From positions 336,355-400,354 of the forward strand of contig JAQTUX010000002.1 in NCBI GenBank assembly GCA_028707125.1: DNA of 64,000 nucleotides. Direction: 5' to 3'. Below are positions 1 through 64,000 of this stretch, piece after piece. The translations under genes and the position numbers were made by a program. Positions within the stretch are counted from its first letter, which is position 1, and every line of letters begins with the position of its first letter. This DNA comes from Candidatus Omnitrophota bacterium (GTDB lineage Bacteria > Omnitrophota > Gorgyraeia > Gygaellales > JAQTUX01). Under the pieces are notes generated by a model. It searched no databases. It saw only the letters and a list, made by a program, of their open reading frames with translations, and had not been told where the DNA came from.

Positions 1-1985
1 GCCGGCTTATCGGCGAGCTCCTTAACGGCGCTCCATAGAGAACCAAAACCGTAACTGCCCCTGTAGGCGTTGGCGGAAAATATATCTATATCCGCGGCAT
101 ATTTGGCGAACGCGTCAAGGAATAAGGTATCGCCGTTGCAGAGCGCTACGGGATGATCCGCGTCCATGGATTTTATCATTAACGCCGCCTCATTGGCGAA
201 CTGAAAGAATGCCTTAGGGTTTTTGTCCGCGTTGCAGGCAACGCCGTAAACATTTTCGTTGCCCAGAAGCCACATCAACACATACGGCTCGTCCTTGAAT
301 TCCTCTACCATACGGCGCACGGACGCGAGCATATTCTTTTTATGCTCGGGGTTTGCGTAATCCGTGCCCTTCGCCCATTCGGCGTTGGAGCCGATAGCGT
401 ACTTGCCCAGAAAATCGCCTATTATGACCCGTATGCCGTACCTGTTATACATATCGCGCAGCAGCTCTTTGCTTATCTTTAAAGGATGGTGATAGAGCCG
501 TATCGTATTCACCCCCATTTCTTTCATCAGCTGAAAATCCCCCACAGCCGGCTCTCCCGCGTCCTGCTTGTTATTACCGTTTTCGTCCACAAACGAATCA
601 TACGGCCCGTCTATCCTGCCGTTTTTGTCGGAATCCTCCGTCATCCAGTTGCCCAATGTGCCTTCATCAGGCGACTGGCCGACCCTGGTCGGGGCATAAG
701 TTATGCCTTTGATCATATAAGGGCTGCCATCCACAAGAAGCTGCCAATGGCTGTTCTGGTATTGGACCAGGCGCACCTTGCCCTTGCCCAGAGCCCTGCT
801 TACGCCGATGTCTTTGGCGGATTTCCTGGAAAATATCTTATCGGTGAGATTGACCTTTATAAACCTGCCGGGGTCTGTAATGACGATATCGTTGCTTATG
901 TCGTTATCAAAACCGTTCAATATTTTTATATACGCCCCTTCTAAACGCAGGTTCAGATCGGGGTTGCCGCGCAGAATGGATTCTATTTTGGCAAGGGCGG
1001 TCTGGCCCACGTACCATGGCGTATGCCAATATGTCCAGCCGTAACTGCCGGGAAAATGCACCGCTATCGCGTGGTAGGCCTTTAACGCGTGTTTGATCAA
1101 ACCTGATTTTTCCAGCAATTCCCCGATATAAAACAATTTAACCCCTGCCGGCTCAGCGGCGATTATCCAGTTGAAAAACGCGGTCTGCAGATCCGGGCTG
1201 TTCATATATTGCCAGTGCAGGCCCTGCTTGACCTTGCCCTCTTTTACGGCTGTTATGAATCTCTGGTCAAAACGGTGGGAAGACGTATTCGGGTGTATGC
1301 CTTCCCCGGCGGCCATGCTCAGGCCTTCCTGATCCTTTACAATGTACTTATAATCCCTTGTGCCCGCCCCCTTGAACTCTCCGTATTTCTCGTAATCAAC
1401 AACATCCGCTCCGGGGTCATGAAGCGCTATAGGGATCAGATTCTCCCGCGATGCCTCCTCGCCCTCCTCCCCTGTGTCGCCCCTTATTATCTTGTTGATC
1501 TTGGTTATGCTGTCCCGCGCCTTCTCAGTCACGCTCCAGAACCATCCGCGGGGGTCCCATCCCCAGGCATACTTGTATTTATCCAGAACGATGTTAAGCG
1601 CGGCCTTGGCCTTTTCCCACTCCTGATCGCGCATATGGACCTCGCCCTGTATAAAATAAGCCACTGCCACATCGTTGAGCTCCTGCAGGCCTGGCGTGCC
1701 TTCCTTCGGCATGGCATTGAGCGATGACTGCTGCTCCTGCGCCTGCTTCGCGTAAAGCTCTATGCATTGACCGGTGTATTCCAATGTCTTCTCCGCGTCG
1801 CGCTTTCCGTGCGCCTCCCAGGATTTTTCTATAAGATCTTTGGAGGTCAAGACTGCATCCTGGGCAAAACATGTTAGCGAAAAATGCAAAACGAAAAACG
1901 TAAAACCAAAGTTTAAAACTAAAAACTTTAAATTTTGCGCTTTAACTTTTCGCTTTTCGCTTTTCGCTTTTCGCTTATCTCTCAT
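1..1985 (-). CDS. Secreted glycoside hydrolase, clan GH-A TIM-barrel (GH2/GH5-like); 3' end lies beyond the window start
   Basis: Reverse-complement translation from the ATG at 1985..1983 gives MRDKRKAKSEKRKVKAQNLKFLVLNFGFTFFVLHFSLTCFA|QDAV..., a classic signal peptide with positive n-region, hydrophobic core and an AxA-like cleavage site. Further downstream the frame reads ...VIIGDFLGKYAIG...EFKDEPYVLMWLLGNENVYGVACNADKNP..., where LGNE resembles the acid/base Glu motif of GH-A hydrolases. The frame stays open to position 1. The start codon overlaps the upstream permease stop (ATGA at 1982-1985), indicating translational coupling. This gene is absent from the supplied ORF track because its stop is off-window. 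Confidence 0.6.
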   Translation of the reverse strand, partial: MRDKRKAKSEKRKVKAQNLKFLVLNFGFTFFVLHFSLTCFAQDAVLTSKDLIEKSWEAHGKRDAEKTLEYTGQCIELYAKQAQEQQSSLNAMPKEGTPGLQELNDVAVAYFIQGEVHMRDQEWEKAKAALNIVLDKYKYAWGWDPRGWFWSVTEKARDSITKINKIIRGDTGEEGEEASRENLIPIALHDPGADVVDYEKYGEFKGAGTRDYKYIVKDQEGLSMAAGEGIHPNTSSHRFDQRFITAVKEGKVKQGLHWQYMNSPDLQTAFFNWIIAAEPAGVKLFYIGELLEKSGLIKHALKAYHAIAVHFPGSYGWTYWHTPWYVGQTALAKIESILRGNPDLNLRLEGAYIKILNGFDNDISNDIVITDPGRFIKVNLTDKIFSRKSAKDIGVSRALGKGKVRLVQYQNSHWQLLVDGSPYMIKGITYAPTRVGQSPDEGTLGNWMTEDSDKNGRIDGPYDSFVDENGNNKQDAGEPAVGDFQLMKEMGVNTIRLYHHPLKISKELLRDMYNRYGIRVIIGDFLGKYAIGSNAEWAKGTDYANPEHKKNMLASVRRMVEEFKDEPYVLMWLLGNENVYGVACNADKNPKAFFQFANEAALMIKSMDADHPVALCNGDTLFLDAFAKYAADIDIFSANAYRGSYGFGSLWSAVKELADKP
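1947..1974. repeat. Perfect tandem heptanucleotide repeat (TTTTCGC)x4, flanked by imperfect copies, inside codons 4-13 of the glycoside hydrolase CDS
   Basis: Read directly: 1938 cgctttaac ttttcgc ttttcgc ttttcgc ttttcgc ttatct. The unit length of 7 is not a multiple of 3. It encodes the KRKAKSEKRK n-region of the signal peptide. Confidence 0.85.
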
Positions 1986-2830
1986 CCTGCCACCGCTCCC
2001 TGAGTAGCTCCCTTAACGATATATTTCTGCATAAAGATATACACCAGTATTATAGGTAAGGCGGTTATGGTCAAGCCCGCCATCAAAAGCGGATAGCGCG
2101 TAAGAAACTCTCCCTGAAAAGTAGTCAGGGCTACCTGCAAAGGCATAAACGCCTTGCTGTCAAAAATGATCAAGGCGAGGATATATTCATTCCAGACGTT
2201 AAGGGCGTTGAATACCACCACCACCGCGAGTATCGGCCTTGCCAAAGGCAGCGCCACATGCCACCATATGCCGAATTTAGAACACCCGTCCATGCGCGCG
2301 GCATCCTCCAGCTCAGGCGGCATCCTGTCAAAGAATGTCTTGAGCAGAAATATGCTGGTTGAAAGCCCCACGTTTATCATGCACAGGACATAACCCAGCG
2401 GGGTATTCCTCAGGTGCAGCTTATTTAACAATACGTAAAGCGGGACAAATCCTCCCGGAACAGGGATCATCATCGCCGCCATGAACATCATGAACAGCAA
2501 CGCCCTGCCGCGAAAACGCAGGCGCGAAAAGGCGTATGCCGCCATTGAAGCGACCAGTATTATGCCGATGACAACGGAAGCGGTATAGAATATGCTGTTT
2601 AAGAAATACCTGCCGAAGCCCCCCTCTTTCCAGGCAAGATAATAATTCTCAAAATGGGGCTCTTTGGGTATCAGCGAGGTGTCGGTGAATATTGTCTCCT
2701 GCGTCTTAAGGCTTGATGATACCATCCAGGCAAGGGGGAATACGCAGCTGACCGCGACCGTGATCAGCAGGATATGGATAAGCGTATTTATCGTTACATT
2801 CTTTGCCCTGTAATATGACCTGGCCTTCAT
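1982..2830 (-). CDS. Carbohydrate ABC transporter permease (MalG/UgpE-like inner-membrane component)
   Basis: 282-aa ORF with about six hydrophobic helices and the EAA-type motif ...DAARMDGCSKFGIWWHVALPLARPIL... typical of sugar ABC permeases. It is 4 nt downstream of the preceding permease. Confidence 0.9.
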   Translation of the reverse strand: MKARSYYRAKNVTINTLIHILLITVAVSCVFPLAWMVSSSLKTQETIFTDTSLIPKEPHFENYYLAWKEGGFGRYFLNSIFYTASVVIGIILVASMAAYAFSRLRFRGRALLFMMFMAAMMIPVPGGFVPLYVLLNKLHLRNTPLGYVLCMINVGLSTSIFLLKTFFDRMPPELEDAARMDGCSKFGIWWHVALPLARPILAVVVVFNALNVWNEYILALIIFDSKAFMPLQVALTTFQGEFLTRYPLLMAGLTITALPIILVYIFMQKYIVKGATQGAVAG

Positions 2831-2834
2831 TGGG

Positions 2835-3713
2835 TCAAACCTTCCTCGCTTTGGAGAAACGGTACTGCACGAATGAAACAGCGACTAAGATCGCGCCGAA
2901 CGTGATGCCCTGCGCGCAGGCATAGCCGAAACGGGATGAGGCGCGCATTGAATTCAGTATCCTCAAGACCGGGACCGAGGTGTAACCGGCGAACTCCCCT
3001 CCCACTAAACCTATGATCAAGGCAAAGGCCTGCATCGTGCCTAAAATAGTAAGGATGGAGACCAATACGGCCACCGGTATCATAAGCGGCAGTGTGATGC
3101 TCTTAAACGACTCCCAGGCGCCTGCCCCGTCCACGCGCGCGGCCTCATAAAGCCGGCGCGGTATGGTCTGAAGTCCCGCTAAGAATATCAGAAAACCCCA
3201 GCCAAATCCCTTCCAGCAATGCACAATGGCAACGGTAGTCAGGGCGGTCTTCGGGTCTGAAAGCCAGTTGTTCACAAGCTGCGTCAGCCCCGCGCCTGTC
3301 AGGGCGCGGTTAACAAGGTTTGCCCCGCCTACATCATTAATGATGAAGCGCCAGACCATGCCTACGACGATCTCGGAGAGGACGGGCGGGATAAAGAATA
3401 TCAACCTGTAAAAATTCTTCATCCTGATCTCGCGGTCACAGGCCCATGCCAGTAAAAATGCCAGCGCGTTTTGAAAGGTAAGCGCGATCAGGGTGATATA
3501 GCCGGCGTTACGCATTGACTGCCACCAGGCCTTATCCGCCATGATCTCCTTGAAATTGCCCAGGCCGACGAAAACCTTGGCAGGCAGTATCCCGTCCCAC
3601 TCATACATCCCTAAATGAAAAACCCATAAAAACGGAACGACATAGAAGACCGCGAAGATAGCCGCCGCCGGTAATACGAACGCGTAATTTTCCAGTATAT
3701 CTTTGGCCTTCAC
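2835..3713 (-). CDS. Carbohydrate ABC transporter permease (MalF/UgpA-like)
   Basis: 292-aa ORF with multiple TM segments and the EAA loop motif YEAARVDGAGAWESFKSITLPLMIPV. Confidence 0.9.
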   Translation of the reverse strand: MKAKDILENYAFVLPAAAIFAVFYVVPFLWVFHLGMYEWDGILPAKVFVGLGNFKEIMADKAWWQSMRNAGYITLIALTFQNALAFLLAWACDREIRMKNFYRLIFFIPPVLSEIVVGMVWRFIINDVGGANLVNRALTGAGLTQLVNNWLSDPKTALTTVAIVHCWKGFGWGFLIFLAGLQTIPRRLYEAARVDGAGAWESFKSITLPLMIPVAVLVSILTILGTMQAFALIIGLVGGEFAGYTSVPVLRILNSMRASSRFGYACAQGITFGAILVAVSFVQYRFSKARKV

Positions 3714-3714
3714 T

Positions 3715-5223
3715 TTATTCTTTCCTTCTCTCCCCTTTTCGCCTTTCCTCTGCCAGCCTCAGCGCTTCCTGCGCCTCTTCTTTTCGCCTTTCCTCCCTGC
3801 GCCTCTCCAGATGCCGGCGATTCTCATACGCGTGATGCTCGGAGAGGGGGAATGTCGCGAGTATGAAAATGGCGATCAGCGTGGTCACGATGGGAATACC
3901 GATATCAAAAAGCCTCATATACAATAACGCCCGGGCTGTCTGGTTGGCCCCTAACGCGATATTGAAACCGCTGGCATTTATCAGGAACCCGGAAATAAGC
4001 GATGAAACCGCCAGCCCCAGTTTCACCATCCACCAGTACACCGCGCTGTACATCCCCTCTCTACGGGTATTGGTATTGCACTCATCAAGGTCGCACACAT
4101 CGGCGACCATTGAGCTCACCAGAGTAAACAGCGAGCCCAGGCCGAATGCTATGAACGGAGCGGCGATGAGCAGCAAATACGGATGCTGGGGGTTATATCC
4201 TATCCATTTCAAGGCGTAGCCGATGATCGAAAGGGAAAGAGTGATCAGAATGGCTTTTTTCTTTCCGATCATGGTAGAGAGCTTCGTCGCTATGAGGATA
4301 ACACAGAAGGTGCAGATGGAACTGAACGATCCGAACCAGCCCAAAAGCGTGCCGCCCTTGGAATAATCGCCGCCATACACATAGAAGAAAATAACATAGG
4401 CCGAAAATGCGGAGGCGAGCATGAATCCGTTAAAGATCAGGAATGTAGCCGCGCAAAGTTTTACAAATGGGCCGCATTTAAAGGTGTCCGAGAAACCGCT
4501 GAAGAAATGCTTGGTAACATTCCAGGGGCCCTTCCCTCTTTTGGGTTTCGGCAAATTCGCGAAACGCTCTTTGTTGAAAATAGCCGGGAGCATGCCGCCA
4601 ATGGCGATAAAGATACCGATCACTATCGCCAGGACGCGCGCGCCATGGGTTAAATCCTGGAACATATTCTTGTTTTGCATGATCTTGAACAACCAGGGGG
4701 CGACCACCCAGGCAAATTGGGCGACGAAATTGCTGGCTCCCTGCAGGCGCGTGCGTTCATGATAATCGGGCGTCATTTCATAACCCAGCGCGATCCAGGG
4801 AATGGAAAAACAGGTAAATCCGAGGAAAAAGAGGATCTGAAACAATAAGAAATACCAGAAATAGTACATTTCGCTGTGCCCCTGATGAAGCTGGAACATC
4901 AACGCGTAGAAAAGCCCGCCGGAAATAGCCCCAAGGAATATAATGGGCTTGCGGCGGCCCCAGGGTGTGCGGATGTTATCCGAAATGTAGCCGGTAATAG
5001 GATCTGTTATGGCGTCAAAAATACGCGGGATAAAACCCACAAGGCCGACTAAAGCCGGATTTACCCCTAATCCGAGATTCAAAACAATGACCATCGCCCC
5101 AAGAGCGGCGGCCTGAAAACTGTTGACGAACCCTCCTATGCTGTATATGGCTTTTTGAAAAAGAGGAACGCGGTCTTCGCGCGCCGTTACGCGGTGTTTC
5201 GGTTGGCTGGCTGCTTCTTCCAT
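3715..5223 (-). CDS. MFS transporter, glycoside-pentoside-hexuronide (GPH):cation symporter-like, with a charged Glu/Arg/Lys-rich C-terminal tail
   Basis: 502-aa ORF with about 12 hydrophobic helices in two 6-helix halves; an N-terminal GPH-like region reads ...DAITDPITGYISDNIRTPWGRRKPIIFLGA... (DxxxD...RxGRR-type motif). The C-terminus ...ERRREERRKEEAQEALRLAEERRKGERRKE is a low-complexity charged tail. Confidence 0.8.
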   Translation of the reverse strand: MEEAASQPKHRVTAREDRVPLFQKAIYSIGGFVNSFQAAALGAMVIVLNLGLGVNPALVGLVGFIPRIFDAITDPITGYISDNIRTPWGRRKPIIFLGAISGGLFYALMFQLHQGHSEMYYFWYFLLFQILFFLGFTCFSIPWIALGYEMTPDYHERTRLQGASNFVAQFAWVVAPWLFKIMQNKNMFQDLTHGARVLAIVIGIFIAIGGMLPAIFNKERFANLPKPKRGKGPWNVTKHFFSGFSDTFKCGPFVKLCAATFLIFNGFMLASAFSAYVIFFYVYGGDYSKGGTLLGWFGSFSSICTFCVILIATKLSTMIGKKKAILITLSLSIIGYALKWIGYNPQHPYLLLIAAPFIAFGLGSLFTLVSSMVADVCDLDECNTNTRREGMYSAVYWWMVKLGLAVSSLISGFLINASGFNIALGANQTARALLYMRLFDIGIPIVTTLIAIFILATFPLSEHHAYENRRHLERRREERRKEEAQEALRLAEERRKGERRKE

Positions 5224-5247
5224 TAACTGCTCCTTTCTTATTGGCGC

Positions 5248-6570
5248 CTATTTCCGCTCGCGTGCCATTTCCCGCTCTTTAACCGCCTGGGTTTCGGCCG
5301 CTGCCTGTTCAGGGGTTTTCCTGCCTAAGATGATCGCCTGGATCCCTTTGCTCCGGGCCTCGATCACCATTGAAAACTCCGATACGTCCCAGGCGGCGGG
5401 ATGAGCCGCCTGATCCATGCCCCGGGCAAACATCGCGTTGATCTCGGGCATTTTTGAGGCGCTCTGCCTGTTCGCCGGCAGGTTGTTAGTAGCGCCGGAT
5501 AAATAGGCCTGCTGCTGATCATCGGTAAGCCACCGCAGGAACTTTACCGCTTCTTCTTTATTCCTGGAACGGGCGTTGACCATAAACGAAGACCCTGCCC
5601 CGCCCCAGACAGCCATAGGGTGCTGATCACTGACAACAGGCGGCAGCATTGCCGCGTAATCAAGGACGGGATTCATACTTTTATAAACGTTCACGCACCA
5701 TGAGCCGTTAAAGGCGGATACCGCCTTCTCGGTGGCAAAAAGCTGCTCAGCGGTCTTATTCACCATAGTCACGATCCCTGTAGCCAAAATACCGGAATCC
5801 CGCATCTCCTTGAAAAGCGCGAACACCTTGAGCCAATCAGGGTCGGTATAAGGGACTTCCCCGCGTATCGTTGCCAGCACCTTATCCTTGCCCATAATAT
5901 TAAGGGCATAATTATTGGCAAAACAGTCGATCATCCACACCTCAACCCAGCCGGAGACAAAACCTTGCACGCCTTTATCTTTAAACCCGGATGAAGACAG
6001 TTTAGCGCCTATATTCAGAAACTCCTGAAACGTATCGGGAGGTTTAACCCCTAATTCCTTAAGCAGCTTCCTGTTATACACCATCTGGATAGTCATAATG
6101 TCTATGGGCACCCCGTAGATGCCCGCGGCCACTCCATAGGCATTGCCGTATCTGAATTCGTTGACCTCCAGCGCCTTCTCATAGAAACCGTTTCTCCAGG
6201 AGGCGTTATTCTCGTCCATGTAAGGCGTAAGCTCAAGAATGTGGCCCGCCTTAATAAAAGAGGCGAAATCTCTCTTTTCGCCTAATATCCCGAATATATC
6301 GGGAAGGTTTACCCCTTGCGCCGCGGCGCGCACCTTCTGGGAATACGCGTCTGAGGGGGCGTATAATTCAAATGCCACTTTGATGCCCGTCTGCGCCTCA
6401 TATCTCTTTGCCAGCTCCTCAAACACCGGCTTCCTGTCGGTCATCCAGTGCCAGACCGTCAGGGATCTGCCTTCCTGCTTCTTAACAGAGCAGCCCCAGG
6501 AACAAAAAACGGCCGCCAACGCTAAAATAGACAAAAAAATCCCTGTTTTACATCTTCGCATCCAAATCAT
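5248..6570 (-). CDS. Extracellular solute-binding protein (family 1, sugar ABC transporter) lipoprotein
   Basis: 440-aa ORF. The N-terminus MIWMRRCKTGIFLSILALAAVFCSWGCS carries a lipobox-like SWGC. The length and composition fit periplasmic sugar-binding proteins. The SD-like GAGGA sits about 8 nt upstream of the second in-frame ATG (6561), so the true start may be MRRCKT. Confidence 0.85.
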   Translation of the reverse strand: MIWMRRCKTGIFLSILALAAVFCSWGCSVKKQEGRSLTVWHWMTDRKPVFEELAKRYEAQTGIKVAFELYAPSDAYSQKVRAAAQGVNLPDIFGILGEKRDFASFIKAGHILELTPYMDENNASWRNGFYEKALEVNEFRYGNAYGVAAGIYGVPIDIMTIQMVYNRKLLKELGVKPPDTFQEFLNIGAKLSSSGFKDKGVQGFVSGWVEVWMIDCFANNYALNIMGKDKVLATIRGEVPYTDPDWLKVFALFKEMRDSGILATGIVTMVNKTAEQLFATEKAVSAFNGSWCVNVYKSMNPVLDYAAMLPPVVSDQHPMAVWGGAGSSFMVNARSRNKEEAVKFLRWLTDDQQQAYLSGATNNLPANRQSASKMPEINAMFARGMDQAAHPAAWDVSEFSMVIEARSKGIQAIILGRKTPEQAAAETQAVKEREMARERK

Positions 6571-6611
6571 CCTCTTCTGACCCTTGATTTACGGCTGGAA
6601 ATCAGACCTCA

Positions 6612-6640
6612 ATTTTATTATCTATTGGCAGCTGTGTCAA
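6612..6640 (-). promoter_or_regulatory. Sigma70-like promoter for the solute-binding-protein/transporter operon: -35 TTGACA (6640..6635), 17-nt spacer, -10 TAAAAT (6617..6612)
   Basis: The reverse complement of 6605-6645 reads cTTGACAcagctgccaatagataaTAAAATtgagg, consensus -35 and near-consensus -10 with 17-nt spacing, about 40 nt upstream of the SBP start. Confidence 0.5.
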
Positions 6641-6651
6641 GTTAAAATACC

Positions 6652-7014
6652 TTAATTAATCCCCGCCCACCAGTTCCTGGCCAGCTCATCCCTGTGGTTT
6701 TCCCGCACATAGAGGAATATCTTCTCCCTGTCAAGGTCGCCTAACTTGGTAAACCTCAGGCCCCGCTGCTTGTTGAAGACCTCATCCCTGCCCCAGACGA
6801 CCTTTGCCTCGGCCACAATGGGTTCAAGATAAGGGAATGCAACGATCATTTCAACATCGCTGCCCACAGGCAGATCATCCCGGCAGGCGATACGGCAGCC
6901 GCCGAAACTCAAGTCCTCGAGGCGGCATTGCCTGCGCTCATCTGACCCGGGCAGGCAAAATTGCGCTTCCTTCGCCTCGAGCTCCCACCTCGCGCTCCTT
7001 CTTCTTTCCCGCAT
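6652..7014 (-). CDS. PilZ-domain protein (c-di-GMP receptor-like)
   Basis: 120-aa ORF. The N-terminal RRxxxR motif (MRERRRSARW) and the downstream DLSFGGC (D/NxSxxG) match the two c-di-GMP-binding motifs of PilZ domains at the expected spacing. Confidence 0.65.
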   Translation of the reverse strand: MRERRRSARWELEAKEAQFCLPGSDERRQCRLEDLSFGGCRIACRDDLPVGSDVEMIVAFPYLEPIVAEAKVVWGRDEVFNKQRGLRFTKLGDLDREKIFLYVRENHRDELARNWWAGIN

Positions 7015-7069
7015 ACGGCATCATCTCCTTTTGGCCCTGCCTGAATACAGGCAGTGAATATTCTTGTTA

Positions 7070-7098
7070 ATTATATATCTTTAGTAACCGCCTCTCAA
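7070..7098 (-). promoter_or_regulatory. Sigma70-like promoter for the PilZ gene: -35 TTGAGA (7098..7093), 17-nt spacer, -10 TATAAT (7075..7070)
   Basis: Reverse complement: cgcTTGAGAggcggttactaaagataTATAATtaacaag. It lies immediately downstream of the giant-gene stop codon (7117) and upstream of a hairpin (7034-7056) and an AGGAG SD. Confidence 0.45.
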
Positions 7099-7116
7099 GC
7101 GAAACTTATTATCCGT

Positions 7117-10100
7117 TCAGTGCCGTCGTTCCTCTTCACTGTCCGCCCTGTTAACTGAAATCCGCAATATCCTTGCTACGGTATGCGCGCAATCCCTGCT
7201 TAACCCGAAATCAAAGAAGCAATCTGCAAGGCCGCGGTAGCCGAACATATCTCCTGGAATATAGCCAAACCCTGCGTTTAAGGCCTGCAGCACCTTCATC
7301 ATGCGCTGCATATTATCCAACTCAGCATACGGCTTTTTCTCTTCCCCGCTTAACGCGACACCGGATTCATTCAGGATCTCCAGGGCAATGGTAATGGCGC
7401 CCCTGTTGATCTCGGGAGCGTATCCGTTTTTGTATCTGCCTGCGATGCCGGCTAACCAATGTATTTTATTCTGCAGGTTTTCGGAGAGGGCGCTGATATC
7501 CGGCAGGCCCATACGCCCGCCGCGACGGGCATTGATAACCCCGTTGATCAACTTAAGGATATTTCTCTCTCTTTCTTCATCCCGGGCCTCCGCCTCTTTC
7601 TCTACAGCCTCACAGCCGCCGTCTCTAAGGATATCATCAAACCTGAAAAACGGCTCATAAAACATTTCATCCTGTTTCTTGCCGGCCGCGACAACCAACA
7701 GCACAACCGGAGTTAATACCGCCGACAAAATGAAAAATCCGGCTATGGTCCATTTTAACATATCCCACCAGCCCCACCCTCTTCCGAAGGCACCTGCTGC
7801 CTGCTCTGCCCCCAGGCAAATATCCGGAAACCCTAAGGCAAGAACGATCAACGCGAGCGCGCATGCAGCATATTCTAAGGATATTCTATTTTTTGCAGAT
7901 ATCTCATTCAAGCTCTCATAAAAATATCTAATTGAGGCGCCCCGGGGATCGGCTATAACTGCCGCCATTCCCATGTCCGCCCCGTCTGCCGTTAAATCTG
8001 CATAATCCCCTATGCCAATGGAAGCGAATTTCTCTGCCACCGCCGCCTTAAATCTATCGGCCGCGCCCTTCAATCCCTGTTGATCACCTCCGGATTTGTA
8101 ACCCGCGGCTAAGAAGTATAACTTGTAGTTACCCGGGGACAATTGGATCCTGTCCGCTATCTGCCTGAAATGCTCATGGAATTTAACATTTAAAGAATTG
8201 AAATGCCCTACTCCGCATTCGTTATTTTCTGTATCCATTAAAATGAATACTACGCAGTCAAAGGCGCCGAATGTCATCAGCGATTCATCCGACCATTTAA
8301 AATCATCCATGCCTACAGAATACCGCCCATCTCTGTATGTACCGCAAAACTCAAGCCATTGCGCCTCAGTCAATTCATTATCTATTATAATCTCTGCCTG
8401 CCGCTCATCCCCGCCCACCTCCCGGGTCGTGTCAAGGGGGCTGCTGGAGGCCTGCAACTTTTCAGCTAAGCGAGAAAAGCGGTCTATTCTGCAGCTTCTC
8501 GAATCGGCATTGCTGAACATGCTATCGATAAATCCATGCCAGTAAGAATCTATGCTTTTCTGGTCTTCTAAAGAATCTAAGAAGAGCGACTGGTTAGAAT
8601 CGGGAAATCTTATCGGCTGGGGCAGAGAAGATACTGGCTTTAATATGTTTATTAAATCCTCATTGCCATCCGACAACCCTTCTTTCGCGTGTACAATACG
8701 CTCCCAATCAATAACTACAAGCGGCACTCCCTGAAGGGCTGCCTTCAGAGCCGCGTCTACCGTCCCGCTCTCCCGCTTGCACTCAATAACTACGACAATA
8801 TCGCATAACGCGGTAGTGACGGCGTTTCTTGCAAGGGCAAGATCTATATCGGGAAGACAACGTCTCTGTTCCACCCAAACTATCGCACCGTTATTGATTA
8901 TTTGCTGTCTCGATGCTGGTTTCTTAAACACGCCTATCCCGCTTCCACTCCAGGGTTTGACGGCTATTGTGGTGCCTCCATTATCAATAGCTGCCTCATG
9001 GGCCGCTTCATCTATTCCGTAGGCACCGCCGGATACTACTGCAGCAGTAATACCCTTATTGGCCGCGTAACTGAAAGTAGAGCGCACCAATATGTCGGAC
9101 AAAAGACGACCGTCTGGGCTAGACTTAGTTGCGCTACCGATAATCCCTATGGTTAAATCCTGATTCAATACCGCCTTTACATCCCTGGATGAACTAACCA
9201 TTAAATGTGCCGGTGGAAAAACCTCGTCTATTTCGTAGGGGGTAGCGGGGATTCTTTTTAGTTTTCTGGCACGTATAACTTCAGGCCATGGATTCCGCAT
9301 AGCCGTTAAACATTCTGCTACTTCCATTAATCTCTCGACATCCATAAAACTAATTTCCCCAACCGGGCTGCTGGAGGCCGGTCCCGACATGGCTTTCATG
9401 GCTTCCCCCAAATATCGTATAGTCCTACGCGGATCAAACCTATCGCTGCCGTCAGGATCAACTCTTAAGCCGCTTTCGGCATCTATATTAAAAGGCAGTA
9501 CGGCATTTAAACCTGCCCTTATTTCCCGGATTTTTCTATCTACATTTGTATCATCTAACCCCCCTGCGACGCCTATGCTTAAACGCGGATACGCCTCTCT
9601 GATGGAATTGATCAATCCCGACGCGATCCCGCTATCTAATTCCTTGCCTGTGCCTAAACTTATGTCCAATAAGATCGCGTCTATATGCCCCTGATAAGCC
9701 TTCAGGTAACTAACTGCTTCTACTTTTACATTCGCGAATCGGTCTAATTGGACCTGAAGTATAACCTTGACTCCGATCTTTCTTATTGCATCCATCTGCG
9801 CGGCATCAATATCATCGCCAAATAAATTTATTTGAACCGCATCAGGCAATTGGTTTGATTCGTTTAATTGCCTGATAATATCGGTTAACATATTATCGCT
9901 TTTGGAGTGCTTGGAATAATGAACACAGCTCAGCAGGCCGGATCGCCTTAGTTTTTTCAAAATATTCTTCATTTCTTCAATATCAGTTATATAACGATTA
10001 GGATGCTTGCCAGACATGCTTTTTCCATCATCTACTATAAGAAGCCCTGCCATGGCTGAAACACCTTCAGTAGTTGCCTTGTGCAGTCCCTTCACTTTCG

Positions 10101-13100
10101 CGACTAAACTACAAACATCTGCTATTGAAGCTATGCCCGCGACACCAATATAGCATTTGAATGATCCCTCAAAGATGGCGAATTTATTTATATCCCCACC
10201 CCCCTCCTGCTTCGTGGCAAGCGGGCTGCTGGAAGCGACCGAACAAAGAGCATCTATTATTGCCTCAATGTTTTGGATGGGGGTGCGCGCAGGAGTATCG
10301 CAGGCAATGCTAAACACCATTTGACCTGCCTCTATATATTGCGCGTACCGCGCTGAATTCCCTGCTATCAATTCCCGTATTTGCGCGCAAGTCAAATCGG
10401 GTAAACGCGCCGCGGGGATTGAACCCATCACAACTGCCTTTTCCGCCAAATACCTTAGATGCTCCGCGAAACCTATTACCTCATCCACATGAAAAGCGTC
10501 CACTTCCAGTGCTGCCAGCGCCTGCATAAATTTATTTTGATACAAACTGGAATTACCGCAGTTGTGGTAAACCGCTCTCTTCTTTAACTCCTTTATCCTG
10601 GCGGCCGATCTTCCTGCTAAGGCAAAAATAAATTTCCTGCCCCTCGGCGGGCCAAGAAGCTCAAAAACCGGCCCGGAATAAGGATCAAGAATGATCATCA
10701 CATCGGCACCGGCGGCAATTGCCTGCTCGGCATATCGGATGCTTACCGCAGTGCAATAGTCAAATAACACCCCCACCGTCTCTGTTTGATATACTACCTC
10801 CGTGGCCATATCGTTTAACTTCTGCAGTACGCAAGCAAGGGTAGCCGGACCCATTACATAGGCAATGCGCGGAACATCCGGCAGCATCTGCCTAAAATGC
10901 CTTAGCGCATCAAGATACACCTTAGCGCGCCCATCTTTCTCAAAATCAGGAACTAGCAGCTTGGACACGTTTTCTGCAGTGAAGGTAAATGAATCATCAA
11001 GAAGATAATTATCTGCACCTTGTTTGATAGTACCTTCCCGCTCATCATAAACTGCCTTGATCTCTGGCGCCCCAAGGTGCCTGTTGACAAGCGAAACAGT
11101 CTCGGGAAATAAAACTAGATCCATTGCCGTAAGCACGTACGGCAGACGGAAACGCCTGTGCAAATATTCCATTAACTGAATCTGCGCATCTGCCTGATTC
11201 GTAGCCTGCCGGACAGTATAGCTGGCCGCCCCCTCCCGCGCCATATATCTCAATCCCGCCAAGCCCAGGGTCAGAAACGGCTGCCGTGTTTGCGCCCAGA
11301 CACGCAAGATATCATCCTCCGCCCCGCCCCCCGCCTGCGACGGGGCAAGGGGACTGCTGGAGGACTGCTGCAAACCGGTCAAGTTACTATATGATAATTT
11401 CCCACCATTTGGCCGAGACTCGTTCACCGATGAGGAATCAGAGGCAGGAGGGTTATTCCCGGCCGCTTCAAACCGCGCCTTTAACTCATTTGTTTCATCC
11501 CGGCTCAAAGGAAGATAGATGATCCGGGAACCTATCTGGATTCCCGGGGTTCCGGGGACGGTTCTCTCGCCTGTATCCCTTTCCGGCGCAGAGGATTGCG
11601 AGGATTCTGTTATATCCGCGCTACTGGAGGCCCGTCCCTCTCCGGCCATAGCCGCGGGACAGGATTGATTAAGAAATTCCTCTGCCTCCCCTATCCTCTT
11701 TCTTCCAATTAAGATTGCTAAAATGTTTTGGAGCTCAAAATTTGTCAGCTCTCTCTTCCTGGCCACGGAATGTACCCGCTGACCACGGATCCATTCTTCA
11801 TAATGAAATCCATCAAGAGTCCCCCCAAATCTGGGAACAAGACCAGCTCCATGGAGCCGCCGGATAGCATCCACCTGTTTTGATCCGGACATCCCGATCT
11901 GTTTGACAGCCATGGATTCGCGGCCGCTTCTCCCTGCACCGTGCCTCTTCAGAATTAACTCTAATCGGAAAACGGCTTTTTCGGTTGCCGTTATGAACCT
12001 AGCTTTTGCTGCGCCTATGTCTCTATGACGCGCGGCAAGCCCTGCCCTTTCTGCAATCTCATCATTGGCCCAGGTAAACTCTGCCTTTACCGCCCCGATC
12101 CGCTTTTCTACGCAGGGATAGTCTTTTTCGCTTTCTTCTGCCGCGGAAGAGGAACTTGGCACTTCCGGCTCCAGAAGGTATTGCGGCCCCTCTGCTGCCT
12201 GCCAAAATCTGTCCCATGAGACCTCATCCTGCGCGGCAGCAAGCGATCTGAATGCCTCACAAAGAACTTGTAAATCTTTGATTTTTTCGGTGGAAATTCC
12301 CAACTCCTCCCCCAAGAAAGCTTCCAAATTACCTGGGCTGACGGCTTTGCATGCGGCATCCCTTCTTAGCCGATTCATCCGGTAGATCAGACGCTGCTTT
12401 CTTCCCGAGATTGAAAAGTTACGGCAAATATAATCTTCGATGAATCTTCTTATCGCATTTTTGGCTCCGTTGACAAATACGGCACCGTTAATGCCGCCGC
12501 ATCTTGAATCCCACTTCCGAACAATATCTATAAGCCAAACCAATACTTCATTATACAGATCATCATATTCCACACCTAAACTGTACATATGACGGGAATA
12601 GTTATAAATCACGGTTTCGACCTGCCTTATTTTCATTGCCTCCCGAGCCAATTGGATCATCGGCTCGGTGGCTTCTTGAGGAATAATCCGCGCCATTTCG
12701 CCGGCATTTGCCTTTTCCCATTTGTATTCCCTGCCTTCGGCATTGATATAGACGTAGAAAACTTTCGGCCTGCCTTTATCTAACTCTATCTTTATCGGCG
12801 CTGCCTCGCTGTTGGGATAAAAATAATTGCTTTCACCCAGCCTTAAGCCGCCCCATCCATTCATGGTGATGCCGCCCTCGATAATGCCGGTGAATACATT
12901 CCGGGTTACCCATTTGTCTATATTGCTCAACTGCCATCCGCGCGTTTCAACCGGAGGAAAAATATTGACGATCTTGCCTTTATTATCCCTTGCCAGAACA
13001 TAAGGATATTCGTGAGGGCTCTTTTTGGCGGGGTCGTTTACTGTAACCCCGATACAGATATCGCCTTCATATTTCGGGATGACAGTTACGCCGCCTTCCA

Positions 13101-16100
13101 GGCAAAGCTCCAGACACCTGCCGTGTTCACCGCCGGAAGCCAAAATCCGCTCTATTTTTATGCCCGAATATTCATAAGGGATGAATCTCACGGGTTTTCT
13201 TTTCCTGCCTTTATTCGTGTGGCTGAAGAATGCGAAATAGGCGGATCTTAAACCGGTAATCACTATTCTATCTTCGGGTTTGGATCTTTTCAGCTGGCTA
13301 ACGAGATTCTGCTTTCTCGTTGAAAAAATTAATTCGCCGTTAAGCCAAAACAGGACAAACGGTTCCCAATCGCCCCACTTGCCGTTACCGCGCTTTTCTC
13401 TGATGGCGGTAATTATGCCGTTATCGGAATATCTATACCTGAACGCAAGTCTGGGGCGCCCGCGGCTTTCAGGGAAGAGGCCCCTTATAATACGATTGCC
13501 GCATACTAATAACGCGATCCTCCTCTGGGCCTCACTAAAACGATGCCTCTGCTTATTAAATATTACGAAACCGTTGTATCCTGTTTTAGAAATAATGATC
13601 AATTTTCTTCCTGTATCAACGCTGAACTCAGCCGGAGGTATGCCTCCCAGGTAAGAACGAACCGGCGTAAGCGTCTCGGGGTCGCATATAATACGATAAC
13701 TATACGTGCGGGGATTTCTGCCTTCTTTGTATATTGTCGCGGAAGTAATAATTCCCAGGGCCTTCTTACTGCTGCGCTTGAAAACTATACACTCTTGTTC
13801 AGAAAATATGAGCCGTATGCATAAGCCGTCTCTTATCTCTGCCAAAGCCATGCGTTTTTTAAATTCTATGGGGACAGATAACCGAGCATCCTCCAAAAGC
13901 CGGGCTGCGCTGCTCAAGTTTACATAGCATGGCATATAGACAGGCCCTTTGCCGCTCTCTGTTCTTAACTGTCTCTTGAAGTTAAAAGACAACGCTTGGA
14001 AAGTAAGAAGTATTTCGCCCTTCTCATTAAAGGCGCAGCGCTGGCTACGAGGGCCCCACTCTCGCATAATCTTTAAATATTCCGCTATTTTCGCCGCCCC
14101 GCCCCCCGCCTGCGACGGGGCAGGCGCGCTGCTGGAAGCGCCGCCCTGTGGCTGGCCTTCGGTGTAACAATCGCCGTCGGGGCTGCCGAAAACCATTATC
14201 TTACCTTTTTCTTCGCCTAACCTTGCGATAATCCCTCCTTCTTCCAATAGCCGATGGATCTGCTCTCTTTTGCCGTTTTCAATCCCCGAAATCACTTCCG
14301 CCGGATTATCCGCGCTGCGATAATACTCAATAGTATAATTTTTGTTTAAAACCAGAGATACGCCCTGGGCATCTTCGCCGTTTCCCGGGACGAGGATATT
14401 CTTATAGTCGCTGCTGTTTCTAAAGAATGCCTCGGGCAACCAACTGCCGTACAATTCAGCCAGCATCTTCTCAACGTACTCAATATGGTAGATGCCGATG
14501 TTGCGGATGACCTTTGCTGTCTGCGCATCCCTTATTTTCCGCTCATAAAACACCCTGGACACAAAATACAGCAGAAGGTGATTGAGTGCGTGGGAATCTT
14601 TTGCCAGTTCATCAATTAAATCAGGGGCATAGTTAAAGTCATCGCACATATGCAGGTATCTGAGGATATAATAGTGCAAACTATAATTCTGGCTGTAATG
14701 CCTGAAGAAACAGGGCAGCAGGCCATCCCTGATAAAATTCCGTAAGGTAAGCTCTTTTCCGTTTAAATACTGCAACAGCGCGGATAAAGCCAGTTCTGAA
14801 GACTCGCCCTTCTGAAGATCAAATATTTTCAGCAGGCGTTCATATTTTCCTTTTTGCTCCAAGGAGCTAATTAGTTGCCTTACTTCGCTCGATGCATCTT
14901 CAGAAGCATAAAGGAGGTTGCATAAATTGATAAGTTCGGCGTCAAAAACTAACGCCGATTCTCTCTCCGCTTCGCTTAAACTATCATATTTTCCCTGCAT
15001 AGATAATCCCAATAATAAATCTATGATTTTCTGCTTGTTATGCGCGCGCGCTGCGTCCAAAAGCGCACAACCGTCTTTCTTAAACATATGGACGATTCGC
15101 TCTTTCAAGACAAGTATATCTTCCGTTCCTGATGCCGCATTTTGCATAAGTCCAAACAGTCGCTCTTCCTGCGACACGAGCGACTCCTGCGCTCCCGCGT
15201 CCTGCGGGGCAGCCGCGCTGCTGGAGACGACTGAAGACGGCATACCGCCATCCCGGCACATTCCACCTACTAGGGAAGACGACTCTCCCGGACTGCCGGG
15301 GGTGACTTGTGATCTCGCCGGTGAAGTAGATCTAACTGCGGTAGTACCGGCAGCAAATCTCAACCAATCCTCCACGCTGCTTTCCATCATGGGGCCAACC
15401 CGAGGGTTAACAGCCAAAACCTCATCTTTAAACCGAAAACACAACTTGTACAACCCTCCGCTTAAAAGCGCGTTGGCGAGCCCCTTGTGCTCAATGCCTT
15501 TAAGACGATACAGCCGCAGAAACCCGTTTACCATGTTCATAAAAAGCGAATTATTGCCGTATCTGAATATATAATCTCCGTTATCCCTGTATTCTTCACT
15601 ATAGAATTCGGCAATATGCGAAAGTAACCGGCAAACTATCAGTTCTGATAAAGGAAACAATAAACAACAGGCCAATTTTATCCCTGCCCCCTCTAGGGCC
15701 TGCGGATGGCAATGCTCTTGCCCTGCCATCTGTTGTGCCAGCGTTACGCGTATATCTTCCGGAAACATATCTATATTCATATGGGGCGGATAATATATAC
15801 GCTTCGTATCAGATTCATCCGCACTTAAAATTAAGATGCGGTGCAGCTGCCGCATTTCATCTGCGATTTTATGAGAAGCAACGAACCCCCTACGGCAATT
15901 ATCTATGATCTGTTTCACTAACAAGAGGAATCTCTGCCGGACCGCCTCAGAATTGCGCTTTAAATTTAGCTGATTACGGCTTTTGGGCTCGGGCTCTGCT
16001 TGTGCGTCATACACAAGTTCATCCCACGGCACTTCTGCCGCATATTCAAAATCAACCAACCCTGTATACGCTATCTGACACGAGCTTCCTCCTGTCTCTG

Positions 16101-19100
16101 TTATGGGGAAGCCAATTTCCGGATTACCGATGGACAACGACCCCCCCATGGGGCTGATAGGTTTAGATAGCCACCATTTTTCGGAATCGGGAAACCCTCC
16201 TCTTCCAGAGGATTCAAAAGCCGTACCGGCGTCAACATATCTATTCCGACACACTTCCCCTAACGGCTTACCGCGGTAGTATCTGGATGGACCGCTACGC
16301 CTTTCCCCACCCACGCTGCTGGAGGCCTTAGGGCGCCTTCTTACAACCGCGCCTCCGTTCAACTCCGGTATGCCCGCGGCGACCTTACCAAGAACAGTAA
16401 AGAACTGTTCAACCTGCTCCTTAAAATAAGACAAATAAACCAAAACGGATTCGGGTTCTCTTATTTCCATAGAAACACACTTTGAGACAATCCTTTTCCT
16501 GAAAACGCTGATGAGCTCTAACTGGCTATCTTTCAAAGACAATATACCGGACAATATCTCAATAGGGCTGATCTCGCCCGATTTCTCAAGCAATAAATCT
16601 CCTTCCATCTGGCCTTCCGTATAAAATCTGTAGAGAAAATCATCCAATAGCGGCCTTATCTCTGAAGTGTCTATATGTAACAAACCTATTTTAAAATAAA
16701 ACGCTGTCAATAGATCCTTCAGCCAGTCATTATAAAAGCGGGTTATGTCACCGATCAATGATCTAAGGGATATCTCTCTATCCTGCCCTTCAGCCGGGCG
16801 AAAACTCTTTATATTATTTAACCATATGCATCCATTGCCACCCTGCCCTTTTATCGCGCCCGGGCTGCTGGCAGAGGCAATATCATTGATCCGCGCCAAA
16901 AGCTCCTTCCATCTATAATTTAATTCTTCCCTTGTTATCTTTATAATCGTTATCCCCAATATATCGGCTCGGGTCCCGGAACTTAAAATGTCGTTTATGA
17001 AGCCGCCGAAACAATCATCAAGCATAATTATGATTCTTATCGCTGCCTGATCCTGATCCGATAATACGATTTCCCTATTCCCAAGCAACCTTGATGATAG
17101 TAAATTGGAATCGCCTGTCCTCTTGCCCATAAGTGGGGAGCCCTTGCCGGGCCCCTCCTCTATCCTTAATAAAGACGCTGCGCAGCTGACAACCTGCCAG
17201 CGCGCGTCGCTTTCAACTAACTTTATTGCCAGGCGGCTCTTGCCGCTGCCGAAATCCCCCAGAAGCTTTACCCCAATACCGCCATTAAACAACAAAAGTT
17301 CTCCATTAACCCAATGCCATCCAACATTAGCCGCCCCGCCCCCCGCCTGCGGCGAGGCAGGCGCGCTGCTGGAGGCGCCTTGGAAAATAATTGACCCTGG
17401 CCTGCTCCATCCATCTTGCGCCCAAGCAGGGACGCATATACAAAAATCGCTAAATTCCCCCTGACAGGTAATTACGGCGCCTCCTTTAATACCTGACAAC
17501 ATCATATCGGCATCGCCCAATAAAAAGGCATCCCCCACATATTCCTGTAAAGCCATCCTGACCTGATAGAGCTGATTTACATCTATGGCGGTAAACGTCT
17601 TATTCATAAAGACTGCCGCCGACCCTCTTAAAGACGCCAATATACCATCGTCGCTCGCGTCACCCTGCCTGACAGAGAAACTACTCTGCGTCAATTGCCG
17701 ATGTTTATTCAAAGTATCAATGATACCGGCCGCTCTTTTCTCATACCCGGCCGCCTTTTCTTTAAAACCTTCGGTCAATAGATGGTCTCCTAGCGCGAAT
17801 GGCGATTGGCCGGAAAGCCGCTTTTGCGCTTCACTGACAAACGCTGGCGTCATCTCGATGCCATCTAACACGATATGCCACCGCTCCACATCTCCCCATC
17901 CCTTATTATTCTCAAATGCCTGGATTATTGCCGCGAGAATAGTGGCCATTTCTTCTCCAGTCGCGGGGCCGATGATTGACAAACGTATATAACTTTGGGC
18001 CATGCCCTGTGCCACTATTAACGGCAGAACCCGGCACTGAAAATATTCGATTTGCCGCCGATGCCTGCCAAGATACGAGAAACGGGCATCCGCGTGTACG
18101 GCGCCAAACCATTCCACATTCCAAGGATGCGAATTCCCCCATAAAGGTCGTTGGAACACGGGTGCATCCTTACCTGGTTCCCCGCCCCCCTCCTGGGTCG
18201 GGGCAGGCCCCGCCTTCGGCGGGACAAGCGGGCTGCTGGAGGCATGCTGCGAGCCGACCGGGTTGCTAGATGAGAATTCTTCACTATATGACTGCAACTC
18301 GTTTACCGGCGAGGAGCCAGAGGCAGAAGGACCGTACCCGGCTACTTCAAGCCGCGCCCTATCAAGGATTTCTATTATGCCTAATTTTTGCAATTCGCTT
18401 CCTGTCTCTTCTGGATCCTTAGCGTGTTGAAGGATAGCGGAAATCTGCCTATTTACAGCCGGGATCATAACTGTCTCAATCGGGATTAAACCGCTTCTAT
18501 AATCCTGTATGGACTGATGGATTACGCTATAGATCTTATCCGTTAATCTTAAGCCATATTGATACTTGAGCCTTAATATCCTTGTCAGCGTACTGAGGGT
18601 AAGGTTCCTTCCATTCCCCGCCATACTAACCTCGCCTTTTAAAAGAGCGGTCAAGCCCTCTGTGTGCCCATAAATATTACCCTCTGCGTCCAAGGCCATC
18701 ATCAGCAAGGTTGGGCCTGATTCCGCGAAGAGTTCTCTGGTCCGCGGGTCTACTACAATCCTGCGAAGTAAAACCTCTGTTCCGCTGTTCGTGATTCCCT
18801 GCATCGGACCTGCGTATTGAATTTCAACTCCGTTAAATTCGGCCTTTCTAGTCGCTCTGGCAGGACATAATAAATCATCCGCGCTGACCCCGAGGGCTTG
18901 TGAAATCCTGTCCAACACCCCCATGGCGTATCTGTGAATTCTATAATTATCTTGAGCCTCGTCACGGCTAAGCGCATTCCTCTCACTCTCATTGAAATCC
19001 ATCATGATGCTGACATCTATATCACCCAGTATCTCACCGAAGAAAATATCCCTCACCCCTCCCCCAACAACAACAATGTCCCTATCTAAGCCTTGGTCCT

Positions 19101-22100
19101 TCAAGAAAGAAAAAAACGCCCTTAATCTATCATCTTTTATGTCTCCTATGTTTACCTTGCCGTTATTTATGGCTTGGCGCACAAGCCGCTCATCAAGGCC
19201 GTTCACATCAGCAACCTTAATTATTTGTTGAACATCCAAAACTGCTTTTGCCTTCTCTAAAGAATTAAGGCATCTTCGCAGCTCCCCCACCCTGCCGTTT
19301 AATTCTCCTACTTCCGGATTTTCTACTTCACCGCTTACCTCTACGAGCGTTCCATTATGCTCTGTGCCCACCCATTCCGTCCAAGTACCCATTATTTCTC
19401 TCGGGACCTCTTGAAGCCTGCGTTCAGCCCACAATAAATGCTTCCTAATGGACGGTATAGCCGAAGGATCATTCATAAGTACGAGGCTCCATGCCAGATA
19501 AAGCCCCCCATCAACGTCGAACATCTCTATTAATGGTTTCACAGCCCTATGGTCCTTCAGTTCTCTGAGAACCCATATGGCGTTGAAACGAATGCGGGCA
19601 TTCTTATGGCTCAGGGCTTCTATCAATATGGAGACGACATCTATATCCTTGCCTACCTCTCCTATTCCATCTATCGCTTTATAGGGCCATTCCTCTAAAA
19701 GATAGGCATATACTTTTGCCCTTGGGGTCCCTATTCCTGATAATGCTTCTCCGATTGCTCCATTGATAATCGTTTTATACAACCACGCGTCTTCCGTAGA
19801 AAAAATGCTCCGCCCAGTATCGCGAATGGCCGCAATCAGTAAATCTACTACGCGGGGATCGCGGATTTGCCGGATCTTTTCGAGGGATTCATGATCAACC
19901 TCTGCATCACGCCGGCAGAGTAGGTCTCCTATGGATTCCTCAGCCGGGCTGCCGGAGGCGCCAGAAGACTCCAAAGCCATCACAAGATCGGAATCACCGA
20001 TAAGCGCCCTTAACAAGTATGGCCATTCGATTCTCATCCACCTGATTGCCTTAATATCGCCGTTTAATGCCTGCCGGACCATGGATTGTTTCTGCGCGTC
20101 CCCGGGAAAGGTCAACTCTATCATCTCGTCGGCGATACCAACAATGGACTCCGGCCTGAATCCATATACCAGCCATAAATGCATAGCCATTAATCTGTCA
20201 CGGTCCTCCTGCTCGGCCATAGAGATGCGCGATCTGTATTCTCTATCTTGCCGCTCATCCCATTCGCTCTGATGCGCCCCTGTCTCTTTTTGATACATAT
20301 CGGCAATAACCTGTTCATCATAATCATACCTCAAGGCGCGGTTACTAACGCGTATATTCTCGACTCTTCCGCCTGCCGGTTGCAACAAAACAACAACGGT
20401 GAATATCCTGGAAATCATCTGTTGCAACGCCCTTGCTATTCCAAGCCGATATTCAGCAAATATGTACATTCCGAAATAAACATCGTACAGACCCTCCTTA
20501 ATAGACCGAACATAGTCAAGGGCACCGTAGCCAATAATATTTTCATCCTTCGTAATCGCGTATATGTAAGTATGCGGAGTGACTATTGTAAAAGGACAAG
20601 GCAGTATGATAGCTCTTATGTTCTCCGTAAGTATGGCGATATTACCCTGATCCTTAAGTTGTTCAAATGTAAACATCGCCTCCATAAACCTGCGATGACC
20701 TGTTAATGCCTCCTTTAACCTCCGGTAATACGCATTTGTTTCTTCTGCTGAAATATAACATAGTTGCCCCTCACCCGGGCTGCTGGAGCCGCCCTGCTCT
20801 TGTTCCGTTCCCGTAACACCGGAGCGGAAGATTCCAAAATCAATGATCGCGTCATAACGCGGCAGATTCGCCGCCCTCCTATCTTGCGCCCTCAGGGCTA
20901 TAGATGCCGGCGTATCTAGACGAATCTCTCGGTTCTTGCCGCTCTTAACCGCATCCCGAGGCTTCTTTCTGCTGCTTTTTTTAATCCTATATCCGTCTCT
21001 GATCAATATTGCTTCAAGTTCATCTAACGAATCATTACAGGACTCCAAGGCCTCTATATCAAGGGACAATCTGCTGTAATCCTGCAACAGGCCTGCCATA
21101 AAATCCATAATAACCCGGAGATATTTCTCATCGTATCTGCCCCTGACCATGACTGTAGCGATGTCCTCACAATACAACTCCAAACCTAACAAGGTTAGCG
21201 TGGATTCATAAAGGCAGTCAAAATACCCTATATCCCGCGTTTTGTTCCTTATTAGAACCTGAATGCTCAGCCCGTCCTTTTCTCTTACCAGGGCTATACA
21301 CTTGCTTAAGGTTATGGACGGGGTTGAATGGATACCCCTGGGGTCGGCGGGATTACTGTATATCTTAACATCCCGCTCGATACATGTCTCAGCGATCTCC
21401 CCGCCCTCCGCCTGCGGCGAGGCAGGCGCGCTGCTGGATGCGCCCGGCGACATCCAACCTCGGTCCTGCAACAGAAGCCAATTGCCTTCAAGCGGCAGAC
21501 ACTCCACCCACTCTTTTATTACTTTATCAGCCGCGGCCTTATCCTCTCCGTTGGCATTATGCCGCGGCGCTGTTTCAGACCTCTCTTCCTCATCACACAA
21601 CTCTCTCCATAGGTCAACTTCGCTTGGTGGCATCATCCTCATAACCCTCTGTATCATGACCAAGACCGCATGAGGGTTGGCCCGCCGCAGCTCCCCGGCC
21701 TGCTGAAGTAGAGACCTCGCCGCCTGTGTGGCTATATCCTTCAGAAGAGGCAGCCTCATTGCCGTACCATAATAAATACCCTGCCCGTCAAAAATAGGCC
21801 TGCCCTGTTCGGAAAGAAGTAATTTTTCCTTAAAGGCCTTTGCTAATTCCTCCAAGCCCATCTTCCGGGGCTCCAGGACATTGAATACCCGCGGAACCAC
21901 ACAGCTGAAGTAATGGCGTATTTCATAACTATCTTTCTTTTCTTTGGCGCGCTCAATAATGAACTTCACTATCTCCATAAGGCCAAAGACAGCCGGAAAT
22001 TCCGCGGCCTCCAGGTAACCCGGGTCATCTGCCGTGCCTATCTTAAGGACCTCCTCCGCGGCAGCCTGTTTTATCAATTCAACTACACGATGATGGACAA

Positions 22101-25100
22101 AAACCTTAAAATAGCGAAGCAGCTTCCCGCTGCCATTCCCCGTGCTCCATCTTGAATGGCCTGCGACAATGGTGGCTGTATCCAAGATTACCTCGTTTAG
22201 CTTGGTCAGGCCTAATATTTTTTTAGTCCTTGCCCGGCATACCTTCTTCAGGTTTATGACTTCAAGCTCAAAGAGGCGATAGCGGCGGCGTATAGCATTA
22301 TTTGTCTGCCAATCCATCCTGTTTATTACCATGGAAAGGTTACCGACACTCAGTCCTAATAATACGGCTAATTCACCATTAGTTGATAATCCGCCCAGCT
22401 CCTGTAATCTTTTCAATATCGCGTCTTCAACCATCTTCGTCCTGGCAAAAATCGGCCGGACAAACGGCATCCCCGCGTTGAGATCACTTTGCTTAAAATC
22501 AATGCCCTGGAGCACGCGCTGTATTGCGGAATACTTAAGGTAACCCTGCAATAAATAGACGAGCTCCTCCAGCGACAGCCTGCCTCTTGCCAGCATAAAG
22601 GCCAGAAATATCCAATGGGTTTTATTATCCTGCGCCTCCTCGCGTATCCTCCGGGGAAGCTCAATGTCCGGCAAAAGACGATCGAGGGCATGACGGATAT
22701 CACCTCTTAGCCTGCCATTGCCGCCTAACCGCTTTAGGCTGTCAATGACATACTCTCTACCTCTTCCTGTTTTTTCCGTTAAGACATCAAGCGTGAGCCC
22801 TCCGTCTATTTGTTTGATGACGGCGATCAATTCCTGCTGGCTATGGACTAAACCCGCCTCTCTTTGCTCTTCATACTCCTTCAATAGCCTCCTGAGTTTC
22901 TTCCTGGCCGCTTGCGGCACTGCCTTATTCTTACTGAGACTGATCAGCGTATCTCTTATTTGCCCATTATCTTTTCCGGCCAGTTTTGCTAATTCCCCGA
23001 ATGTAAGCTGCCCGTTTCCGCTCCTGACTATATCCAATATTCCCTGCTGGGTCCTTGGTATCCCCCTAGCCGGCTCTGCCTTCAGTATATTCTTTATGGT
23101 CTTCCTTTGCTCTCCTGTAATATGCGGATTGTCCCGCAATCGCTCCAGCCTGTTCCTTACCGTACTTCTGGTGCCTGTCAGCGCTTCCGATAGGCTATCC
23201 AGAGATGGTGATCGCGCCTCCCGGATCATCCTCAATAGTTCCTGCTGTGTCCGCGAGATCCCTGCCGGAGGGCTTGTCCGCGCGATCGTTTTCATCGTCT
23301 TTCTCACCGCAGGCGCAACGTTACGGTTTCTCTGCAGAATTATGAGCCTATCGCGCAGGTAATCCGGCCGCTTATGTAAACGTGAAGCCATTATATCTAC
23401 AGTGGCACCCTCCCCCAACTCCATAACTAAATCCACGATTTCCTGCTGTTGCGCGCTCAAAGGATGCCTGCTGAGGGCCCTGGCAGGCTTAGATGAAACG
23501 GGGAGCTCTTTCTCTCCGTCTCCCTCCTGCGGCGGGGCAGGCGCGCTACTGGAGGCGCTCGGCTCTATTCCCATCGGCGATGCGGATTTATCAAGCGCTG
23601 AGGCGCCGGGTATTAAATCTTCCTGATAGCGCAAATTTTGCATTTTAACCTTAAGCGGCTTATAACCTCCCTGAGCCGCCTCCTCCGGAGTAACACCGGC
23701 TATTTTGACGCCAAATTCACCTAGACTGTCTTTCATGATATCAGGCCACTTACCTGCCGCAGCCGATGATGCAGGACTAAATCCATCTGGACCAGCGCTG
23801 CCGGAGGCACCATCGAGAAATACCTTAAAAAAGATACCCTGACTAAGCTCATCTTCGGTAAATACCGCATTCCTGTTTTTGAGCCACCAACGATAGAACT
23901 TGACTGCTTCATGCGTCGACTCCCACTCCAAGATCTGAGCCCCTTGCTGAAACTGCTGCTCAAAGACAACACCCAGTATCGCCGAGCCACGCCCACGCTT
24001 GCCATCCGGACGCGGCTCGGTCAACAACACGTACATGTCAGAATAACCACCGGATAAACCCATAATACCGGGGACATACCGGCCATAGACAAAGCCGGCC
24101 AGCTGCTGTTCCTTATCAAACAAACCGTATGCAAAATAGCCTGTAGCCCTGTTCAGGGTAGAATCCAGAAACCGCACAAATGACCCTGCGTCTCTGGCGA
24201 TGTAGAGATTACACCCCCTTGCCCGCCTGATGACAAACAACTGGCCAATAAGCGCCTGTTTCTCTATATCCTCCATATCCGCCCAGAGCCGGGTAAGGTC
24301 CATGACTGACTCTTTATCTCCCCAGCTTCGCAGAATATATTGCCCGGCGCTGTTTATCTTCTTGATCAAACTCGCGGGCAACAGCCCTTTCTTGATATTT
24401 TTTCCGTTCTGATATAAGCCCGTAACGCTCCATATGATATCAATAACCTTCCCCAAACTGCCGGCCCCAGGCCCTGATAACCCTCTTACCGCCCCGCCAC
24501 CCGCCTGGGTCGGGTCAACCGAACTGCTGGAGACGCCGGAAGGCACCGGTCTACCGTTTCCGTCAAGGTCAATGGGTTGCTGCAACGCCGTCAACGCACC
24601 GCAGGGACTGCTGGACATTTTCTTTAAGAGAACATAACCCTGGAATCCAAGCTCTTCTAAAGACGGATCGGCGAATATATGGCATCCGCTCTCTCTCGTC
24701 AGGGTATCTTCCACCTTGCGGGATATGGCATTGATGAGTATGGCCCTGCCACAGTCGGAAAGATACAAAGGTATATTTTCCGCAACAGATCTTAACATTC
24801 TATTGCCATAATCCAATACGTTCCTGAGGGCCGGCGTCATACACTCAGGGGATATTTCCTCTCCTTCTTCATCGTCAGATTGAGGCATACAGTAAATAAT
24901 GATATCGTATTGACCGTGCGCTCTTTCAAACAGGTCGGACACAAAGGTATTGACCATTGAAGATACTCCCAGGCGCTTAGCAAGCAACCTGGTATTCCAA
25001 ACCGCCATATCCTTCTCATCCAAAGAATCAACTCTGGCCCCTCTCAGCGCGGCGGATACCGTATCAAGGCCCATGCCGCAGCCCATCACCAGCGCATTCA

Positions 25101-28100
25101 TCCCCGGCTCAATATATCTTCGCGCAGCATTCGCGCTGATGACGCTTGAGGGGTGAACGCCGTAATGGACCATCGGCAATACGGGGATCTTCATCATAGA
25201 GGATACATCGGCATCGTCTATAAAGTAATGCAGGTTGTCCCCCGCTACAATACGGCTAAACTCGCCTTCTTTATTAAGAAACGCGTATGTATACCCGCAG
25301 CTTATATCAGACGCGATCTCCATGCCGGCAAGAAATAGCTCTTTCGCGTGGGCGCCTTTTATCATCCATCCATTACGGGCATAATAGCCCGCGATAGAGA
25401 TAACCGATGCCCTGTTATCATTTCTGAGGAAGCATAATAATATCGGTATATCCCCGTGATCGATCACCCTGATAAAATCACCCGGCCCTAATATTTCCGC
25501 ATCAGAAAGATTAAACGCTCCAAGCACGCAATGTTTATTTAATCTATCCAGAGGCACATCCGCAAACCTGAATTCATCATCACTATTTTGCCAAATTAAG
25601 CACTCATCCTGTATGCCCAGGGCGGCAAAGATATGCCTTGCGATATCCGCCTCTTGCTCGCTGACAGAGACAGCATCTTCGCTCATATTGTCCAGCAGGC
25701 CCGCGTTTATATGTTTCGATACCGCGCTGCTTGATGCCTGTGGCGGCAACAACCTGATTTTCCATTCATCGCCGCATGTTGAGAAGTTATCTCTGCCGAT
25801 TGTCTTGCGGAAAAACCTCTGGGCATCTAAACTCATGGAAGGCGTTGATATCCAATCGCCGATGGAGAAACCGTGGCTTTGGAAGAATTCAACCGCGCTA
25901 CCCCACAATGCCCTGCCTATACCGTTTAATCTCCTTTCTTTAAAACAGTAAATATACTGGAGTTTACCTTTGCCTCTCATTATTTCGATTTTGATATACC
26001 CCGTTGGCCTTACATCGTCTAAAGCAACCAGCAATTGCATTATTAATCCGGGAGAAAAACATATGCTTGCGGATATATCATTTCGCGCAGATTTTATGCT
26101 GCCGCAGTATCTTTCTCTGGCCAGAAGCTCAATAAATGCTTCGCGCTGCTGTGGGGTAAGCCGCAATAACGTTTCCACCTGTATTTTATCGCCTGCAGTG
26201 CAGGCGTCGCTCCCACTCCCCTCCTGCGGCGGGGCAGGCGCGCTGCTGGAGGCGCCATCGCCGTTCCTGTTTATCTCTGCTACACGCCGACGCATAGCGC
26301 TATACACTTCTTCATCAATCGTGGGCGCTTTTATTGTGGGTAACAGGTGCCTGTCCGCATCAAAGATTCTGTTGTAACGCTTATAAATGCTGGACAAACG
26401 CGCATGGATAAAAGCTATAAGAACAAATAACCCCCTGTCCACGGGGCGAAGGGCAAATGCCAGATATAAGTCAATAAGCGCGTCTTCATACATTAAGGCG
26501 TCACCGATGGACTGCTTTCTGAGGTCGCTGTCAAATGCCCTATTTTTCTTGTCCAGGCCGGACTTATAAAGCAATCGGTACATCTCGTCATGGCGGCTCA
26601 CGATCAACATCACAGGATATATTTCGTAAAATGAGGCATGCGTGTTAGAACGCGGGAAATCCCGCGGCACCCTTATGCGATGGACAGACATTAAATCCAG
26701 CCGGCCCGAACTTCTGAGGTAATCATTAACGGTCCTCTCTGCCGAATCAATATATCCCCATCCATAGGTTTCAATATCGGATGTAGCGAATGTAATGACC
26801 ATCAGGCCGTCTTCCCTCAAAATATCAAGGCCTATATTAATAAATGTAAAGCTGGCAGGGCAATTAATAGAGACCAGGTCTTTTGATGCTTCGATCAACC
26901 CGGCATTCGGCAAGCTTTCTTTATCGGCGAGATCGATATGCCGGACCCTGCCTGCGGCCAATGCCTGTCGGTCGCAATTCCTGTCAACGTTGACGCTGCC
27001 TTCGCCCGCCCGTATTCCAACCCGATTGAGCAATGCTGTCAGATTATCTCCAAACTCGCCTTTCGGGCCGGATGCGATGTCGGCAAAATCCACAATGCCG
27101 CGAGAGGCAAAATGCTCTCTTAACAGTTCCGCGAAGGAATCTGCCTGGCTGTCGTTCTGCCCCTCACCCGCGCTGCTGGAGGCGGCCTTGTCAGTTTTCC
27201 TCCTGCGCCCCTTACCGGCGATATCCATCTGCTTTCTTTTCTGGCGGTATATCTTTATCAATTTTATAATATCCGCGGCAACATTCTCTCCCTTTGCCAT
27301 CCTTACCGCCAGCCCCTCTAATATATCCTCCGTAGGCCTGGGTACCTTTGGCCCGCCATATTTCCTGTATAACTCCATGATCTTGGATTTAAACTCCGCC
27401 AAAGCATCTCCATCTATCCTCTTGAGAGCCACGCGTTTCCTCTCTATGGAAGCGATCAGGGCGGCGCGCGATTTGTCGCCGTTGCTTAAGGCATATTCCA
27501 TATCCTTATTGCTCTTGCGCTTCCTGGCTTCTTTGGTCCAGCAGGTCCTGATATCATACCCCATCAATATGTTAGGCAGGACATCCTCATATCTGACCTT
27601 AAGCTTCCTTGCCGTCTTGACCGCTTCCTGCTTTGACTCCTCGATCAAGCCCGCTGCCGAGTTAAAATCCATGCCTGACCTTATAAGCGCGACCATGGCA
27701 TCGCCCAAGGTCACCTTATTCCGGTGCGCGAACGCCTTCGCCCTGGCCTTGCTTTCAATAAGATCATCCAATACGCCGCTGCCATACTCGCCGATGATAA
27801 TCAGCAGCGCGACATTGAAAGGAACCCCTTTATGCCCTTTCTGGATCGCCTCTATCTCCGACTTAAGGGCCGGCGTAATTATCGGTTTGCATATGCCATA
27901 GCCGCTGTCTGAGGTCATCGCAACCAGCTCTCTCTGCAATAATCCGGAGCGCACACTGCCGCTCATATCGCGGAGCCTTCTGTTCTCACGCAATTTCATC
28001 AGATAGATCACGATGACCGCGGCGGAAAGCGATAAAATTATCTGTACTACCGGGCTGCTGGAGGTTTGCTGCTCATCCTGGGAGTTATACAGCCACCGGA

Positions 28101-31100
28101 CGGCCTCTACGCTGCCGTCCGGTCCGCACACAACCCTGTTCTTCCCCTGTTTTGAAACTACCTCAATGATAACAGCTCTATTTTCGCTGCCAAACATATT
28201 GAATCTCGTGACGTCAACATAATACACCGGGGGCCGGCGATCATCGTTACTGCTGATAAAAATACTGTGCCTGCCGCTGCCGGGGAAGATCTGCGCACAA
28301 AACTGCACCTTGGTTCCTCCAAGCAAACCCCACTCCCTGCAAACAACATGAGACCTGCTGGAAAAATAATCTATGTATATGTCATCTCGCGCGAGCCCCA
28401 TAAGGCCGGTTGCCGTACCCACTAAGTTATCTCCCGGGGCGTATACGCGCACACCTGTATTTATACCTTCATAGAATACCTCTTCGCGTATGCCTCTTTG
28501 AAATTCCATAAGGTAAGAGGCGCCGGCGCTTAAAGGCATGCCGCCAAGCATTTCTTCGGGAACAAGGACTATGCCTAAGCCGCCGCTGTCCTCCAAGAAG
28601 CAGTCCCTGTAACCCTGCTCAATGGTCAGGTCGATGAATACCCTCCTGCCGTTAAGTTCAGCATAATTATACGCATGGTTATAGGTATCGCCTTTGACCC
28701 CACCCGCGGTTAAGAACATTCCGCCGCTCAATCCGCGGCCGGCAAACCGGCCAAGGGCCATAAGCCCCGCCCTGAAGCAGTCGCCTGTGCGCGGCAGGGA
28801 AATCCCTTCTTTCCGCTTATACGCTTCAAAATCGCTCAATACCCCCGCAAAGCAGGCGATCTCTGCGGAATCAAGCCATCGCAATACTTCATCCAGCGGA
28901 TATCTTTCCAGGAACAGGTAGCTCATCAAAGGGACAAGATTATAGGCGTTAAACCGCACCATAAAACCCGCGTCACCGGAAAAACCCCTTAGAAGCCCGA
29001 CCGGCAGGACATTCCATTCTCCTCCCCGCGCTGCCTGGAAGAAACGATATAGCAGCGCCCCATTACGGTCATAAGCAAAGCTTTCACTGCGGCCGTCGGG
29101 ATAATTAAACCTGTCCGGCTTCCCGGAAATATTAAACAATGCGCGGCCGGCTTCTTCGCCGCGGCTGTCTCGCGCTGTGATGACCGCCAGCCGCCTGCCA
29201 TCTTCAGGGTTAAGCTTAAACTCATAAGTATATTCGCCAACGCTGATCGATCCTCCCGGGCTGCTGGAGGTGCCGCCCTGCGGCAACTGGACCATGAAAT
29301 CGATCTCTACCCCGTCGCCTTCTCCTGCCTGATGCTCATACCAGTATGTCGGCTTAGAATAATCATCGGCAGAGGCGTCCCAGACACGCTTCCTTCCTTT
29401 AAGCGTCCCCTCAGCCGGCGCAACCGAAGCCACGCTGAACTGCGCCATTAATCCTTCTTGCTTACATCGCTCAAGAATACCCGTTGCCAAAAGGCGGATG
29501 TTACGCAATGACGACGGTTCAACAGCCTTAGACACTTCAACAGGAGCACCCGTTATGGCAGCGGCAGGGAAAGACCCCCTCATAAAACGCAGTCCGAGTA
29601 TTGGGCGCGGCCCCAGATCCGGCCCTTGTACCTTAACGACCTCATCATGGCCGGATTGCCAATCTGCGTTAATACCTTCTACATCATTATCAAAATCGCG
29701 GCAGGCGATCTTCAGAAAACTGCCTTGGGGATAAGAATTCCGGATCACGGCAAAAACCATATATCTGCCTTTACGCTGGGGAACGCGGCAGAGCCGCTGC
29801 GCCAAAGCAGTAATGAGGCCTTTAAGTTCATTTAACTGCGCCCGCTCCACATTAATCATGCGGCTAACCTCATTCAACAAATTATTTACGGCAACACTCT
29901 TACCGCCAATCTTAAACCTTACCCCTGGCTTCGCGCCCACAACTACTTCTACCGGCACGCCGCCGGAGAACAATCTCCCAAACCGTTTGTTCAACATATT
30001 CAGTTCCGCTTCTTTACCTGCGGCCAGATAATAGAGAAGCTCGTTCCATATGTCGCTCATGCGGAACAGCGGCTGGATCCCGGTTTTCCCAACCGCCTCT
30101 CTGGCGCCTATGTTGACTCCTTCCTGAGCCCGCGCGCCAACAACAGACAGCTCATAAGAAATCCTCTCCCCTAAAACCTCCATGCTCAACAATGGTATCG
30201 CTTCAAGTTCTTCATCCACTACAACCGGAGGCACAACGCGTAAACCCAGCTTCCAGGCAAGCTCAACGGCGCAGCCTAAAATCCTCAGGAAATAATAGGT
30301 ATATTCTTTGGGATTGGTCACGGCAAAGGGGTTGCGCTGAAAATGCCAGGCGTAACAACTCACCTCCGCGTCAAAGACCAGCATCCATACCGCATCGGTG
30401 GCGCTGTTTGAGCCCGCAGCTCTGAAATACGGCAGGCCTGCCTTCTCAAGGGCGTTGATCACATGATCCAGGACGCTGTAAAGCACATACTGCTCGCAGT
30501 AGCCGCCTATCCAGGCCGAGGCATCGGCGTTGTCGTGCCAGGTGCCGAAAGGAATATGGCTTAGCCGCGGCAGGCATCCCACCCCGCCTGCCTCCATCCG
30601 GCTTATGAAATCGATCATATCTCCCGCGGTCATAAAGCTGGCTGCCGCGCTTCTGCTGACCGCGGCCAGCTTTTCGCTCCAGATCATCGCCCCTTCCAGA
30701 TAATTGGGCACCAGATTTTCTGAATCGGTAAATTCCGAAGTAAATACGAAGACCCTGTCGGGGGACGCGGCCCTGGCCCAGCCGGCGACATGGGCTGCCA
30801 TCTTAGAGGCCTCTTTGCTGTCGCTTGGCTGCCGAGGTAAATCCCTGTAATCAGTCCAATCATTTACTCGGCGTAAGGCCCCGCCTTCAAAATCCACGAA
30901 CCTGTCAAAAGAGTATGGACAAAGGATGAGGCCGCCATGGGCGGTTTCATAAACAAGGGGCGTTGCCCGGTCAGCACACATGCCGTTGGCGGCTATTATC
31001 TTATAGAAATGGTCCTTGCCCACATAAACCAGACGTATACCCTGCTCAACAAGGAGCTCGGCTGATCGCGTATCCATATTGCCTTCGGCGTTCCATATCC

Positions 31101-34100
31101 ATATCATCTCCTGGCCGTAGACCTGCCGGCAATGCTCGCGGGCGAGAATGATCTGGCTGCGCACGTCCTGCGGCCGCTTTAAATCATAGGTATAAAAAGG
31201 ATTCAGCCCTGCCTCCCTTGATGCCCTGGCCTGGTCGGCAATGGCAGCGAATATGATGTGCGGGGTTACGCTGAAATCGATCTGGCCTCTTTCACAAAGC
31301 AGCGCCACCGTATTAGGAAAGATGCTCATCGCCTTTGTCATTTCATATACCATCCGGCATAAGGCCATATCGTCTGAGGCGAGCGCTATCAGGTCGGTTG
31401 TATCCAGGAACTCGCGGAAATCAACCCTGCGTTCAAAATATCCGGCCCGCGAGAACAAGGATCTCTTATCTCCGGAGAAATATGCCTGCTTTCTGCCCTT
31501 TACCGGAATACCTGCCAGGACCGTGGGCCCCGCTCCTGCAAATGTCGGGCGGTTGAAATGCGCCAGGTTCTGCCCCAAAAGCAATGCCTTCGCTATCTGC
31601 GCCCATATAAGGATATTTCTTTTTGCGGCTTTAGAGAGATCCTGCCTGAAAAATCCGCCTTCCTGCCACTGTTCTTTCCACAGCTCAGCGAATACTGCCC
31701 AGGTCTTCTGATATTGCGCCGGCAGCTCTCTCGCCCTGGCCTGGGCGTATTTGATGTCTTCGCTGTCCCAAAGCGTATATGGCTTGAGAAACAGTCCTAT
31801 GTCTCTGTCTAAAGCGTCTTCCTTAACCAGGGCAGCGACCTTATCCTTGATCATGAAATAGAAGAACCTCCAGACCAGCCGCGAAAGCCCCAGCCATCCT
31901 GCCAACACGTAGAGCAGATAGAGCCACCTGAACCATCTTCTGCCCATAACGCCGCTAAGCGACTGCGCGTATTTAACCAGCTCTTTTGAAAGCGTGTAAG
32001 AAATGCTGTAGTTATAGCGCGTCCCTGCCATTTCCGGAGAAAGCATCATGAGCAATATGGCCAGGTAGGTGGCAAAATAATGCAGGCGCGACCAACGCAT
32101 ACCCGGCTGATGGCTGTTCAGGGTGAGCTGGTAGAACGAAAGCAGCGCGCGGGAAAAGTCATCCTGGAAGCCGAGGCCGAGGCGGCGGCAGGATTGGACG
32201 TAGACGAACAGCTCCTCCGTGTGCGCGGCAAAATAGGCATGGCTGTCGCTGCGCGCCTTGGCGCAGGCAGCGTCATGATCTAATGTATTGAGGTATTTTA
32301 GCTGAGTGGTGAGGCGACGGTTGAAGTCGGCAAGATAGGCGGTATCCGATGTATCAGAAAGGCGCTCGATCAGCAGTTGATGAATACTGATAAGCAATGT
32401 GTCTCCGTCTTCATTCACATTTAACGTAAATGCCTCCTGCCCTGCCTCGGGCACAAGATAAGCATTTACATATTTGTATCGGGGCGGGGCGTGCATAAGT
32501 ATGCCGTCCAGAAGCGCGTGCAAACGCTGCGCCATTGCCGTCTGTTCTTCCCCGGAAAACGATGCCGCATCAGCCGCGCAAGGGGCGAACTTCCCCGGGG
32601 ACAACTCCCTCTCAAACATAACACGCTTGCCTGTACTTGCGCGCGCTACCGTGCCGCAGCAGGACACCGAGCTGCTGGAGGCGCCCATGCCCCAGCCCTT
32701 ATCGCTCCTGGTGTCGGCAGGGATGGTTTCCGGTACCCTTGCTTCCATATCTACTATGAAGGAGCCGTTAAAACATTCAGCCGCGTATTGCAGGGCCTTA
32801 ATCCTGTCTTCGGGGCTCTTGCTGTTGTAACCCGGCACCACGGCAGCGCCATACGCGAAAAGCGTGTCCAGAAGCCATAACCCGGCATCCATACCCGCTT
32901 CATTTGCCAGCTGCCTTACGCGCCTTTCACATCCCACTGAATCATATATATGTTCGTCCAGCAGCCCAAGCTTATTAAGGGTGGCCGGCGCGCCCTTGCG
33001 CGCTATTACCCGCCTGGTACGCGGCCACGCGTAATACATCAACTCATAACGTAAAGCGGTAAAATCCACCACGGCCGCGCCGGTCTGCCAGCCGCGCATG
33101 CCTATCTCTATCCAAAACCGGATTTCACGCTCTATCAGCCCCTTGCCGTAACCCTTATCCCTTAATTCGCTCCCGAGCGAGCGGGCATTCCGGTAAACCC
33201 TGCCGCCATTGTTAATGAATCCTCGTTTCACGCAGAATCTACAGTCAATTTCCAATACCTCGCTATCCAGATAAAGCGCCTTTTCAATGCGCTCGCGCTG
33301 CTGGATAATGTTAGTAAGCATATCCGCGACAATAAGGACGTCTGTTTCTTCATGGAGAACATGCACGACCTTCAGAAAAACAATATCAAACAGGCCGGCC
33401 TTCCTCGCCTTAAGCAAATCTTCGGAAAGCGAGATTATAAGGCGTTTGACGTCGTCAAATCTTCTGCGGGCGATCATAACTTCCTGTATCTGACGGCCTC
33501 CGTTATAAGTATTTCTCAAATATGCATATAATTCCGGCGGCAGCCACTCTCCAGTGCCCCGCTCGATCACTTTCAATACGGCAGGGTGCAGGCCATCCAT
33601 AGCGCGCCCCCCCTGTTCCGCGCCAAGCGGCGAAGAAGATGATACAATGCCCATCATCTTTAATGCGCCAATAAACAACCGGTATTCGGTATCAGTCAAA
33701 TCGTTAAACGGATATCTGCGTGACAATACTAATTCCGGAAAATCAGCCTCCGATTTCAGGCCTCCTACATCACTAAGATAGAGCGCGCTGACAATCTTCT
33801 CAATACCTATCAATTCATATTGGTTTTCGGTAATAATGATTATATTCTTTACTGCGGCAAGCACGCCTGTCCTGCGGTTATCTATAAAATCTTGCGCCGT
33901 GGCAATAAGGTCGTGGGCATAAGGAATTATATATCCTTTCTCTCTTAAATTGGCGCAGACGCTATCAATAACCGCGTCCATTTGTCTGCAGGCCAGCAAA
34001 CTGCCGTTCTCGTATAAAATGGCTATATCAAGATCGTCTTTTACTTTTTGGCGCCCTTCCGCGAAGCTTCCGTAGAGAATAATTGAAATTCCGCGATCTA

Positions 34101-37100
34101 AGCCCAAACTGTCCCTTACCCGCCTCTGCGCTTCCTGAATGTCACCTATTACCTTATCAGTTGATAGCGGCAGGCCGCTCCTGTGCGACGAACTGCTGGA
34201 TGATCGCGGATGATCCATTTTGTCCGGCCTGCCGGCCCTGCCATAAAATATCTCCCGTAAATAACTCCGGATCTTTTCCCTGGCTATATCGCAAACAATA
34301 TGGTCGATTTCGTGCCTTCGTTCTTTATGCCTGCCGAAATTTCTGCCGAATTCCTCCGCCGTAAACCGCTCAAAATAATTAGTGAGGTACGGTTCGATCA
34401 GCCCTAAATCCCGTATAACCCTTCTGTTATAATTACCGGCGATCCACTGATAATCATGCTCTGGAGTGATCGCCCCTTCATCAAAGATCTGGTCAACATC
34501 AAACCCCTTTACCCTCCTCAGGGGGTCAATGCCCTCCGCGCCTCCCGTCACCGGCACGCCGTAATTCATGATCATAACCCGCTCATCGCCGTCCCAGACC
34601 CCCAGTTCCCACATATTTATCTGAAGCCCTCTAAAATCGCGTATCGCTTCATATGCCCTCTGATACGACGGAAGGCTGTCCCGTTCTTCATTTGATAATT
34701 TATCCGCGCGCCTGCCGTATATCTGAATGGCCTCCGCCGCCCCTTCCGCCATAAGGATCGTAAGATAAGGCCCCAGATAAAGTATTTTTTCCTGAAGTAT
34801 TATTTTGGGCAATACCATGATTTCCCCGTCAGGCAGCGTGAATTTGAAATCTTCTACGGTCAGGGTTGAAGCGAAGAGGCTGTCCAGGCTGCTTTCCTCT
34901 ATCCTTAATCCGGGCTCGACCAGCCCGTTAAAATTATTCTCGTAATCCCGCAGGTATGCCTCTTTGTCAAATTGAGGATCATCAAACGGCACGACGGGTA
35001 GGAGCATCTTTATTACGAAATACAGCCCTTTGTCGGAATAGGCGATCATCAATCTTCCGGTATCACCCCATTGCTGCAATCTTACATTTTTGATCCGCTC
35101 GTATACCGCCTCCACGATCTCCTTTTTAAATCTCCAGCTTAACTGATCAGGGTCCAGCCCATACCCGGCAACATGCCTTCTGAATACACCGGATTCATGC
35201 CTGGTCTCATATAGCCGTATTACACCCTCAATGATATCTTCAATAACGGCCTCTTTATCTCTCTTTATATATTTCTTTATAAGGCGATTTATGCGATAAA
35301 CGCCTTCTAAGAAAACAAAGAATATATTCTTCGCTAAGAAATACGCGGTGTAGGGCGCCATATAGAGGTACGACGGCAGCTCATTAAACAGGCGCGATGC
35401 CCCCTGCATCCGGCTTATGTGTATCGCTTCCGCGGCCAGGATGATCGGCAGCGCTAACCTCTGTATCCAGGATATGAGGAAATTGGACTCAACCACCAGG
35501 CGCTTATTAAGGAACAGGACTCTCCTGTCAGGGTCAACCCTGGCAATCCTAAACCTGCCCCTCCCAAATGAATCCTCATATACTATGTATCTGAATCTTC
35601 TTCCCGCATTAATACTGTGTATTATTGTCAACAAGTCGGAATCCTTTGCCATGCCGATCTCCTGTTCAATAAATGAGCATAGCTTGTAATCTCTCCTGTT
35701 TTTTACGTCTGTGAAGAAAAGTATGATAAATGACCCTGCTGCCAACGCAAAATAAACAACCGCTCCAAAGGATCCCGCCAACGAAACAAACACGCCTATC
35801 GGTTCAAATACCGCCGGAAGGCCTGTAATGATAAATATCCCTGAAAATGACAGCCCTATGGATATGATTCCCCAGAAAATCAATCCAGGAAAAGATGTAT
35901 TCTGGGCCGCGCTATATAAGGGCATGGGTGCTTCCTGCGCCGGGCCAGAGGCGCTGCCGGCGGAACTGCCCTTACTTCCTGTATCATCAGCCCTCGTAAT
36001 ACAGATGCCATCCTTTGACACTACAATTCGTATCGCCTTATCATGTTTGACTATCTCTAATTTGCCAAGCAGGACAGAGCGCACTGTCTTTGTTGCCTTC
36101 CCGTCAATTATCACAGGTATTAAGTTCTGATTTTGAAACAATCTGCCTCTATTAACGCGCTCCAGGAATTCCGTTATGGTTAAACTCTCTCCGCCCTTGC
36201 CGCTGCCGGCCGGCCCTTGCTTGGCAGCAGATAAAGCAGACAACTGATCCTGCACCGCAGAAATGACCTTGGCTAATCGCCTAACCAGGTCCTGCCTGTT
36301 GTCATCCCAGTGCTTAAGATTCCTGGCTACGGAGGTATAGCTTGAATCTTCGGGGTGCGTGCCTGTATGGGTGAAAAACGCCATCCCGTCTAACTTCTCC
36401 GGATTAGACAAGGTATCCAAAATTATCCAAAGCAACGCCCTGTCCTTCTCATTCTTAAGCCTGCATAAAGAGCATATCTCCTCAAAACTAAAACGCGTCC
36501 TGCCTCCTTCGATCTTATTGCATATCAACGTCAATATCGCCGCCGCCATAAACTCCTGGTCTGACGGCTCGCCGCCCGGCGGCTGGTTGAGCGGGCTGCT
36601 GCTTTCAGAGGCGCCCTTTCGCCTCTTAATGGTTACCTGCCTGCCTATCACCTGCCTGCCTTGCAAGGTCTGGCGCGCGATAACTTTAGAGGAATACCTC
36701 CATAATGTCCCGATTTTTTCTCTATCTATCGCGGAGATCTCGATTTCCGGCTCCACTTTAAGGTCATATTTGGTAATACTATCAACTATCTTTTCGTAAA
36801 GCAGGTCAAATACGCGGATTTCCGCTATCTTACCATCGCTGCCGCGCCTGATATATAAATATACCGGCGCTCCGGACTCTAATTTATTCCCATAAATAAA
36901 TGCCCTCCTGAGAAGCGTCTTGAGCTCAAAAAATACATCCTGCCCAATGTCGCCTTCTAACCTGGCGGAAAGCTCTCTTGCAAGACGCAGGATAAATTCA
37001 AAGCTGCCCGAAGGATTTCGCCGCCCGAGTAAGATCTTAATCGCGCTGCCGTCAATAATGCCCTGATACAGAATAGATGGATTATCTCCCGTCTTTATTA

Positions 37101-40100
37101 AGTCATCCCCTGATACCTTCTTGACTGCCGCCTCTAATAACTTGACTCGCTGAGTAATATCGGTCAAGGCGGGCGCCTTTCTCCTGAAAACCAGTATGAT
37201 CCCGCCTGCCAGGATAAGCACCGATACGACGTAACGCGCATATCTGTTCCAATCAATCTCTTCTGCCACGGGAGCAATGCTCTTAATAAATCTGTTCTTT
37301 ACCTCAATATTTTCCGCCGCGGACGGAAGGGCTTTTCTGATCTCCTCTCTCAGTCCTTCAATTACCCGGCCCTCGTCCTGGCCGTGCCGCGCCTTTAGCC
37401 CTGCGATCATGCCCCTGATATCCAACTCCCTGAAGGCCAGCCCTGCCTCGGCTATGACAGCGGGATCCTGATAGTCGCCTAACCAGACCAACAGACCGAT
37501 ATCCCAGTGTGGACTACGTTTGTCTATGTCCGCGATCATAAGCCCTGCGCCCCGAGATAAGGGGTAGCCCCCAATACCCAAAGCATCTTCCTTTTCCCAG
37601 TCAATTTTATCTCCGTATTGAATAAGGGTGTATTTACCTGCTTCTTCATTAAGCGGTTTGGCGGCGCATACCAGGACCAGCGGATTCGAAGGCGCCCCCC
37701 TGTCAATCACCCTGCGGTAGCGGGCTCCGCCGCCGACTTTAGGAGATGTCTCCATATACTCCTCTCCCCTGTGTTCACGGGGATTCGCATCCACAAGCTC
37801 AAACTTGTAATAGTCGTAATCTGTCCGGGCATCTTTGAAAGCGGCGACTGTCTGCGCCCAATTGATATGCCCCTGATAAGACCTCATGGCAAAGGTCGCC
37901 ACGACAAGGATTATCGCGACGGCCACCAGTAGTTCGATCAAACTAAAGCCGGCATCCTTACTGCTGTATGATGGAAATTTGGCTTTGAAATGCTGACTGA
38001 TCAAATAAAAGAACAGGCCTGCTGCGGCTAAAACATATGGTTCCCCACCAGCCACGGAGAGGTAAACCAGTGCCGCAGCAAGCCCTGTAATTATAAATCC
38101 TGTAAGTGCTTTCGTTTTTACCGCAAATAAAAACCCTGCGGAGCGGGATGCCTTTTTGCCGGCAGCGCCTGAGGAAGCTGCGCCGTAGCCGCGTCCATCT
38201 GTTTGACCACCGGCGGCCCTGAGACGCGTGAAAATACGGCTCAGAATATCCGCCTGCTTTGCCTCATGAAGCTCGAAGAAATAAGGATGGAGATAGACGA
38301 AGCACAGGCCGGTCTCATCAATGGTGAATGCGGCAACCGGGTTGTCGCCATCCGCAACAGCTGTCGCGGGAAAGCTCGCCGTTACTACAAAAAACAGCGA
38401 GTCCATGAGGTCGGTTACAAGGCTTATCTTATTGATCTCGTAAACCCGCGACTGCAGGGTATCATATCTGCCTTTATCAAAGCCGTCCGGGATGCTGTCC
38501 GGAGTCAGAATGCATCCTCCCGGCATTATCTCCGACCATTCAGGCCCATAGTCACACTTTGCCCGCGCCGCCGCCTCCTCGGGTACACGGGAAACAACGC
38601 CGTTTCCGATCCCGAACAACCCGGCTGACCCGGACAAGATGCCGTTGATACTATGCTCATCTATACATTTGCCCCGCTCCCTGAGTTGATCGGCAATCTG
38701 CCTGATCGTGATTCTGTCGTTAAGGCGCTTAATCGCCCAGGCCAATTCCCAGTCAATATCCGGTTTAACCCTATTCCAGAAATCCCGCCCATGTACAGCG
38801 CTGATCCTCTGCTCGTAAAACCAGTTCATGGCGTTGCCCGCCGCCAATACCGGGAACCTGTCTGCGGATATGCGCATATTTCCGTATTGGTGTGAATAGA
38901 ATCCCCTCTGACGGCTGCCCGATGCCTGCCAGGAATCGCATGGCGTAAGGCCAATACTGCCGAATAATTCCCTGAACTGCCTGTCGATCTCCTTTTCTTT
39001 CTCAACCGGCATATATTCCTGTTCCTCGCTACTCAACGTATAGTACGCGCGCAATTCCCTTATCGGAGGTAATCCGGCCAACGCGGCGATCTGCATAGCC
39101 CTGAGATATATCCTGACCGCCAGCTCCTTTCCGATCCTCATCCCCTTGGCATGGACACGGAAGAAACAGCCGTGTATGTGAACCGCGCCTCCTGCAATAT
39201 CGATAGTTCCGGCATGGCCCAAATACACCCCGTTCCAGAACAACTCCACAAAAACCGATATCCTATCCACCTCGTAACTCTTTATCTTCCAGAGTTCAAC
39301 TATGTTATGGCTGTAAGGAGCCGTTATTGCCGGGAAATCCTCACTATTCCTGCAACGAAATCCCTGGGTCTCCAAAACGGTTGTATATTGGTCAAACCGC
39401 TCTTTCCGCCAGGCAGGGTGTGTTGGTTTAGCGCCATTGCCGTTACCTGCGGGAGAACTGGCCGAATCCAAAGAGGCCTCCTCCTCTGCCGCCTTCGCCC
39501 TCCTGAAGCCGAGGAAAAGGGCGGGGGCATAGATGGCAAAACCCAGCCATGTCGCCGCTGCGGTGGGATACCAGGGAAGATAGAGTATGTTATGGGCGAA
39601 GGCGGCAATAAAACACGGCCCGGCCCAGGGGCGCATCCTGGACACCCCGGGGCAATGCCTGTTTTTTTCCATGACGAAGAACATCAGTATGGAGAACGGC
39701 GGCTGGGTAAGGCCTACCAGGATAATACGCAGGGATTCAAATTCTGGCCCGGGGAAATACCAGAACAACCATCCCAGGAAAGGCGCGAATATCAGGAAAG
39801 AGATGATAGCTACGGCGCGCATAGTGGCAAGGTCGTCGCGGCGTAGAAGCCGCCTTTCCATAGAGGCATAGTAGAAGAACGTGATAAACAAAGAGATCGC
39901 GGCCGTTGACATCTGGTCGGCAATGCCGCGGATCTTTTCATCAAGAGGGCTCCATAGTGTATAGCTCCACGGCCAAAGCCAGCTGAAAACACAGGCGGCC
40001 AGGGCAAGCATCGCCAGGATCTTGCGGAGGTTATACGGCTCTGATAAATCCCCTGCCCTCCTGCGCTCAAGATACTGCCCCAGGAAGGCCCCAACAGGTA

Positions 40101-43100
40101 TGAACATGCTCAAGCTCAGGAAGCCGCGCAATGTGGTGCTGCTGGGTATCGCGGTTATAAACCACAGGTTCAGGCAGGGATTGGGCAGGCATTGAATAAC
40201 GGAGAACGTGAGAACGATAAAGGCGGAAACTACTGCTATGAAACTATATGTCAGGACTGGCCGCGGCTGGCGAAGGAATCTCTCTCCTGCAATAACTAGG
40301 GCAGCTCCTGCAGTAAACCAAGGTATGGAAAGTAATACGGCATGGAAGACGAATGTCCCGCAAAGGAGCGAAACCGCCGTTTTTACGATCAGGTAGAAAC
40401 CGATAATAATAGGTAAAGAGGCGATGAGCAATATTGTTTTGGCAGGGCCGGACGAAGAATGGATACTAACAGACGAAGATGCGGCTGGCGGCCCGGTCGC
40501 GGGAAAGGAAGCAAAATAACCCCCCATAAGCGGTAATGCCGAATGCCTGGAACCAGTCAAGCCCATAAATAAAGGGCCTGCTGCGGCTAAAACATATGGT
40601 TCCCCACCAGCCACGGAGAGGTAAACCAGCGCCGCAGCAAGCCCTGTAATTATAAATCCTGTAAGCGCTTTCGTTTTTACCGCAAATAAAAACCCTGCGG
40701 AGGAAGATGCGCCTTTACCGGCCGGCGCAATTTGTGTGAACACATGGCGCAGTGCCCCTATCTGTTTCTCCGCGGGAAGTTCAAAGAAAGAAGGGTTCAG
40801 ATAGATAAAAGATGCCTCACCGGCTGGATCAATGGTATAGGCGACCTCGGGGCTACCCGCCTGTTTAATGGCTATTTCCGGAAACTCTGCCGCAACTACA
40901 AAAAATACCGATTCCAGAACCGCCCTTAACTTCCTGCCTTCCTCTCTGTTGATATTGTTAATGGCTAAAACCAACTCCTGTAAAGTATCGTAATGCCTTG
41001 GATTGAAGCCGTCAGGGACAATAGCTGTCAATAGTGCGCCTCCAGGCAGGGCCGGACTGGAGGAGAACCCTTCCATATTTATCTTTCTTGCCACGATAAG
41101 GTACGGCCGGCTCCCCTCATGCGCCTCATACCGCCTCCTCCATTCTGTAGCAGGATAATCCAGAGGGAACGCATCCTTCCAATATATCCTGTAAGGATAC
41201 CCTTTATACTCAAGCCAGTCCGTGAAGAACTGCGCGGGAATGCCTCCAGGGAACGACCAGGAGTCGTTATGAGAAAAGAGAAAGTACCCACCCGGCTTAA
41301 CCAGTTCGTCATAATCATTGAGGTGTTTTCTCCTGTCATTGAACAGCTCTCCCCCTTCACCTGCCGCAATATCGCAGAATGACTCGCTTAATATATCTAC
41401 GGTTCCGCTCTTGGGGTATGTTTCGTCATCACGCCGGGTTATTACTTCTAATCCGGCCCAGGAAACGGGGTTGGTGCCCCAAGTAGGACTAGGCAATTCA
41501 AAACCGAGGCGGCGCGCCGCGGGAAATGTGTTTTTGAGCCCGCGTAATAAATCTCCGTTGCCTGTGCCTACGTCAAATATAAGCCCGCCAAAAACAGCAT
41601 CGCCCATTGTCTGCTGAAGCGTGATCTTGAACATGGCGGAATGATCATCAAGTTCGTATCTGCCCTTCGGCATAATATACCAGTTGACCGCCAGGTGAGG
41701 CAGGAATGCCGCCAACGAGAACAATACCACGAACAACATCCCGGAAGGGTTAAAGTAATTTAAGGCGGCCAATAATATCGCGCTGGATATACTGATCGCT
41801 ATCTTGTCATCCGTAAATGCCTTGTTCCAATTGCCTTGCATAAGATCAATACGGCTCAAATGATTGAGATGCCACATCGGCAGGACAAACAGCAGCAGCC
41901 AACCCCACACCATAGGGCCGAAACACAAAGAACAACCCATCCAATGGTATATAGGATAACTCACCCCCAAAGTGCAACCCGCGACCCAGCCGACTGATTC
42001 TACAAACGCGGGGGCAAAGACAAACCCCCAGAAGCGGCCGAAATAGCGCTTTGCCCAGTAGTAAACCGGCAGCATCACCGGCCACATGCCGCCCTTCAAC
42101 CTAAAGCTGGCCTTCTTTTGCTCCGGAGAGGAACTTTTGGCGGATGAAATATTTCTCTCTTCTTTAGAAATAATATAAGCTTTGGAAGAATGTTCTTTCC
42201 CAAAGAAATCTACAGAACTGACATCGCAACCGGTTTTTGTCCTGAATAACATTTCAATCTCTTCCGAGCCTGCCGCTATATTAATAATTACGGCTTTCCC
42301 GCCCGGGGCAATATGAGGCGCTATTTCATCCGCGACCCTATTTAATAATCTGCCGCCATAATCAAACACGCTCCTCTCTGAATGAGCCACCGCCTCTGGC
42401 TCGGTTTCATGTGACAACTGCGGCGCATTAAAGATAATCAGACCATACTCACCTAAGCCGTTAAATAAGTCATTGACAAAAGCCTCAACCTGAAGGCCAT
42501 TACCCCTCAAGGAACAGGTCAGTAACGTATTTTGTACCGCCATTTCTAATAAATCTACAGCCGTAACCAGAGCGCCTTTAGTGGCGGCTATAAGCGCCTC
42601 TAAACCTTTCCCTGTCCCGACAATTAAAACTCTCATTCCCGGCTTTGCGTATTTATCAGCGGCTTTTGCGCTCATAACACTTGAGCAATGCATACCATGA
42701 AAAACTCCGGGCAATATTGGAATGGCGGATAATTCTGTTATTCTGATTTCTCTAAAATCGGAAAAATAACCCACAACGTCTGTGCTATGCGCTAAAATAT
42801 CTGCAAATTCTCCGTTGCTAAAAAGAGCGTAGACATGGCGGGTATTATTCAGAAAATAAAACTCTTCTTCCGGGGCCAAAAGAAATCCTATCGCTTCTCT
42901 TAAAGCTTCAGCCATAGCCATATCCAGCGAACTGCAATATGCCAAGAAATGAATGGTTGCTATGTCTTTATTACCCCGATGTAAACATAGCAATATGGGC
43001 ATATTTTTATAGCGTATCACCCTCATTGTGCCTGTAAGCGCGGTCTTCTCCGTAAGTTCAAAGGCAGTCAATATTGCGTGTTGATCTAATCCGGACAGGG

Positions 43101-46100
43101 GCAGATCCGCGGACTCAAATATTCCGCCACGCGCTGGCTGCCACTCTAATTCTTCCTCACGAATACCCAGCGTCACAAAAACGCTCCTGGCAATCGCCAT
43201 CTCCTCTTCGCTTACAGGAAAACCCGCGTCCAATAAAGCTTTTGATTCAGGCGTCAATAGTGCCGAAGAAAAAGCCGCCGCCGGACTTGAGCCATTTTCC
43301 CTGTGTATCGCCTTTGTTTTAACCAGGATGTCAAAAATCTTCTGCCCTAGTTTTTCGGGAAACTCCCCTTTTGTCTTATAGGGCTGATTATTTCTTATCG
43401 CCGCGTCGCGCCATACACTATAAATCTCGCTGAGCGGTTTGCTTTCACCTCTAAACCTTACCGTGCGGCAAGACCTTATCAGGAAACCATCAAGGTCTCT
43501 CCGGAATTCCTCTTCGGTTTCAGCCAGCTGCCCTATGCCTTTATCTTTAAGCATCTTATAAACCGCGGAATAAACCATGCCGTCCATATCGGCTCTTTCC
43601 GCGTCAAATACCATGGTTGAGATGCCCGCCTGGATCTTAACCGCACAGGCGGGGACTGCTTTAGCAAGGTATTTTACCTCATCCTCTCCTATGGCATAAC
43701 GCCCCTGTCTTTTCCTGAAAGCTGCCTTGACGATTTTCGTGCGGCTGATCCCATGCTGGATATTCTTTAAGGTCACGGGAAACTTACCGCATATAAGCTG
43801 GGCTATCGACTTGAGCGCCTCATTTCTGTCCGTATATACGAAGGCATGGCCTTTATAATAATCTTCTACTATCTGCCGGACAACCTGCGGGGCTATTTCG
43901 CCGGCAAAACTGCGCAGCTCTTTCAAGTACTGCGCGTAACAGTGGGCGATTATTAAAAGTATGGAACCACCTATGACAATAAATATTAATAGGCCGGTTA
44001 ATATAAGCACCACCCTGGTTACGGGATCATCCATCCCTGCGGCCCTCGCGTACCCGCCCGATACTCTGTCCGCTGCCATGACAAGGCCCGCGGGAAGCCG
44101 CGACAATAACTCATCAACCGGGCTGGAGCTTCCCGTTCTCTCTCTTGCGTCAGACATGATGTCTTTAATGACGGCATAAAGGTTATCGGGCCTGAAAGGC
44201 GCCTCTACCAGATCATCTATATCATATTCGCATACCTCATCCGGCAGCGTTGGGCCGTCTGCGCTTCGCTTCCTGTTAAGGAACAGCCTGATCGCATCAG
44301 CCCCATCCAGTGAAACGCTGGTAGTTTTCTCTTCGCCGTTGTCTATAATAGACATATTGACAACATATTGGATCCCGGGCCTATGCGACTTGGCCAGCCT
44401 TGCAATAATGATCTCATAAAGCCTGTTGGGGGTTTGGAATGTTCCAAGCGCCTGCCTCTTTAACCCTCTCTCAGCGCCATCATCAATAAGCAGCTCCGCT
44501 CTTATCATCGGCGGAGCATCCTGTTGAGCGGCTTGCGCATGCCGGCTGGAGATAAAATACATCCTCTTTCTCATTCTGGCGGACTCTATCCTTGAGGATA
44601 ACGCCCTCACGATATAACTCAGCGCGAAAGACCCTATTGCCAAACCTCCGATCACGATCAGCCCCTCCGCCAGGAAGTCCCCGGGCATACCGGACAAGAC
44701 GATATCTACCGCGTCCCCTGCCGCGCTGCTTGAGGAGGCGCCGGCCTGACGCGCCAGCCGCTCTGCCTCGATGCGCTCGATCTGGCTTCCCATGATCCGT
44801 ATGAGCCCCTTTGCCTGCTCTTCAATATTGCCCTGGGTCATGCCCATGCGGGTCGGGGCGCCGTTCTGCTGAGAATTGGTTATGCTCGTCGGGCCGGCCT
44901 CCTTGCCTTTCTTGGACAGGCCGCTTGAGGAAGAACCCTTAGGATACGGCTGTTTGTCAACAAGGTTAATGTACCCGGCGTTGTCCAACAATGGAAATAT
45001 ATTTTCTTTAAGGATCTTAGCGGCCAAGGCGCTGCTAAAACTATAATCTTCCAAAGAGGCGCCGCTGTTCTGATTAACCCAAAAACAGAAGGAGCCTACG
45101 GCCTTATCTCCGAGGTAGAACGTAAAAGACGCCGTCCTGTCTTTTTCATTATCGCCGGTCCCGGTCTTGCCGCCCACAATCTGTATGTTATCCCGGATAA
45201 ACTGCGCGTTTCTGCCCGTGCCTCTGTCAACCGCCGAACGCAGGCAGTTTTCCAGCAAGAGGCATATTTCTTCATTCAACACCCTGCGCTTTGTGCCCCT
45301 TCCGTCCTTCTGGAGCGCAACTTCAAAAGGCGTGCCTTCCGCAAATCTCAGGCCATCTATCCTTATTGTATCGCATAGCCATCCCTTACTTTTAATCACC
45401 GACATCAGCTTGGCTAACGAGGCGTTGTTATCTCCGGATGTCCCCAGCGTAGTACTTAAATGGGGGTTTAATTCAAAACTTCCGGCGTAACCTAATTCGC
45501 GCCACCGGCGGTTAATGACCTCAAATGCCGCCTTCTCTAATCCGTAGAACTTCCTTGCTTCATTTTCGCCGATTATCCTGGCTATCTCAACGTCACGGAT
45601 ATCTTCTAGTACGCGCACAAAAACAAGATTTATAGACTGGACAAACGCCTCTTCAATGCTCATCTGTGCAGGTAAGCCGGGGTGATTATTCTTAGGGGCG
45701 TATTCGCTTCTGCCGGTATAGAATGAAGTTTCTATTGTAGGGTATTCTCTCCTTAAAGACTCTCTTAAGACTTCAGCCAGAGAAGCCGTTGGGTTTTCTT
45801 CCATAAAGGCGCCAATCCAGTTTAAGAGAGACGTTCCGGTGTCCCTCTGGTTTTTGTTGCCGTAGATATTATTTGCGGCATATAATCCTTCCAGGTTACC
45901 TATGTATTCTTTAATTTTAGCGTCATCGCTTTGCCATAAATTATACAGCCCCTCCACCAGCCTCAAGTAATCCGTAATCACCCGTAGCTTGGAAGTAGAG
46001 CCCATAATCATTCTTCCCATATAATTATCCCGCAGGCTGCTTGTATTAACATCAACTATAACCTGGTCAAAATTATCCTCCCTCTCAAGAATAAATAGGC

Positions 46101-49100
46101 CGCATTCCACATTAGAGGCATGGGCAGTGGTGGAAAAATAATTCCCATAATTATTCTGCTGTATACCTCTGAACAACGCCCTTATTTTGGCCTCCAAGGC
46201 TACATCATAAGTTACCTGCACAGAAACATTCATAGAATTTATCTCTTCAGGCGTTGCGCTAAGGCCTGCCCATGATGCCAAGGCATCCCGCGTTTCAATC
46301 TCTCTCTGCGTCAAGTGGTAAAAATAGCTGTTGTCGCCATTGAAACTGATTAAGCCCGACAGGCCTATCCTTGAAGCGGCATCCGCCAGCTCCCCGCTAA
46401 TCAGTCCGTCTTCTTCCATACGCATAATAACGCTGTTGGCTTTATTATTCAGCGGTTCTTCAAATATTGATGCCTTCCCCGCTGCTTTTGCCCGGGCTAA
46501 ACTCCTTAGCTTGGACGGGTTGTTTATTGAAGCGCTTATAATCGCGGCTGCCTTCAGCGCCCTTGCTTTCATGGTTAGATCCTGATGTTTACCCTCCGGA
46601 AGTGTTAAATCGCGCTTCAAGGCAACCTTGTTCATGGCACAATATGTATAGAGCGCGTTTATCAGACCCCTGTTTCTTTCATCGCCAAAATATAGCGAAT
46701 TGGCGTAATGCAGGAATAAATCGCGGCGTGCGTCAATGGTATCCAGGCCGTTTTTATAAATAAACAGCCATGACCCCGCGTATTGCCTTAATTTATCAAA
46801 GGGGCCAAATGTCTTTTCTCCGCTTGAAAACTGAATTTTGTAATACTGCACCGGAATGGTGCTTGCCCCGAAACTCCCCTGCCCGGAAAGATACCAGATA
46901 GCCGCCTTAACAATACGCGGGTCTATTACTCCTGAATAATATGCGGTCTCCTGAAGCCAATACCTGTGATTTTCGGCATAGCTTACCGTATCCACAAGAA
47001 GCGGCGGTATCTCGTCAAAGGAGTTATAAATCAGATAGTCCGGCTGTAGGACTTTTCTGTTGCTCTCCCTGCCGGTCCGCTCATAAATGGTCAAGCCGCG
47101 CATAGAGAATTCCCCCTCTACAATGTATGCGCTATTTTTCCGGGGCATATCTATCTTGCGGTCAAAGGGAGGCGTTATCCCGCACTCAATAAGCGCCCTT
47201 GTAAGGGCGCCTTGATTAACCTGCTGCGATATCTTAAAATCATCGGCTTCCAGAGCTCGCATAAATATCGGTATATAGGGATAGCCCCTCTTTTTTAACT
47301 GCGATGAGCCTTCCGAGGCATCGGTCATGGTCTTGTAGAGAGCGGTCCGTCCATCCTTTAGCTCCCAGTTAATATGCCTGTTAGCCGTGCCGAAAATAAA
47401 TGCCTGAACAGGGCTATAGTAAAACTCCGAAGCGGACAGGCCTGTGAATAGAATTAAAATTATGCCTGACCGACGCAGTAAATACCAGCCGGGAAATGAA
47501 ACGGGTTTACCGGAATACCTAAGTATGAAGTAATAAAGCAGGGCCAGGCAGGCATTAACGACCAATATGCATAAAACGGTACTCGCGGAGACCGCGGTTA
47601 TCATAATAGCGATATCTTTATAACTAAGGTACGCTATATTGTCCTTCAAAAGTAGATACAAACCGTAGAATACAAATAAACTCGCTGCCGTTTCCAAAAT
47701 CAAGACGAATTTACTTCTCTTGGCTATCGTGGGGACGGTTTTTCTATCCGGGCTGCGCGCCAGCAATTCCTTCCATTTGGCAAAATCCTCTTCTGCGGCC
47801 TTGGGGTCTCCTGCTAATTCGTGGATCTTCCCGAGGTTCAGATAAACATCAGGGTCATCTGGGGCAAGCTTTGCTATGGCCTGGTTATAGGCGTTAATCG
47901 CCTCCTGGAATTCTTCCATATAGTAATAGGCATTACCCAGGGATTTATACACCGAGGCGAAAGGAGCATTCAGTGAGATTGCCTTCAGGTAATGCTCTAC
48001 TGCTTTTTGATATTCTCCCGAGCCAAAATATATTAAACCGGCATTATTGTGGTAATCGGGGTTATCCGGCAGTATATTTAATGCCTTTTCAATATCCTCT
48101 GCGGCTTTCCTGAAATTGCCTAATAGGCTGTAAATATAGGCCCTGTTGTTATAGGCGTCAGCATAATCGGGATTGGCCTTTATTGCCATAGCATAGTATC
48201 TTTTTGCCTTGCGGTACCTCCCCTTCTCCAGGCAGGTATCGGCATATTCTTTATATTGCTCCTGTAATTCGCTGTCGGCTGTAAAATGCCATTTCCACCA
48301 GTATGAGACCATTTTTTTCAAAGCGAAAAACAAAGCTGAGAATTTAGTCGCCGCGAAATGATAAATACCAATAAGGATATGCCCTGTAATTAGCGCTGCT
48401 GCCTGTAGGAGGCCGGGAAGGGAAGATATAAACGCCCCACCCTTTGCGACTCTGTCTTTTGTTCGTTTGAACCATTTGTAACCAGACCTTAGAAGTTTTA
48501 TCAGGTAAGGTAATACCATTAATGCTGCTATTATGCCTATTGCATAGTGTAGGGGCTTTGATGTAGTGATGAAGGTGTAGGTACTCCTGAAGAAGCTGTC
48601 TGCGCCCTCTTTTAACCTGTCCACCTTTTCCTGGATGATCTCTGCCAAGGGCACAGGGGTCTGCGTAGCAGTGGGGGCAGTGGTAGGCGTCAGGGTCGGG
48701 GTGGCTGTAGGTTCGGGGGTTGAGGTAGGCTTAGGGGTATTAGTTGCCGTTGGCTCTGGGGTGTAGGTTGAAGTAGATGTTGGCTTTGGTGTAGATGTGG
48801 CGGTCGACTGTGGAGTTGTAGTCGGCTCTGGAGTTGAAGTATCAGAGGGTTGGAGGGTAGATGTTGATGTTGGCTTTAGCGTAGAGGTAGGCACTGCTGT
48901 AGGAGTATGCGTTGCCTGTGGTGTAGACGTTGATGTAGGATGCGATGTAGGCGTATGAGTTGGGGTCGCGGCAGGAGTAACAGTGGTAACTTCTCTATTT
49001 CTAATCTTACCTAAGGCATATGCTGCTGCATTGCGGACATCCCAGTCTCCATCTTTTAATGCCTCTATGAGGACAGGGATAGCAGAAGGGTCGCCGATGT

Positions 49101-52100
49101 CACCTAAGGCATATGCTGCTGCATTGCGGACATCCCAGTCTCCATCTTTTAATGCCTCTATGAGGGCAGGGACGGCAGAGGGGTCGGCGATATTACATAA
49201 GGCATATGCTGCTGCAAAGCGGACACCCGGGCCCTCATCTTTTAATGCCTCTATGAGGGCAGGGACGGCAGAGGGGTCGCCGATTACACCTAAGGCCTCT
49301 GCTGCTTTATGGCGGACAGCCCAGTCTTCATCTTTTAATGCCTCTATTTTTAATGCCTCTATGAGGGCAGGGATAGCAGAGGGGTCGCCGATGTCACCTA
49401 AGGCCTCTGCTACTTTATGGCGGACAGCCCAGTCTTCATCTTTTAATGCCTCTGTAAGGGCAGGGATAGCAGAGGGGTCGCCGATGTCACCTAAGGCATA
49501 TGCTGCTTCGTAGCGGATATGCCGGTCTTCATCTTTTAATGCCTCTGTAAGGGCAGGGATAGCAGAGGGGTCGCCGATTACACCTAAGGCCTCTGCTACT
49601 TTATGGCGGACAGCCCAGTCTTCATCTTTTAATGCCTCTATGAGGGCAGGGACGGCAGGTTTGCCTATCTTAACCAATTGTGCTATGACTTCATCCGAGT
49701 CAGAAGAATTCCCTAAATTCCTCATCAATCTCCTTATCTTCTCCTCACTCACAGCAGTAGTCTCAGCCGTTACAGCTGTAATTGTAGTTAAGGAATGGGT
49801 ATTGATGGGTTGGGCAGATGTGATTGTAGATGTGGAAATTAGCAGGGTTACAGTAATTAGCAGGATAATCAGCGCCTTTTTGGCCAATTTCATCAGAGGC
49901 GGCCCATGTGTCTTAACTGCCCTCCAGGCAAGGTAGGCAAAGAGTACGCCTGCCGCCAAGATAAGTGTTTCCGCAGGATGGCTGACTATGAGCCCAAGTA
50001 TGGCTGCTGTGCTCACCGGCTCAAAGCTGCGCAGCTTGAAGTCGCCCTTGGGGAAGTGGGGCTTATGCTTCTTAGCGAACAGCTTTGCGACTCTGTCTTT
50101 TGTTCGTTTGAACCATTTGTAACCAGACCTTAGAAGTTTTATCAGGTAAGGTAATACCATTAATGCTGCTATTATGCCTATTGCATAGTGTAGGGGCTTT
50201 GATGTAGTGATGAAGGTGTAGGTACTCCTGAAGAAGCTGTCTGCGCCCTCTTTTAACCTGTCCACCTTTTCCTGGATGATCTCTGATAGAGGCACAGGCG
50301 TTGCTGTCGGTGTTGGTGTATTGACGGCTGTCGGGATAGCGACAGGGGTATTTGTCGGAGCCGGCTCAGGAGTGGAGGTTGCTGTCGGCTCAAGGGTGGG
50401 GGTATCGGTCGGCTCAGCGGTCGGGCTTGGTTTGAGGGTATTAGTTGGGGTTGGCTCAAGCGTTGCTGTCGGCTCAGGTACGAGCGTCAAAGTAGGCGCA
50501 TGAGTGGGGGTATCGGTCGGCTCAGCGGTCGGGCTTGGTTTGAAGGTATTAGTTGAGGTCGGTGTCGCTGTGAATGTCGGCTCAGGGACAGGGGTAAAAG
50601 TAGGCGTATGAGTGGGGGTGGGGATACTAGTTGGCGTCGCCGTAGAGGTCGGCGTGTGAGTGGGCGTAAAAGTAGGCGTATGAGTAGGCGTGGGCTGCGG
50701 CGTTGGGGTTATAATTTGAGTTTGAACAGAAGGCTCGTTTTGAATCTTCTTTATAGCTTCAGCGGCTGCGTCTCTAACGGACTCATCTTCATCATTCAGA
50801 AGTTCGTTAAGCACATTAAGCGCCCCTGAATCTCCGATCCTACCTAATGCATTGGCTGCGGAGCGACGGACACCCTCCTCTTTATCATTTCGTGCTGCTC
50901 CAATAAGGGCAGAAATGGCTCGTTTATCACCTACTACACCTAGAATATCTGCTGCATCTGCGCGGACAAAGGCGTCTTCCATTTCTCTAATAAAGTCGGC
51001 AAACAGACTTTTATGCTGTCTCAATATCCTGATAAGAGAGGGGACAGATCGCCTGTCCTTTATTTCCATCAATGCTTCAGACGCAGCTGAACGAAGCGTC
51101 CAGCCGCCTTCTTTTAATGCATTAATAAGTGGCTCTACTGCCTGCGCATCTTTAATTCTACCTAAGATCTTTGCTGCGTGTGAACGAATACTAAAAGACT
51201 GTTTTTTATCTCGTAATACTTTAATAAGATAGGGAACGGCCGGCTTACCAATGCTGACCAACTGTTCTCCGACCACTCCATACACACTATACTCAAGTCT
51301 CAATCTGCTTATTAGATTCTCTATTTCTTCCTCGCTGACATTGGCCGGCTGAAATGCTGTAAGTGGATCGGCTGCTTTCATTGCATCGGCGATTGCTTCG
51401 GGATATTTGCGGAGATTCTCGTAGGCAATGCCTCGGTTTCTATAGAAATCGGGTACTTTTGGGTTAATCTCTATGGCCTTAGTGTAATCAGCGATTGCTT
51501 CGGGGTATTTACGGAGTTTTATGTATATATATCCTCTATGGCTGTAGTAATCCGCGTCATTGGGCTCCAGCTTAATGGCTTCATTACAGGCCTCCAATGC
51601 CTTCTGGTAATCCTCTTGCTCACGGTATTGCGCGGCCTCACGGAAGTAGTCATTGGCTGACTTCTGCTGTTGGGAGATGATCGTTTGTTGCGATATAAAC
51701 GCGGGCATATTGCCGTATTGGGCGGGTGTGGATGCGGGTGTGGATGCCAGCAGGGTCATGATGATCAACAGGTTGATCAGCGCCTTCCTGGCGTATTGTA
51801 CTATCGGCGGGCCCCATGCCTTTATCGCCCTCCAGGCGAGGTAGGCAAAGAGTACGCCTGCCACAAAGATAAGTGTTTCTACAGGATGGCTGACTATGAG
51901 CCCAAGTATGGCTGCTGTGCTCACCGACTCAAAGCTGCGCAGCTTGAAGTCGCCCTTGGTGAAGCGGGACTTAGGAATGAGGCCTGCCGGGGATGCGGCC
52001 GCTTGTTCTGATGTCTTTTCTCCGCAGTATCTGCCCATCAGGCGCAGCAGGCCCTTTGCCTGCTCTTCAATATTGCCCTGGGTCATGCCCATGCGAAGAG

Positions 52101-55100
52101 CGTTATAAGCGGCCAGGCCGTAATTATCCGGGTGGCTCCTGCCGTAATAGTCATCGCAGGCGTCTTTGACCGCGCGCATAAACGACTCCCAGTTCGGCCA
52201 TATCTCGTTATCGCCCCAAGGCGTATTCTCATAATCAACCACGTATCCGGTGCCTCTTAATATCCTCTTTAACCCATCCCGCGCCATAGCCCTCAGGCGC
52301 TCAAACAGCACCCCGTCCAAGACCGCGATGGTCGGGGCGCCGTTCTGCTGAGAATTGGTTATGCTCGTCGGGCCGGCCTCTTTGCCTTTCTTTGAGATCA
52401 TCATGCCGAAATTGGCCCCCTGCTGAATGATCCAGGACGTCACCACATTGTGATCGTCAATGAAGAAAAGGTGGTAGCGCATGCGCGGGTCTATCGCGAG
52501 CAGCTGCTCGAACTTACGCTGCAGATTATAGCCCCACTCGTCGAACCTCCTGCCGCCGATAAGAAATACCGCCCCCCATTCTACTATAAGGTCCCTGTTG
52601 GCCGCGTCAAACATCCGGTCAAGGAACCAATCAAGGCATTTATACGGGACCATCCTGCGTACAGCCGCGATAAATGCCATATCGTAAATCCTGACGCCAA
52701 GGGCCCTGAGTTCCTCCTTTGTTATAAAGACCTTTCCGAACGCGCCGTCAAACAACTGGTCGATCAGGTATTCCTTCTGCTCCTGCTTTATCCGCAGTAA
52801 CTCCTTGATAAATTTATCCTTGTCTTCGGGCTTATGGTCCAGCGCCTCCAACAAAGCATCGGGTATGGCTACCTTAAGCCGTTTCATGTTGTTCTTAACC
52901 AGCTCCTGTATGCCTTCGCCCTGCCAGCGAGTTATGTCCGAGCCCTCGCTGTTGCCGAAGAGGTCGTCCTCAACCACCTTGCCGCTGAATTCAGCGAATA
53001 TCTCGTTGCGCAGGATCTCCGTATGGAGGGAAGAACACCCTGTGATAAAATCGCTCACCCTGCCGGTGATCCTCACCAAGTCTATGTATCCTGTTTTGTC
53101 GTGCCCTTTGGCCTTGACCATGGTATCCCTGAATTCTTCGGCTATCTTTAACACATCGAACATGTAGTCATTATAATTACGCATGCCGTCAAGGACGATG
53201 GTGTGATTGTAGTGATGCACGACTATATTGCTGAAGAACGGGTCTGTGTTATAGCCGTCGTTGACAACGCGGGGTATGGCCAGCGTAGTATTGGTTTCGC
53301 TGGTTGAGAAAATAATCCTCTTGCCTACAGGCGTTACCTTAGCGGTATCTATTTCAACCAGCGGACCGAAAGCGGTAAATCCAAGCGGCCTCCAGGACAC
53401 ATAATCTTTATCGCTCTCCGGCTCCCCTTTCCTTCCTGATTGTTCCTTGATGAAACGGAGCAGGACCCTGCGATATAACAATGTCTGCAGGGCGCGCATA
53501 TCATCGTCATCGGGATAGGCCTCTTCAAACACCTCCGGGCAATACATCCAGTATTCGTTCAGCTCGGATTCCGGATTGCAATACACCTCAACATCCACGC
53601 TGTTTTTACCGTTATAAGGCCTGGGCAATTCGATGCCGCCATATCTGGTTATCAACCTGAGACCGCCCCTTACGACCTCAATAAGCTGCGGGTCCACGAT
53701 ATCCTCTTTGAACCCCTTGATCTTTTTGGAGTAGAATATGCCCATAACGTTCAACTGTTTGCGCGCCGCGAACGGCCCGCCGTTATAACGCGAGAGCACC
53801 CTGTACCAGCCCCTTACCAGGTCGGGCTTGAAGCTGCCCAGCCCTCCGGACATAATAAGCTTGGCGATTATGCCCGCGCAACGCAGCGCCTTGCGCATAA
53901 ATCCCCTGGTGTGCTTTAATGTTATAATTAACGCCCGCAGAAACTTTATTGAAAACTCATATTCCATCTGCAGCACCCAGATATCGCTGTCTCCGATATT
54001 CTTTATCGCGTTCTGTAACTCATAATCCTTGAATGCCCTTGACCAGGCCGTATCAACAGCGTACCCCTTCATTTCATCCTGCCTGGCCTGGCCGCGGATA
54101 AGCAGGGAAACCCGGTGCTTTAATTCGGGATCATCCTCAAGTATCCTGATGAGTTTCCGGGCCCCTCGCAGGTTCGACTTGGCCTTGCCATAAACTTCAT
54201 TTAATCTCTCCAGCGTAAGCGCGAATCTACCCGCGCCCTCTTGCGGCAAGGTAAATATCTTTCCGGGTTGGCGCCCGGATGCCTCCGCGGAAGATGAAAC
54301 ATGATCCTCATCAAACAAAAGGCCTGTTGCGGCTGAAATAAATGGTTCCCCACCAGCCACGGAGAGGTTAACCACTGCCGCAACAGGCCATGAAGTTACA
54401 TATAGCCCGGCTGATCCAAACGATGATACCGGGCTGAAACCAAACCGCTGACCGGTTATTGACTCTATCGCGCTCTTAAACATCCGGAAGCTGCTCATCC
54501 CCGTGCCATCAATCCTGTCATTGATGACGAAGCGGTCAATCTTATCTGGATTATTCAGATATGCGTCCATGGCCGCGATGTTTTCTACCATCCGTATGGC
54601 AGCATTATCCTTGCCGGAGGTCATTTTACGAAGTATGCCGATATGCCGCACTCTTTCTTCCCGCCAATGTTTTAACGAGAACGGCAACATCAGTATGCTG
54701 GCTATATCCGCTATCTCTCTCTCCAGCATATTGAGCGTTTCAAGTGTCGTAGTATCAAATAACAACCGCTTTCCGCTGTTCTGCTGCCCAGCGAAGGCCT
54801 CTTTCTCCGCGGCATACTGCCTGCCGTGCCTTTCCCTGACCAGCATCAGTGCCCCGGATTGTTTTAAGGCATCAAATTCTTCCGCGCTGACCAGATGTTT
54901 ATGAGTGTCTCCGGACTTCTCATCTTGATGCGCCTGGCGGGTAGATATCTGGATGACCATGGCGAAATTATCGGGATGCGCTGCTATCAACCTGCGGCAG
55001 AAGGCCGTCTTTCCTACTCCCGAAGGCCCGATCACGGCTATTACCTTAGATGCGGCGGCGGATGAAGAGGCGCTGTTGTTCATCTCTACTTCTTCGCCTA

Positions 55101-58100
55101 TATAGTGAAGGCCGTATTTAATCTCTTCTTCGCTTAATTGGCTAAGGGGCCTGCTCAGCCCATATCTGCTATCGCCTTCTTTGCCGGAGCAAACTATATG
55201 CAGATCACAATAAAGCTTTTGTTGCTGGACGGAATATTCCAAGAACTGCATCCGGACATAAACACCATCTTTGCTATATCCCTTCCTTTCCATCACCCCT
55301 AACGCCTGTCCAAGATCAAGGCCGGTCTTACCTCTGATAACCCGTATCAGCACTCCTTTAAAATCGCCTGCCAATCCTTCAAGGGTCAAATCCTCTTTCC
55401 TGCCCTGGCCGGCCTGGAAAATGGCCTTAAGCAGAGGATGCGCGATCAAGGCGGCGTGGTTAAGATTCTCTAAAAACTCTGTCAAATCTACAAATATGCC
55501 TTTATTTCTATCAAATACGAATATTTTATTTATCCATTCCCGGGGCACATCCTGCCTGGTCTCAAATACGAGATTATCCATGCCGTTCCATTCGGGGTTA
55601 TTATTAATATTAACCTGCGCCACAACGGACAAGAAATCATCCTTGGGGTACTTGTGGAACTCACACGGCCAGAAAGCATAGTTGATCGCTTCAGCCGGCG
55701 AGACGTCAAACTCCATCAGCCATCTGGTGGCCTTCCAGATCTCAAGTCCATTAGCCGCGATCTCTTTCAGGTCACCAAGATGAAGACGCAGCCCCCTATA
55801 GGTAAATCTTTCCGGGTTATATTCCATACCGGATTTCTCAGCGATCTCACCACCGCGGTAATCACGCGGCACGCCCTTTTCATCAGCAAAGAAATAAGGC
55901 GCAAACAGCGTGTCCGGCTCGGAAGACACCCTCTCTTCAACCGATGGCGCACGGATCGCCTGAACGCTTCCTGCGGCACGGTAGGCGTTGTTTCTTTCCT
56001 TAGTATTCCACCTTCGGAATTGGACGATATAAATACCATTTTTTACCGCGAACTCTAAATTAATGGGGTATTTCAAACGGCTATACATAGCAGCCGCGAT
56101 ATGTATCAAACCGCGGACATCCTTTTCCGCGAGAGAAACGTCTGATCCGTTGATCCCAGTTCTGTCGGCTTCAAAAAAGTCCAATATATTATTAAAGAAA
56201 GAGTATTCCCAGCAATCCGCGTCCCTGTCTTCCTGCGTGCCGCCGGCCAGCCCCCTGGCGGCATTAATAAATACATTGCGGGAATCAACCAGTATAACGC
56301 CGGACGCTTCCGGGTCTATCTGGGCTTGCAAGGCGATCGCCATAGGATACTTATTCGTAGCGTCCACCGCGAAGTTGCTTGCGATGACTCCCAGCACCGC
56401 CTGAACCAGCCCATCAAAGTTTGATATGTTTGGAATGCTCCTGTAGGTTCCCGGCTGAGTGCCTGATATGTCTTCAACTTGATTTGAAGAACGCGCGATT
56501 GTAACATTACTGAAAAACTCCGCGTACTCTAACCACAAAGGCCTTAGGCGCTCCGCGACTAATTTTACTATCCTGTCTTGATACAGTAATCGTTCAATTG
56601 CCCTATACCTTTCTTCGTTACTTTCATTCTCTATGATTATTGACCCGATCTCATCGCCAAGGACCGCCATAATATCTTCATAAAGCCGGGTGGTAACAGC
56701 TATGGTGGGGACTAAGAAGAAATCCCAGAATATCCTGCGATGAAAATCATCTAATGCCGCCAGGGTGCTGGTCTTGCCTCCGATCAACTCCGGAAGCCAT
56801 ATCCCGCCTGCGAAGAAATCGATCCAGTATTGATGAGAGTTTTCTTCTTTTACGTTTTTCTGTTGCCTGTCAGATTCAGCTGCCAGATCCTTAAAGATGC
56901 CTCTTAGCTCCCGGTCATCCCTGCAAAGATGGAGCTTGATACAGTAGTCCATCTCCATCAACAAACCCCTCGCGGCAAGAAAATCATACGCGCCCCAGGT
57001 CTTCTTCGCCAATTTCATCCTGGCATCCTTAAGGACATCGTTTAATACCCTGTCCAACGCGCTGTTTCTCCCGTCGTTATATATATTGAATTTATCGATT
57101 ATTTCCCTGTCCGGATCCTGCCCCATTAACCCCGCTAAAGCGCCATATAACGAAAACTGCCTCTTAACCTCGCCATTGTGATGGAGCAGCTCCGGAAAAT
57201 TATTGATCCTGCTAAGAGCGTCTATATTCCTGTCCAGTAAATCGGTTAAATCCCTCGCCAGATCATAGAACACCGGCGCCAACAAAAATTCCAGGTCTTT
57301 TACCTTCTTGCCTTTAAGGCCGGCAAAAATAGCAAAAACCTCGGTATCATCGCCTTCTCGCAGGGCTTTATATAGCGAAAGGAATTTATCCCCTTGATTT
57401 GAAACCAGATATACCTCGCCCTTGTCTCCGTCTATCATGACCTTGTCTCGGCTATCCAACACAAAGGACCTCTTCTGAGGACATGCCTTTAACAGATAAG
57501 GGCGCCAGTTCACGGGCACATAAGAATATGTTAAGCTGTCAATCCTTGCGATCCGGCCGCTCGCGTCGGCAATAAATGGATTCGGGGACTCCTTACTGTT
57601 CAACACTTCTACGCGCGGTATCCCCAATACCCCCAGGGAAAGATTGATATGGCTGGCGATATTACCCCGGGTTTCTATTTGAATAATGCCCTTTACTCGA
57701 TCGCGATGTCTGGTTATCCAGGACAGCATCTTCTCATCAACATCATGGACCAATAAGACCACATCGCCCTTTTTGCCGAATTCCTTTACTGCGGGCCTGT
57801 CGTTCCCCGGGAGGATCTGCACCAATCTGCCGCTGGCAAAGCCGTCTGTAAGGCCCCAGCCCTGCAGTATGCGATGTATAGACACGGGTAACTCCGCCGG
57901 CCTTGTCTTTCGCGCTTCCCTAATGTCAATATCGCTCTGGGATGCCTTGTCCGGCCAGATATCTTTAACATGATGCCCTGCCTCGATTATCCTTTGTTTC
58001 AGATCAGAGGCGCTTACTGCCGAACTGCTTAAAGAAACCCCCAGTTCATATCTGTCCCTCAAGCGATTATAGAACCCTATTATCCTATACGGCTCGTCAA

Positions 58101-61100
58101 ACAGGTCTATTTCTATTATATAAAGCTCCCATCTGCCATACTTTCCGATATGGGAAAGGTTAGAATACGACCGCTTGTCTATGGCGTTAAGCAGATCACC
58201 CATTTCTCGCGCGGAATCCATATCAGAGTCAAGACACTGGTCAATGTAGTCAAAAATATCAAAACCCGGGTTATTCGCCAATTTCCCTTCTTTCGTAACA
58301 ACCTGGCGCGCCGCGATGGCTTGTAATACAGGATTTACAAAATAACGATTGAAAACCGCCTGATTCACCATAACCGGCATATATTCGGGATTTTCGTTGC
58401 CTTCTCCTAATGGCAGGTTGGGTATTGTGCCCAGGCCCGGCCCTAATCCGGTCAAAATGGCGTTCAACCATTCAATTGTAAAATATCTTATCGGCTCAAA
58501 GACCCCGCTTTGCCACATCTTCTGCCGCATATTGACCTGGCCCAATACGGCCCTATATATCATGTCGTTCGGGCTTATCCCCAGCTTCAACGCGGTTGAT
58601 AGGTCGCTGTGCTTAGGAATATCATACCAGCCCCCTGAGGCGTACTTGCCCCATTCAGTATCCAGCTCAACCAAGTCTTGTCCGTAGCATAAACCGGAAA
58701 CAAGATGCGTAAACCATAAAGATACCGACGAAGGATACATCCTGGCCCTTTGTTTCATCCGCGCGCCTAATTCTCCCAGAATGCATGTGCGCGGAATATT
58801 GCCCAGGTCTTCTCCGCCATCTGTTACCCCGCCGCCGCCGATAATCATACCTTCATAATTACCCCCGCTATAGTGCGGGCTGATGTTAAACTCTATATAA
58901 ACAGTGTGGGCGGCGCCTCGGTCCTTATAGTCCACACTCACGATATTCCTGTGCACGTATATATTCACAAAATCGCTCAGCCGGACAGAAACGGTATCCT
59001 TGCCTATCCCTAACGGCAGGTTCCTCAGGAGCGCCCTTAATACGGGAGAAATCTTGAACTGTTCAGGGTCAAACCCCAGATCGCAGACAGCGCAGGTCTC
59101 TTCATCCCTGATCTCCAGATTAAGGGTATCCAATAGCAGCCGCCTCACCTTTATCTCCACCTTGTTGCTTTTAGCCTTTAAATAGGCGCTATGCAGGAAA
59201 TTAAGCATCTGATTAAAATTGGACACCTCTCCAAGTTCCGGCTCGTTATTCCGCCAGCAAACCGGCCCCTGCAATAAGGCCTCCTTTCCGGATTTATCGG
59301 CCTGGAGAAACGCGCGCTCAAGCTGCCGCAGCTTTTCCTTAAACTGCCCAGCCGTATATTGAGAATTATCCGCAAGGCGCTCTAAAGAATCGGCGAGAAG
59401 CGCAAAATCAGAAAACAAGGCCTCTGGATCCGCCTCTGCTAAGGCGCCGCCTATTACTGCCTTCAACTTTTTATGCGTATCCTCAAAGCTTTCAATGCAG
59501 GGCCTCATGTCCTCTTCTATCTTAACGAAACTCAAATAATCCATCCTGAAATAAGGCCCCTCTAAAACCATTTTTAGAGAATAGCGGTATCCCTTCTCTT
59601 CAAAAGTCCGTTCTTGAGATAAACCGTCAAAAAGGCCCCCGAGCTCAACCGGGACCTCCAGGACAAAGTAATCGCGGACATCCTCCGGGAAACTTCGCGG
59701 GCGCGGAGGCGGCAGGTCTATTAAAGAGGCGCTGACCTTTAACATATATATTTTCCTTACATCGATTATTCTTCTTCTTAGTTCTTTCGGGCCGACAGCC
59801 CTTCCGGCTTTATTATAAATAGTGTGTAATTCGCAAAATTGGGTGGCGAAATCAAATTGAATCGCTGAAGAAGAACCGGCCTGTTCCTTATCTTCCCACC
59901 ACACTCCCATCTCTCTTAATTCCGCGTCTGTGTAGGTTGAAGTCACCTCAACGCCTCTTGCCGCCTCATCGGCAGGCATAAGGCGGGGCTCTGTGATAAG
60001 CGGGTCTTCATCCTTAAGGATAGCGGCTACCAGGCCGGTTATAGTGAGCTCCTGGCCTGAAGCGATCTGCTCCCGCGCCTTAAGGATGGCCCCTGATAAC
60101 ACCTTACCTATATTAAGGCCGTAGGTCCTGTCCTGGATATTGGGCGTGAGGCCGCGGATGATGTAGCCGGGGATATTCGGGCGTACGCCTGAGATAATGG
60201 CGTGTTTGACGTCTTCGCTTACCTTCTCTTCGCCAAATGCATCTTTGTCTCTAAATCCATTGGCTTTGAGTCCTTCTCTGAAGGCTGCCAGGGCCTGGTT
60301 TAGTTCAGGGTCAAATCGCGCCAACTCCGGAAGGTATTTGAGGGCGGCAACCACGTAGTTGGAGAAACCGGTAAGCTTGGGGTTGCCGTGGATATCGTAT
60401 TCCCTGACGGCATAGAAGGATGCCCTGGATACAGGGTCAAGCTCCAACAACTTGTAGAACAAGCTGTCCTTTGACTCTTGATGGCCCTTGCCTGTATCCT
60501 TAAAGTTGTAGCCCTCGCTCACATTTACATTAACGTAGAGACGCATCAGGCGCGTACCCACGGGCCGCAGGCAGGCATCATAGACGATCTCCTCTTCGGC
60601 CATGCGCCTGAGCGCTTCAATAAAGAAATATTTCAGATAAGAGGTCCTTTCGGGAATAAGGTTGATGATGCTGCCGCCTATCTGCTTAAGCATCAATTCT
60701 CTTCCGGGGATAGCCCTGTCGCGCTCGCTTATACGGGGGTCGCCGGTACCGATAACCACCCAGCCCCTGTTCCTGCCCATTTCCTCAAAGACAGACGGCT
60801 TGGTATGCCCATAGGCGCTGACACAGGTAGCTAAGAAGTCTCCTCTTTGATGCTCTATGGCGCTATCCGCGCCCAGCGGCTTGGCAAAGGTATCATTGTC
60901 AACGGTCTTAAGCGCCGCGAATACCGGAACAGGGATATTCCTCTCCTTAAGGAGATTGGCAAACTTTGCTGCCTGCCGGGCGTGGTCATCGCCGCCTATA
61001 AGCACCACTGCCGCGAAATCCCTGACGTTGGCAACGGCGTTCTCCTGGTTCTTATCGTCTAATTTCGCGCGGGAAGAACGGCTGATAATGGAAGGAAGAT

Positions 61101-64000: not shown

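Follow-up and report, generated by a model that had tools for sequence, protein, structure and literature searches.

A giant Omnitrophota open reading frame of at least 18,960 codons encoding a membrane-associated mosaic of modules joined by SSS(P/A) linkers

The locus and its giant open reading frame

The window (the whole 64-kb stretch of DNA analysed) contains a single long open frame, located on the minus strand at 7120-63999 (2-56881 of the reverse complement) and followed by a PilZ-domain gene and by a group of sugar-uptake genes (Table 1). The frame measures 56,880 nt, corresponding to 18,960 sense codons and to 88.9% of the window, and its product has at least 18,960 aa (about 2 MDa). 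A previous sequence-only reading had described a real frame of about 19,000 codons over 89% of the window, which agrees with these values; the start coordinate that it gave, 7117, without naming a strand, corresponds to the final base of the stop codon of a gene encoded on the minus strand. No stop interrupts the frame before the window ends at 64000. The same reading had concluded that the true gene is larger, but the first in-frame ATG is found at 63987, 13 nt from the edge, and a continuation of the gene beyond the window is only a possibility. The end concerned is indeed the 5' end, as had been assumed, and would lie beyond coordinate 64000. An exact search with the 40-mer at the window edge found no copy in the GTDB species representatives or the JGI metagenomes, and a protein-guided metagenome scan with aa 1-500 returned just a 39-residue match (49% identity). 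The PilZ gene displays its own promoter-like site (7098-7070) and the Shine-Dalgarno sequence AAGGAG. No ribosomal or other marker gene was found in the 64-kb window, and Rfam and tRNA scans of it detected no RNA features.

Table 1. Features of the window, ordered along the giant protein and then along its downstream flank
Feature	Residues (aa)	Window position	Strand	Evidence or remark
Giant ORF with stop		7117..63999	-	TGA at 7119-7117; 5' end open at window edge
Phosphofructokinase (PFK)-like module	903-1083	60751..61293	-	Pfam PFK 2.4e-19, 70 bits
PPDK_N-like module (PEP-utilising enzyme, ATP-grasp)	2404-2570	56290..56790	-	Pfam 1.1e-11
Guanylate-kinase-like module, P-loop GPSGVGKT	2985-3164	54508..55047	-	Pfam 1.8e-11; TIGR03263 3.2e-15
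Carbohydrate phosphorylase (GT35)-like fragment	3636-3906	52282..53094	-	Pfam Phosphorylase 8.6e-11
Duplicated TM-TPR-HEAT-TM scaffold zone	4010-5400	47800..51972	-	predicted periplasmic, positive-inside rule
Class A PBP-like module (GT51 transglycosylase + transpeptidase)	5658-6288	45136..47028	-	Transgly 3.6e-9; PBP_1a_fam 6.7e-20
HemK2/MTQ2-like SAM methyltransferase module 1	7107-7264	42208..42681	-	NF011529 7.5e-14
Polytopic membrane region, ~10-12 helices	7326-8150	39550..42024	-	hydropathy
Internal pilin-like unit	8684-8915	37255..37950	-	N_methyl 2.6e-7; TIGR02532 2e-6
Pol-beta-type nucleotidyltransferase motif GS...DLD	9967-10012	33964..34101	-	Polbeta 3.9e-5; NTP_transf_2 4e-4
GNAT acetyltransferase-like module	12655-12735	25795..26037	-	Acetyltransf_1 5.6e-5, 23.8 bits vs 20.7 cut-off
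HemK2-like methyltransferase module 2	12952-13101	24697..25146	-	NF011529 1.6e-9
Extended linker example GASSSAPASPQAEGG	14186	21399..21444	-	motif analysis
MtaA/CmuA (URO-D fold) methyltransferase-like module	17570-17926	10222..11292	-	URO-D 1.6e-29; NF004889 7.6e-30
TIM-barrel/PRAI-like module	17948-18205	9385..10158	-	PRAI 4.2e-5
DprA/SLOG-like module	18214-18508	8476..9360	-	DNA_processg_A 7.5e-19
C-terminal TM helix pair	18711-18770	7690..7869	-	hydropathy
PilZ-domain gene		6652..7014	-	PilZ 2.2e-13; directly downstream of giant ORF
SBP_bac_8 sugar-binding protein (SBP) gene		5248-6570	-	sugar-uptake group 1982..6570
MFS_2 gene		3715-5223	-	sugar-uptake group
Two ABC permease genes		2835-3713, 1982-2830	-	sugar-uptake group
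GH2-family glycoside hydrolase gene		1..2012	-	Glyco_hydro_2_C 1.1e-11; cut by left window edge

In every 1,000-codon block, the giant frame contains no stop whereas each of the two alternative sense frames contains 40 to 90, and the coding signature (GC1 > GC2, GC3 of 0.48-0.69) is constant over all 19 blocks. With about 6.5% stops per codon, an open stretch of 18,960 codons cannot have arisen by chance; the longest open stretch outside real genes in the whole window has 377 codons, within the few hundred that had been proposed as the limit for chance frames. The giant ORF is thus a genuine coding frame. Its last 3,298 codons, together with the stop, the PilZ gene and the start of the SBP gene, are contained in an independent Logan contig of 11.5 kb (SRR22315508_957569) that is 100% identical to window 5873-17014, a support limited to the last 10 kb of the ORF; the exact PilZ protein of the window is carried by one contig only, 11.5 kb long. 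An assembly or consensus artefact, where unrelated loci would have been joined or frameshifts polished away, is very improbable. The source is a metagenome, near-identical short internal repeats (219 bp at 97.7% and 156 bp at 92%) could mislead an assembler, and the second assembly reaches only the last 10 kb. However, such a number of codons could not stay open across joins by chance, the coding signature is uniform in 19 of 19 blocks and the linker element described below is present along the whole ORF. Moreover, 24 other genomes, obtained in independent projects, have comparable multi-kb open frames at this locus, and far longer ORFs of this kind are known from complete-genome studies.

The flanking genes are 64-82% identical to genes of Omnitrophota MAGs (64-71% for the SBP and 70-82% for the permeases), and relatives of the SBP and permeases were found at 80 loci of GTDB species representatives, nearly all titled Omnitrophota or Omnitrophica. 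Synteny was counted in the 34 related loci with more than 8 kb upstream: in 24 of them a same-strand frame, open at the start of the locus, terminates under 3 kb upstream of the SBP gene, and a PilZ homologue lies between the two in 21 of these 24. The same order, pilZ followed by solute-binding proteins, permeases and glycosyl hydrolases, was described by West-Roberts et al. 2023 (bioRxiv 10.1101/2023.11.21.568195), and type II/IV secretion-like and pilus genes have been reported upstream of such giants (Seymour 2023; West-Roberts 2023). The window likewise presents an ORF above 20 kb, Omnitrophota flanks, the succession pilZ, SBP, permeases and GH2, and numerous TM helices. Flank homology, synteny and the published description of the locus therefore support the assignment of the giant gene to an Omnitrophota bacterium, an assignment initially flagged as unverified. 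Comparison of the giant with the syntenic giant ORFs (tblastn, phmmer) revealed HEAT repeats as the sole similarity, and the module content of the giants at this conserved locus differs completely between species. Transporter flanks that are 65-82% identical, next to giant ORFs that differ in sequence and domains, point to a rapid turnover of modules.

Architecture and modules of the giant protein

Profile searches detected about 13 module types above the Pfam thresholds and about five weaker ones; none is dominant, and only the HEAT/TPR motifs are repeated, in one zone. The sequence-only reading had proposed at least 25 modules: its kinase-, methyltransferase-, nucleotidyltransferase- and PBP-like units and its scaffolds were all recovered, but the count of types was too high. 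A segmentation based on the linkers gives about 35 gene-sized segments (median 354 aa), where each recognised enzyme domain occupies its own linker-bounded segment, and about 78% of the protein falls outside the listed domain envelopes. The NCBIfam matches of the enzyme-like modules are all far below the family cut-offs, and these modules are strongly diverged forms of enzymes that ordinarily stand alone; catalytic or ligand-binding motifs are retained in many of the modules. The PFK-like module keeps the motifs SGGDxxGxNA, KTVDND and MGR, and the MtaA-like module, whose best relatives are Omnitrophota proteins (31-38% identity), retains HxCG and the distal Cys. Stand-alone homologues of about 260 aa (28-40% identity) correspond to the PRAI-like module, and the closest match of the DprA-like module is a protein of 481 aa (44% identity). 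The two HemK2-like methyltransferase modules are paralogous, module 1 being 37% identical to aa 12752-13044.

No database protein with the same architecture was found. Word-indexed homologue searches with aa 1-1200, aa 17634-18960 and the dark module aa 15562-15888 gave no match; for aa 17634-18960 this reflects a limit of sensitivity, as full HMMER did find single-domain homologues of this region. A PDB sequence search with four chunks matched HEAT/TPR, guanylate kinase, MtaA and DprA only, with no match at all for aa 9402-14200. The polytopic region has no Pfam or NCBIfam match, and AlphaFold2 without alignment gave an unusable model of it (pLDDT 41.2).

In the PBP-like module, the transpeptidase motifs STSK (SxxK), SIN (SxN) and KTGT (KTG) are intact, whereas those of GT51 are partly altered (EN for ED; the second catalytic Glu apparently replaced by Gln). 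The scores remain under the cut-offs (PBP_1a_fam, 71 bits vs 509; Transpeptidase, 20.3 vs 22.1), and TM helices at aa 5475 and aa 6446 bracket the module. The pilin-like unit exceeds its cut-offs (N_methyl, 30.4 bits vs 21.2; TIGR02532, 27.4 vs 16.3) and comprises the class III signal KDAG/FSLIELLVAVAIILVV (the slash indicates the predicted cleavage position), an amphipathic helix, a domain of 190 aa and a TM helix at aa 8920. The motif and the helix of type IV pilins are thus present, but 8,683 residues into the frame and not at an N-terminus. Pilin similarity was not detected in the globular part, of which AlphaFold2 without alignment of the unit gave no usable model (pLDDT 40.9). A term search of the main text of papers on Omnitrophota giant ORFs did not retrieve the PBP1a-like unit with its intact transpeptidase motifs or the internal prepilin signal; together, these two features connect the giant with the chemistry of peptidoglycan and with the type II/IV machinery known from the vicinity of other such genes.

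Concerning hydrophobic helices, 35 non-overlapping 19-residue peaks were counted at KD >= 1.6 and 46 at KD >= 1.5, in line with the dozens of TM helices announced beforehand; the TM and topology calls derive from a Kyte-Doolittle scan and K/R counts and are ambiguous around aa 5432-5475 and aa 6446-6666. According to the positive-inside rule, a periplasmic location of the PBP-like module, the TPR/HEAT scaffolds and the pilin-like domain is consistent with these counts. Self-BLAST of the protein revealed few internal duplications. At the DNA level, tandem repeats are limited to about 650 nt of HEAT repeats and a few short arrays (<2% of the length), the scaffold zone holding the sole sizeable ones (49009-49658), and repeats overall account for less than 10%. 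The giant protein is a non-repetitive mosaic and, as had been stated, not a simple repeat protein. Neither an expansion of tandem repeats nor a frame kept open by chance was retained as an explanation. Size and the presence of TPR/HEAT repeats could also evoke a surface adhesin, an RTX-type repeat protein or an NRPS/PKS megasynthase, but Pfam on overlapping tiles detected no Ig-like, cadherin, RTX, dockerin, TSP3, condensation, AMP-binding, PP-binding or ketosynthase domain and unrelated enzyme-like modules predominate in a sequence with few repeats, which makes this identity extremely improbable.

The SSS(P/A) linker and the fate of the polypeptide

The giant protein contains 43 SSS runs, against 5.5 +/- 2.2 expected. 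Only one is found inside a domain (8.9 expected, P=0.0004) and 11 are found at most 35 aa outside a domain edge (3.4 expected, P=0.0008): the SSS(P/A) linkers mark the module joints. In this gene the linker is coded by the variant TCC-AGC-AGC, and 16 of the 43 runs correspond to TCCAGCAGC, a 9-mer that occurs 18 times (0.67 expected), 17 of them on the coding strand, and whose exact copies are unevenly spread and concentrated in the 3' 26 kb. Two further copies of the extended linker of Table 1, at 17327-17379 and 14090-14142, show 91-96% DNA identity. In nine linkers of the 3' half, Q(A/E)GGG or a similar Gly-Gly sequence follows 8-12 residues past the SSS run; this part is not present at the SSSP sites of other species.

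In the giants of other species, SSSP occurs 51 times vs 1.2 expected (3 vs 2 in controls) with the core codons TCC-AGC-TCG-CCG(-G), so that the linker, codons included, is common to giants otherwise without detectable similarity. The codon use at the motif differs widely from the background of the same genes (TCC 68%/14%, AGC 58%/22%, TCG 56%/11% and CCG 66%/33%, motif/background), and the conservation is confined to 13-14 nt between unrelated flanks. The 11-mer TCCAGCTCGCC was found 21 times in 1.15 Mb (both strands counted), and its 19 copies in giant ORFs are all on the coding strand and in one reading frame. About 30% of the SSSP sites are coded otherwise, e.g. TCA TCA AGC CCT, and the peptide itself is therefore under selection. 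The gene-specific variants of the linker suggest a homogenisation within a gene. Among 150 single-domain homologues, one (P0056) contains SSS[PA], whereas the large ones all lack it. Under the terms searched, the linker does not figure in the main text of the Omnitrophota giant-ORF papers covered.

We tentatively propose, as a conjecture that is more doubtful than probable, that SSS(P/A) is a dedicated punctuation signal of Omnitrophota giants and more than a flexible tether, placed at every module joint and read by a specific machine. The peptide could be read by a processing protease or by the Rotamase_2 PPIase that is conserved in the neighbouring secretion locus; the nucleic acid could be read by a transcription-elongation or a recombination factor. 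Such a punctuation would explain how giants are built, expressed and diversified, and would supply module or cleavage boundaries. The linker also provides a practical cutting guide for the structure prediction of giant proteins, and its precise sites can be inspected for cleavage, glycosylation or phosphorylation in available proteomes and for pauses or RNA ends in available transcriptomes.

As a whole, the data are probably best explained by a genuine Omnitrophota giant with about 35 SSS(P/A)-joined modules that would form a membrane-anchored multi-enzyme platform of the envelope. The polypeptide would be threaded through the inner membrane, with the ATP- or SAM-using PFK-, PPDK-, GK-, MTase-, NTase-, GNAT-, MtaA- and DprA-like modules on the cytoplasmic side and the TPR/HEAT scaffolds, the class A PBP-like unit and the pilin-like unit on the periplasmic side. 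This platform may serve in the attachment to a host or prey cell and in the processing and uptake of cell material, a role suggested by the published model for these proteins and by the c-di-GMP receptor, the sugar importer and the GH2 encoded next to the giant.

The chain could also be a polyprotein, a possibility that we regard as rather unlikely, cut at the SSS(P/A)...GG(G) linkers by a C39 double-glycine or S8 peptidase or, between G8684 and F8685, by a prepilin peptidase (all candidates); the latter cut, if it occurs, would free a C-terminal piece of about 10,300 aa headed by the pilin-like unit. The gene-sized pieces, the position of the linkers at domain edges and the Gly-Gly sequences of the nine 3'-half linkers are consistent with such a processing, and cleavage, at unknown points, is a question posed by West-Roberts et al. 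2023 (bioRxiv 10.1101/2023.11.21.568195). Likewise, the internal class III signal has the canonical form, follows a K-rich segment and precedes a hydrophobic helix (predicted N-in), and type II/IV secretion and pilus genes are those reported upstream of such giants. On the other hand, no protease is encoded in the window, the Gly-Gly part is specific to this giant among the SSSP sites compared, and the prepilin motif, which occurs once in this giant, was not found in the C-termini of other giants (81,000 aa). The number of residues that precede the prepilin site also contrasts with the substrates of prepilin peptidase, whose N-terminal leaders are, to our knowledge, short.

It is less likely still that SSS(P/A) is mainly a nucleotide-level signal of the coding strand, lodged in tolerant linker positions, either as an ops-like pause/anti-termination site reloading a NusG paralogue or as a recombination joint for the gain and loss of modules. 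A transcript of 57 kb or more would need a pause/anti-termination site, and the codon choice, the short conserved core, the strand bias of TCCAGCTCGCC (coding strand for all 19 copies in giant ORFs) and of TCCAGCAGC, and the apparent homogenisation of gene-specific variants all agree with a signal in the nucleic acid. The complete difference in module content at a conserved locus and the mobile-element and recombinase genes reported near giants would fit a recombination joint. Against this, the single reading frame of the TCCAGCTCGCC copies and the alternative codons argue for selection on the peptide, the exact 9-mer is clustered in one part of this gene, and the 13-nt site has no inverted arms and does not resemble the E. 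coli ops; we know of no recombinase site of this type.

Comparison with known systems

At the level of single units, the PBP-like module resembles class A PBPs (PBP1a family) by the canonical order of GT51 and transpeptidase, by its motifs and by the TM helix in front, but differs from them by its position in the middle of a giant protein, by the further TM helices after it and by the altered GT51 motifs. The pilin-like unit shares with type IV pilins and type II pseudopilins the canonical signal G/F-x-L-I-E-L-L-V and the long N-terminal helix; unlike type IV pilins, it is internal, lacks an initiator Met and precedes a further TM helix. Multi-enzyme fusions with Pro/Ala/Ser-rich linkers exist in the 2-oxoacid dehydrogenase E2 and in cellulases (PT linkers), and polyproteins are found in viruses and eukaryotes. 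The giant shares with them independent gene-sized catalytic modules and short low-complexity linkers at domain edges, but its approximately 35 modules are functionally unrelated, the core codons of its linkers are fixed across species and cleavage is here hypothetical.

The giant ORF is a further, sequence-unique example of a phenomenon documented since 2022-2023. Of 116 Velamenicoccia genomes, 77 are reported to carry giant ORFs above 20 kb (PMC10066038), and a catalogue of Omnitrophota proteins with at least 10,000 aa has 5,761 entries (bioRxiv 10.64898/2026.06.07.730766). The type protein 'Archaeovorin' of Velamenicoccus archaeovorus has 39,678 aa, and full-length giants are reported to carry, typically, a SecA_DEAD domain and a C39 or S8 peptidase domain at the N-terminus (West-Roberts et al. 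2023, bioRxiv 10.1101/2023.11.21.568195). Our giant resembles this type by its Omnitrophota flanks, its single giant ORF, its many TM helices and its divergent methyltransferase/glycosyltransferase-type domains, as well as by the pilZ gene directly downstream and the solute-binding protein, permeases and glycosyl hydrolase that follow. It contains at least two methyltransferases together with GT51, a GT35-like fragment and a transpeptidase. In contrast to Archaeovorin, SecA_DEAD, C39/S8 peptidase (Pfam on overlapping tiles, E <= 0.01 for these), NUDIX, GGDEF and GH domains were not detected in the 18,960 aa, of which the N-terminus possibly lies outside the window; the upstream region, where a secretion locus is reported for such giants, falls beyond position 64000.

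Giants of the dockerin type are distinct, as neither dockerin (PF00404) nor TSP3 (PF18884) has a Pfam match in the giant. The 'multi-enzyme metabolic cluster' class of Nielsen & Lui 2026 (bioRxiv 10.64898/2026.06.07.730766) is characterized by HEAT scaffolding, GH2 flanks and near-universal TM helices. With at least 19 kaa, our giant is at the small end of their catalogue, and it differs from this class by the absence of the families listed as its commonest (starch synthase, GT1, PGM/PMM, HATPase_c, response regulator and radical SAM), which occur in the syntenic giants of other species. It nevertheless displays many Pfam families, none of them dominating, with HEAT/TPR scaffolding and membrane anchoring, and resembles the class by its kinase/phosphotransferase, sugar-metabolism and methyltransferase modules, its internal HEAT repeats, its flanking GH2 gene and its status of sequence singleton.

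The giant open frame and its locus

Over all frames of the window, whose GC content is 50%, only one long open frame was found. It lies on the minus strand from 7120 to 63999 (56,880 nt), ends at a TGA stop (7119-7117) and is free of stops up to the window edge. Because the frame is open at this edge and its first in-frame ATG (63987) lies only 13 nt inside, the true start of the ORF cannot be placed; amino acids are numbered here from the open 5' end. When the ORF is divided into 19 blocks of 1,000 codons, the reading frame contains 0 stops versus 40-90 per block in each alternative sense frame, GC1 exceeds GC2 in all blocks and GC3 is comprised between 0.48 and 0.69. These stop counts and the GC content by codon position rule out a chance origin. 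An independent Logan contig (run SRR22315508) is 100% identical to positions 5873-17014. With 18,960 codons without stop, a coding signature throughout and this identical contig, the single giant frame proposed by the sequence-only reading is confirmed. Rfam and tRNA scans of the window gave no match.

The codon composition is heterogeneous along the ORF: the first 1,000 codons (61000-63999) have a GC3 of 0.69, resembling the flanking genes (0.63-0.70), and most other blocks have 0.48-0.60. The GC skew is positive only at 48001-52000 (+0.13 versus about -0.15 elsewhere), in the stretch encoding the duplicated TPR/HEAT/TM zone, and is probably an effect of amino-acid composition.

The genes downstream of the ORF are listed in the table. 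In GTDB, scanned with one genome for each species, 80 loci contain relatives of the solute-binding protein (SBP), at 64-71% identity. The titles read Candidatus Omnitrophota or Omnitrophica in nearly all cases, and "uncultured Planctomycetales" for a few TPA assemblies. Identity to these loci is 70-82% for the permeases and 24-35% for the PilZ gene. In 34 loci, over 8 kb is available upstream of the SBP gene. In 24 of these, a frame on the same strand is already open where the fetched 10 kb begins and closes at a distance of less than 3 kb from the SBP gene, with a PilZ homologue in between in 21 of the 24. The same order has been described downstream of Omnitrophota giant genes (West-Roberts et al. 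2023, bioRxiv 10.1101/2023.11.21.568195), and GH2 flanks of giant genes have been highlighted (Nielsen & Lui 2026, bioRxiv 10.64898/2026.06.07.730766). Since the loci with SBP and permease relatives are nearly all titled Omnitrophota and the order giant ORF-PilZ-transporter is the published one, the assignment to this phylum, only tentative in the earlier reading, is supported. The frame is thus a real ORF of the size of a transcription unit, in an Omnitrophota genome and within the published giant-gene locus.

Concerning the MFS_2 gene, it lies between the SBP gene and the first permease gene in the window and in three related loci (L033, L043 and L057; L-numbers denote loci of other genomes found through the SBP gene), and after the second permease gene in ten others (L019, L038, L041, L047, L049, L056, L062, L067, L069 and L080). 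It was not found in most of the related loci, and its position in the conserved locus is therefore variable. One Omnitrophota genome (MAG isolate STD1_209) carries two giant ORF-PilZ-SBP-permease copies on separate contigs (L010 and L032). Two plus-strand ORFs antisense to the GH2 gene (486-944 and 1209-1727; 152 and 172 aa) have no Pfam match and are probably spurious.

Modules and predicted topology of the giant protein

For the domain searches with Pfam, the protein was cut twice into tiles of 1,000 aa, the second set being staggered against the first; NCBIfam was used as well. About 13 families were detected above the Pfam cut-offs and about five more weakly, whereas the NCBIfam scores are all far below the family cut-offs; 22% of the residues lie inside the listed domain envelopes.

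Features of the giant protein and of the genes downstream of it
Feature	Residues (aa)	Window	Strand	Match or position
PFK-like module	903-1083		minus	2.4e-19
PPDK_N module	2404-2570		minus	Pfam/NCBIfam tiles
Guanylate kinase module	2985-3164		minus	Pfam/NCBIfam tiles
Phosphorylase/GT35 fragment	3636-3906		minus	Pfam/NCBIfam tiles
Duplicated TM-TPR-HEAT zone	4010-5400		minus	Pfam/NCBIfam tiles
PBP1a-like unit	5658-6288	45136-47028	minus	PBP_1a_fam 6.7e-20
HemK2-like methyltransferase, first	7107-7264		minus	Pfam/NCBIfam tiles
Polytopic membrane region	7326-8150		minus	without family match
Prepilin N-terminal motif	8684		minus	Pfam/NCBIfam tiles
Pilin-like unit	8684-8915	37255-37950	minus	
Pol-beta nucleotidyltransferase motif	9967-10012		minus	Pfam/NCBIfam tiles
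GNAT	12655-12735		minus	Pfam/NCBIfam tiles
HemK2-like methyltransferase, second	12952-13101		minus	Pfam/NCBIfam tiles
HTH, weak matches	13570-13895		minus	Pfam/NCBIfam tiles
HEAT	14773-14830		minus	Pfam/NCBIfam tiles
Sigma-70-like, weak match	17125-17265		minus	Pfam/NCBIfam tiles
MtaA/CmuA-like URO-D-fold domain	17570-17926		minus	1.6e-29
PRAI/TIM-like domain	17948-18205		minus	Pfam/NCBIfam tiles
DprA/SLOG-like domain	18214-18508		minus	7.5e-19
PilZ gene		6652-7014	minus	downstream of giant ORF
Sugar-type SBP gene		5248-6570	minus	downstream of giant ORF
MFS_2 transporter gene		3715-5223	minus	downstream of giant ORF
Two ABC permease genes		2835-3713 and 1982-2830	minus	downstream of giant ORF
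GH2 glycoside hydrolase gene, cut by window edge		1-2012	minus	downstream of giant ORF

Many modules keep their signature residues: SGGDxxGxNA, KTVDND and MGR in the PFK-like module, the P-loop GPSGVGKT in the guanylate kinase module, GS...DLD in the nucleotidyltransferase module, and HxCG with the distal Cys in the MtaA-like domain. In the PBP1a-like unit, which has TM helices on both sides, the transpeptidase motifs STSK, SIN and KTGT are intact and those of GT51 are partly altered (EN for ED; Q replacing the second Glu). By term search, no penicillin-binding or transpeptidase module is mentioned in the main text of West-Roberts et al. 2023 or Nielsen & Lui 2026.

Self-comparison revealed few internal duplications: the TPR/HEAT/TM module is duplicated, the methyltransferase modules match each other at 37% identity, and a TM segment of 150 aa recurs at 50%. 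At the DNA level, the only tandem repeats are those of the HEAT zone (about 650 nt) and a few short arrays. Both observations rule out a repeat protein of the adhesin type, and the domain searches, without NRPS or PKS content, rule out a megasynthase of that kind. The diversity of the modules and the scarcity of repeats essentially bear out the mosaic, non-repeat protein of the first reading. From its sequence, the giant protein is best described as a beads-on-a-string mosaic of divergent, motif-retaining enzyme-like modules, scaffolds and predicted TM helices.

Three pairs of short direct DNA repeats with 92-98% identity are present inside the ORF (48442-48660 and 50083-50301; 38008-38163 and 40567-40722; 44851-44916 and 52330-52395). 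The two members of a pair specify the same TM or linker segment, for instance YAIGIIAALMVLPYLIKLL or ALTGFIITGLAAALVYLSV, each found twice. The repeats may stem from a recent duplication within the gene or from gene conversion, and they could mislead an assembly from short reads.

A hydropathy scan gave 35-46 candidate TM helices, concentrated in residues 4000-9500 with an additional C-terminal pair. For the PBP-like and pilin-like units and for the TPR/HEAT scaffolds, the K/R counts fit a periplasmic position, and the long TM-free enzyme regions are predicted to be cytoplasmic, by a crude method that leaves ambiguities. Midway along the ORF, at residue 8684, a canonical class III (prepilin) signal is followed by a pilin alpha-1 helix (...KAKFPSYSSKDAG/FSLIELLVAVAIILVVATFAMRSYQGHINWAQ...). 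This motif (G/FSLIELLV...), preceded by a K-rich loop, opens the pilin-like unit, predicted N-in/C-out; the next TM helix comes about 230 aa later. The prepilin motif is found once in the ORF and is absent from the fragments of other giants. The AF2 model of the unit was too poor for testing the pilin fold.

A serine-rich linker between modules

The giant protein contains 43 runs of at least three serines, versus 5.5 +/- 2.2 in composition-preserving shuffles. Only one SSS run lies inside a domain (8.9 expected, P=0.0004), whereas 11 lie within 35 aa outside the domain edges (3.4 expected, P=0.0008). The runs at residues 17546, 17923, 18209 and 18518 mark the outer edges and the junctions of the MtaA-like, TIM-like and DprA-like domains. 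After merging of neighbouring runs, 35 segments with a median of 354 aa are obtained, and the recognised enzyme domains occupy one segment each. In the 3' half, the motif extends to (G)ASSS(A/P)xPxxQ(A/E)GGG. The 9-mer TCC-AGC-AGC encodes 16 SSS runs; the whole window has 18 copies of it (0.67 expected), of which 17 are on the coding strand. Its exact sites in the ORF (plus-strand coordinates) are 8440, 9367, 10225, 14128, 15217, 16315, 17365, 18232, 20779, 21430, 26242, 27172, 28054, 29260, 32671 and 63661.

The linker was also sought in 30 syntenic giants of other species, each represented by a C-terminal fragment (81,000 aa in all), with 628 ordinary ORFs from these loci, totalling 263,000 aa, as controls. 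SSSP is found 51 times in the giant fragments versus 1.2 expected (about 40-fold), and three times versus 2.0 expected in the ordinary ORFs. An unbiased k-mer count of the fragments places SSPV and SSSP at the top of the interpretable 4-mers and yields a second motif, (A/S)ASPL(A) (ASPL, 34 versus 2 expected), which occurs in the giant ORFs of L005, L006, L015, L019, L024, L055 and others. It often stands 3-6 residues ahead of SSSP, forming a bipartite AASPxxxxSSSPV element. About 12 of the 30 fragments carry the linker, nine being clearly enriched, and it is absent from the rest.

At the DNA level, the cross-species core is TCC-AGC-TCG-CCG-G. Its codons are strongly preferred relative to the background of the same genes (TCC 68% versus 14%, AGC 58% versus 22%, TCG 56% versus 11%, CCG 66% versus 33%), and conservation ends abruptly beyond 13-14 nt. 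The 11-mer TCCAGCTCGCC occurs 21 times on both strands of 1.15 Mb; 19 of these sites fall within giant ORFs, always in frame and on the coding strand. The linker core may also be a signal in the nucleic acid, with TCCAGCTCGCCGG as a candidate site of RNA ends or polymerase pauses. About 30% of linker sites encode the same peptide with other codons, and the peptide is therefore under selection too. The preferred variant differs from gene to gene, which suggests homogenisation within each gene.

This module-delimiting SSS(P/A) linker is without mention in the main text of the three Omnitrophota giant-gene papers (term search of West-Roberts et al. 2023, Nielsen & Lui 2026 and Seymour et al. 2023, PMC10066038), and a literature search for a linker peptide with giant proteins gave nothing relevant among the matches listed. 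The cleavage points of giant proteins are unknown according to West-Roberts et al. 2023; in the giant protein of the window, the linkers and the prepilin site would be candidates for such cuts.

Relatives and putative role of the giant protein

Residues 17401-18600 were compared with 1.84 billion representatives (full HMMER). Each of the 3,151 matches spans a single domain; none exceeds 2,291 aa and none joins two modules. The best matches reach 38% identity over 366 aa (MtaA-like) and 44% over 481 aa (DprA-like), and the named ones come from Omnitrophota and include partial large ORFs. The syntenic giant ORFs show no similarity to the giant protein beyond HEAT repeats, and little among themselves. 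In L002, L010 and L045, the C-terminal 3,000 aa of the giants, encoded in the first 9 kb or so of each locus, are also mostly Pfam-dark and contain different domains (HATPase_c; two methyltransferases and a response regulator; radical SAM). Therefore, the locus is conserved and the giant gene is not, in agreement with the 80% of sequence singletons among such proteins (Nielsen & Lui 2026) and with the "poorly conserved" giant ORFs of Seymour et al. 2023.

The giant protein is proposed to be a platform anchored in the inner membrane, with nucleotide-, sugar-phosphate- and methyl-transfer modules on its cytoplasmic side and scaffold, PBP-like and pilin-like modules on its periplasmic side. Together with the c-di-GMP receptor, the sugar importer and the GH2 enzyme encoded downstream, it would serve in the biology of the envelope and of host interaction. 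Such a role follows the predation/episymbiosis model of the Omnitrophota giant-gene literature (West-Roberts et al. 2023, Seymour et al. 2023 among others). Omnitrophota proteins of at least 10,000 aa number 5,761 in the catalogue of Nielsen & Lui 2026, and West-Roberts et al. 2023 list 46 giants. The giant ORF as such is already known in kind, and the linker is the element worth following up.

Follow-up and report, generated by a model that had tools for sequence, protein, structure and literature searches.

The window analysed here, 64,000 nucleotides of contig JAQTUX010000002.1 from a Candidatus Omnitrophota bacterium, contains a sole giant open reading frame (ORF), at least 18,956 codons long. 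As the frame is open to the end of the window, translation may in fact begin beyond it. The giant ORF joins dozens of modules, which include phosphofructokinase (PFK), PPDK_N, guanylate kinase, phosphorylase, class-A PBP, GNAT, methyltransferase-like, URO-D-like, PRAI-like and DprA/SLOG modules, together with HEAT/TPR arrays, and long Pro/Thr-rich linkers are also used in the protein. Giant multi-enzyme proteins have already been reported in Omnitrophota, and those in the literature have the same domain mix; gene size and one 31% hit also point to this phylum. No close homologue of the giant gene was found. Runs of serine recur along the protein, and the positions of these junctions are given in Table 1.

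Table 1 The giant ORF and its serine junctions
Feature	Sequence or motif	Position	Strand	aa	Remarks
Giant ORF		7117..63987	-		18,956 codons counted from first ATG; multi-enzyme; ~26 hydrophobic segments
First junction	KASSSSVD	63652..63675	-	107	TCC AGC AGC AGC
N-half junction	GRSSSSVS	61309..61332	-	888	TCN codons; 11 aa ahead of PFK module
N-half junction	AGSSSAI	59860..59880	-	1372	
N-half junction	SASSSAA	55054..55074	-	2974	TCT TCA TCC; 7 aa ahead of guanylate-kinase P-loop module
N-half junction	HVSSSAE	54283..54303	-	3231	
N-half junction	KGSSSSGL	44917..44940	-	6352	TCN codons; like K-x-SSS-S-G type of related lineage
N-half junction	GASSSSAA	44719..44742	-	6418	With 44917-44940, flanks 66-aa remnant ('ghost') module
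N-half junction	AKSSSPE	42121..42141	-	7285	~29 aa past end of paralogous methyltransferase-like module; Ser codons unlike those of counterpart 24601-24621
N-half junction	(K)GASSSAG	40693..40713	-	7761	TCN codons; start of ~150-nt tract in common with 38026-38163
Paralogous junction	GKKASRSAG	38137..38160	-	8612	SSS -> SRS
Decayed cassette	SESSSPLNQPPGGEPSD	36559..36609	-	9129	
Full cassette, decayed	IVSSSSPLGAEQGGRAMD	33595..33648	-	10116	TCN Ser codons
Short variant	GASSSSVS	32662..32685	-	10437	Most N-terminal of contiguous TCC-AGC-AGC block
Short variant	GTSSSPG	29254..29274	-	11574	
Short variant	QTSSSPV	28048..28068	-	11976	Hydrophobic segment next
Short variant	AASSSAG(EGQ)	27166..27186	-	12270	D10, 90%
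Full junction cassette	GASSSAPAPPQEGSGSD	26206..26256	-	12580	Ahead of GNAT module
Short variant	QASSSAV	25720..25740	-	12752	Between GNAT and methyltransferase-like modules
Short variant	KMSSSPC	24601..24621	-	13125	~21 aa past end of methyltransferase-like module
Full cassette, diverged	GVSSSSVDPTQAGGGAVR	24484..24537	-	13153	
Variant	GASGSAGPD	23788..23811	-	13395	
Full junction cassette	SASSSAPAPPQEGDGEK	23509..23559	-	13479	
Full junction cassette	GASSSAPASPQAEGGEI	21394..21444	-	14184	
Short variant	GGSSSPG(EGQ)	20773..20793	-	14401	Reference of D10
Variant	GASGSPAEE	19939..19962	-	14678	TCC GGC AGC; D10/D11
Full cassette	HASSSPLVPPKAGPAPTQEGGGEPGK	18169..18246	-	15250	Pro/Gly half in tandem duplicate
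Full junction cassette	GASSSAPASPQAGGGAA	17329..17379	-	15539	92% identity to 14092-14142 copy
Short variant	KASSSVG(GE)	16309..16329	-	15889	D11
Full cassette, decayed	VVSSSAAAPQDAGAQES	15181..15231	-	16255	
Full junction cassette	GASSSAPAPSQAGGGAA	14092..14142	-	16618	Reference copy of D2
Short variant	RASSSAD	11614..11634	-	17454	D14
Full junction cassette	QQSSSSPLAPSQAGGGAE	11317..11370	-	17542	Ahead of URO-D-like module
Full junction cassette	VASSSPLATKQEGGGDI	10189..10239	-	17919	Directly after last residue of URO-D-like module
Short variant	PASSSPV(GE)	9361..9381	-	18205	TCC AGC AGC; D11; ahead of DprA/SLOG module
Full junction cassette	QASSSPLDTTREVGGDE	8404..8454	-	18514	D2 copy, 64%

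Serine runs and the linker cassette

Runs of at least three serines occur 43 times in the giant protein, against about 5.3 in shuffled sequences. Serine doublets are not enriched (65 versus 74.5 expected), triplets of other residues are near expectation, the excess is confined to runs of exactly three to four serines, and the commonest 4-mers are ASSS, SSSA and SSSP. The runs are enriched in both halves of the gene and are written in two codon dialects, TCN-TCN-TCN in the N-terminal half and TCC-AGC-AGC in a contiguous block, outside which the latter codons are used at one isolated site, aa 107. The word GCTGCTGGA is present in 17 plus-strand copies, compared with 0.67 expected over both strands, and it encodes Ser-Ser-Ser within the giant ORF, as TCC AGC AGC on the minus (coding) strand. 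All copies of an 11-nt core (22/22) share strand and frame.

An independent repeat finder recovered the linker as D2, the largest dispersed family, with 12 copies of 53 nt that are 62-100% identical to the reference copy. The cassette consensus is GGC GCC TCC AGC AGC GCG CCT GCC CCG CCG CAG GMG GGG GGC GGG G. Linker identity is 66% on average and 92% at best, computed on nine copies of which one was mis-registered, and the 51-nt flanks on either side are 24-26% identical, as in random sequence. The edges of the cassette are sharp. A series of decayed copies is also present.

The first-pass annotation had described a motif of at least about 30 sites, each encoding the Ser triplet followed by Ala/Pro-rich residues, Gln, Glu or Ala, and GGG. 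All but one of the 28 positions that it listed are no more than about 25 nt away from a run of at least three serines, the exception (38165) being the paralogous A-S-R-S variant. The complete linker is present at only 12-13 sites, all between aa 9129 and 18514, and the remaining 30 or so have in common only [G/A/K]-[A/G]-SSS-[A/P/V]. That about a dozen copies are almost identical goes too far, as only two sites lie within three mismatches of the 49-nt consensus quoted for them. The motif is encoded on the minus strand and reaches to 63669, past the end that had been given for it.

Triplet, tail and module edges

Among eight full copies, the codons of the Ser triplet differ by 14 synonymous and 0 non-synonymous changes, and those of the tail by 21 synonymous and 175 non-synonymous changes. 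Tail differences are evenly spread over codon positions 1, 2 and 3 (84, 111 and 85), a pattern that is also expected under nucleotide-level constraint. For the same eight copies, the farther apart two of them lie in the gene, the lower their identity (Mantel r = -0.50, p ~0.009). The triplet appears to be constrained at the protein level, because it has no non-synonymous changes, recurs with other codons and is kept in a related lineage, and the 45-nt GC-rich tail behaves like a young, drifting DNA copy without amino-acid constraint. The earlier proposal of functional constraint in place of neutral duplication is partly supported, in that it seems to hold for the triplet and not for the tail. 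The single frame, the sharp edges, the fall of identity with distance and the unconstrained tail together fit intragenic recombination or gene conversion.

Wherever module edges could be mapped, the Ser runs are located there, and the modules are complete and protein-sized. The 172-aa interval 12580-12751 is filled by GNAT, and three consecutive C-terminal inter-junction intervals correspond end to end to complete stand-alone proteins, with the junctions exactly in the gaps. The alignment of one stand-alone homologue of 366 aa covers it from residue 2 through its final residue and ends on the Ser triplet. By self-BLAST the modules around the linkers are mostly unrelated to each other. The first-pass statement that the flanking domains are unrelated holds for most of them, and the one that new domains start immediately after the motif holds where checkable (PFK, guanylate kinase, GNAT and the three C-terminal intervals). 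Other short tracts of 88-98% identity link otherwise diverged or unrelated regions, among them the tract starting at the 40693-40713 junction (96-98% identical) and the remnant module between the junctions at 44917-44940 and 44719-44742.

In a related lineage (loci L086 and L088) an orthologous locus has the same PilZ/SBP neighbourhood, and its sugar-binding protein is 55% identical to that of the window. The motif K-x-SSS-[A/S]-G, a regular expression written after the data had been seen, occurs 10 times in L086 and 5 times in L088, against 0.03 and 0.02 expected; its synonymous codons vary, and K and G are near-invariant. Homology of P0054, P0151 and P0152 to one another breaks at these motifs, and the modules in between differ. 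These paralogue breakpoints and the shared tracts give indirect support to the earlier suggestion of recombination, gene conversion and module shuffling at the motif. The junction flanks are G-A...A-P in the gene of the window and K...A-G in the related lineage, so the motifs of the two lineages could be convergent. The Ser-triplet motif is absent from two other giant or large ORFs, one of an Omnitrophota MAG (L001) and one of a MAG labelled Planctomycetales (L003).

Interpretation of the joints

The motif is best explained, with a probability of about 0.55, as a joint that connects neighbouring modules of a giant multi-enzyme protein, made of a protein-selected Ser core and a young copied DNA cassette. 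Each module would be a complete, once independent protein, and the joint would occupy the place of the stop codon, intergenic spacer and start codon. The core [G/A/K]-[A/G]-S-S-S-[A/P/V/G], the sole part unchanging among young copies, would be maintained by protein-level selection. Over the C-terminal 45% it would lie inside a 48-53-nt GC-rich cassette, a young dispersed DNA repeat that may have spread and been partly homogenised via gene conversion, or via unequal exchange as modules were gained and lost, with an Ala/Pro/Gln/Gly tail drifting free of amino-acid constraint. Since every cassette is a direct repeat of the others and in the same frame, an exchange between any two would delete, duplicate or swap whole modules with the frame kept. 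The joint may act as a short hydrophilic flexible hinge, so that neighbouring enzymes, though on one chain, can each fold and work on their own, and its invariant triplet may be a recognition point for processing or Ser-directed modification. Flexibility or disorder of the junctions is predicted from composition only; an AlphaFold2 single-sequence model was uninformative, with a mean pLDDT of 41.7. Observations against the joint explanation include the lack of the motif in L001 and L003, the triplet at aa 12752, which looks like an insertion relative to a paralogue, and the SRS of a paralogue at aa 8612.

In a rival reading, also among the roles proposed earlier, the product is a polyprotein, in which a dedicated protease would cut at or beside each Ser triplet or after GGG and free dozens of enzymes. 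A short, near-invariant motif that is found exactly where complete protein units meet, and that has persisted across lineages while its codons vary synonymously, is what one would expect of a recognition site more than of a passive spacer. Most large multi-enzyme proteins of L086 and L088 with a visible N-terminus have a hydrophobic leader with the motif 55-80 aa further on, like a pro-region boundary, and an internal prepilin-type site, G|FSLIELL at aa 8676, could work as a pilin only after a cut upstream of it. To our knowledge, however, the joint motif fits no known cleavage specificity, which counts against cleavage. Neither the giant ORF (E <= 0.5) nor the flanking genes of the window and of L086/L088 yielded a peptidase domain, and GGG, which belongs to the unconstrained tail, is present at only ~12 of the 43 sites, so that we consider cleavage unlikely. 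It has been raised as an open question in the literature on Omnitrophota giants, in many of which C39 (double-glycine) and subtilisin domains were noted. Phosphorylation or O-glycosylation of the triplet, regulating or protecting the joints, would suit an exposed Ser cluster between small residues, and kinase-like (Pkinase, APH) and glycosyltransferase modules exist in related multi-enzyme genes; with no kinase or glycosyltransferase module detected in the giant ORF, no match to known sequons and a wholly inferential basis, such modification is distinctly improbable.

A passive flexible tether, for which any small hydrophilic sequence would suffice and in which the triplet would persist only through descent from a few copied cassettes, agrees with the S, A, P, G, Q and E composition of natural interdomain linkers, the Pro/Thr-rich linkers of the same protein, the free drift of the tail and the evident copying at the DNA level. 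It is nevertheless quite unlikely given that the same triplet is written in two unrelated codon dialects, is free of non-synonymous change where the tails have 175, is in excess specifically as runs of 3-4 without an excess of SS, and is bordered in the related lineage by near-invariant K and G. A signal in the nucleic acid itself, such as a Pro-codon/Gly-codon hairpin or CCUCC...GGAGG pairing in mRNA or DNA acting in pausing, in processing or as a recombinase site, is made conceivable by the possible pairing of the C-rich and G-rich halves and by tail third codon positions that vary no more than the first and second. Fold energies are no better than those of dinucleotide shuffles (z -1.7 to +1.1), the covariation term is -0.44 with one compensatory pair, no Rfam family matches, and the ~30 core-only sites and the related-lineage junctions lack the hairpin; the RNA-level role proposed earlier is already weakly refuted, and this reading is very improbable. 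Least credible is a mobile mini-element inserting in frame (REP, MITE or Rickettsia-palindromic-element-like), even though the repeat is short, dispersed, rich in GC and sharp-edged and has palindromic potential. The core copies keep one orientation and phase though other phases and the reverse strand read as stop-free, lie at module edges wherever these are mappable, and are absent from the 7 kb outside the gene. Among 185,579 species genomes none matched a 28-nt linker pattern, a looser gapped pattern gave only single chance matches on high-GC metagenome contigs, and no mobile-element behaviour of the cassette was found.

As probable joints between modules, the Ser triplets offer concrete sites at which to test whether proteins of this size are cleaved into pieces or have their modules shuffled.

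Extent and contents of the giant gene

Most of the window is occupied by a single ORF on the minus strand (7117-63987), with 18,956 codons counted from the first ATG. No stop codon is present in its frame between that ATG and the end of the window (63988-64000), and as the frame remains open up to base 64000, the true start may lie outside the window and the gene may be longer than 18,956 codons. The stop-free length is above the lower bound applied to Omnitrophota giants (a single ORF of at least 10,000 aa). Enzymes identified with Pfam were phosphofructokinase (PFK), PPDK_N, guanylate kinase, a glycogen-phosphorylase-like module, a complete class-A penicillin-binding protein (PBP) and a nucleotidyltransferase, together with GNAT, two methyltransferase-like, URO-D-like, PRAI-like and DprA/SLOG modules, and arrays of HEAT and TPR repeats. 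Many distinct enzyme families are tiled along the chain with none dominant, and HEAT/TPR scaffolding is present. About 26 hydrophobic segments are spread along the protein, which is otherwise non-repetitive outside its HEAT/TPR arrays and a small number of paralogous pairs. A search of 5.8 billion proteins with two 1.4-kaa segments revealed no close homologues of the giant protein, and the best genomic relative of the URO-D-like module was an Omnitrophota MAG locus with 31 % identity. The window contains no marker gene, and its assignment to Omnitrophota is putative. The multi-enzyme giants of Omnitrophota have been described as 'Archaeovorin'-type (West-Roberts et al. 2023, bioRxiv 10.1101/2023.11.21.568195) and as class 1 'multi-enzyme metabolic clusters' (bioRxiv 10.64898/2026.06.07.730766), and the present protein resembles them in exceeding 10,000 aa, in tiling unrelated Pfam families (PFK, PPDK_N, phosphorylase, GNAT, methyltransferase, SLOG-like), in its scaffolding and scattered transmembrane segments, and in being unique in sequence. 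The terms 'linker' and 'junction' do not occur in the main text of bioRxiv 10.1101/2023.11.21.568195 or 10.64898/2026.06.07.730766, and strings of the junction motif were not found in the literature searched.

The positions of individual features are listed in the table. The pilin-type N-methylation motif is placed in the middle of the chain; sites of this kind normally stand at the start of a protein, where prepilin peptidase cuts them. The PBP module is preceded by TPR repeats and hydrophobic segments, the Pro/Thr-rich linkers flank HEAT arrays, and the GC skew changes sign across 48-52 kb of the window. The antisense ORF is attributed to the length of the stop-free sequence. Downstream of the giant gene are a PilZ gene, a sugar-binding ABC protein, an MFS transporter and two ABC permeases.

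Features of the giant gene and its surroundings (window positions unless a contig is named)
Feature	Position	Strand	Remarks
Type-IV-pilin-like N-methylation motif KDAG/FSLIELLVAVAIILVVATFA (predicted cut after KDAG)	37888-37962, aa 8676-8700	-	Pfam N_methyl, E = 1.6e-7
Complete class-A PBP module	~45138-47027, aa ~5654-6283	-	Transglycosylase + transpeptidase
Two long Pro/Thr-rich linkers	~48690-50710, aa 4425-4560 and 5010-5110	-	PTHTPT / PTSTST type; families D3, D7, D8
368-codon ORF antisense to the giant gene	26795-27901	+	
~150-nt tract, 96-98 % identical	~40585-40716 vs ~38026-38163		Within paralogous segments otherwise 50-60 % identical in DNA
Remnant module, 66 aa between two junctions (aa 6352-6417)	44786-44916 vs 52031-52095 and 52330-52395		
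Conserved neighbourhood, window	5248-7014	-	Giant or large multi-enzyme gene by PilZ
Conserved neighbourhood, related-lineage contig L088	5411-5749 and 27340-28289		As above
Conserved neighbourhood, related-lineage contig L086	6230-6577		As above

Serine-triplet junctions and their GC-rich tails

The sequence GCTGCTGGA was found 17 times on the plus strand, compared with 0.67 occurrences expected on both strands, and is the reverse complement of TCC AGC AGC, which is read as Ser-Ser-Ser in the giant ORF. Runs of at least three Ser number 43 in the protein and about 5.3 in shuffled sequences, and are enriched in both the N-terminal (16 vs 2.5) and the C-terminal half (27 vs 2.9). Ser doublets are not enriched (65 vs 74.5), triplets of other residues are close to expectation, and the commonest 4-mers of the protein are ASSS, SSSA and SSSP. 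Of the 28 coordinates listed in the first-pass annotation, 27 fall on a Ser run and the remaining one on a paralogous A-S-R-S site. Its description of each site as SSS followed by Ala/Pro-rich residues, Q, E/A and GGG applies to only 12-13 sites, which were located using a position matrix made from clear copies and are confined to aa 9129-18514; the other 30 or so share just [G/A/K]-[A/G]-SSS-[A/P/V], and in 37/43 the run is followed by A, P or V. Near-identity of about a dozen copies was likewise overstated, as only two sites are within 3 mismatches of the 49-nt consensus quoted, although the linker did emerge from a blind repeat search as the biggest dispersed family (12 copies, 53 nt, 62-100 % identity), accompanied by three families of truncated variants. 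In alignments the similarity extends from about 6 nt before TCC to the end of GGGGCGG with unrelated flanks, and pairwise identity within the cassette averages 66 % (best 92 %) compared with 24-26 % in the adjoining 51 nt.

Where module edges could be mapped, the runs mark the edges of complete proteins. In a HMMER search of aa 17542-18560 against 1.84 billion representative proteins, three consecutive inter-junction intervals matched stand-alone proteins from end to end: query residues 25-374 corresponded to a 366-aa protein (its residues 3-361), 403-660 to proteins of about 260 aa (their residues 2-258), and 669-963 to DprA/SLOG-like proteins, and the four junctions coincided exactly with the gaps between these matches. 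Pairwise alignment of the 366-aa homologue begins at its own residue 2, 8 aa past the upstream GGGA, and places its final residue at the Ser triplet. Elsewhere, PFK starts 11 aa past the run at aa 888, guanylate kinase starts 7 aa past the run at aa 2974, and GNAT fills the whole 172-aa interval 12580-12751; the median spacing of Ser runs in the C-terminal half is 302 aa. The junctions therefore lie between independently folding domains, and each occupies the place that the stop codon, spacer and start codon would have in an operon.

Eight full cassettes were compared codon by codon. The Ser triplet had 14 synonymous and no non-synonymous differences, whereas the 12-codon tail had 21 synonymous and 175 non-synonymous differences, with substitutions spread evenly over codon positions 1, 2 and 3 (84/111/85); about 31 % of random single-base changes to the tail consensus would be synonymous. 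This pattern indicates that the amino acids of the tail are not under selection, and the similarity of the tails is due to shared DNA ancestry. The freedom to vary that is expected of a linker is seen in the tail and not in the triplet, and the earlier proposal of a constrained element in place of neutral duplication would hold for the triplet only, the tail behaving like a drifting copy. The farther apart two of the 8 cassettes lie along the gene, the lower is their identity (Mantel r = -0.50, p ~0.009). The SSSPL subtype is found mostly at 8.4-11.4 kb, and also at 18.2, 33.6 and 36.6 kb, the SSSAPA subtype at 14-26 kb, and decayed copies form a graded series. The TCC-AGC-AGC pattern is used in 21 of the 27 runs from aa 10437 onward, runs upstream of aa 10117 are mostly TCN-TCN-TCN, and no series of single synonymous changes leads from one class to the other. 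Two old methyltransferase-like paralogues (35 % identity) both have SSSP 21-29 aa past the domain, encoded by different codons. AlphaFold2 run on a single sequence of a two-module stretch returned a mean pLDDT of 41.7 throughout and hence gave no contrast between modules and joint.

Other short tracts of high identity are shared by otherwise dissimilar regions of the gene. The tract of about 150 nt starts abruptly at an SSS/SRS junction, and identity is random beyond it; it spans a transmembrane segment, and a third copy (83 %) is present at 54310-54403. In the 66-aa remnant the two ends of the module at aa 3864-3997 are preserved, with 22 residues from its start (97 % nt identity) and 21 from its end (88 %), and the middle 78 aa are missing. 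Both features are traces left by gene conversion and deletion. Since all cassettes are direct repeats that share a single frame, an exchange from one to another would stay in frame, and could delete, duplicate or swap entire modules.

Junction motifs in a related lineage

Similar motifs were found at module edges in a few multi-module proteins among the distant matches, one being P0054, which has two relatives, P0151 and P0152. The contigs concerned (L086/L087 and L088) carry rows of multi-enzyme genes of 0.9-2.8 kaa around a PilZ gene, and L088 also has a downstream sugar-binding protein that is 55 % identical to that of the window. Both L086 and L088 are metagenome contigs that carry no classification. 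We take the window locus and L086/L088 to be orthologous neighbourhoods, the relative being of lower GC content (37-40 % GC). The sugar-binding ABC protein belongs to the PilZ/multi-enzyme neighbourhood in both the window and L088, and a search for close homologues of the window's copy found no entry for it in the contig index. The single 18,956-codon gene of the window corresponds to a row of separate genes in the relative, with intergenic gaps mostly of 3-40 nt. Genes of L086 ending at 6120, 6577, 9987, 14743 and 17512, and of L088 ending at 1057, 5280, 5749, 9985, 18289, 23699 and 25115, have ...AA directly before the stop (LIAA, LSAA, RQAA, DSAA and others); this ending is present in all large multi-enzyme genes and the small PilZ gene of L086/L088 and is missing from the window's genes.

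The pattern K-[T/S/A]?-S-S-S-[A/S]?-G was found 10 times in the 8,106 aa of L086 and 5 times in the 5,850 aa of L088, compared with 0.03 and 0.02 in shuffles; as the pattern was written post hoc, the ratio is inflated, though not by orders of magnitude. Synonymous variation is seen in its codons for Lys, Ser and Gly. Most of the large proteins whose N-terminus is visible have the motif 55-80 aa past an N-terminal hydrophobic leader and again ahead of internal modules, in one case immediately adjoining the N-terminus of an aldo-keto reductase. Homology among P0054, P0151 and P0152 breaks at motifs of the K-x-SSS type: P0151 and P0152 remain collinear (68 %) as far as residue 1825/1832, which is five residues ahead of the KSASAG of P0152, and continue with different modules. 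In P0054 and P0151 the final motif is where the shared C-terminal module begins. The window's N-terminal-half junctions KGSSSSG and KGASSSAG resemble this motif. We read these observations as an older protein-level junction signal common to both lineages, of which the GC-rich cassette would be a derivative whose expansion in the gene of the window is recent. Two more large ORFs, reached through genomic relatives of the URO-D-like module (L001 and L003), are without the motif, which is therefore not universal among such proteins.

Among 185,579 species genomes none matched a 28-nt cassette pattern. With a looser gapped linker pattern, 35 single matches were obtained in metagenome contigs. The latter were all in genomes of 57-76 % GC, 32 of the 35 lay in open frames of fewer than 250 codons, and none had more cassette copies or a giant ORF; they were rejected as chance.

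Interpretation of the junctions

The favoured interpretation, at a probability of roughly 0.55, is that the sites are junction cassettes of a covalently tethered multi-enzyme protein, each with a Ser-triplet core selected at the protein level and a young GC-rich DNA-repeat tail spread by recombination. The joint would act as a flexible hinge, and the triplet would be read by something. The chief rival, considered unlikely, is that this reader is a protease and the product a polyprotein. It fits the internal prepilin-type site and the question of cleavage raised in the literature on these giants, and a conserved short site does bound complete functional units, but no processing protease was found in cis or nearby. 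Apart from the PBP transpeptidase, no peptidase was detected by Pfam in 20 sub-segments covering most of the ORF (E <= 0.5), a hunt that also included a scan of the whole ORF (E <= 0.01), and no peptidase domain was found in the PilZ, sugar-binding, MFS and ABC permease neighbours. Cleavage is a candidate that this window does not support. A purely passive tether is improbable, and modification of the Ser residues is even more doubtful.

A signal in the nucleic acid, including the RNA-level signal suggested earlier, is very improbable, since the folds of cassette RNAs do not surpass those of dinucleotide shuffles, the fold of the alignment has one compensatory pair and a covariation term of -0.44, and Rfam gave no cassette matches at the gathering threshold. 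The cassette hairpin is a side effect of Gly codons coming after Pro codons, and inspection of the QEGGG (AGGAGG-like) copies revealed no well-spaced in-frame start codon after them that might serve internal translation. Least probable of all is a mobile element: the cassette shares with Rickettsia palindromic elements and REP-like repeats, which are inserted in frame, the character of a short, GC-rich dispersed repeat translated within proteins, but all 22 of 22 core copies are on one strand and in one frame of one gene, at module edges wherever edges can be mapped. The other phases and the reverse strand of the core are stop-free on reading, yet unused, and bases 1-7116, the 7 kb outside the gene, hold no copies.

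The junctions share properties with several other systems. Secreted multidomain glycanases have polyserine and Pro/Thr-rich interdomain linkers, which are likewise hydrophilic, low-complexity spacers between independently folding domains, and classical Pro/Thr linkers are also present in the giant. Unlike those, its Ser run is of exactly 3-4 residues with fixed neighbours, one DNA of about 50 nt is reused between unrelated modules, and the motif is conserved across lineages. MARTX toxins, the polyvalent proteins of phages and conjugative elements, and viral polyproteins have a protease in cis or nearby with defined cleavage specificities. They resemble the giant in having unrelated modules with short conserved sites between them, and a module content that differs among relatives with breakpoints at the sites, and differ in that no protease was found in the giant ORF or its neighbours, where processing is a candidate only. 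In cyanobactin precursors (PatE-type), recognition sequences that are proven protease/macrocyclase sites flank hypervariable cassettes of 6-8 residues; the short junctions, conserved even in DNA, with unrelated cassettes between them are similar, whereas the units of the giant are whole enzymes of 170-1100 aa.

Thousands of giant genes, of 10,000 to more than 100,000 codons, are now known from Omnitrophota, and two questions are left by the papers on them: does the product function as a single chain or in pieces, and by what route do such genes arise? The junction signature provides a handle on both, being a mark of complete-enzyme edges that is kept across lineages and also a young DNA repeat in this gene, and it turns the questions of whether giants are cut and how they are built into defined tests. 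Even if the motif were only a lineage-specific linker habit, the gene would be a clean case of concerted linker evolution within one gene. A bolder proposal, to which we assign a low likelihood, is that x-S-S-S-small serves a cellular polyprotein system as its dedicated signal for processing and doubles as a set of in-frame module exchange points. If true, certain Omnitrophota-like bacteria would make dozens of metabolic enzymes as a single translated chain, to be released or regulated at the Ser-triplet junctions, whose single reading phase would let whole enzymes be swapped between giant genes, a prokaryotic parallel to exon shuffling coupled with polyprotein expression as in viruses.

Follow-up and report, generated by a model that had tools for sequence, protein, structure and literature searches.

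Giant open reading frames are well documented in the Omnitrophota. The type example, from Velamenicoccus archaeovorus LiM, is 39,678 aa long with 42 transmembrane (TM) helices, and the study describing it proposes that giant proteins are cleaved and reports T2SS-like and class III signal-peptide genes near giant genes (West-Roberts 2023, bioRxiv 10.1101/2023.11.21.568195). Omnitrophota proteins of at least 10 kAA have also been described as 'multi-enzyme metabolic clusters', and TM helices or a signal peptide were reported in 94% of the 916 long proteins catalogued, the mean number of TM helices being 22 (Nielsen & Lui 2026, bioRxiv 10.64898/2026.06.07.730766). When other Omnitrophota giants were surveyed with TMHMM and DeepTMHMM, their enzyme domains were often placed outside, and two preprints surveying these proteins call the localisation of such domains hard to believe or unresolved. 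The gene analysed here is a member of this published class of membrane-anchored multi-enzyme proteins, for which the odd topology is already in print.

The 64-kb window (the whole stretch of DNA analysed) carries the giant gene and, downstream of it, a PilZ-domain gene and a set of sugar-uptake genes:

7117..63987, minus strand: giant ORF, 18,956 aa, no stop; residue i lies at window position 63987-3(i-1)
6652..7014, minus strand: PilZ-domain gene, directly downstream of the giant gene (Pfam E 2.2e-13)
5248-6570, minus strand: solute-binding protein of the sugar-uptake genes
3715-5223, minus strand: MFS_2 transporter of the sugar-uptake genes
2835-3713 and 1982-2830, minus strand: two ABC permeases of the sugar-uptake genes
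1-1985, minus strand: GH2-like gene running off the window, orthologue of the GH2 gene of the syntenic operon described below

The visible giant ORF is a single stop-free frame of 56,871 nt (18,956 codons), a run with a chance probability of (61/64)^18956 or about e^-910, and it cannot be a product of chance. All Pfam domain matches fall in its frame. An earlier sequence-only reading had placed a single polypeptide between 8700 and 61300; one polypeptide-coding frame is indeed present, the ORF being longer, and nearly every unit listed in that reading was recovered in it by Pfam, motifs or the TM scan. Only 13 nt precede the first ATG in the window, with no in-frame stop among them, and the 5' end may be cut, with the true start and any signal peptide lying beyond; the visible N-terminus has no hydrophobic signal. 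At least 15 distinct Pfam families occur along the protein, none of which dominates the entire chain, and about 60% of the chain is without annotation. In-frame SD+ATG sites inside the ORF are not enriched (3/418 in frame vs 13/547 and 4/125 in the other frames), and no tRNA genes or Rfam families were found anywhere in the 64-kb window.

The host belongs to the Omnitrophota: the flanking binding protein has homologues at 68-74% identity, and all those that are named come from Candidatus Omnitrophica/Omnitrophota. The same binding-protein/ABC/GH2 operon occurs in GCA_041643235.1, where it comes after a 41,759-aa gene and a PilZ gene; the product of this 41,759-aa gene has no real similarity to the giant protein in its C-terminal 3,041 aa. 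The order of giant gene, PilZ gene, binding protein with ABC importer and GH2 gene is that of published Omnitrophota giant-gene loci, the same downstream arrangement being described by West-Roberts (2023, bioRxiv 10.1101/2023.11.21.568195). The giants of that study and the gene analysed here come from the same phylum and have in common an ORF running for tens of kilobases without a stop, many TM helices, very divergent methyltransferase and other enzyme domains, essentially unique sequences, and pilZ, a binding-protein-dependent sugar importer and a glycoside hydrolase directly downstream. The published loci also have a T2SS/T4P-like secretion locus upstream of the giant gene, a side on which the window covers 13 nt here. 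The visible 18,956 aa fall below the cut of 30,000 aa (90,000 bp) used there for 'giant', although the 5' end possibly lies beyond the window. The divergent SecA_DEAD/SecA preprotein-binding domain carried by 'most' of those giants has no Pfam match at E<=0.01 along the whole chain (a very divergent copy could be missed), no C39 or S8 peptidase, common there near the N-terminus, matches in aa 1-900 even at E<=0.5, and NUDIX, dockerin and TSP3 domains were not detected in the giant protein. Most typed domains are predicted to be cytoplasmic here rather than extracellular.

The class of Nielsen & Lui resembles the giant protein in the many distinct Pfam families that tile the chain, in its HEAT scaffolding, and in its kinase/phosphotransferase, methyltransferase and GNAT content; the dozens of TM helices and the lack of a signal peptide at the visible start, which may be cut, would fit their DeepTMHMM-based 'TM-only' architecture. 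Their catalogue gives topology per protein rather than per module, and mentions no internal prepilin signal, PBP-like unit or conserved linker repeat. NRPS/PKS synthases and RTX/Bap-type adhesins are likewise modular chains with conserved linkers, but carrier, condensation and ketosynthase domains are absent here, and the giant protein is polytopic in the membrane rather than a tandem-repeat adhesin.

Four enzyme-like units lie in the first 4,023 residues:

60103..61293, minus strand: PFK-like domain, aa 899-1295 (Pfam PFK at aa 899-1080, 70 bits; weak C-terminal remnant)
55978..56790, minus strand: PPDK_N-like ATP-grasp, aa 2400-2670 (Pfam 43 bits, plus 17 bits for the C-terminal part)
54622..55047, minus strand: guanylate-kinase-like P-loop domain, aa 2981-3122 (Pfam Guanylate_kin 44.5 bits; GPSGVGKT; PDB 7luy, E 2.6e-7)
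52276..53094, minus strand: glycogen-phosphorylase (GT35)-like fragments, aa 3632-3904 (Pfam E 1.5e-10 and 8e-5)

These Pfam scores confirm the PFK-like and guanylate-kinase-like P-loop domains named in the sequence-only reading; its PEP-utilising-like unit stands as a PPDK_N ATP-grasp, while the swivel domain (aa ~2075-2160) is a motif only (GNIASH..LGIP), without Pfam support. The PFK-like domain keeps the GGD, TxDND and MGR motifs, as read from an alignment to E. coli PfkA, and its sugar-binding C-terminal half is divergent. There are no strong TM calls in aa 1-4023, and we infer that this arm of about 4,000 aa is cytoplasmic, its side not being fixed by charge (a difference of 1 in the K+R optimisation described below).

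The central part of the chain holds most of the TM helices and the envelope-type units:

50125..51918, minus strand: module A, aa 4024-4621: hydrophobic hairpin-like stretch, TM helix, TPR, HEAT, PT linker (aa 4416-4568), TM helix; large loop predicted outside
48484..50007, minus strand: module B, aa 4661-5168: HEAT_PBS tandem array and PT linker (aa 4994-5118); loop predicted outside
47758..48240, minus strand: TPR array C, aa 5250-5410 (Pfam); predicted inside
47419..47703, minus strand: TM cluster, aa 5429-5523, leading into the PBP-like loop; two strong helices and one weak
45139..47028, minus strand: PBP-like unit, with GT51-like part aa 5654-5836 and transpeptidase-like part aa 5990-6283 (Pfam and motifs); predicted outside
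43924..44664, minus strand: TM helix 6442-6460, 200-aa inside loop and 30-residue hydrophobic stretch 6659-6688 with central GG (TM scan)
42220..43314, minus strand: MT1, SAM-MTase-like, aa 6892-7256 (VGTGKG and NAPQ motifs; paralogue of MT2)
41068..41643, minus strand: modX, SAM-MTase-like, aa 7449-7640 (FDVGTGNG); predicted inside
39505..40446, minus strand: TM bundle, aa 7848-8161, including module Y (aa 7950-8160), a conserved 7-helix membrane domain
38644..39420, minus strand: modZ, conserved soluble module, aa 8190-8448, N-terminal half possibly GNAT-like; predicted inside
37873..37962, minus strand: internal class III (prepilin-type) signal, aa 8676-8705 (Pfam N_methyl aa 8676-8700, 28.7 bits, cut-off 21.2)
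37186..37872, minus strand: pilin-head-like loop, aa 8706-8915, closed by TM helix 8916-8934; predicted outside, with K/R clusters on both flanks
35713..35883, minus strand: TM hairpin, aa 9369-9425 (TM scan)
33964..34095, minus strand: Pol-beta-type nucleotidyltransferase, aa 9965-10008 (YGS..DLDI; Pfam at or below cut-off)
27997..32094, minus strand: weak TM helix or helices aa 10632-10706, loop aa 10707-11978 and strong anchor TM helix 11979-11997; loop predicted outside, with a weak GH57-like match

Module B is a duplicate of module A (38-56% identity). The TPR and HEAT arrays of the giant protein score 314 bits in Pfam, and such repeats are limited to aa 4100-5410 and 14770-14826. The PT-linkers, PBP-like unit and prepilin-like signal of the sequence-only reading were all found in this region. 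Within the PBP-like unit, the Transgly match (aa 5654-5836) scores 36.8 bits and the Transpeptidase match (aa 6096-6283) 20.4 bits, under the Pfam cut-off of 22.1, with STSK5997, SIN6118 and KTG6274 all present in SxxK/SxN/K[TS]G order. The reference motifs of GT51 are EDxxFxxHxG, GxSTITQQ and RKxxE; here they read AENHRYW, GASTIPVQ and DKLRQ, the first Glu being retained and the remainder degenerate. Class A PBPs share the order of Transgly then Transpeptidase behind a TM helix, the motif triad and the predicted periplasmic location, and differ in their GT51 motifs (ED is EN here, and the position of the second catalytic Glu is Gln); the unit also has low scores, some 5,600 residues of a giant chain precede it, and a second TM helix closes it. 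K/R clusters lie on each of its cytoplasmic flanks.

MT1 and MT2 (aa 12728-13104) are paralogues (35-38% identical), both with GxGxG motifs, and the profile of modX matches PDB methyltransferases (E 1e-3). Each of the three is individually under the Pfam cut-off, and they answer to the three SAM methyltransferases named in the sequence-only reading, being MTase-like by motifs, paralogy and profile. A counterpart of modX also exists as a stand-alone protein of about 270 aa elsewhere. Module Y carries the motifs WFWPxTYxLW, GxADQ, QPPF and WAK and has an AF2 core pLDDT of about 82, with no PDB match by fold (best E 0.6) or by profile. The AF2 model of modZ (pLDDT 82.6, pTM 0.84) has GNAT acetyltransferases as its best Foldseek matches, and these are suggestive of a GNAT-like N-terminal half, although they are not significant (E 0.05 or worse); a profile search gave insignificant beta-lactamase matches only.

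The class III signal is canonical. It reads KDAG followed by FSLIELLVAVAIILVV (in a second rendering, KDAG followed by FSLIELLVAVAIILVVATFAM), with G at -1, E at +5 and a hydrophobic helix of about 20 residues, the putative cleavage site lying between G8680 and F8681, far from the N-terminus. The motif occurs once in the giant protein, and no prepilin peptidase gene was found within the 64-kb window. Type IV pilins and T2SS pseudopilins share the G at -1, F at +1 and E at +5, the helix followed by RSYQ, the basic residues before the site and the head predicted outside. In those pilins, however, the signal lies within about 30 residues of the N-terminus rather than 8,680 residues from it, and the head here is followed by a further TM helix and 10,000 more residues.

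The C-terminal arm again carries enzyme-like units:

24676..26037, minus strand: GNAT (aa 12651-12731) and MT2 (aa 12728-13104) (Pfam; paralogy to MT1)
22315..23259, minus strand: three weak winged-HTH repeats, aa 13577-13891 (Pfam)
18976..19680, minus strand: small HEAT unit (aa 14770-14826) and CCA/poly(A)-polymerase-like nucleotidyltransferase motif (aa 14972-15004) (Pfam; motif)
8692..10983, minus strand: URO-D/MtaA-like aa 17669-17913, PRAI/TrpF-like aa 17945-18154 and DprA/SLOG-like aa 18272-18432 (Pfam 103, 23.8 and 68 bits)
7690..7884, minus strand: C-terminal TM hairpin, aa 18702-18766, then a 190-aa tail (TM scan)

Pfam recovers the URO-D-, TrpF- and SLOG-like domains noticed earlier, and the first of these also matches PDB 4ay7 (E 4e-14). 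The two nucleotidyltransferases noticed earlier are the Pol-beta-type one at aa 9965, with its GS..DLD motif intact, and the motif GGGVRD..GDIDV at aa 14972 (PolyA_pol E 0.066). A PDB sequence search with the whole chain is dominated by HEAT/TPR designs and adds only Gmk, MtaA and DprA. Among genome contigs, ordinary DprA relatives were the only matches to the C-terminal 1,000 aa, and metagenome scans with aa 8450-9450 and with the 30-nt linker consensus gave no match.

TM helices were scored by a 19-residue sum on the Hessa scale, which found about 80% of the helices of the window's own transporters (10/12, 5/6 and 5/6) and made no false call on the binding protein beyond its signal peptide. 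The giant protein has 22 strong candidate helices; permissive thresholds raise the number to 31-37, and the best model uses 36, so the earlier count of at least 40 hydrophobic helices was roughly right. The sequence-only reading had also seen a paradox in enzyme folds interleaved with envelope units, and this is not supported: strong TM calls are clustered, being confined to aa 4024-9430, aa 11979 and aa 18702/18748, and those ATP-, SAM- and acetyl-CoA-type folds that score significantly are found within aa 1-4023 and within aa 12002-18700, a stretch which has no strong TM calls either.

Sides were assigned by a home-made and crude positive-inside (K+R) optimisation in which domain identities were not used. 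The K+R bias was 46/110 counted charges in a first enumeration (vs 15/59 for the D+E control) and 67-70 in a later dynamic programme over 41 candidates; the same predictor left the orientation of the MFS transporter tied. Eight of the nine typed loops were placed on the side expected from their fold. Those predicted outside are the PT-linker/HEAT loops (PT-rich linkers are typical of exported proteins), the pilin head and the PBP-like unit; modX, modZ, the Pol-beta-type nucleotidyltransferase and the entire C-terminal enzyme block are predicted inside. The outside loops of the model range from 214 to 1,272 aa. Flipping any of the typed loops costs 8-14 charges, and the two duplicated pairs of membrane modules (aa 4006-4635/4642-5182 and 7644-7807/8485-8660) have the same topology within each pair. 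A model with all large loops inside was irreconcilable with the loop at aa 4620-4660 (13 K/R) and with the duplication of modules A and B. The first enumeration had put modX and modZ outside, a result reversed after addition of the helix at aa 8122-8136 (from the AF2 model) and four weak candidates; parity-based topology calls are fragile, since these five added helices changed the side of both modules.

The sole conflict is MT1. Exactly two strong TM helices, with no further candidate, separate MT1 from the PBP-like unit, and the two therefore come out on the same side unless the stretch 6659-6688 is re-entrant rather than a single crossing. Catalytic motifs are kept in the PFK, Gmk, transpeptidase, nucleotidyltransferase and MTase modules, and it can be argued from these motifs that the cofactor-dependent modules need the cytoplasm. 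Of the two outcomes that together would have refuted the earlier reading, one was obtained, the enzyme modules being predicted consistently on the same side; the hydrophobic stretches, in contrast, are real TM helices rather than buried cores, apart from a few weak stretches within the GNAT, PRAI and DprA folds. The unusual organisation noticed earlier, a single polypeptide crossing the membrane dozens of times with very large loops on both sides, is borne out as to the single frame, the dozens of helices and the loop sizes, the sides being those of a crude predictor. The positive-inside calculation around the TM clusters mostly reduces the topology paradox to a single module, MT1, with the side of the N-terminal block left unfixed.

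We favour, as the probable explanation of these observations, a membrane-anchored multi-enzyme chain of about 40 modules, whose enzyme arms are cytoplasmic and whose cell-wall, pilin and PT loops lie outside. Its modules, of ordinary size and joined by a conserved Ser/Pro/Gly linker, would be arranged in blocks. The N-terminal arm of about 4,000 aa would hold ATP-dependent sugar/nucleotide enzymes (PFK-like, PPDK ATP-grasp, Gmk-like, phosphorylase-like). At aa 4024-9430 about 30 TM helices would then carry several large loops to the far side of the inner membrane, namely a PBP-like unit that may be peptidoglycan-binding or an acyl-serine unit, a pilin-like head and, on PT-rich stalks, two TPR/HEAT scaffolds; the MTase-like and GNAT-like loops would remain inside. 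Another loop on the outside, about 1,270 aa long (aa 10707-11978), would separate this block from the C-terminal arm of some 6,700 aa. TM helix 11979 and the terminal TM hairpin would anchor the arm, whose GNAT, MTase, HTH, nucleotidyltransferase, URO-D/MtaA-like, TrpF-like and DprA/SLOG-like modules would face the cytoplasm. The chain presumably stays in one piece and would work as an envelope-spanning scaffold, linking an outward cell-wall/attachment unit to inward metabolic enzymes beside a sugar importer.

The modules are joined by a conserved linker, GASSS[AP]..GGG (in fuller form GASSS[AP]..P.Q.GGG), whose core SSS[SAPV] occurs 39 times along the entire protein, against 1.6 expected, at domain edges and on average about 480 aa apart. 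In the C-terminal half the linker is also a DNA repeat:

8402..26256, minus strand: 53-nt direct repeat, twelve interspersed copies (for example 14090-14142, 17327-17379 and 26204-26256), encoding the linker GASSSAPAPSQAGGGAA

Copies are up to 92% identical to each other though the adjoining modules are unrelated, and no RNA structure was found in the repeat (z-scores -0.9 to +1.3). Tentatively, the linker could be a functional joint, either a recombination hot spot for in-frame module capture or a precursor cleavage site yielding about 40 ordinary proteins, together with a functional prepilin-peptidase site at G8680/F8681; we regard this as possible but doubtful.

A much less likely reading of the whole chain, and the strongest rival to the membrane-anchored one, is that of a processed polyprotein, cut at the GASSS[AP] linkers and/or between G8680 and F8681 into proteins of ordinary size for which the full topology is not needed. 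It draws on the number, placement and spacing of the SSS[SAPV] junctions, on the textbook class III signal on the predicted cytoplasmic face, and on the earlier proposal of giant-protein cleavage, with T2SS-like and class III genes nearby (West-Roberts 2023, bioRxiv 10.1101/2023.11.21.568195). Against this, Pfam finds no protease domain in the whole chain, the pilin-like head is followed by a TM helix, unlike in extractable pilins, and the linker context varies outside the SSS core. Ser/Pro/Gly linkers are moreover common in uncleaved multidomain proteins, and the DNA-level identity of the 53-nt copies suggests spread within the gene rather than selection of a cleavage motif.

Less probable still, and unlikely, is a 'coat' or effector lying mostly outside the cell, a role proposed for Velamenicoccus archaeovorus, with an unseen N-terminal signal and modules that act outside or are degenerate scaffolds. 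The possibly truncated 5' end, the N-terminal block left free by charge, the literature placing many giant-protein domains outside and the neighbouring glycoside hydrolase and sugar importer would all suit it. However, the visible N-terminus has no hydrophobic signal, modules dependent on ATP, SAM or NTPs keep intact P-loop, GGD/TxDND, GxGxG and GS..DxD motifs, and placing the 6,700-aa C-terminal block outside costs 14 charges, TM helix 11979 having 5 K/R on its C-terminal side. Genes fused by misassembly or sequencing error, or a decaying pseudogene, are very improbable: the HEAT array and linker repeat could mislead an assembler, but 56.9 kb are stop-free in the one frame that holds all domain matches, a 41,759-aa gene occupies the same locus in a related genome, and giant ORFs are an established feature of the phylum.

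The giants of the Omnitrophota are among the largest predicted proteins known. The membrane-anchored chain favoured here offers one concrete case, in which cofactor-dependent modules would lie in two arms free of strong TM helices and in inside loops, with cell-wall, pilin and PT-stalked modules outside, and in which only MT1 is an exception, one that hinges on a single hydrophobic stretch of 30 residues. The linker with its DNA repeat and the internal prepilin signal are handles on how giant genes are assembled and whether their products are cleaved. If the linker were a recombination hot spot, it would explain the growth of mosaic giants; functional cleavage at G8680/F8681 would connect the last 10,276 residues with a pilus or a T2SS-like machine, and processing at both the linker and the prepilin site would remove the topology problem altogether.

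Cytoplasm-type folds, envelope-type units and TM helices do occur together in one ORF, as the sequence-only reading had observed. The giant protein is encoded by a single minus-strand ORF of 18,956 codons (7117..63987 of the window), a stop-free stretch that cannot have originated by chance; as the 13 nt left upstream of it hold no in-frame stop, its true start may lie beyond the window. All Pfam domain matches are in the frame of this ORF, and the units previously listed for it are largely borne out by Pfam and motif matches.

Pfam matches in the giant protein (minus strand, within 7117..63987)
PFK, 70 bits
PPDK_N ATP-grasp, 43 bits
Guanylate kinase, 44.5 bits
Glycogen-phosphorylase fragments
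TPR and HEAT arrays
Transgly (36.8 bits), followed by a sub-threshold Transpeptidase
N_methyl prepilin motif, 28.7 bits
Pol-beta nucleotidyltransferase
GNAT; weak HTH repeats
URO-D, 103 bits
PRAI, 23.8 bits
DprA/SLOG, 68 bits

The three SAM methyltransferases that had been proposed correspond to MT1 (aa 6892-7256), its paralogue MT2 (aa 12728-13104, 35-38% identity) and modX (aa 7449-7640), which carries FDVGTGNG and whose profile gives weak but consistent matches to PDB methyltransferases. The two nucleotidyltransferases are likewise present, one being of the Pol-beta type found by Pfam and the other recognised at aa 14972 by a motif of the CCA/poly(A)-polymerase type. The transpeptidase-like part of the PBP-like unit has STSK, SIN and KTG in order; its GT51 motifs are partly degenerate.

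Two PT-rich linkers (PTPTHTPT...) of 125-150 residues each lie at window positions 48634-49008 and 50284-50742, and because their minus-strand codons are C-rich the GC skew flips locally to positive at 48-52 kb. The HEAT_PBS tandem array at 49009-49658 is made of 6.8 copies of a 93-nt (31-aa) unit, with sub-repeats up to 95% identical; this similarity suggests a recent expansion, and the array is a possible weak spot in the assembly. A short fragment from the end of the phosphorylase-like region (KKGKEAGPTSITNSQQNGAPT ... MGMTQGNIEEQAKGL, aa 3870-3985) recurs after the PBP-like unit (aa 6363-6400). The two copies (~window 52033-52377 and 44788-44901) are 90% identical across 21 aa and 57% identical across 35 aa, a vestige of copying within the gene. 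Another Walker-A P-loop, GDFGSGKS, is found at aa 15577-15584 (window 17236-17259), where the C-terminal arm otherwise has no annotation. Some 60% of the whole chain is likewise unannotated, the predicted outside loop at aa 10707-11978 included.

TM helices were called from 19-residue sums on the Hessa biological hydrophobicity scale, with proteins encoded in the window itself as calibration. With the threshold set to 4, this recovers 10/12 TM helices of the MFS transporter, 5/6 of each permease and only the signal peptide of the binding protein. The caller is crude and misses about one TM helix in five. The giant protein has 22 strong calls (sum <= 2), all in aa 4024-9430 except one at aa 11979 and a pair at aa 18702/18748, and none in aa 1-4023 or aa 12002-18700. 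The weak calls in these two arms represent buried core elements of the GNAT, PRAI and DprA folds. Given this confinement of the strong calls, the chain is built in blocks and runs from a kinase arm through a membrane block to a C-terminal enzyme arm of great length. These blocks are robust despite the caller's limits; individual parities in aa 6600-8650 are not.

To assign sides, topologies were enumerated so as to maximise K+R on one side, leaving domain identities out. The first enumeration gave a bias of 46/110 charges, compared with 15/59 for the D+E control. In a second pass, a helix at aa 8122-8136 (taken from the AlphaFold model of the membrane domain module Y, aa 7950-8160) and four more weak candidates were added, and a dynamic programme over 41 TM candidates reached a best bias of 67-70 with 36 TM helices. 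One added helix flipped two loop assignments between passes, and applied to the window's MFS transporter the method left the orientation tied.

Predicted sides in the giant protein, with the cost of a swap
Two HEAT/PT-linker loops: outside, 9 and 12 charges
TPR-C: inside, 12 charges
PBP-like unit: outside, 8-11 charges
modX: inside, 9 charges
modZ (soluble module, aa 8190-8448): inside, 9 charges
Pilin head: outside, 10 charges
Pol-beta NTase: inside, 8 charges
Loop aa 10707-11978: outside, 14 charges
aa 12002-18701: inside, 14 charges

This layout agrees with the K/R clusters on both cytoplasmic flanks of the PBP loop and of the pilin head, with the identical topology of the duplicated membrane modules within each of both pairs, and with the structural neighbours of modZ, whose fold is predicted with high confidence (pLDDT 82.6) and whose best neighbours, though not significant, are GNAT acetyltransferases. 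Within the outside loop at aa 10707-11978 there is a weak GH57-like match (E 0.024; IWIWNAEG motif) at aa 10937-11020 (~window 30928-31179), which if real would be an outward-facing carbohydrate-active module.

The positive-inside analysis suggested by the sequence-only reading yields sides that fit the fold type in 8/9 typed loops, the sole conflict being MT1. Between MT1 and the PBP-like unit there are exactly two strong TM helices (6442 and 6659-6688) and no further TM candidates, and this places the two modules on the same side. The stretch 6659-6688 is 30 residues long with GG at its centre; if it were a re-entrant hairpin, MT1 would move inside free of charge cost (+3). For the N-terminal arm, charge does not decide between the two sides (a difference of 1). 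We place this arm inside, as it lacks both a strong TM helix and a signal peptide at its visible start and keeps ATP-binding and catalytic motifs. On this model the cytoplasmic share of the chain would be roughly 75%, with 18-21% lying outside and 4% within the membrane. The interpretation given in the sequence-only reading is partly supported. The organisation is unusual and worth mapping, as had been claimed, but the block structure and the eight matching loops argue against a paradoxical interleaving: for this protein the paradox largely gives way to a conventional in/out pattern, and what remains is one local conflict (MT1) and one arm whose side charge does not fix.

No close relative of the giant protein was found in the protein, genome-contig and metagenome collections searched. 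The genes downstream of it, in order, are PilZ, binding protein, MFS transporter, two ABC permeases and a GH2-like gene.

Genes at the ends of this order
6652-7014, minus strand, PilZ-domain gene of 120 aa (E 2e-13), flanked by the genes for the giant protein and the sugar-binding protein
1-1985, minus strand, GH2-like glycoside hydrolase gene running past the window start, 74% and 58% identical to its counterparts in two syntenic loci (L003 and L004)

Two plus-strand ORFs antisense within the GH2-like gene (486-944 and 1209-1727) have no Pfam match and are probably spurious. The solute-binding protein has hundreds of homologues at 68-74% identity, and all those bearing names are from Candidatus Omnitrophica/Omnitrophota; a binding protein 97% identical to it (P0001) is present in an SRA run. 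In the related assembly GCA_041643235.1, the same operon is directly preceded by a gene for a protein of 41,759 aa and by one for PilZ. The order PilZ, binding protein, ABC, glycoside hydrolase has also been described downstream of Omnitrophota giant genes (West-Roberts et al. 2023, bioRxiv 10.1101/2023.11.21.568195), and a 'multi-enzyme metabolic cluster' class has been defined for proteins of at least 10 kAA, with TM helices or a signal peptide in 94% of the long proteins catalogued (Nielsen & Lui 2026, bioRxiv 10.64898/2026.06.07.730766). Given this match in locus and class, the giant protein belongs to a described class of Omnitrophota giant/multi-enzyme proteins, of which it is a member with a unique sequence. 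It shows no relationship to the last 3,041 residues of the syntenic 41,759-aa protein, as would be expected from the poor sequence conservation that has been reported.

When aa 7340-8540, covering modX, module Y and modZ, were used in a full HMMER scan of 1.8 billion representatives, only 57 relatives were retrieved, and every one of them carries just one of the three modules. Some are stand-alone proteins of ~270 aa (~275 aa for module Y), others contig-limited fragments of 3-8 kAA annotated by enzyme domains of their own (for example HAD phosphatase, PRPP-synthetase-like, SelD, ROK, pseudouridine synthase). Module Y (window 39505-40137) is a conserved 7-helix membrane domain with the motifs WFWPxTYxLW, GxADQ, QPPF and WAK, for which there is no Pfam match and no PDB match by sequence or fold.

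The prepilin signal lies at aa 8676-8705 (window 37873-37962), where KDAG|FSLIELLVAVAIILVV (starting FSLIELL) is a textbook class III signal with its putative cleavage site at G8680|F8681. The motif occurs once in the whole chain, 8,680 residues in. Its basic leader is predicted on the cytoplasmic face, the working side of prepilin peptidase, and the 210-residue 'head' that follows is predicted outside, closed by TM 8916. Next to giant genes, T2SS-like loci have been reported, as have genes whose products carry class III signal peptides (West-Roberts et al. 2023), and this makes cleavage or docking at the putative site plausible. The relative P0125 has a looser class III-like signal at residue 229, and no Pfam N_methyl match at E<=0.001 is listed for it.

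A linker with the consensus GASSS[AP].A.P.Q.GGG recurs along the chain. SSS[SAPV] is found 39 times between aa 107 and aa 18514, compared with 1.6 in shuffles (maximum 6), at a mean spacing of ~480 aa and at the edges of PFK, Gmk, modX, NTase, TM 11979, GNAT, MT2, URO-D, PRAI and DprA. At the nucleotide level, the 12-mer TCCAGCAGCSCG has 13 copies, all on the coding strand (0.04 expected), and a 53-nt interspersed direct repeat has 12 copies in window 8402-26256 (e.g. 14090-14142, 17327-17379, 26204-26256), up to 92% identical with unrelated modules in between. The 53-nt repeat folds as RNA no better than shuffles and was not found in the other loci compared or in JGI metagenome contigs; the relative P0127 has SSSP[VILM] 8 times (0.18 expected). 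Such a linker goes unmentioned in both Omnitrophota giant-gene preprints (West-Roberts et al. 2023; Nielsen & Lui 2026). Three readings are possible: it may simply be a flexible linker that recombination within the gene has spread, it may be a hot spot at which modules are captured in frame, or the protein may be processed there. Together with the internal prepilin site, this linker repeat is the part of the giant protein best worth pursuing.

Follow-up and report, generated by a model that had tools for sequence, protein, structure and literature searches.

A giant open reading frame (ORF) in the window, the whole 64-kb stretch of DNA analysed here, carries a class III (prepilin-type) signal deep inside its coding sequence. 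Judged by the curated family thresholds, our data support residues 8676-8700 as a genuine signal of this class. We suggest that the signal and the helix following it are, on balance, probably a pilin-like module that was captured in frame and serves as the signal-anchor of a periplasmic loop in a giant protein of the Omnitrophota type.

The internal class III signal

The features that define the signal are as follows, with coordinates in the window and translation by table 11.

7117..63987, minus strand: giant ORF of at least 18,956 aa, free of stops, with the frame still open at base 64000
37888..37962, minus strand: class III signal (N-terminal methylation motif), with the predicted scissile bond G8680/F8681 and E8685 at +5
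37885..37947, minus strand: alpha1-N hydrophobic helix, aa 8681-8701; the pilin-like alpha1 runs on to about aa 8720, Y24 included
37243..37884, minus strand: orphan 'head' of about 213-214 aa (aa 8702-8915), with one Cys, predicted to be periplasmic, homologs not detected

Read directly from the translation of the giant ORF, aa 8676-8700 are SKDAG|FSLIELLVAVAIILVVATFA, of which KDAG|FSLIELLVAVAIILVVATFA occupies aa 8677-8700 (37888-37959). The residues spanning the G8680|F8681 junction read ...FPSYSSKDAGFSLIELL..., and the codons of Gly(-1), Phe(+1) and Glu(+5) lie at 37948-37950, 37945-37947 and 37933-37935, respectively. Class III signals consist of a hydrophilic leader ending in Gly or Ala, followed by 20-25 mostly hydrophobic residues, often with Glu at position 5 (PMC10191384). 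The motif in the giant ORF has Gly(-1), Phe1, Glu5 and 20 hydrophobic residues, and it exceeds the cut-offs of both families. It scores 28.9 bits against the curated cut-off of 21.2 for Pfam N_methyl PF07963 (E 7.4e-07), still 26.3 bits for this family when a 5,000-aa chunk is scanned, and 27.5 bits against the cut-off of 16.3 for NCBIfam TIGR02532. The sequence-only reading had reported an almost residue-for-residue class III consensus at this place and had proposed the PF07963 comparison; the consensus is borne out on the minus strand, and the comparison agrees with it. The depth of about 8,700 codons given by the same reading holds as well, with Gly(-1) at residue 8,680 or beyond and no stop over the 8,679 codons upstream. 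Another 10,276 codons without a stop come after the site, making 56.9 kb in total. Both the ORF length and the depth of 8,680 are minima, with the frame open at the window end.

The motif resembles the signals of type IV pilins and T2SS pseudopilins (PF07963, TIGR02532, IPR012902) in its basic stretch up to Gly, its Phe1, its Glu5 and its 20 hydrophobic residues. The similarity to PilA, PilE and geopilin extends along alpha1 to about residue 40 and includes Tyr24 (codon 37876-37878), while G14 and P22 of the classical T4a pilins are absent. The alpha1 match covers residues 1-40 of type IV pilins, and every sequence match in the PDB is a type IV pilin. An exhaustive phmmer search against 1.84 billion representative proteins gave just three matches, all to alpha1 only and none to the head; the top matches are pilin N-termini, which have S-Y-x-G at positions 23-26 in common with the helix of the giant ORF.

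Pilins have a lollipop fold, in which a long alpha1 helix packs on a beta-sheet head. For the head in the giant ORF, word-indexed searches with aa 8661-8915 and with aa 8300-9300 retrieved no homolog, and a scan of JGI metagenomes found no relative. The pilin-type module is a single instance in the searches made. AlphaFold2 on the single sequence gave a model of mean pLDDT 44, with a 39-residue helix, five strands (pLDDT 20-40) and then helices, and Foldseek with this low-confidence model found no match in the PDB at E <= 0.001. The module does not stand out from the ORF in GC or in GC3 (0.583 against 0.552 +/- 0.072 for GC3).

Surroundings of the signal and the locus

Three segments next to the signal and the head bear on its topology.

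37948..37992, minus strand: basic leader-like loop HFKAKFPSYSSKDAG, aa 8666-8680, 15 residues with 3 Lys and 1 Asp and with Gly(-1) as the last
37993..38109, minus strand: hydrophobic helical hairpin ALTGFIITGLAAALVYLSVA-GGEP-YVLAAAGLFFYLISQ, aa 8627-8665, which contains LSVAGGEPYVLAAAG and has a +5 basic stretch before it
37186..37242, minus strand: return TM helix YARYVVSVLILAGGIILVF, aa 8916-8934, with RRK... (+5) after it, which would return the chain to the cytoplasm

The topology was predicted solely from hydropathy and from counts of charged residues; for giant proteins, TM predictions in the literature are inconsistent. The charge is +5 ahead of the first TM helix, +3/-1 in the loop before Gly(-1) and +5 past the return TM helix; the two flanks of alpha1-N carry equal charge, +3/-1 on either side. 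From the flanking charges, the G|F bond is predicted to face the cytoplasm, the side on which prepilin peptidases work. Class III signal helices are inserted N-in by SRP/Sec, and their leader stays in the cytoplasm (PMC10191384). Past the head, the TM-like helix and RRK are followed by about 10,000 residues with more hydrophobic segments. While a pilin subunit has a free C-terminus and can leave the membrane, a further membrane anchor comes after the head here. The GT51 transglycosylase domain at aa 5654-5836 is likewise a periplasmic-type domain between TM helices.

The segments upstream of the loop are partly repeated in the ORF.

38013..38088, minus strand: coding-strand stem-loop, about 75 nt long and encoded by the LSVAGGEPYVLAAAG element, with an outer stem of 13-15 bp and an inner stem
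near 40572-40647 and 54318-54393: further copies of the stem-loop
38110..38535, minus strand: second copy of an internally duplicated module, aa 8485-8626, adjoining the hairpin

The sequence-only reading had placed the signal after a conserved hydrophobic element and a Ser-rich linker. The element, LSVAGGEPYVLAAAG (aa 8643-8657), is real and occurs in three copies in the ORF, conserved in nucleotides as well as protein; the linker did not stand up, being only PSYSSKDAG (3 Ser in 9 residues), a part of the basic loop. The "LSVAGGEP" element beside the motif is a conserved RNA/DNA hairpin (n=3). As an mRNA hairpin 55 nt upstream of the signal, it might pace translation or mark a boundary. Neither of the other copies precedes a pilin motif. 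Rfam gave nothing meaningful on the window or on the hairpin region, and the hairpin core was not found in the relatives' loci or in viral contigs. We also considered a PEP-CTERM-like or other sorting signal ('GGEP + hydrophobic + KAK') and rejected it, with no NCBIfam match at E <= 1 and with acidic residues coming next after the third copy of the GGEP element.

The duplicated module, taken with its adjoining hairpin, shares 52% identity with aa 7644-7807. A related module, 'VYLHPYFFEL...KQLEILYHELISH', occurs in giant ORFs of Omnitrophota metagenome-assembled genomes (MAGs); its His/Glu residues are lost here. In short stretches of 27-79% identity, this upstream module matches giant ORFs on five Omnitrophota and two 'Planctomycetales' MAG contigs, and a search with the relatives' conserved module returned four short fragments. 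None of these seven related giant-ORF stretches (L001-L007) has a class III motif or a relative of the pilin-type module.

Two groups of genes lie downstream of the giant ORF.

6652..7014, minus strand: PilZ-domain gene (PF07238, 50.8 bits), directly downstream
1982..6570, minus strand: genes for a solute-binding protein, an MFS_2 sugar transporter and two ABC permeases (BPD_transp_1)

The giant ORF encodes about 28 hydrophobic TM-like segments and more than 15 distinct Pfam families, among them PFK, PPDK_N, guanylate kinase, phosphorylase, HEAT, TPR, GT51 transglycosylase, N_methyl, GNAT, URO-D and DprA. Its length, its many TM segments, its unrelated enzyme domains and its HEAT/TPR scaffolding are like those of the Omnitrophota giants (bioRxiv 10.1101/2023.11.21.568195), as are the PilZ and solute-binding/sugar transport genes downstream and the relatives in Omnitrophota MAGs. 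It also resembles the 'multi-enzyme metabolic cluster' class of a second study (bioRxiv 10.64898/2026.06.07.730766). Most, though not all, Omnitrophota giants have a divergent SecA_DEAD domain and, near the N-terminus, a C39 or S8 peptidase, whereas none of these is among the Pfam matches at E <= 0.01 over aa 1-18,956, the part of the ORF in the window, beyond which the true N-terminus may lie. The 2023 study dealt with a set of 30,000 aa, a size that the protein, at 18,956 aa or more, does not reach in the window. By gene order and domain content, the locus is of the published Omnitrophota giant-gene type, with weak relatives only in Omnitrophota and Planctomycetales MAGs.

According to the literature, giant genes are accompanied upstream by T2SS-like loci in which small class III signal genes occur, and post-translational cleavage of giant proteins has been proposed (West-Roberts et al. 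2023, bioRxiv 10.1101/2023.11.21.568195). No prepilin peptidase (A24), T2SS or T4P gene is found within the 64-kb window, which ends inside the giant ORF. A prepilin peptidase hidden in the multi-TM region at aa 7850-8170 was also considered and rejected, as no family matches there at E <= 1 and the sequence has no GxGD motif.

A probable captured anchor and its alternatives

The module would most likely have originated when one of the small genes with a class III signal, such as those described beside giant genes, became fused in frame. What was captured would be a complete N-terminal unit of the pilin or pseudopilin type, made up of a short, basic loop like a leader, the residues Gly(-1), Phe(+1) and Glu(+5), and some 40 residues of alpha1 helix. 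In the arrangement we propose, a cytoplasmic module would be followed by the two-helix hydrophobic hairpin and then by the pilin-type helix, which would export the chain (N-in/C-out). The loop domain of about 213 aa would be exposed to the periplasm, and the TM helix at aa 8916-8934 would bring the chain back. Cleavage at G|F might occur in such a protein, every residue known to matter for recognition being kept, yet the anchor would not need it. A domesticated pilin-like membrane anchor, the second option of the sequence-only reading, fits the data no worse than its polyprotein idea. A releasable pilin is counted against, because a further TM helix and about 10,000 residues follow the head. 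Against the anchor itself stand the seven related stretches, all without the motif, and the fact that the module is a single instance without homologs. A plain membrane anchor needs no Gly(-1), no Phe(+1) and no buried Glu(+5). The retention of these three residues hints at a pilin-specific role or a recent fusion.

The combination of a pilin module with unrelated functional modules in one polypeptide is also seen in the modular pilins, e.g. Streptococcus sanguinis PilB and PilC, a group of more than 1,200 proteins with 264 architectures (Raynaud et al. 2021, PMC8179133). In these proteins the pilin module is always N-terminal and the extra modules are C-terminal, whereas large parts lie on both sides of it here. 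The largest modular pilin cited has 860 aa, and the giant ORF is more than 20 times longer. In either giant-protein paper and its supplement text, a prepilin, a pseudopilin or an N-methylation motif inside a giant protein goes unmentioned.

An alternative hypothesis, which we consider possible though fairly unlikely, is that the prepilin peptidase of a neighbouring T2SS/T4P-like system cuts G8680/F8681, methylates the Phe and so splits the giant protein. Through the new pilin-like N-terminus, the C-terminal part, whole or trimmed further, would then dock onto the pseudopilus or assembly platform. In score the signal equals that of a working pilin, none of G(-1), F1 and E5 is missing, and the bond lies at the cytoplasmic face in the predicted orientation. 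E5 is costly within a plain TM helix; its known role is in filament docking, and prepilin peptidases process prepilins without other proteins (PMC10191384). Processing would also be consistent with the T2SS-like neighbourhoods reported for giant genes, where class III signal genes occur, and with the cleavage already proposed for giant proteins. On the other side, the window has no peptidase A24 or T2SS gene, and the 'leader' would span 8,680 residues, and just 15 residues would separate its TM hairpin from the bond. We know of no prepilin peptidase substrate with such a leader. Extraction of the head into a filament would need extra cuts, given the TM helix and the roughly 10,000 residues after it. 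Prepilin and pseudopilin signals have no place in either account of giant proteins, and no homolog supports selection on the site. The specific version in which the peptidase of a T2SS-like system cuts the giant here and the N-methyl-Phe end couples the downstream product to the pseudopilus machinery is doubtful on our assessment.

It is very unlikely that the motif begins a separate small prepilin. Such a protein would start at the in-frame TTG at 38002-38004 (aa 8662), maybe on a transcript processed at the hairpin, with the 19-residue leader MISQHFKAKFPSYSSKDAG, whose length and charge are ordinary for prepilins; the TTG lies 12 nt past the very stable, conserved stem-loop. However, no Shine-Dalgarno sequence is present at this TTG or at the GTG of aa 8645, the sole in-frame starts near the motif, whereas the five ordinary genes of the window all have AGGAG-like ribosome-binding sites. 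No stop comes past the head, so that the product would still exceed 10,000 aa, and the two other hairpin copies lack a following pilin motif. The motif differs from those at the N-terminus of pilins in being internal, with at least 8,680 residues ahead of it and neither an upstream stop nor a start led by a Shine-Dalgarno sequence.

A chance resemblance of a generic TM helix to a class III signal is highly improbable. With about 28 hydrophobic segments the protein offers many such helices, and the matches are confined to the helix, none being to the head. But the Pfam E-value and the curated cut-off speak against chance, and the expectation from composition is about 3e-5 for this protein (G-F-[ST]-L-[ILV]-E with at least 15 of 16 residues hydrophobic). 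This pattern occurs once in the six frames of the window, and a relaxed scan found no second segment with the full pattern. The match also includes the non-hydrophobic signature residues G(-1), E5 and Y24/Q25.

A merging of two or more genes by misassembly, sequencing error or read-through gene calling is hardly credible: a 128-nt near-identical repeat does lie just upstream of the motif, but its two direct copies on a linear path allow one order only, the frame is stop-free for 56.9 kb under table 11, one indel cannot open 26 kb upstream and 31 kb downstream in the same register, and the composition is uniform. 'Internal' class III motifs in the protein library are such artefacts, with P0002 and P0003 looking frame-shifted. 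We rejected P0001 (Logan contig SRR22022392_106229) as a precedent; it has a second GFSLIEL in mid-protein, but a stop codon and a Met start, neither of which exists here, separate two ordinary tandem pilin genes.

Implications for giant proteins

Bacterial giant proteins could work as single chains or be cut into pieces; the question is open, and not one cleavage point is known for them (West-Roberts et al. 2023). The site described here, one instance in one giant ORF, is a candidate cut point defined by sequence, for which the enzyme class and the scissile bond are known and the product of a cut, the N-methyl-Phe peptide N-methyl-FSLIELLVAVAIILVVATFAM(R), would be diagnostic. The question is therefore directly testable for this protein. 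Internal signal-peptide calls were discarded as chunking artefacts in the 2026 study (bioRxiv 10.64898/2026.06.07.730766), and a pipeline of this kind can hide real features.

The probably captured module supports the idea that giant ORFs grow by taking in whole neighbour genes along with their targeting signals, and it would be a physical link between giant genes and their flanking T2SS-like loci. If the site is cut, a prepilin peptidase would for the first time be seen to process a polyprotein, and there would be a concrete way of handing part of a giant protein to a secretion or display apparatus.

The pilin-type motif and its internal position

A class III signal lies deep inside the giant ORF, which, as judged from this one sequence, is a real but unusual placement of a well-known signal. 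The giant ORF and the genes that follow it are listed below.

63987-7117, minus strand: giant ORF, 18,956 aa, containing 37861-37960; frame still open at the window end
6652-7014, minus strand: PilZ-domain gene (50.8 bits), directly after the giant ORF
1982-6570, minus strand: genes for a solute-binding protein, an MFS_2 sugar transporter and two ABC permeases, after the PilZ gene

The minus-strand translation across the motif reads ...YLSVAGGEPYVLAAAGLFFYLISQHFKAKFPSYSSKDAG|FSLIELLVAVAIILVVATFAMRSYQGHINWAQTVAAFKDAR..., with Gly(-1) at residue 8680 (37948-37950), Phe(+1) at 8681 and Glu(+5) at 8685. The Pfam N_methyl model PF07963 matches aa 8676-8700 with 28.9 bits (E 7.4e-07; curated cut-off 21.2) and still reaches 26.3 bits when searched in a chunk of 5,000 aa; NCBIfam TIGR02532 scores 27.5 bits (cut-off 16.3). 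Nearly all of the weaker NCBIfam matches are pilins or pseudopilins, e.g. PpdD, GspI, ComGE, GspJ and GspH. Only ~3e-5 such patterns are expected by chance per protein of this size, as estimated from composition; the pattern is seen once across six frames, and a relaxed scan found no second full motif in the giant ORF. The scores, the composition estimate and the single occurrence together indicate that the motif is real and not due to chance, and by its sequence it is a member of PF07963/TIGR02532. The sequence-only reading had placed a class III motif here, with a Pfam N_methyl search as the check, and had put it far inside the ORF. The PF07963 score and the chance estimate bear out the former, and the latter holds as well, since the frame is free of stop codons for 8,679 codons before the motif and 10,276 after it.

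In the window, each of the five ordinary genes is preceded by an AGGAG-like ribosome-binding site, and none was found at the sole nearby in-frame starts (GTG at aa 8645 and TTG at aa 8662). The module has a GC3 of 0.583 compared with 0.552 +/- 0.072 for the giant ORF, its base composition being likewise typical. Misassembly across the nearby repeat is implausible, since two direct copies on one linear path permit one order only. We also looked at library proteins with internal class III motifs. The 404-aa 'double pilin' P0001 (L008:1628-2842, on a Logan SRR22022392 contig) proved to be a pair of tandem pilin genes, separated by a stop codon and a Met, that the gene caller had joined, and P0002 and P0003 look frame-shifted. 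These library motifs are artefacts, whereas no such explanation fits the motif in the giant ORF. Internal N_methyl matches in protein databases hence need checking against the DNA, as P0001 illustrates.

The giant ORF encodes PFK, PPDK_N, guanylate kinase, phosphorylase, HEAT, TPR, GT51, GNAT, nucleotidyltransferase, URO-D and DprA/SLOG domains and ~28 hydrophobic segments; no A24 peptidase domain was found within it. Its combination of domains agrees with the 'multi-enzyme metabolic cluster' class (bioRxiv 10.64898/2026.06.07.730766), and the order of PilZ followed by solute-binding and sugar-transport genes is the published synteny of Omnitrophota giant genes (West-Roberts et al. 2023, bioRxiv 10.1101/2023.11.21.568195). 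Such genes are also reported to have T2SS-like loci beside them that contain small genes with class III signals. Prepilin-type motifs inside giant proteins go unmentioned in both papers, and the 2026 pipeline explicitly throws out internal signal-peptide calls as artefacts (bioRxiv 10.64898/2026.06.07.730766). The true start may lie past base 64000 because the frame is open at the window end; the full length probably exceeds 18,956 aa, with the N-terminus and an upstream secretion locus beyond the window. At 63987-64000, no ribosome-binding site is seen for the first ATG, 13 nt being available.

Over the HEAT/TPR repeats (48000-52000) the GC skew switches sign (+0.13, compared with about -0.15 for the rest). 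Tandem units of 93 nt (31 aa) occupy 48961-49734 there, and the region also holds several longer direct repeats with 81-98% identity. Two further short direct repeats of 65-66 nt within the giant ORF (44786-44916 vs 52031-52395, 88-97% identity, ~7.3-7.5 kb apart) correspond to the protein-level repeat of aa 3870-3997 vs 6363-6412.

Reach of the pilin likeness and predicted topology

The sequence matches in PDB are all type IV pilins (geopilin, PilA, PAK pilin and PilE), aligned over the alpha1 helix of the query and extending at most to residue ~42 of the mature sequence. When aa 8676-8915 were searched exhaustively with phmmer, the 1.84 billion representative proteins yielded just three matches at E <= 1e-3. 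All were confined to query residues 2-49, and the best of them shares ...P/R-S-Y-x-G... after the hydrophobic stretch with the query. By these PDB and phmmer matches the alpha1 helix is pilin-like by descent, Tyr24 included; it lacks the G14 and P22 found in classical T4a pilins. No relatives of the next 213 residues (aa 8702-8915) were detectable in any search, including that of the 1.84 billion representatives. The single-sequence AlphaFold2 model is too poor to use (mean pLDDT 44); it has a 39-residue helix followed by five strands at pLDDT 20-40, and Foldseek of this low-confidence model against PDB found nothing meaningful.

The chain around the motif, all on the minus strand, is arranged as follows.

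before the two-helix hairpin, minus strand: basic stretch, +5 charge
aa 8627-8665, minus strand: two hydrophobic helices joined by GGEP
15 residues, minus strand: basic loop HFKAKFPSYSSKDAG
aa 8681-8701, minus strand: pilin-type helix
aa 8702-8915, minus strand: orphan region, 214 aa
aa 8916-8934, minus strand: TM helix
after aa 8916-8934, minus strand: basic stretch RRK..., +5 charge

We applied the positive-inside rule to hydropathy and charge, bearing in mind that TM predictions for giant proteins are published to be unreliable. In the self-consistent reading, the module upstream of the hairpin would be cytoplasmic, the hairpin would enter the membrane and return, the pilin-type helix would cross it N-in/C-out, the orphan region would be periplasmic, and the helix at aa 8916-8934 would take the chain back to the cytoplasm. 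The charge directly flanking the N-terminal part of alpha1 is equal on both sides. With this topology the G|F bond would be on the side facing the cytoplasm, which is where a prepilin peptidase acts (PMC10191384).

The GT51 peptidoglycan transglycosylase domain at aa 5654-5836 (46480-47028) is bracketed by hydrophobic helices in the same way, which suggests a pattern across the giant ORF of exported-type proteins spliced in with their own signal-anchor. A GT51 transglycosylase must act outside the cytoplasm, and its presence in one polypeptide with the cytoplasmic-type enzymes PFK, guanylate kinase, PPDK_N, URO-D and DprA implies repeated membrane crossing.

The duplicated module and the stem-loop element

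A module upstream of the motif is duplicated: its second copy, aa 8485-8660, shares 52% identity with aa 7644-7807. Omnitrophota and 'Planctomycetales' MAGs have giant ORFs with distant relatives of this module, which carry a conserved VYLHPYFFEL...KQLEILYHELISH signature. In the related loci L001-L007 (e.g. L004:3627-3743) the module carries a strongly conserved, HExxxH-like signature, VYLHPYFFELxxxKQLEILYHELISHxxKG; the His and Glu residues are lost in both window copies (38110-38535 and 40567-41058). No Pfam family was found for this module, and a peptidase-like role would be a guess.

At their 3' ends the module copies are nearly identical, with two mismatches in ~128 nt (38008-38163 vs 40567-40722), the rest of the alignment being far less conserved (mean column identity 78% over the whole alignment), which suggests gene conversion or selection acting on the nucleotides. 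The hydrophobic element 'LSVAGGEP[YF]', which the sequence-only reading had pointed out, is conserved in DNA and not in protein alone, in three in-frame copies.

38005-38098, minus strand: copy one; stem-loop 38013-38088
40564-40657, minus strand: copy two, 93% nt identity; stem-loop ~40572-40647
54310-54403, minus strand: copy three, 83% nt identity; stem-loop ~54318-54393

On the coding strand each copy folds into a ~75-nt stem-loop (MFE -40 to -45.5 kcal/mol, z -4.1 to -5.8), better than any of 200 shuffles. All the copies have the same 23-nt core CTCTCCGTGGCTGGTGGGGAACC. In copy three the outer stem is preserved by two base-pair changes, a compensatory C-G to U-A and a U.G to C-G, although the encoded amino acids are different. 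The stem-loop has no Rfam match and is absent from the fetched loci and viral contigs. Candidate explanations are gene conversion, an in-frame insertion of a palindrome and an mRNA structure with a function, with the caveat that the three copies are all in one gene and that Ala codon runs are self-complementary by nature.

Possible anchor or cleavage site

The best-supported reading, which we consider moderately probable, is that a small pilin- or pseudopilin-like gene, of the kind flanking such giant genes, was captured in frame, and that its class III helix would now be a signal-anchor exposing a ~213-aa periplasmic loop of a mostly cytoplasmic, membrane-threaded giant protein. The chief rival, possible but rather doubtful, has the site still in use: cleavage at G8680|F8681 by a prepilin peptidase would split the protein, and the pilin-type N-terminus would couple the downstream product to a T2SS-like machine. 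Gly(-1), Phe1 and the buried Glu5 would be needless in a plain anchor, and the motif scores like that of a working pilin; however, the 'leader' would be 8,680 residues long, a TM hairpin lies 15 residues from the bond, a return TM helix and 10,000 residues stand behind the putative head, and the motif is known from a single sequence. Internal initiation at the TTG (aa 8662) is highly improbable as it has no ribosome-binding site, chance resemblance is slightly more so given scores above both cut-offs and the ~3e-5 expectation, and an artefact is the least credible, with no in-frame stop around the motif, typical composition and repeat copies that allow one order.

The protein fails two defining pilin features, the N-terminal position and the releasable subunit, and we hence call the segment a 'pilin-derived module' rather than a pilin. 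Nor is it a modular pilin, as the pilin module is N-terminal in those proteins (Raynaud et al. 2021, PMC8179133) and internal here. The motif gives a giant protein a definite candidate site for cleavage or anchoring, one that can be tested, and is of moderate interest for that reason.

Follow-up and report, generated by a model that had tools for sequence, protein, structure and literature searches.

Why does a giant mosaic protein carry a unit resembling a class A penicillin-binding protein (PBP) in its midst, and is that unit a peptidoglycan polymerase? The question arises in a stretch of 64 kb from a Candidatus Omnitrophota bacterium, which we call the window and always mean at its full length. 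A single uninterrupted open reading frame (ORF; 7117..63987, minus strand) encodes the 18,956 amino acids (aa) of the host protein; at its 5' end, four in-frame codons without a stop separate the ATG from the window edge, and the ORF may extend past that edge. Its Pfam domains comprise PFK, PPDK_N, guanylate kinase, phosphorylase, HEAT, TPR, GNAT, URO-D, and DprA/SLOG, and a hydropathy scan finds dozens of hydrophobic helices. Genes for a solute-binding protein, an MFS transporter, and an ABC permease lie downstream, and no rRNA or tRNA was found in the 64-kb window.

The PBP-like module is present as one copy only in the giant protein, with TPR repeats upstream and sequence unannotated by Pfam downstream, and its GC3 (0.525; whole ORF, 0.553 +/- 0.056) indicates native composition. 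It spans aa 5,428-6,340 (44,968-47,706, minus strand), or 44,602-47,706 with the closing helix, and consists of three hydrophobic helices, a GT51 domain, and a transpeptidase. The initial annotation, which had placed a class A PBP-like unit at 45,000-47,750, was therefore essentially right about the coordinates, and every motif that it quoted lies in the giant frame: AENHRY at aa 5671, GASTI at 5707, YANSLYFG at 5761, STSK at 5997, SIN at 6118, and KTGT at 6274. The multi-helix anchor that it had seen upstream corresponds to three helices; the fourth, beyond the transpeptidase, had gone unmentioned. The features are as follows, in the order of the protein.

47638..47706 (-), transmembrane (TM) helix 1, aa 5428-5450 (hydropathy scan; helical in the AF2 model)
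47512..47604 (-), TM helix 2, aa 5462-5492 (hydropathy; one long helix in the AF2 model)
47383..47454 (-), TM helix 3, aa 5512-5535 (hydropathy; alignment with the anchor of free-standing homologues)
47029..47382 (-), family-conserved region ahead of GT51, aa 5536-5653 (alignment)
46480..47028 (-), GT51-type glycosyltransferase domain, aa 5654-5836 (Pfam PF00912, MAFFT, hhalign)
46111..46479 (-), interdomain linker, aa 5837-5959 (alignments; within the Foldseek alignment to class A PBPs)
44968..46110 (-), transpeptidase (acyl-serine transferase) domain, aa 5960-6340 (PF00905 below threshold, TIGR02074, motifs)
44677..44967 (-), Ser/Gly/Gln-rich linker, aa 6341-6437 (pLDDT <50 in the AF2 model)
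44602..44676 (-), TM helix 4, which closes the loop, aa 6438-6462 (hydropathy, charge counts)

Is the resemblance to a class A PBP real? Both domains had been expected to match their Pfam profiles. The first did, with PF00912 (Transgly) scoring 36.6 bits over aa 5654-5836 (gathering score 27; E=3.8e-9), whereas PF00905 (Transpeptidase) reached 20.2 bits (E=3.9e-4), slightly under its gathering score of 22.1. The NCBIfam model TIGR02074 (PBP1A family) covers both domains at E=7.8e-20 and 71 bits, short of its trusted cutoff of 508.75; the free-standing relatives described below score merely 32-47 bits against it. Phmmer, run exhaustively against 1.84e9 representative proteins, returned 504 matches at E<=1e-3, 110 of them at E<=1e-30, and no PDB chain was matched by single-sequence phmmer with the window module. 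The AF2 model, built on a 10-sequence alignment, has moderate confidence scores (mean pLDDT 63, core 70-90), and its best Foldseek matches are bifunctional class A PBPs (3dwk, 2olu, and 2olv; E~1e-13 over ~770 aligned columns, target-normalised TM-score ~0.5), followed by 5hlb and 3udi; S. aureus PBP2 and E. coli PBP1b are the closest structures, PBP1b having been the proposed comparison. The order of anchor, GT51, linker, and transpeptidase is that of the bifunctional class A PBPs E. coli PBP1b, S. aureus PBP2, and A. baumannii PBP1a, and the remainder of the class A plan (an N-in anchor and the overall fold) is borne out by the alignment of TM helix 3, the charges, and Foldseek. The module is thus confirmed, far beyond chance, as a genuine but divergent class A PBP-type unit, with ~22% identity to PBP1b; the difference in setting is that class A PBPs have one N-terminal helix, whereas this unit sits within an 18,956-aa protein with helices at both ends.

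Its closest sequence relatives are uncharacterised free-standing proteins of ~1,000 aa (e.g., P0001-P0009; 25-35% identity, E down to 1e-50). This family, widespread in Proteobacteria and Acidobacteriota, occurs in at least 80 genomes (loci L001-L080), among them Shewanella, Pseudomonas/Stutzerimonas, Rheinheimera, Halomonas, Azospirillum, and Acidobacteriota. The NCBIfam profile search gave no model specific to it, sequence-based searches gave no PDB entry, and no conserved neighbouring gene accompanies its members. It shares with the module the region ahead of GT51, an invariant E...K..Q signature in GT51, and the transpeptidase motifs; in the window copy, the pre-GT51 region keeps four of the five family-invariant positions and lines up with the UB2H region of E. 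coli PBP1b (a statement about position, not fold). The free-standing proteins differ in possessing a single N-terminal anchor, in having no cytoplasmic domain as judged by alignment, and in a transpeptidase insertion of ~170 aa that the window copy does not have.

Further embedded copies were found in large metagenomic proteins: P0013 (at least 5,796 aa, JGI 3300013103), P0091 (2,195 aa, JGI 3300017613), and the fragment P0012. Together with the window copy they form a monophyletic group of four (99 of 100 neighbour-joining bootstraps) at 30-37% mutual identity, and all four are without the ~170-aa insertion and keep every family catalytic motif. Hydrophobic helices stand on either side of the module in all those with sequence on both sides (the window protein, P0013, and P0091), the helix that follows it in the latter two being equivalent in position to TM helix 4. 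Both relatives exceed the PF00905 gathering score (30.9 bits in P0013, 29.5 bits in P0091). P0091 has a large extra insertion within the interdomain linker; P0013 bears HEAT repeats upstream of the module, with only a weak HEAT match to the window protein elsewhere, and additionally a VanY D-Ala-D-Ala carboxypeptidase domain, in keeping with a cell-wall theme. Judging by these alignments, the embedded cassette most likely derives from the free-standing class-A-PBP-like family.

Whether the cassette could work as an enzyme is best asked residue by residue. We compared the active-site residues across a 163-sequence MAFFT alignment and verified the catalytic codons of the window one by one. The transpeptidase retains SxxK (S5997/K6000, 45988-45999; PBP1b S510/K513), SxN (S6118/N6120, 45628-45636; PBP1b S572/N574), and KTG (6274-6276, 45160-45168; PBP1b K698-T-G), all three being invariant among the 159-161 homologues.

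The GT51 site is a different matter. The first catalytic Glu, the general base, is present (E5672, 46972-46974, equivalent to PBP1b E233) and is Glu in 148/148 homologues, and K5732, the equivalent of PBP1b K287, is Lys in 152/152. Motif 2 (GxSTxxQQ..K) reads GASTIPVQYYK and motif 4 (YxN) reads HYANSLYFG in the window copy, and their G, S, T, Q, K, and N equivalents, which include PBP1b Q271, K274, and N312, are invariant or almost so across the family. At the place of the second catalytic Glu, PBP1b E290 of motif 3 (RKxxE), stands Q5735 (46783-46785, codon CAA), and Gln occupies this position in 151 of the 152 family proteins. An hhalign profile-profile alignment (probability 99%, E=6e-18) backs this register of K287 and E290, and the alternative HMMER register likewise puts no acidic residue at E290. 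In the window copy, moreover, N5673 stands where PBP1b has D234, and the H240 region is not conserved. At the E233, K287, E290, SxxK, SxN, and KTG positions the window copy agrees with its family.

In mutagenesis of PBP1b and of S. aureus PBP2/MGT, changes at the E290 and D234 positions are reported to lower polymerase activity strongly. From these residues, the GT51 site appears non-canonical and is probably a weak polymerase, and the label of peptidoglycan polymerase given initially is insecure, with Q5735 for E290 and N5673 for D234. The expectation of catalytic conservation thus held for the first Glu and for the transpeptidase motifs in every homologue examined and failed at the second Glu. 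Replaced catalytic residues had been thought to indicate a degenerate, binding-only fold; a replacement is indeed present at the second Glu, but the fold does not look degenerate, and of the 77 positions with a family conservation of at least 95%, the window copy retains 61 (in the transpeptidase domain, 40 of 45), the other 16 being altered or missing. On this pattern, the module fold has clearly not decayed. The invariance of both the Gln and the first Glu could even mean that the glycosyltransferase is modified yet active rather than impaired.

On which side of the membrane would such a cassette lie? Topology predictions for giant proteins of this kind are unreliable (West-Roberts et al., 10.1101/2023.11.21.568195), and ours draws purely on hydropathy and the positive-inside rule. 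The segment ahead of TM helix 1 has six Lys/Arg in 20 aa; the loop between TM helices 2 and 3 has three Lys/Arg and no acidic residue; TM helix 3 aligns with the sole, N-in membrane anchor of the free-standing homologues; and the segment just before TM helix 4 is acidic with no Lys/Arg, to be followed directly after the helix by six Lys/Arg in 20 aa. These features suggest a module on the periplasmic side, anchored in the membrane at both ends. The chain would leave the cytoplasm through three helices; the two catalytic-type domains, GT51 and transpeptidase, with some 800 aa between them, would reside with the flexible linker in the producer's periplasm; and the fourth helix would bring the chain back to the cytoplasm, the probable site of most enzyme-like and HEAT/TPR parts.

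With a confidence slightly better than even, we regard the module as a cassette that lies in the periplasm and engages the peptidoglycan of its producer, and whose polymerase site is non-canonical and probably weak. The transpeptidase, with its full acyl-serine machinery, would bind D-Ala-D-Ala stem peptides and probably be acylated on them, acting as a DD-transpeptidase or carboxypeptidase, and GT51 would bind lipid II or glycan strands, with a polymerase activity that is weak or non-canonical at best. In this way the cassette would most likely couple the giant inner-membrane protein to the cell's own sacculus, or locally cross-link or remodel that sacculus, and it is probably not the main wall synthase of the cell. 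A role in coupling or cross-linking is proposed because the acyl-serine machinery is intact while the GT51 site is altered; gripping or cross-linking appears likelier than building wall because it is a key GT51 residue that has changed. Intact peptidoglycan precursor synthesis has been reported for Omnitrophota genomes (preprint 10.64898/2026.06.07.730766).

A more ambitious reading, which we consider unlikely though the strongest of the alternatives, is a fully active bifunctional synthase that polymerises lipid II, cross-links it locally, and builds or thickens the producer's wall around the giant membrane complex. The canonical fold and domain order, the first Glu, K287, GT51 motifs 2 and 4, and all the transpeptidase motifs would suit it, as would the Gln at the E290 position, the invariance of which points to a site kept by selection and not to one in decay. 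Against it stand that same exchange of E290, the Asn for D234 in the window copy, and the mutagenesis cited above. In addition, Pseudomonas, Shewanella, and related genera that carry the free-standing family presumably already own canonical PBP1a and PBP1b, and the free-standing protein would then be an accessory paralogue.

Could the module instead act on the wall of another cell? If displayed on the surface of a predator or episymbiont, it might bind or sabotage the peptidoglycan or lipid II of prey. Prey attachment and prey wall degradation have been suggested as functions of giant Omnitrophota proteins, and the solute-binding, MFS, and ABC-permease genes downstream resemble the carbohydrate-import neighbourhoods described in the same work (10.1101/2023.11.21.568195); the VanY domain of P0013 would also fit. 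The helices at both ends and the cytoplasm-type charge on the outer flanks, found likewise in P0013 and P0091, would however locate the module under the producer's own wall, in its periplasm, unless the protein were cleaved and exported, and the Pfam matches include no peptidase or secretion domain near it. Archaea are not known to have D-Ala-D-Ala peptidoglycan. The cultured relative is described as preying on archaea (10.64898/2026.06.07.730766). We hold this reading to be quite improbable; the topology drawn from the charges, together with the flanking helices, speaks for action in the producer's own periplasm rather than on a foreign wall.

We give equally little credence to a sensor, in which acylation of the ectodomain, or ligand binding to it, would report wall status, muropeptides, or beta-lactams to cytoplasmic parts in the manner of BlaR1/MecR1 or PASTA proteins. 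An ectodomain tethered at both ends would be mechanically coupled to the cytoplasmic segments on each side, and an intact serine site beside an altered polymerase site is what such a device might show; however, Pfam recognises no output domain (kinase, protease, GGDEF) adjoining the module, and sensing is not the ancestral role, since the free-standing relatives are held by one anchor and carry no cytoplasmic domain. Finally, a decaying relic of a captured PBP gene, or a chimeric contig or annotation artefact, is very improbable: the sub-threshold PF00905 score, the 16 changed or missing positions, and the sole copy in the protein might hint at it, but the 56.9-kb reading frame is unbroken, four embedded copies of such low mutual identity retain all catalytic motifs, independent contigs share the embedded architecture, and the codon composition of the module fits the rest of the ORF.

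The preferred reading, a cassette engaging the producer's own wall, may be set beside what is known of similar giants. The host protein resembles Archaeovorin-type Omnitrophota giants in its length (>10,000 aa), many helices, and HEAT_2/TPR/PPDK_N/SLOG/lysine-decarboxylase-like vocabulary, and its locus does so in the solute-binding protein and ABC-permease (carbohydrate-import) genes downstream. A SecA DEAD-like domain is reported in most giant genes, whereas the SecA family is absent from the Pfam matches listed for the window protein (E<=0.01 in four overlapping chunks, with the best 25 of 28 families for chunk 2). Wall-related domains reported in Omnitrophota giants include SLT lytic transglycosylase, LysM, and similar ones (10.1101/2023.11.21.568195; 10.64898/2026.06.07.730766); GT51 or PBP modules are mentioned neither in the main texts of these two works nor in one supplementary file of the latter. 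The new points are the Gln-type free-standing family, the embedded clade without the insertion and with flanking helices, and the charge pattern that suggests a periplasmic module anchored at both ends.

A minor observation concerns the Ser/Gly/Gln-rich linker ahead of TM helix 4, which holds a repeated motif, RMGMTQGNIEEQAKGLxRxMG (aa 6380-6405), with a second copy at aa 3965-3990.

We lean towards reading the class A penicillin-binding protein (PBP)-like unit of the giant protein as a mid-protein cassette that sits in the periplasm, is anchored at both ends and engages peptidoglycan; it would come from a free-standing E...K..Q family and have a glycosyltransferase site that is probably weak. 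The giant open reading frame (ORF) runs without interruption for 18,956 aa on the minus strand (window 7,117-63,987), and on neither strand does window 44,500-47,800 overlap a competing ORF of more than 107 aa. The four in-frame codons from its ATG to the window edge (window 63988-64000) are free of stops, and the true N-terminus may therefore lie beyond the window, in a still longer protein. The motifs quoted in the initial annotation all lie in this frame: AENHRY (aa 5671), GASTI (5707) and YANSLYFG (5761) for the GT51 transglycosylase, and STSK (5997), SIN (6118) and KTGT (6274) for the transpeptidase. Profile searches used aa 5400-6500 as the query.

Profile matches of the module
Pfam PF00912 Transgly: 36.6 bits, threshold 27, E=3.8e-9
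Pfam PF00905 Transpeptidase: 20.2 bits, threshold 22.1, E=3.9e-4
NCBIfam TIGR02074 (PBP1A family, both domains): 71 bits, threshold 508.75, E=7.8e-20

The transglycosylase profile passes its threshold and the transpeptidase profile falls just under it. An AF2 model, built from an input alignment of 10 sequences, has a mean pLDDT of 63 and a pTM of 0.57, with domain cores at 70-90; its best Foldseek matches in the PDB are bifunctional class A PBPs, with S. aureus PBP2 on top (3dwk, 2olu, 2olv; E~1e-13, ~770 columns), followed by E. coli PBP1b and A. baumannii PBP1a. Motifs, profile and fold thus bear out the proposal of a class-A-PBP-like unit mid-protein. The module is divergent, as phmmer with its single sequence gave no match among PDB sequences; PBP1b was reached there only with the family profile, which found canonical PBPs only.

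The nearest relatives are free-standing proteins. A word-indexed protein search returned nine of ~1,000 aa that carry PF00912 and PF00905 (25-34% identity to the module), and phmmer, run exhaustively on 1.84 billion representatives, returned 504 matches, nearly all of 900-1,100 aa, which align in two or three stretches because the free-standing proteins carry a ~170-aa insertion in the transpeptidase domain that the window module lacks. This insertion is conserved in the family, as is the region preceding the GT domain. In a scan of one genome per species the family occupies at least 80 loci, all with free-standing members, among others in cultured Shewanella, Pseudomonas/Stutzerimonas, Rheinheimera, Halomonas, Aeromonas and Azospirillum and in many Acidobacteriota and other MAGs; no Omnitrophota genome is among the best 80 family loci of that scan. 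Neither a specific NCBIfam model nor a closely matching PDB sequence was found for the family, and no gene is conserved next to it across 73 loci, where the best neighbour cluster recurs in only nine, so that an operon hint is absent. As far as could be established, this PBP-like family is uncharacterised.

Catalytic residues were read from an alignment of the window module with E. coli PBP1b (translated K-12 mrcB) and 161 family proteins.

Catalytic positions in PBP1b, the window module and the family
PBP1b E233: window E5672; family E 148/148
PBP1b D234: window N5673; family N 102, D 40
PBP1b Q271, K274: window Q5714, K5717; family Q invariant, K 150/151 (one R)
PBP1b K287: window K5732; family K 152/152
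PBP1b E290: window Q5735; family Q 151/152
PBP1b N312: window N5763; family N 142/152
PBP1b S510 / K513: window S5997 / K6000; family 159/159
PBP1b S572 / N574: window S6118 / N6120; family 161/161
PBP1b K698-T-G: window K6274-T-G; family 161/161

Of the 77 positions with at least 95% conservation across 158 free-standing proteins, the window module keeps 61 (GT51 17/23, transpeptidase 40/45). Given these and the aligned motifs, the transpeptidase site is fully preserved at the level of the alignment, and the GT51 site is likewise preserved save for the second Glu and the Asp beside the first. Another register for motif 3, shifted by two residues, arose from HMMER and a small MAFFT alignment and would make R286 an R and E290 an S/G; it was rejected on the strength of the 163-sequence alignment and of hhalign, which compared GT regions from 148 family proteins with a canonical mini-profile (probability 99%, E=6e-18); both give K287 as K and E290 as Q. 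In either register an acidic residue is absent from the second-Glu position. Judged by its distribution, the Gln is a fixed, selected trait of the entire family and not a lesion of the giant protein. A lone family member of 152 has Glu there.

In PBP1b, S. aureus PBP2 and MGT, the first GT51 Glu acts as the general base and the second aids departure of the donor pyrophosphate, and an E-to-Q change at the second severely lowers polymerisation. In the literature, E233Q serves as a glycosyltransferase-null variant. The initial label of "peptidoglycan polymerase" therefore needs a caveat: the first Glu and the Ser of SxxK are kept, here and in every relative aligned, but one of the two GT51 catalytic Glu is replaced across the family. 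A fully active local synthase, for which the retained first Glu and transpeptidase residues would speak and the Gln at the second Glu would not, strikes us as unlikely.

The placement of the module can be approached through its flanking hydrophobic helices, which are as follows.

Hydrophobic helices flanking the module
aa 5428-5450, minus strand: TM1, upstream of the module
aa 5462-5492, minus strand: TM2, upstream of the module
aa 5512-5535, minus strand: TM3, upstream of the module
aa 6438-6462, minus strand: TM4, after the module and a Ser/Gly/Gln-rich linker of low predicted order

There are six K/R before TM1, one in the short TM1-TM2 loop, three (and no acidic residue) in the TM2-TM3 loop, none (with three Asp) just before TM4 and six after it, a pattern that fits the positive-inside rule along an in-out-in-out ... 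in path. The free-standing homologues have a single N-in anchor, with which TM3 aligns. From this alignment and the charge pattern, the module is predicted to form a ~900-aa periplasmic loop whose two ends are both anchored in the inner membrane of the producer. The TPR block (aa ~5250-5400), with three helices in between, would then be cytoplasmic, and so, given a two-helix hairpin (aa 5148-5208), would the HEAT repeats. To our knowledge, PBP ectodomains are extracytoplasmic wherever studied, which makes the module an independent point of reference for the contested topology of giant proteins. The predicted cytoplasmic TPR and HEAT blocks agree with a 2026 preprint that places the bulk of such proteins on the cytoplasmic face (10.64898/2026.06.07.730766), but contradict the TMHMM-based "extracellular HEAT" of West-Roberts et al. 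(10.1101/2023.11.21.568195), which those authors themselves flagged as unreliable. Anchoring at both ends also disfavours an effector on another cell's wall, which we consider improbable; a BlaR1-like sensor, for which an output domain was not found, seems no likelier.

Three further embedded copies come from metagenomic proteins. The two best matches of the exhaustive search, both missed by word-indexed searches with family alignments (which added almost nothing new), are P0012, a fragment of 659 aa with an ORF that runs off the contig 5' end, and P0013, of 5,796 aa (L081 142-17532) with the module at residues 1653-2520; the P0013 ORF likewise runs off the 5' end, and the full protein must be larger. 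Both align in one stretch and hence lack the ~170-aa insertion. The third copy, P0091 (2,195 aa), lies on a 124-kb contig and adjoins the cluster of rpoB and ribosomal-protein genes. Like the window copy, the modules of P0013 and P0091 have hydrophobic helices on either side, and in P0013 HEAT repeats lie upstream. P0013 also has a VanY D-Ala-D-Ala carboxypeptidase domain (aa 374-496, E=5e-20), which gives this one giant protein a second domain directed at peptidoglycan peptides. An automatic scan of metagenome contigs and the degenerate pattern AFxxSxNxVFVxxLx[DE]IR[DN] each yielded no further embedded copies, but each missed the known P0013 contig too, so that this negative outcome carries no information.

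The four embedded modules are monophyletic in 99 of 100 NJ bootstraps (624 shared columns), and their clade appears nested inside the free-standing family, on a root made insecure by a very distant outgroup, PBP1b. A relic or artefact is very improbable indeed, as it is contradicted by the conservation of the motifs in four copies whose mutual identity is only 30-37%. The module's GC3 (0.525) falls inside the ORF's own spread (0.553 +/- 0.056), which rules out a recent foreign insert.

Under the double-anchored cassette reading that we prefer, the giant protein would have captured the module from the free-standing E...K..Q family; its serine acyl-transferase site would be intact and its glycosyltransferase site non-canonical and probably weak. 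The cassette would link the giant inner-membrane protein to the sacculus of the producer itself, or would cross-link or trim that sacculus locally. What the analysis establishes is the homology, the fold, the state of the motifs, their conservation and the helices on either side; where the module sits, what it acts on and what it does are inferences. More tentatively, and with rather limited confidence, we suggest that the family is a distinct, non-polymerase, wall-engaging enzyme that giants have captured as a double-anchored periplasmic clamp. If so, a domain that binds glycan strands or lipid II would be coupled to a serine acyl-transferase that docks on, or covalently attaches to, stem peptides, and the clamp would tie a cytoplasmic megascaffold to the sacculus. 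The module would also be the first fixed point, based on homology, from which the membrane topology of giants can be read, and would set the neighbouring TPR and HEAT blocks in the cytoplasm where earlier predictions had them extracellular.

Wall-related domains reported in giant proteins so far are lytic or binding, and GT51, transpeptidase or PBP modules go unmentioned in the main texts of the giant-protein and Lipocone papers and in one supplementary file. The module adds a wall-synthase-type entry to the domains catalogued for bacterial giant proteins and points to a large PBP-like family in cultivable Pseudomonas, Shewanella, Halomonas and others. As Gln stands for the second GT51 Glu throughout this family, the function of the giant-protein module becomes testable in tractable organisms. 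The significance rests on the giant-protein context, the topological landmark and this experimentally tractable, uncharacterised free-standing family.

The remainder of the giant protein is a mosaic of Pfam domains: PFK, PPDK_N, guanylate kinase, carbohydrate phosphorylase, TPR, HEAT, the PBP module, a pilin-type N-methylation motif, Pol-beta nucleotidyltransferase, GNAT, URO-D, PRAI and DprA/SLOG, with roughly 35-40 separate hydrophobic segments. Several of its domains, by their Pfam assignments, would be typical of cytoplasmic enzymes.

Other Pfam domains of the giant protein (window coordinates)
60751-61293, minus strand: predicted phosphofructokinase domain
56290-56790, minus strand: predicted PPDK_N domain
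54625-55047, minus strand: predicted guanylate kinase domain
52753-53094, minus strand: glycogen-phosphorylase-like domain
25795-26037, minus strand: predicted GNAT domain
10249-10983, minus strand: predicted uroporphyrinogen decarboxylase domain
8701-9174, minus strand: predicted DprA/SLOG domain

No SecA-like domain is among the Pfam matches listed, and neither Rfam families nor tRNAs occur in the window. Four transport genes lie immediately downstream of the giant gene (window 1982-6570, minus strand) and encode a solute-binding protein (SBP_bac_1/8), an MFS_2 sugar transporter and two ABC permeases; these match the carbohydrate-import neighbourhoods that adjoin Omnitrophota giant genes (10.1101/2023.11.21.568195). 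In size, domain vocabulary and neighbourhood, the protein matches the Archaeovorin-type or multi-enzyme giant proteins of Omnitrophota.

Some minor features deserve mention. The N_methyl signal normally marks the extreme N-terminus of prepilins; here, the type IV pilin-like motif and its hydrophobic helix (LIELLVAVAIILVVATFAM) sit mid-protein (window 37888-37962, minus strand, aa 8676-8700; E=5e-6, 26.3 bits vs a gathering score of 21.2). A 33-aa motif (RMGMTQGNIEEQAKGL[LI]R[LI]MG...) occurs twice on the minus strand, with 64% identity between copies:

51997-52095 (aa 3965-3997), minus strand: 33-aa motif, first copy
44752-44850 (aa 6380-6412), minus strand: 33-aa motif, second copy

Each copy lies ~50 residues upstream of a "GDF"-initiated membrane helix, and the motif may be a reusable connector at cassette borders. 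There is no second copy of the PBP module within the giant protein. Its TPR and HEAT parts are internally duplicated, with a large block of HEAT repeats and TM helices at 58-69% identity (window ~48400-52000, minus strand, aa ~4006-5182), and two distant unannotated blocks are duplicated at 37-51% identity (aa 6902-7198 / 12748-13044 and aa 7644-7800 / 8485-8653). GC skew is +0.13 at window 48001-52000, a stretch that coincides with the duplicated TPR/HEAT/TM region, and negative in all the remaining ORF.
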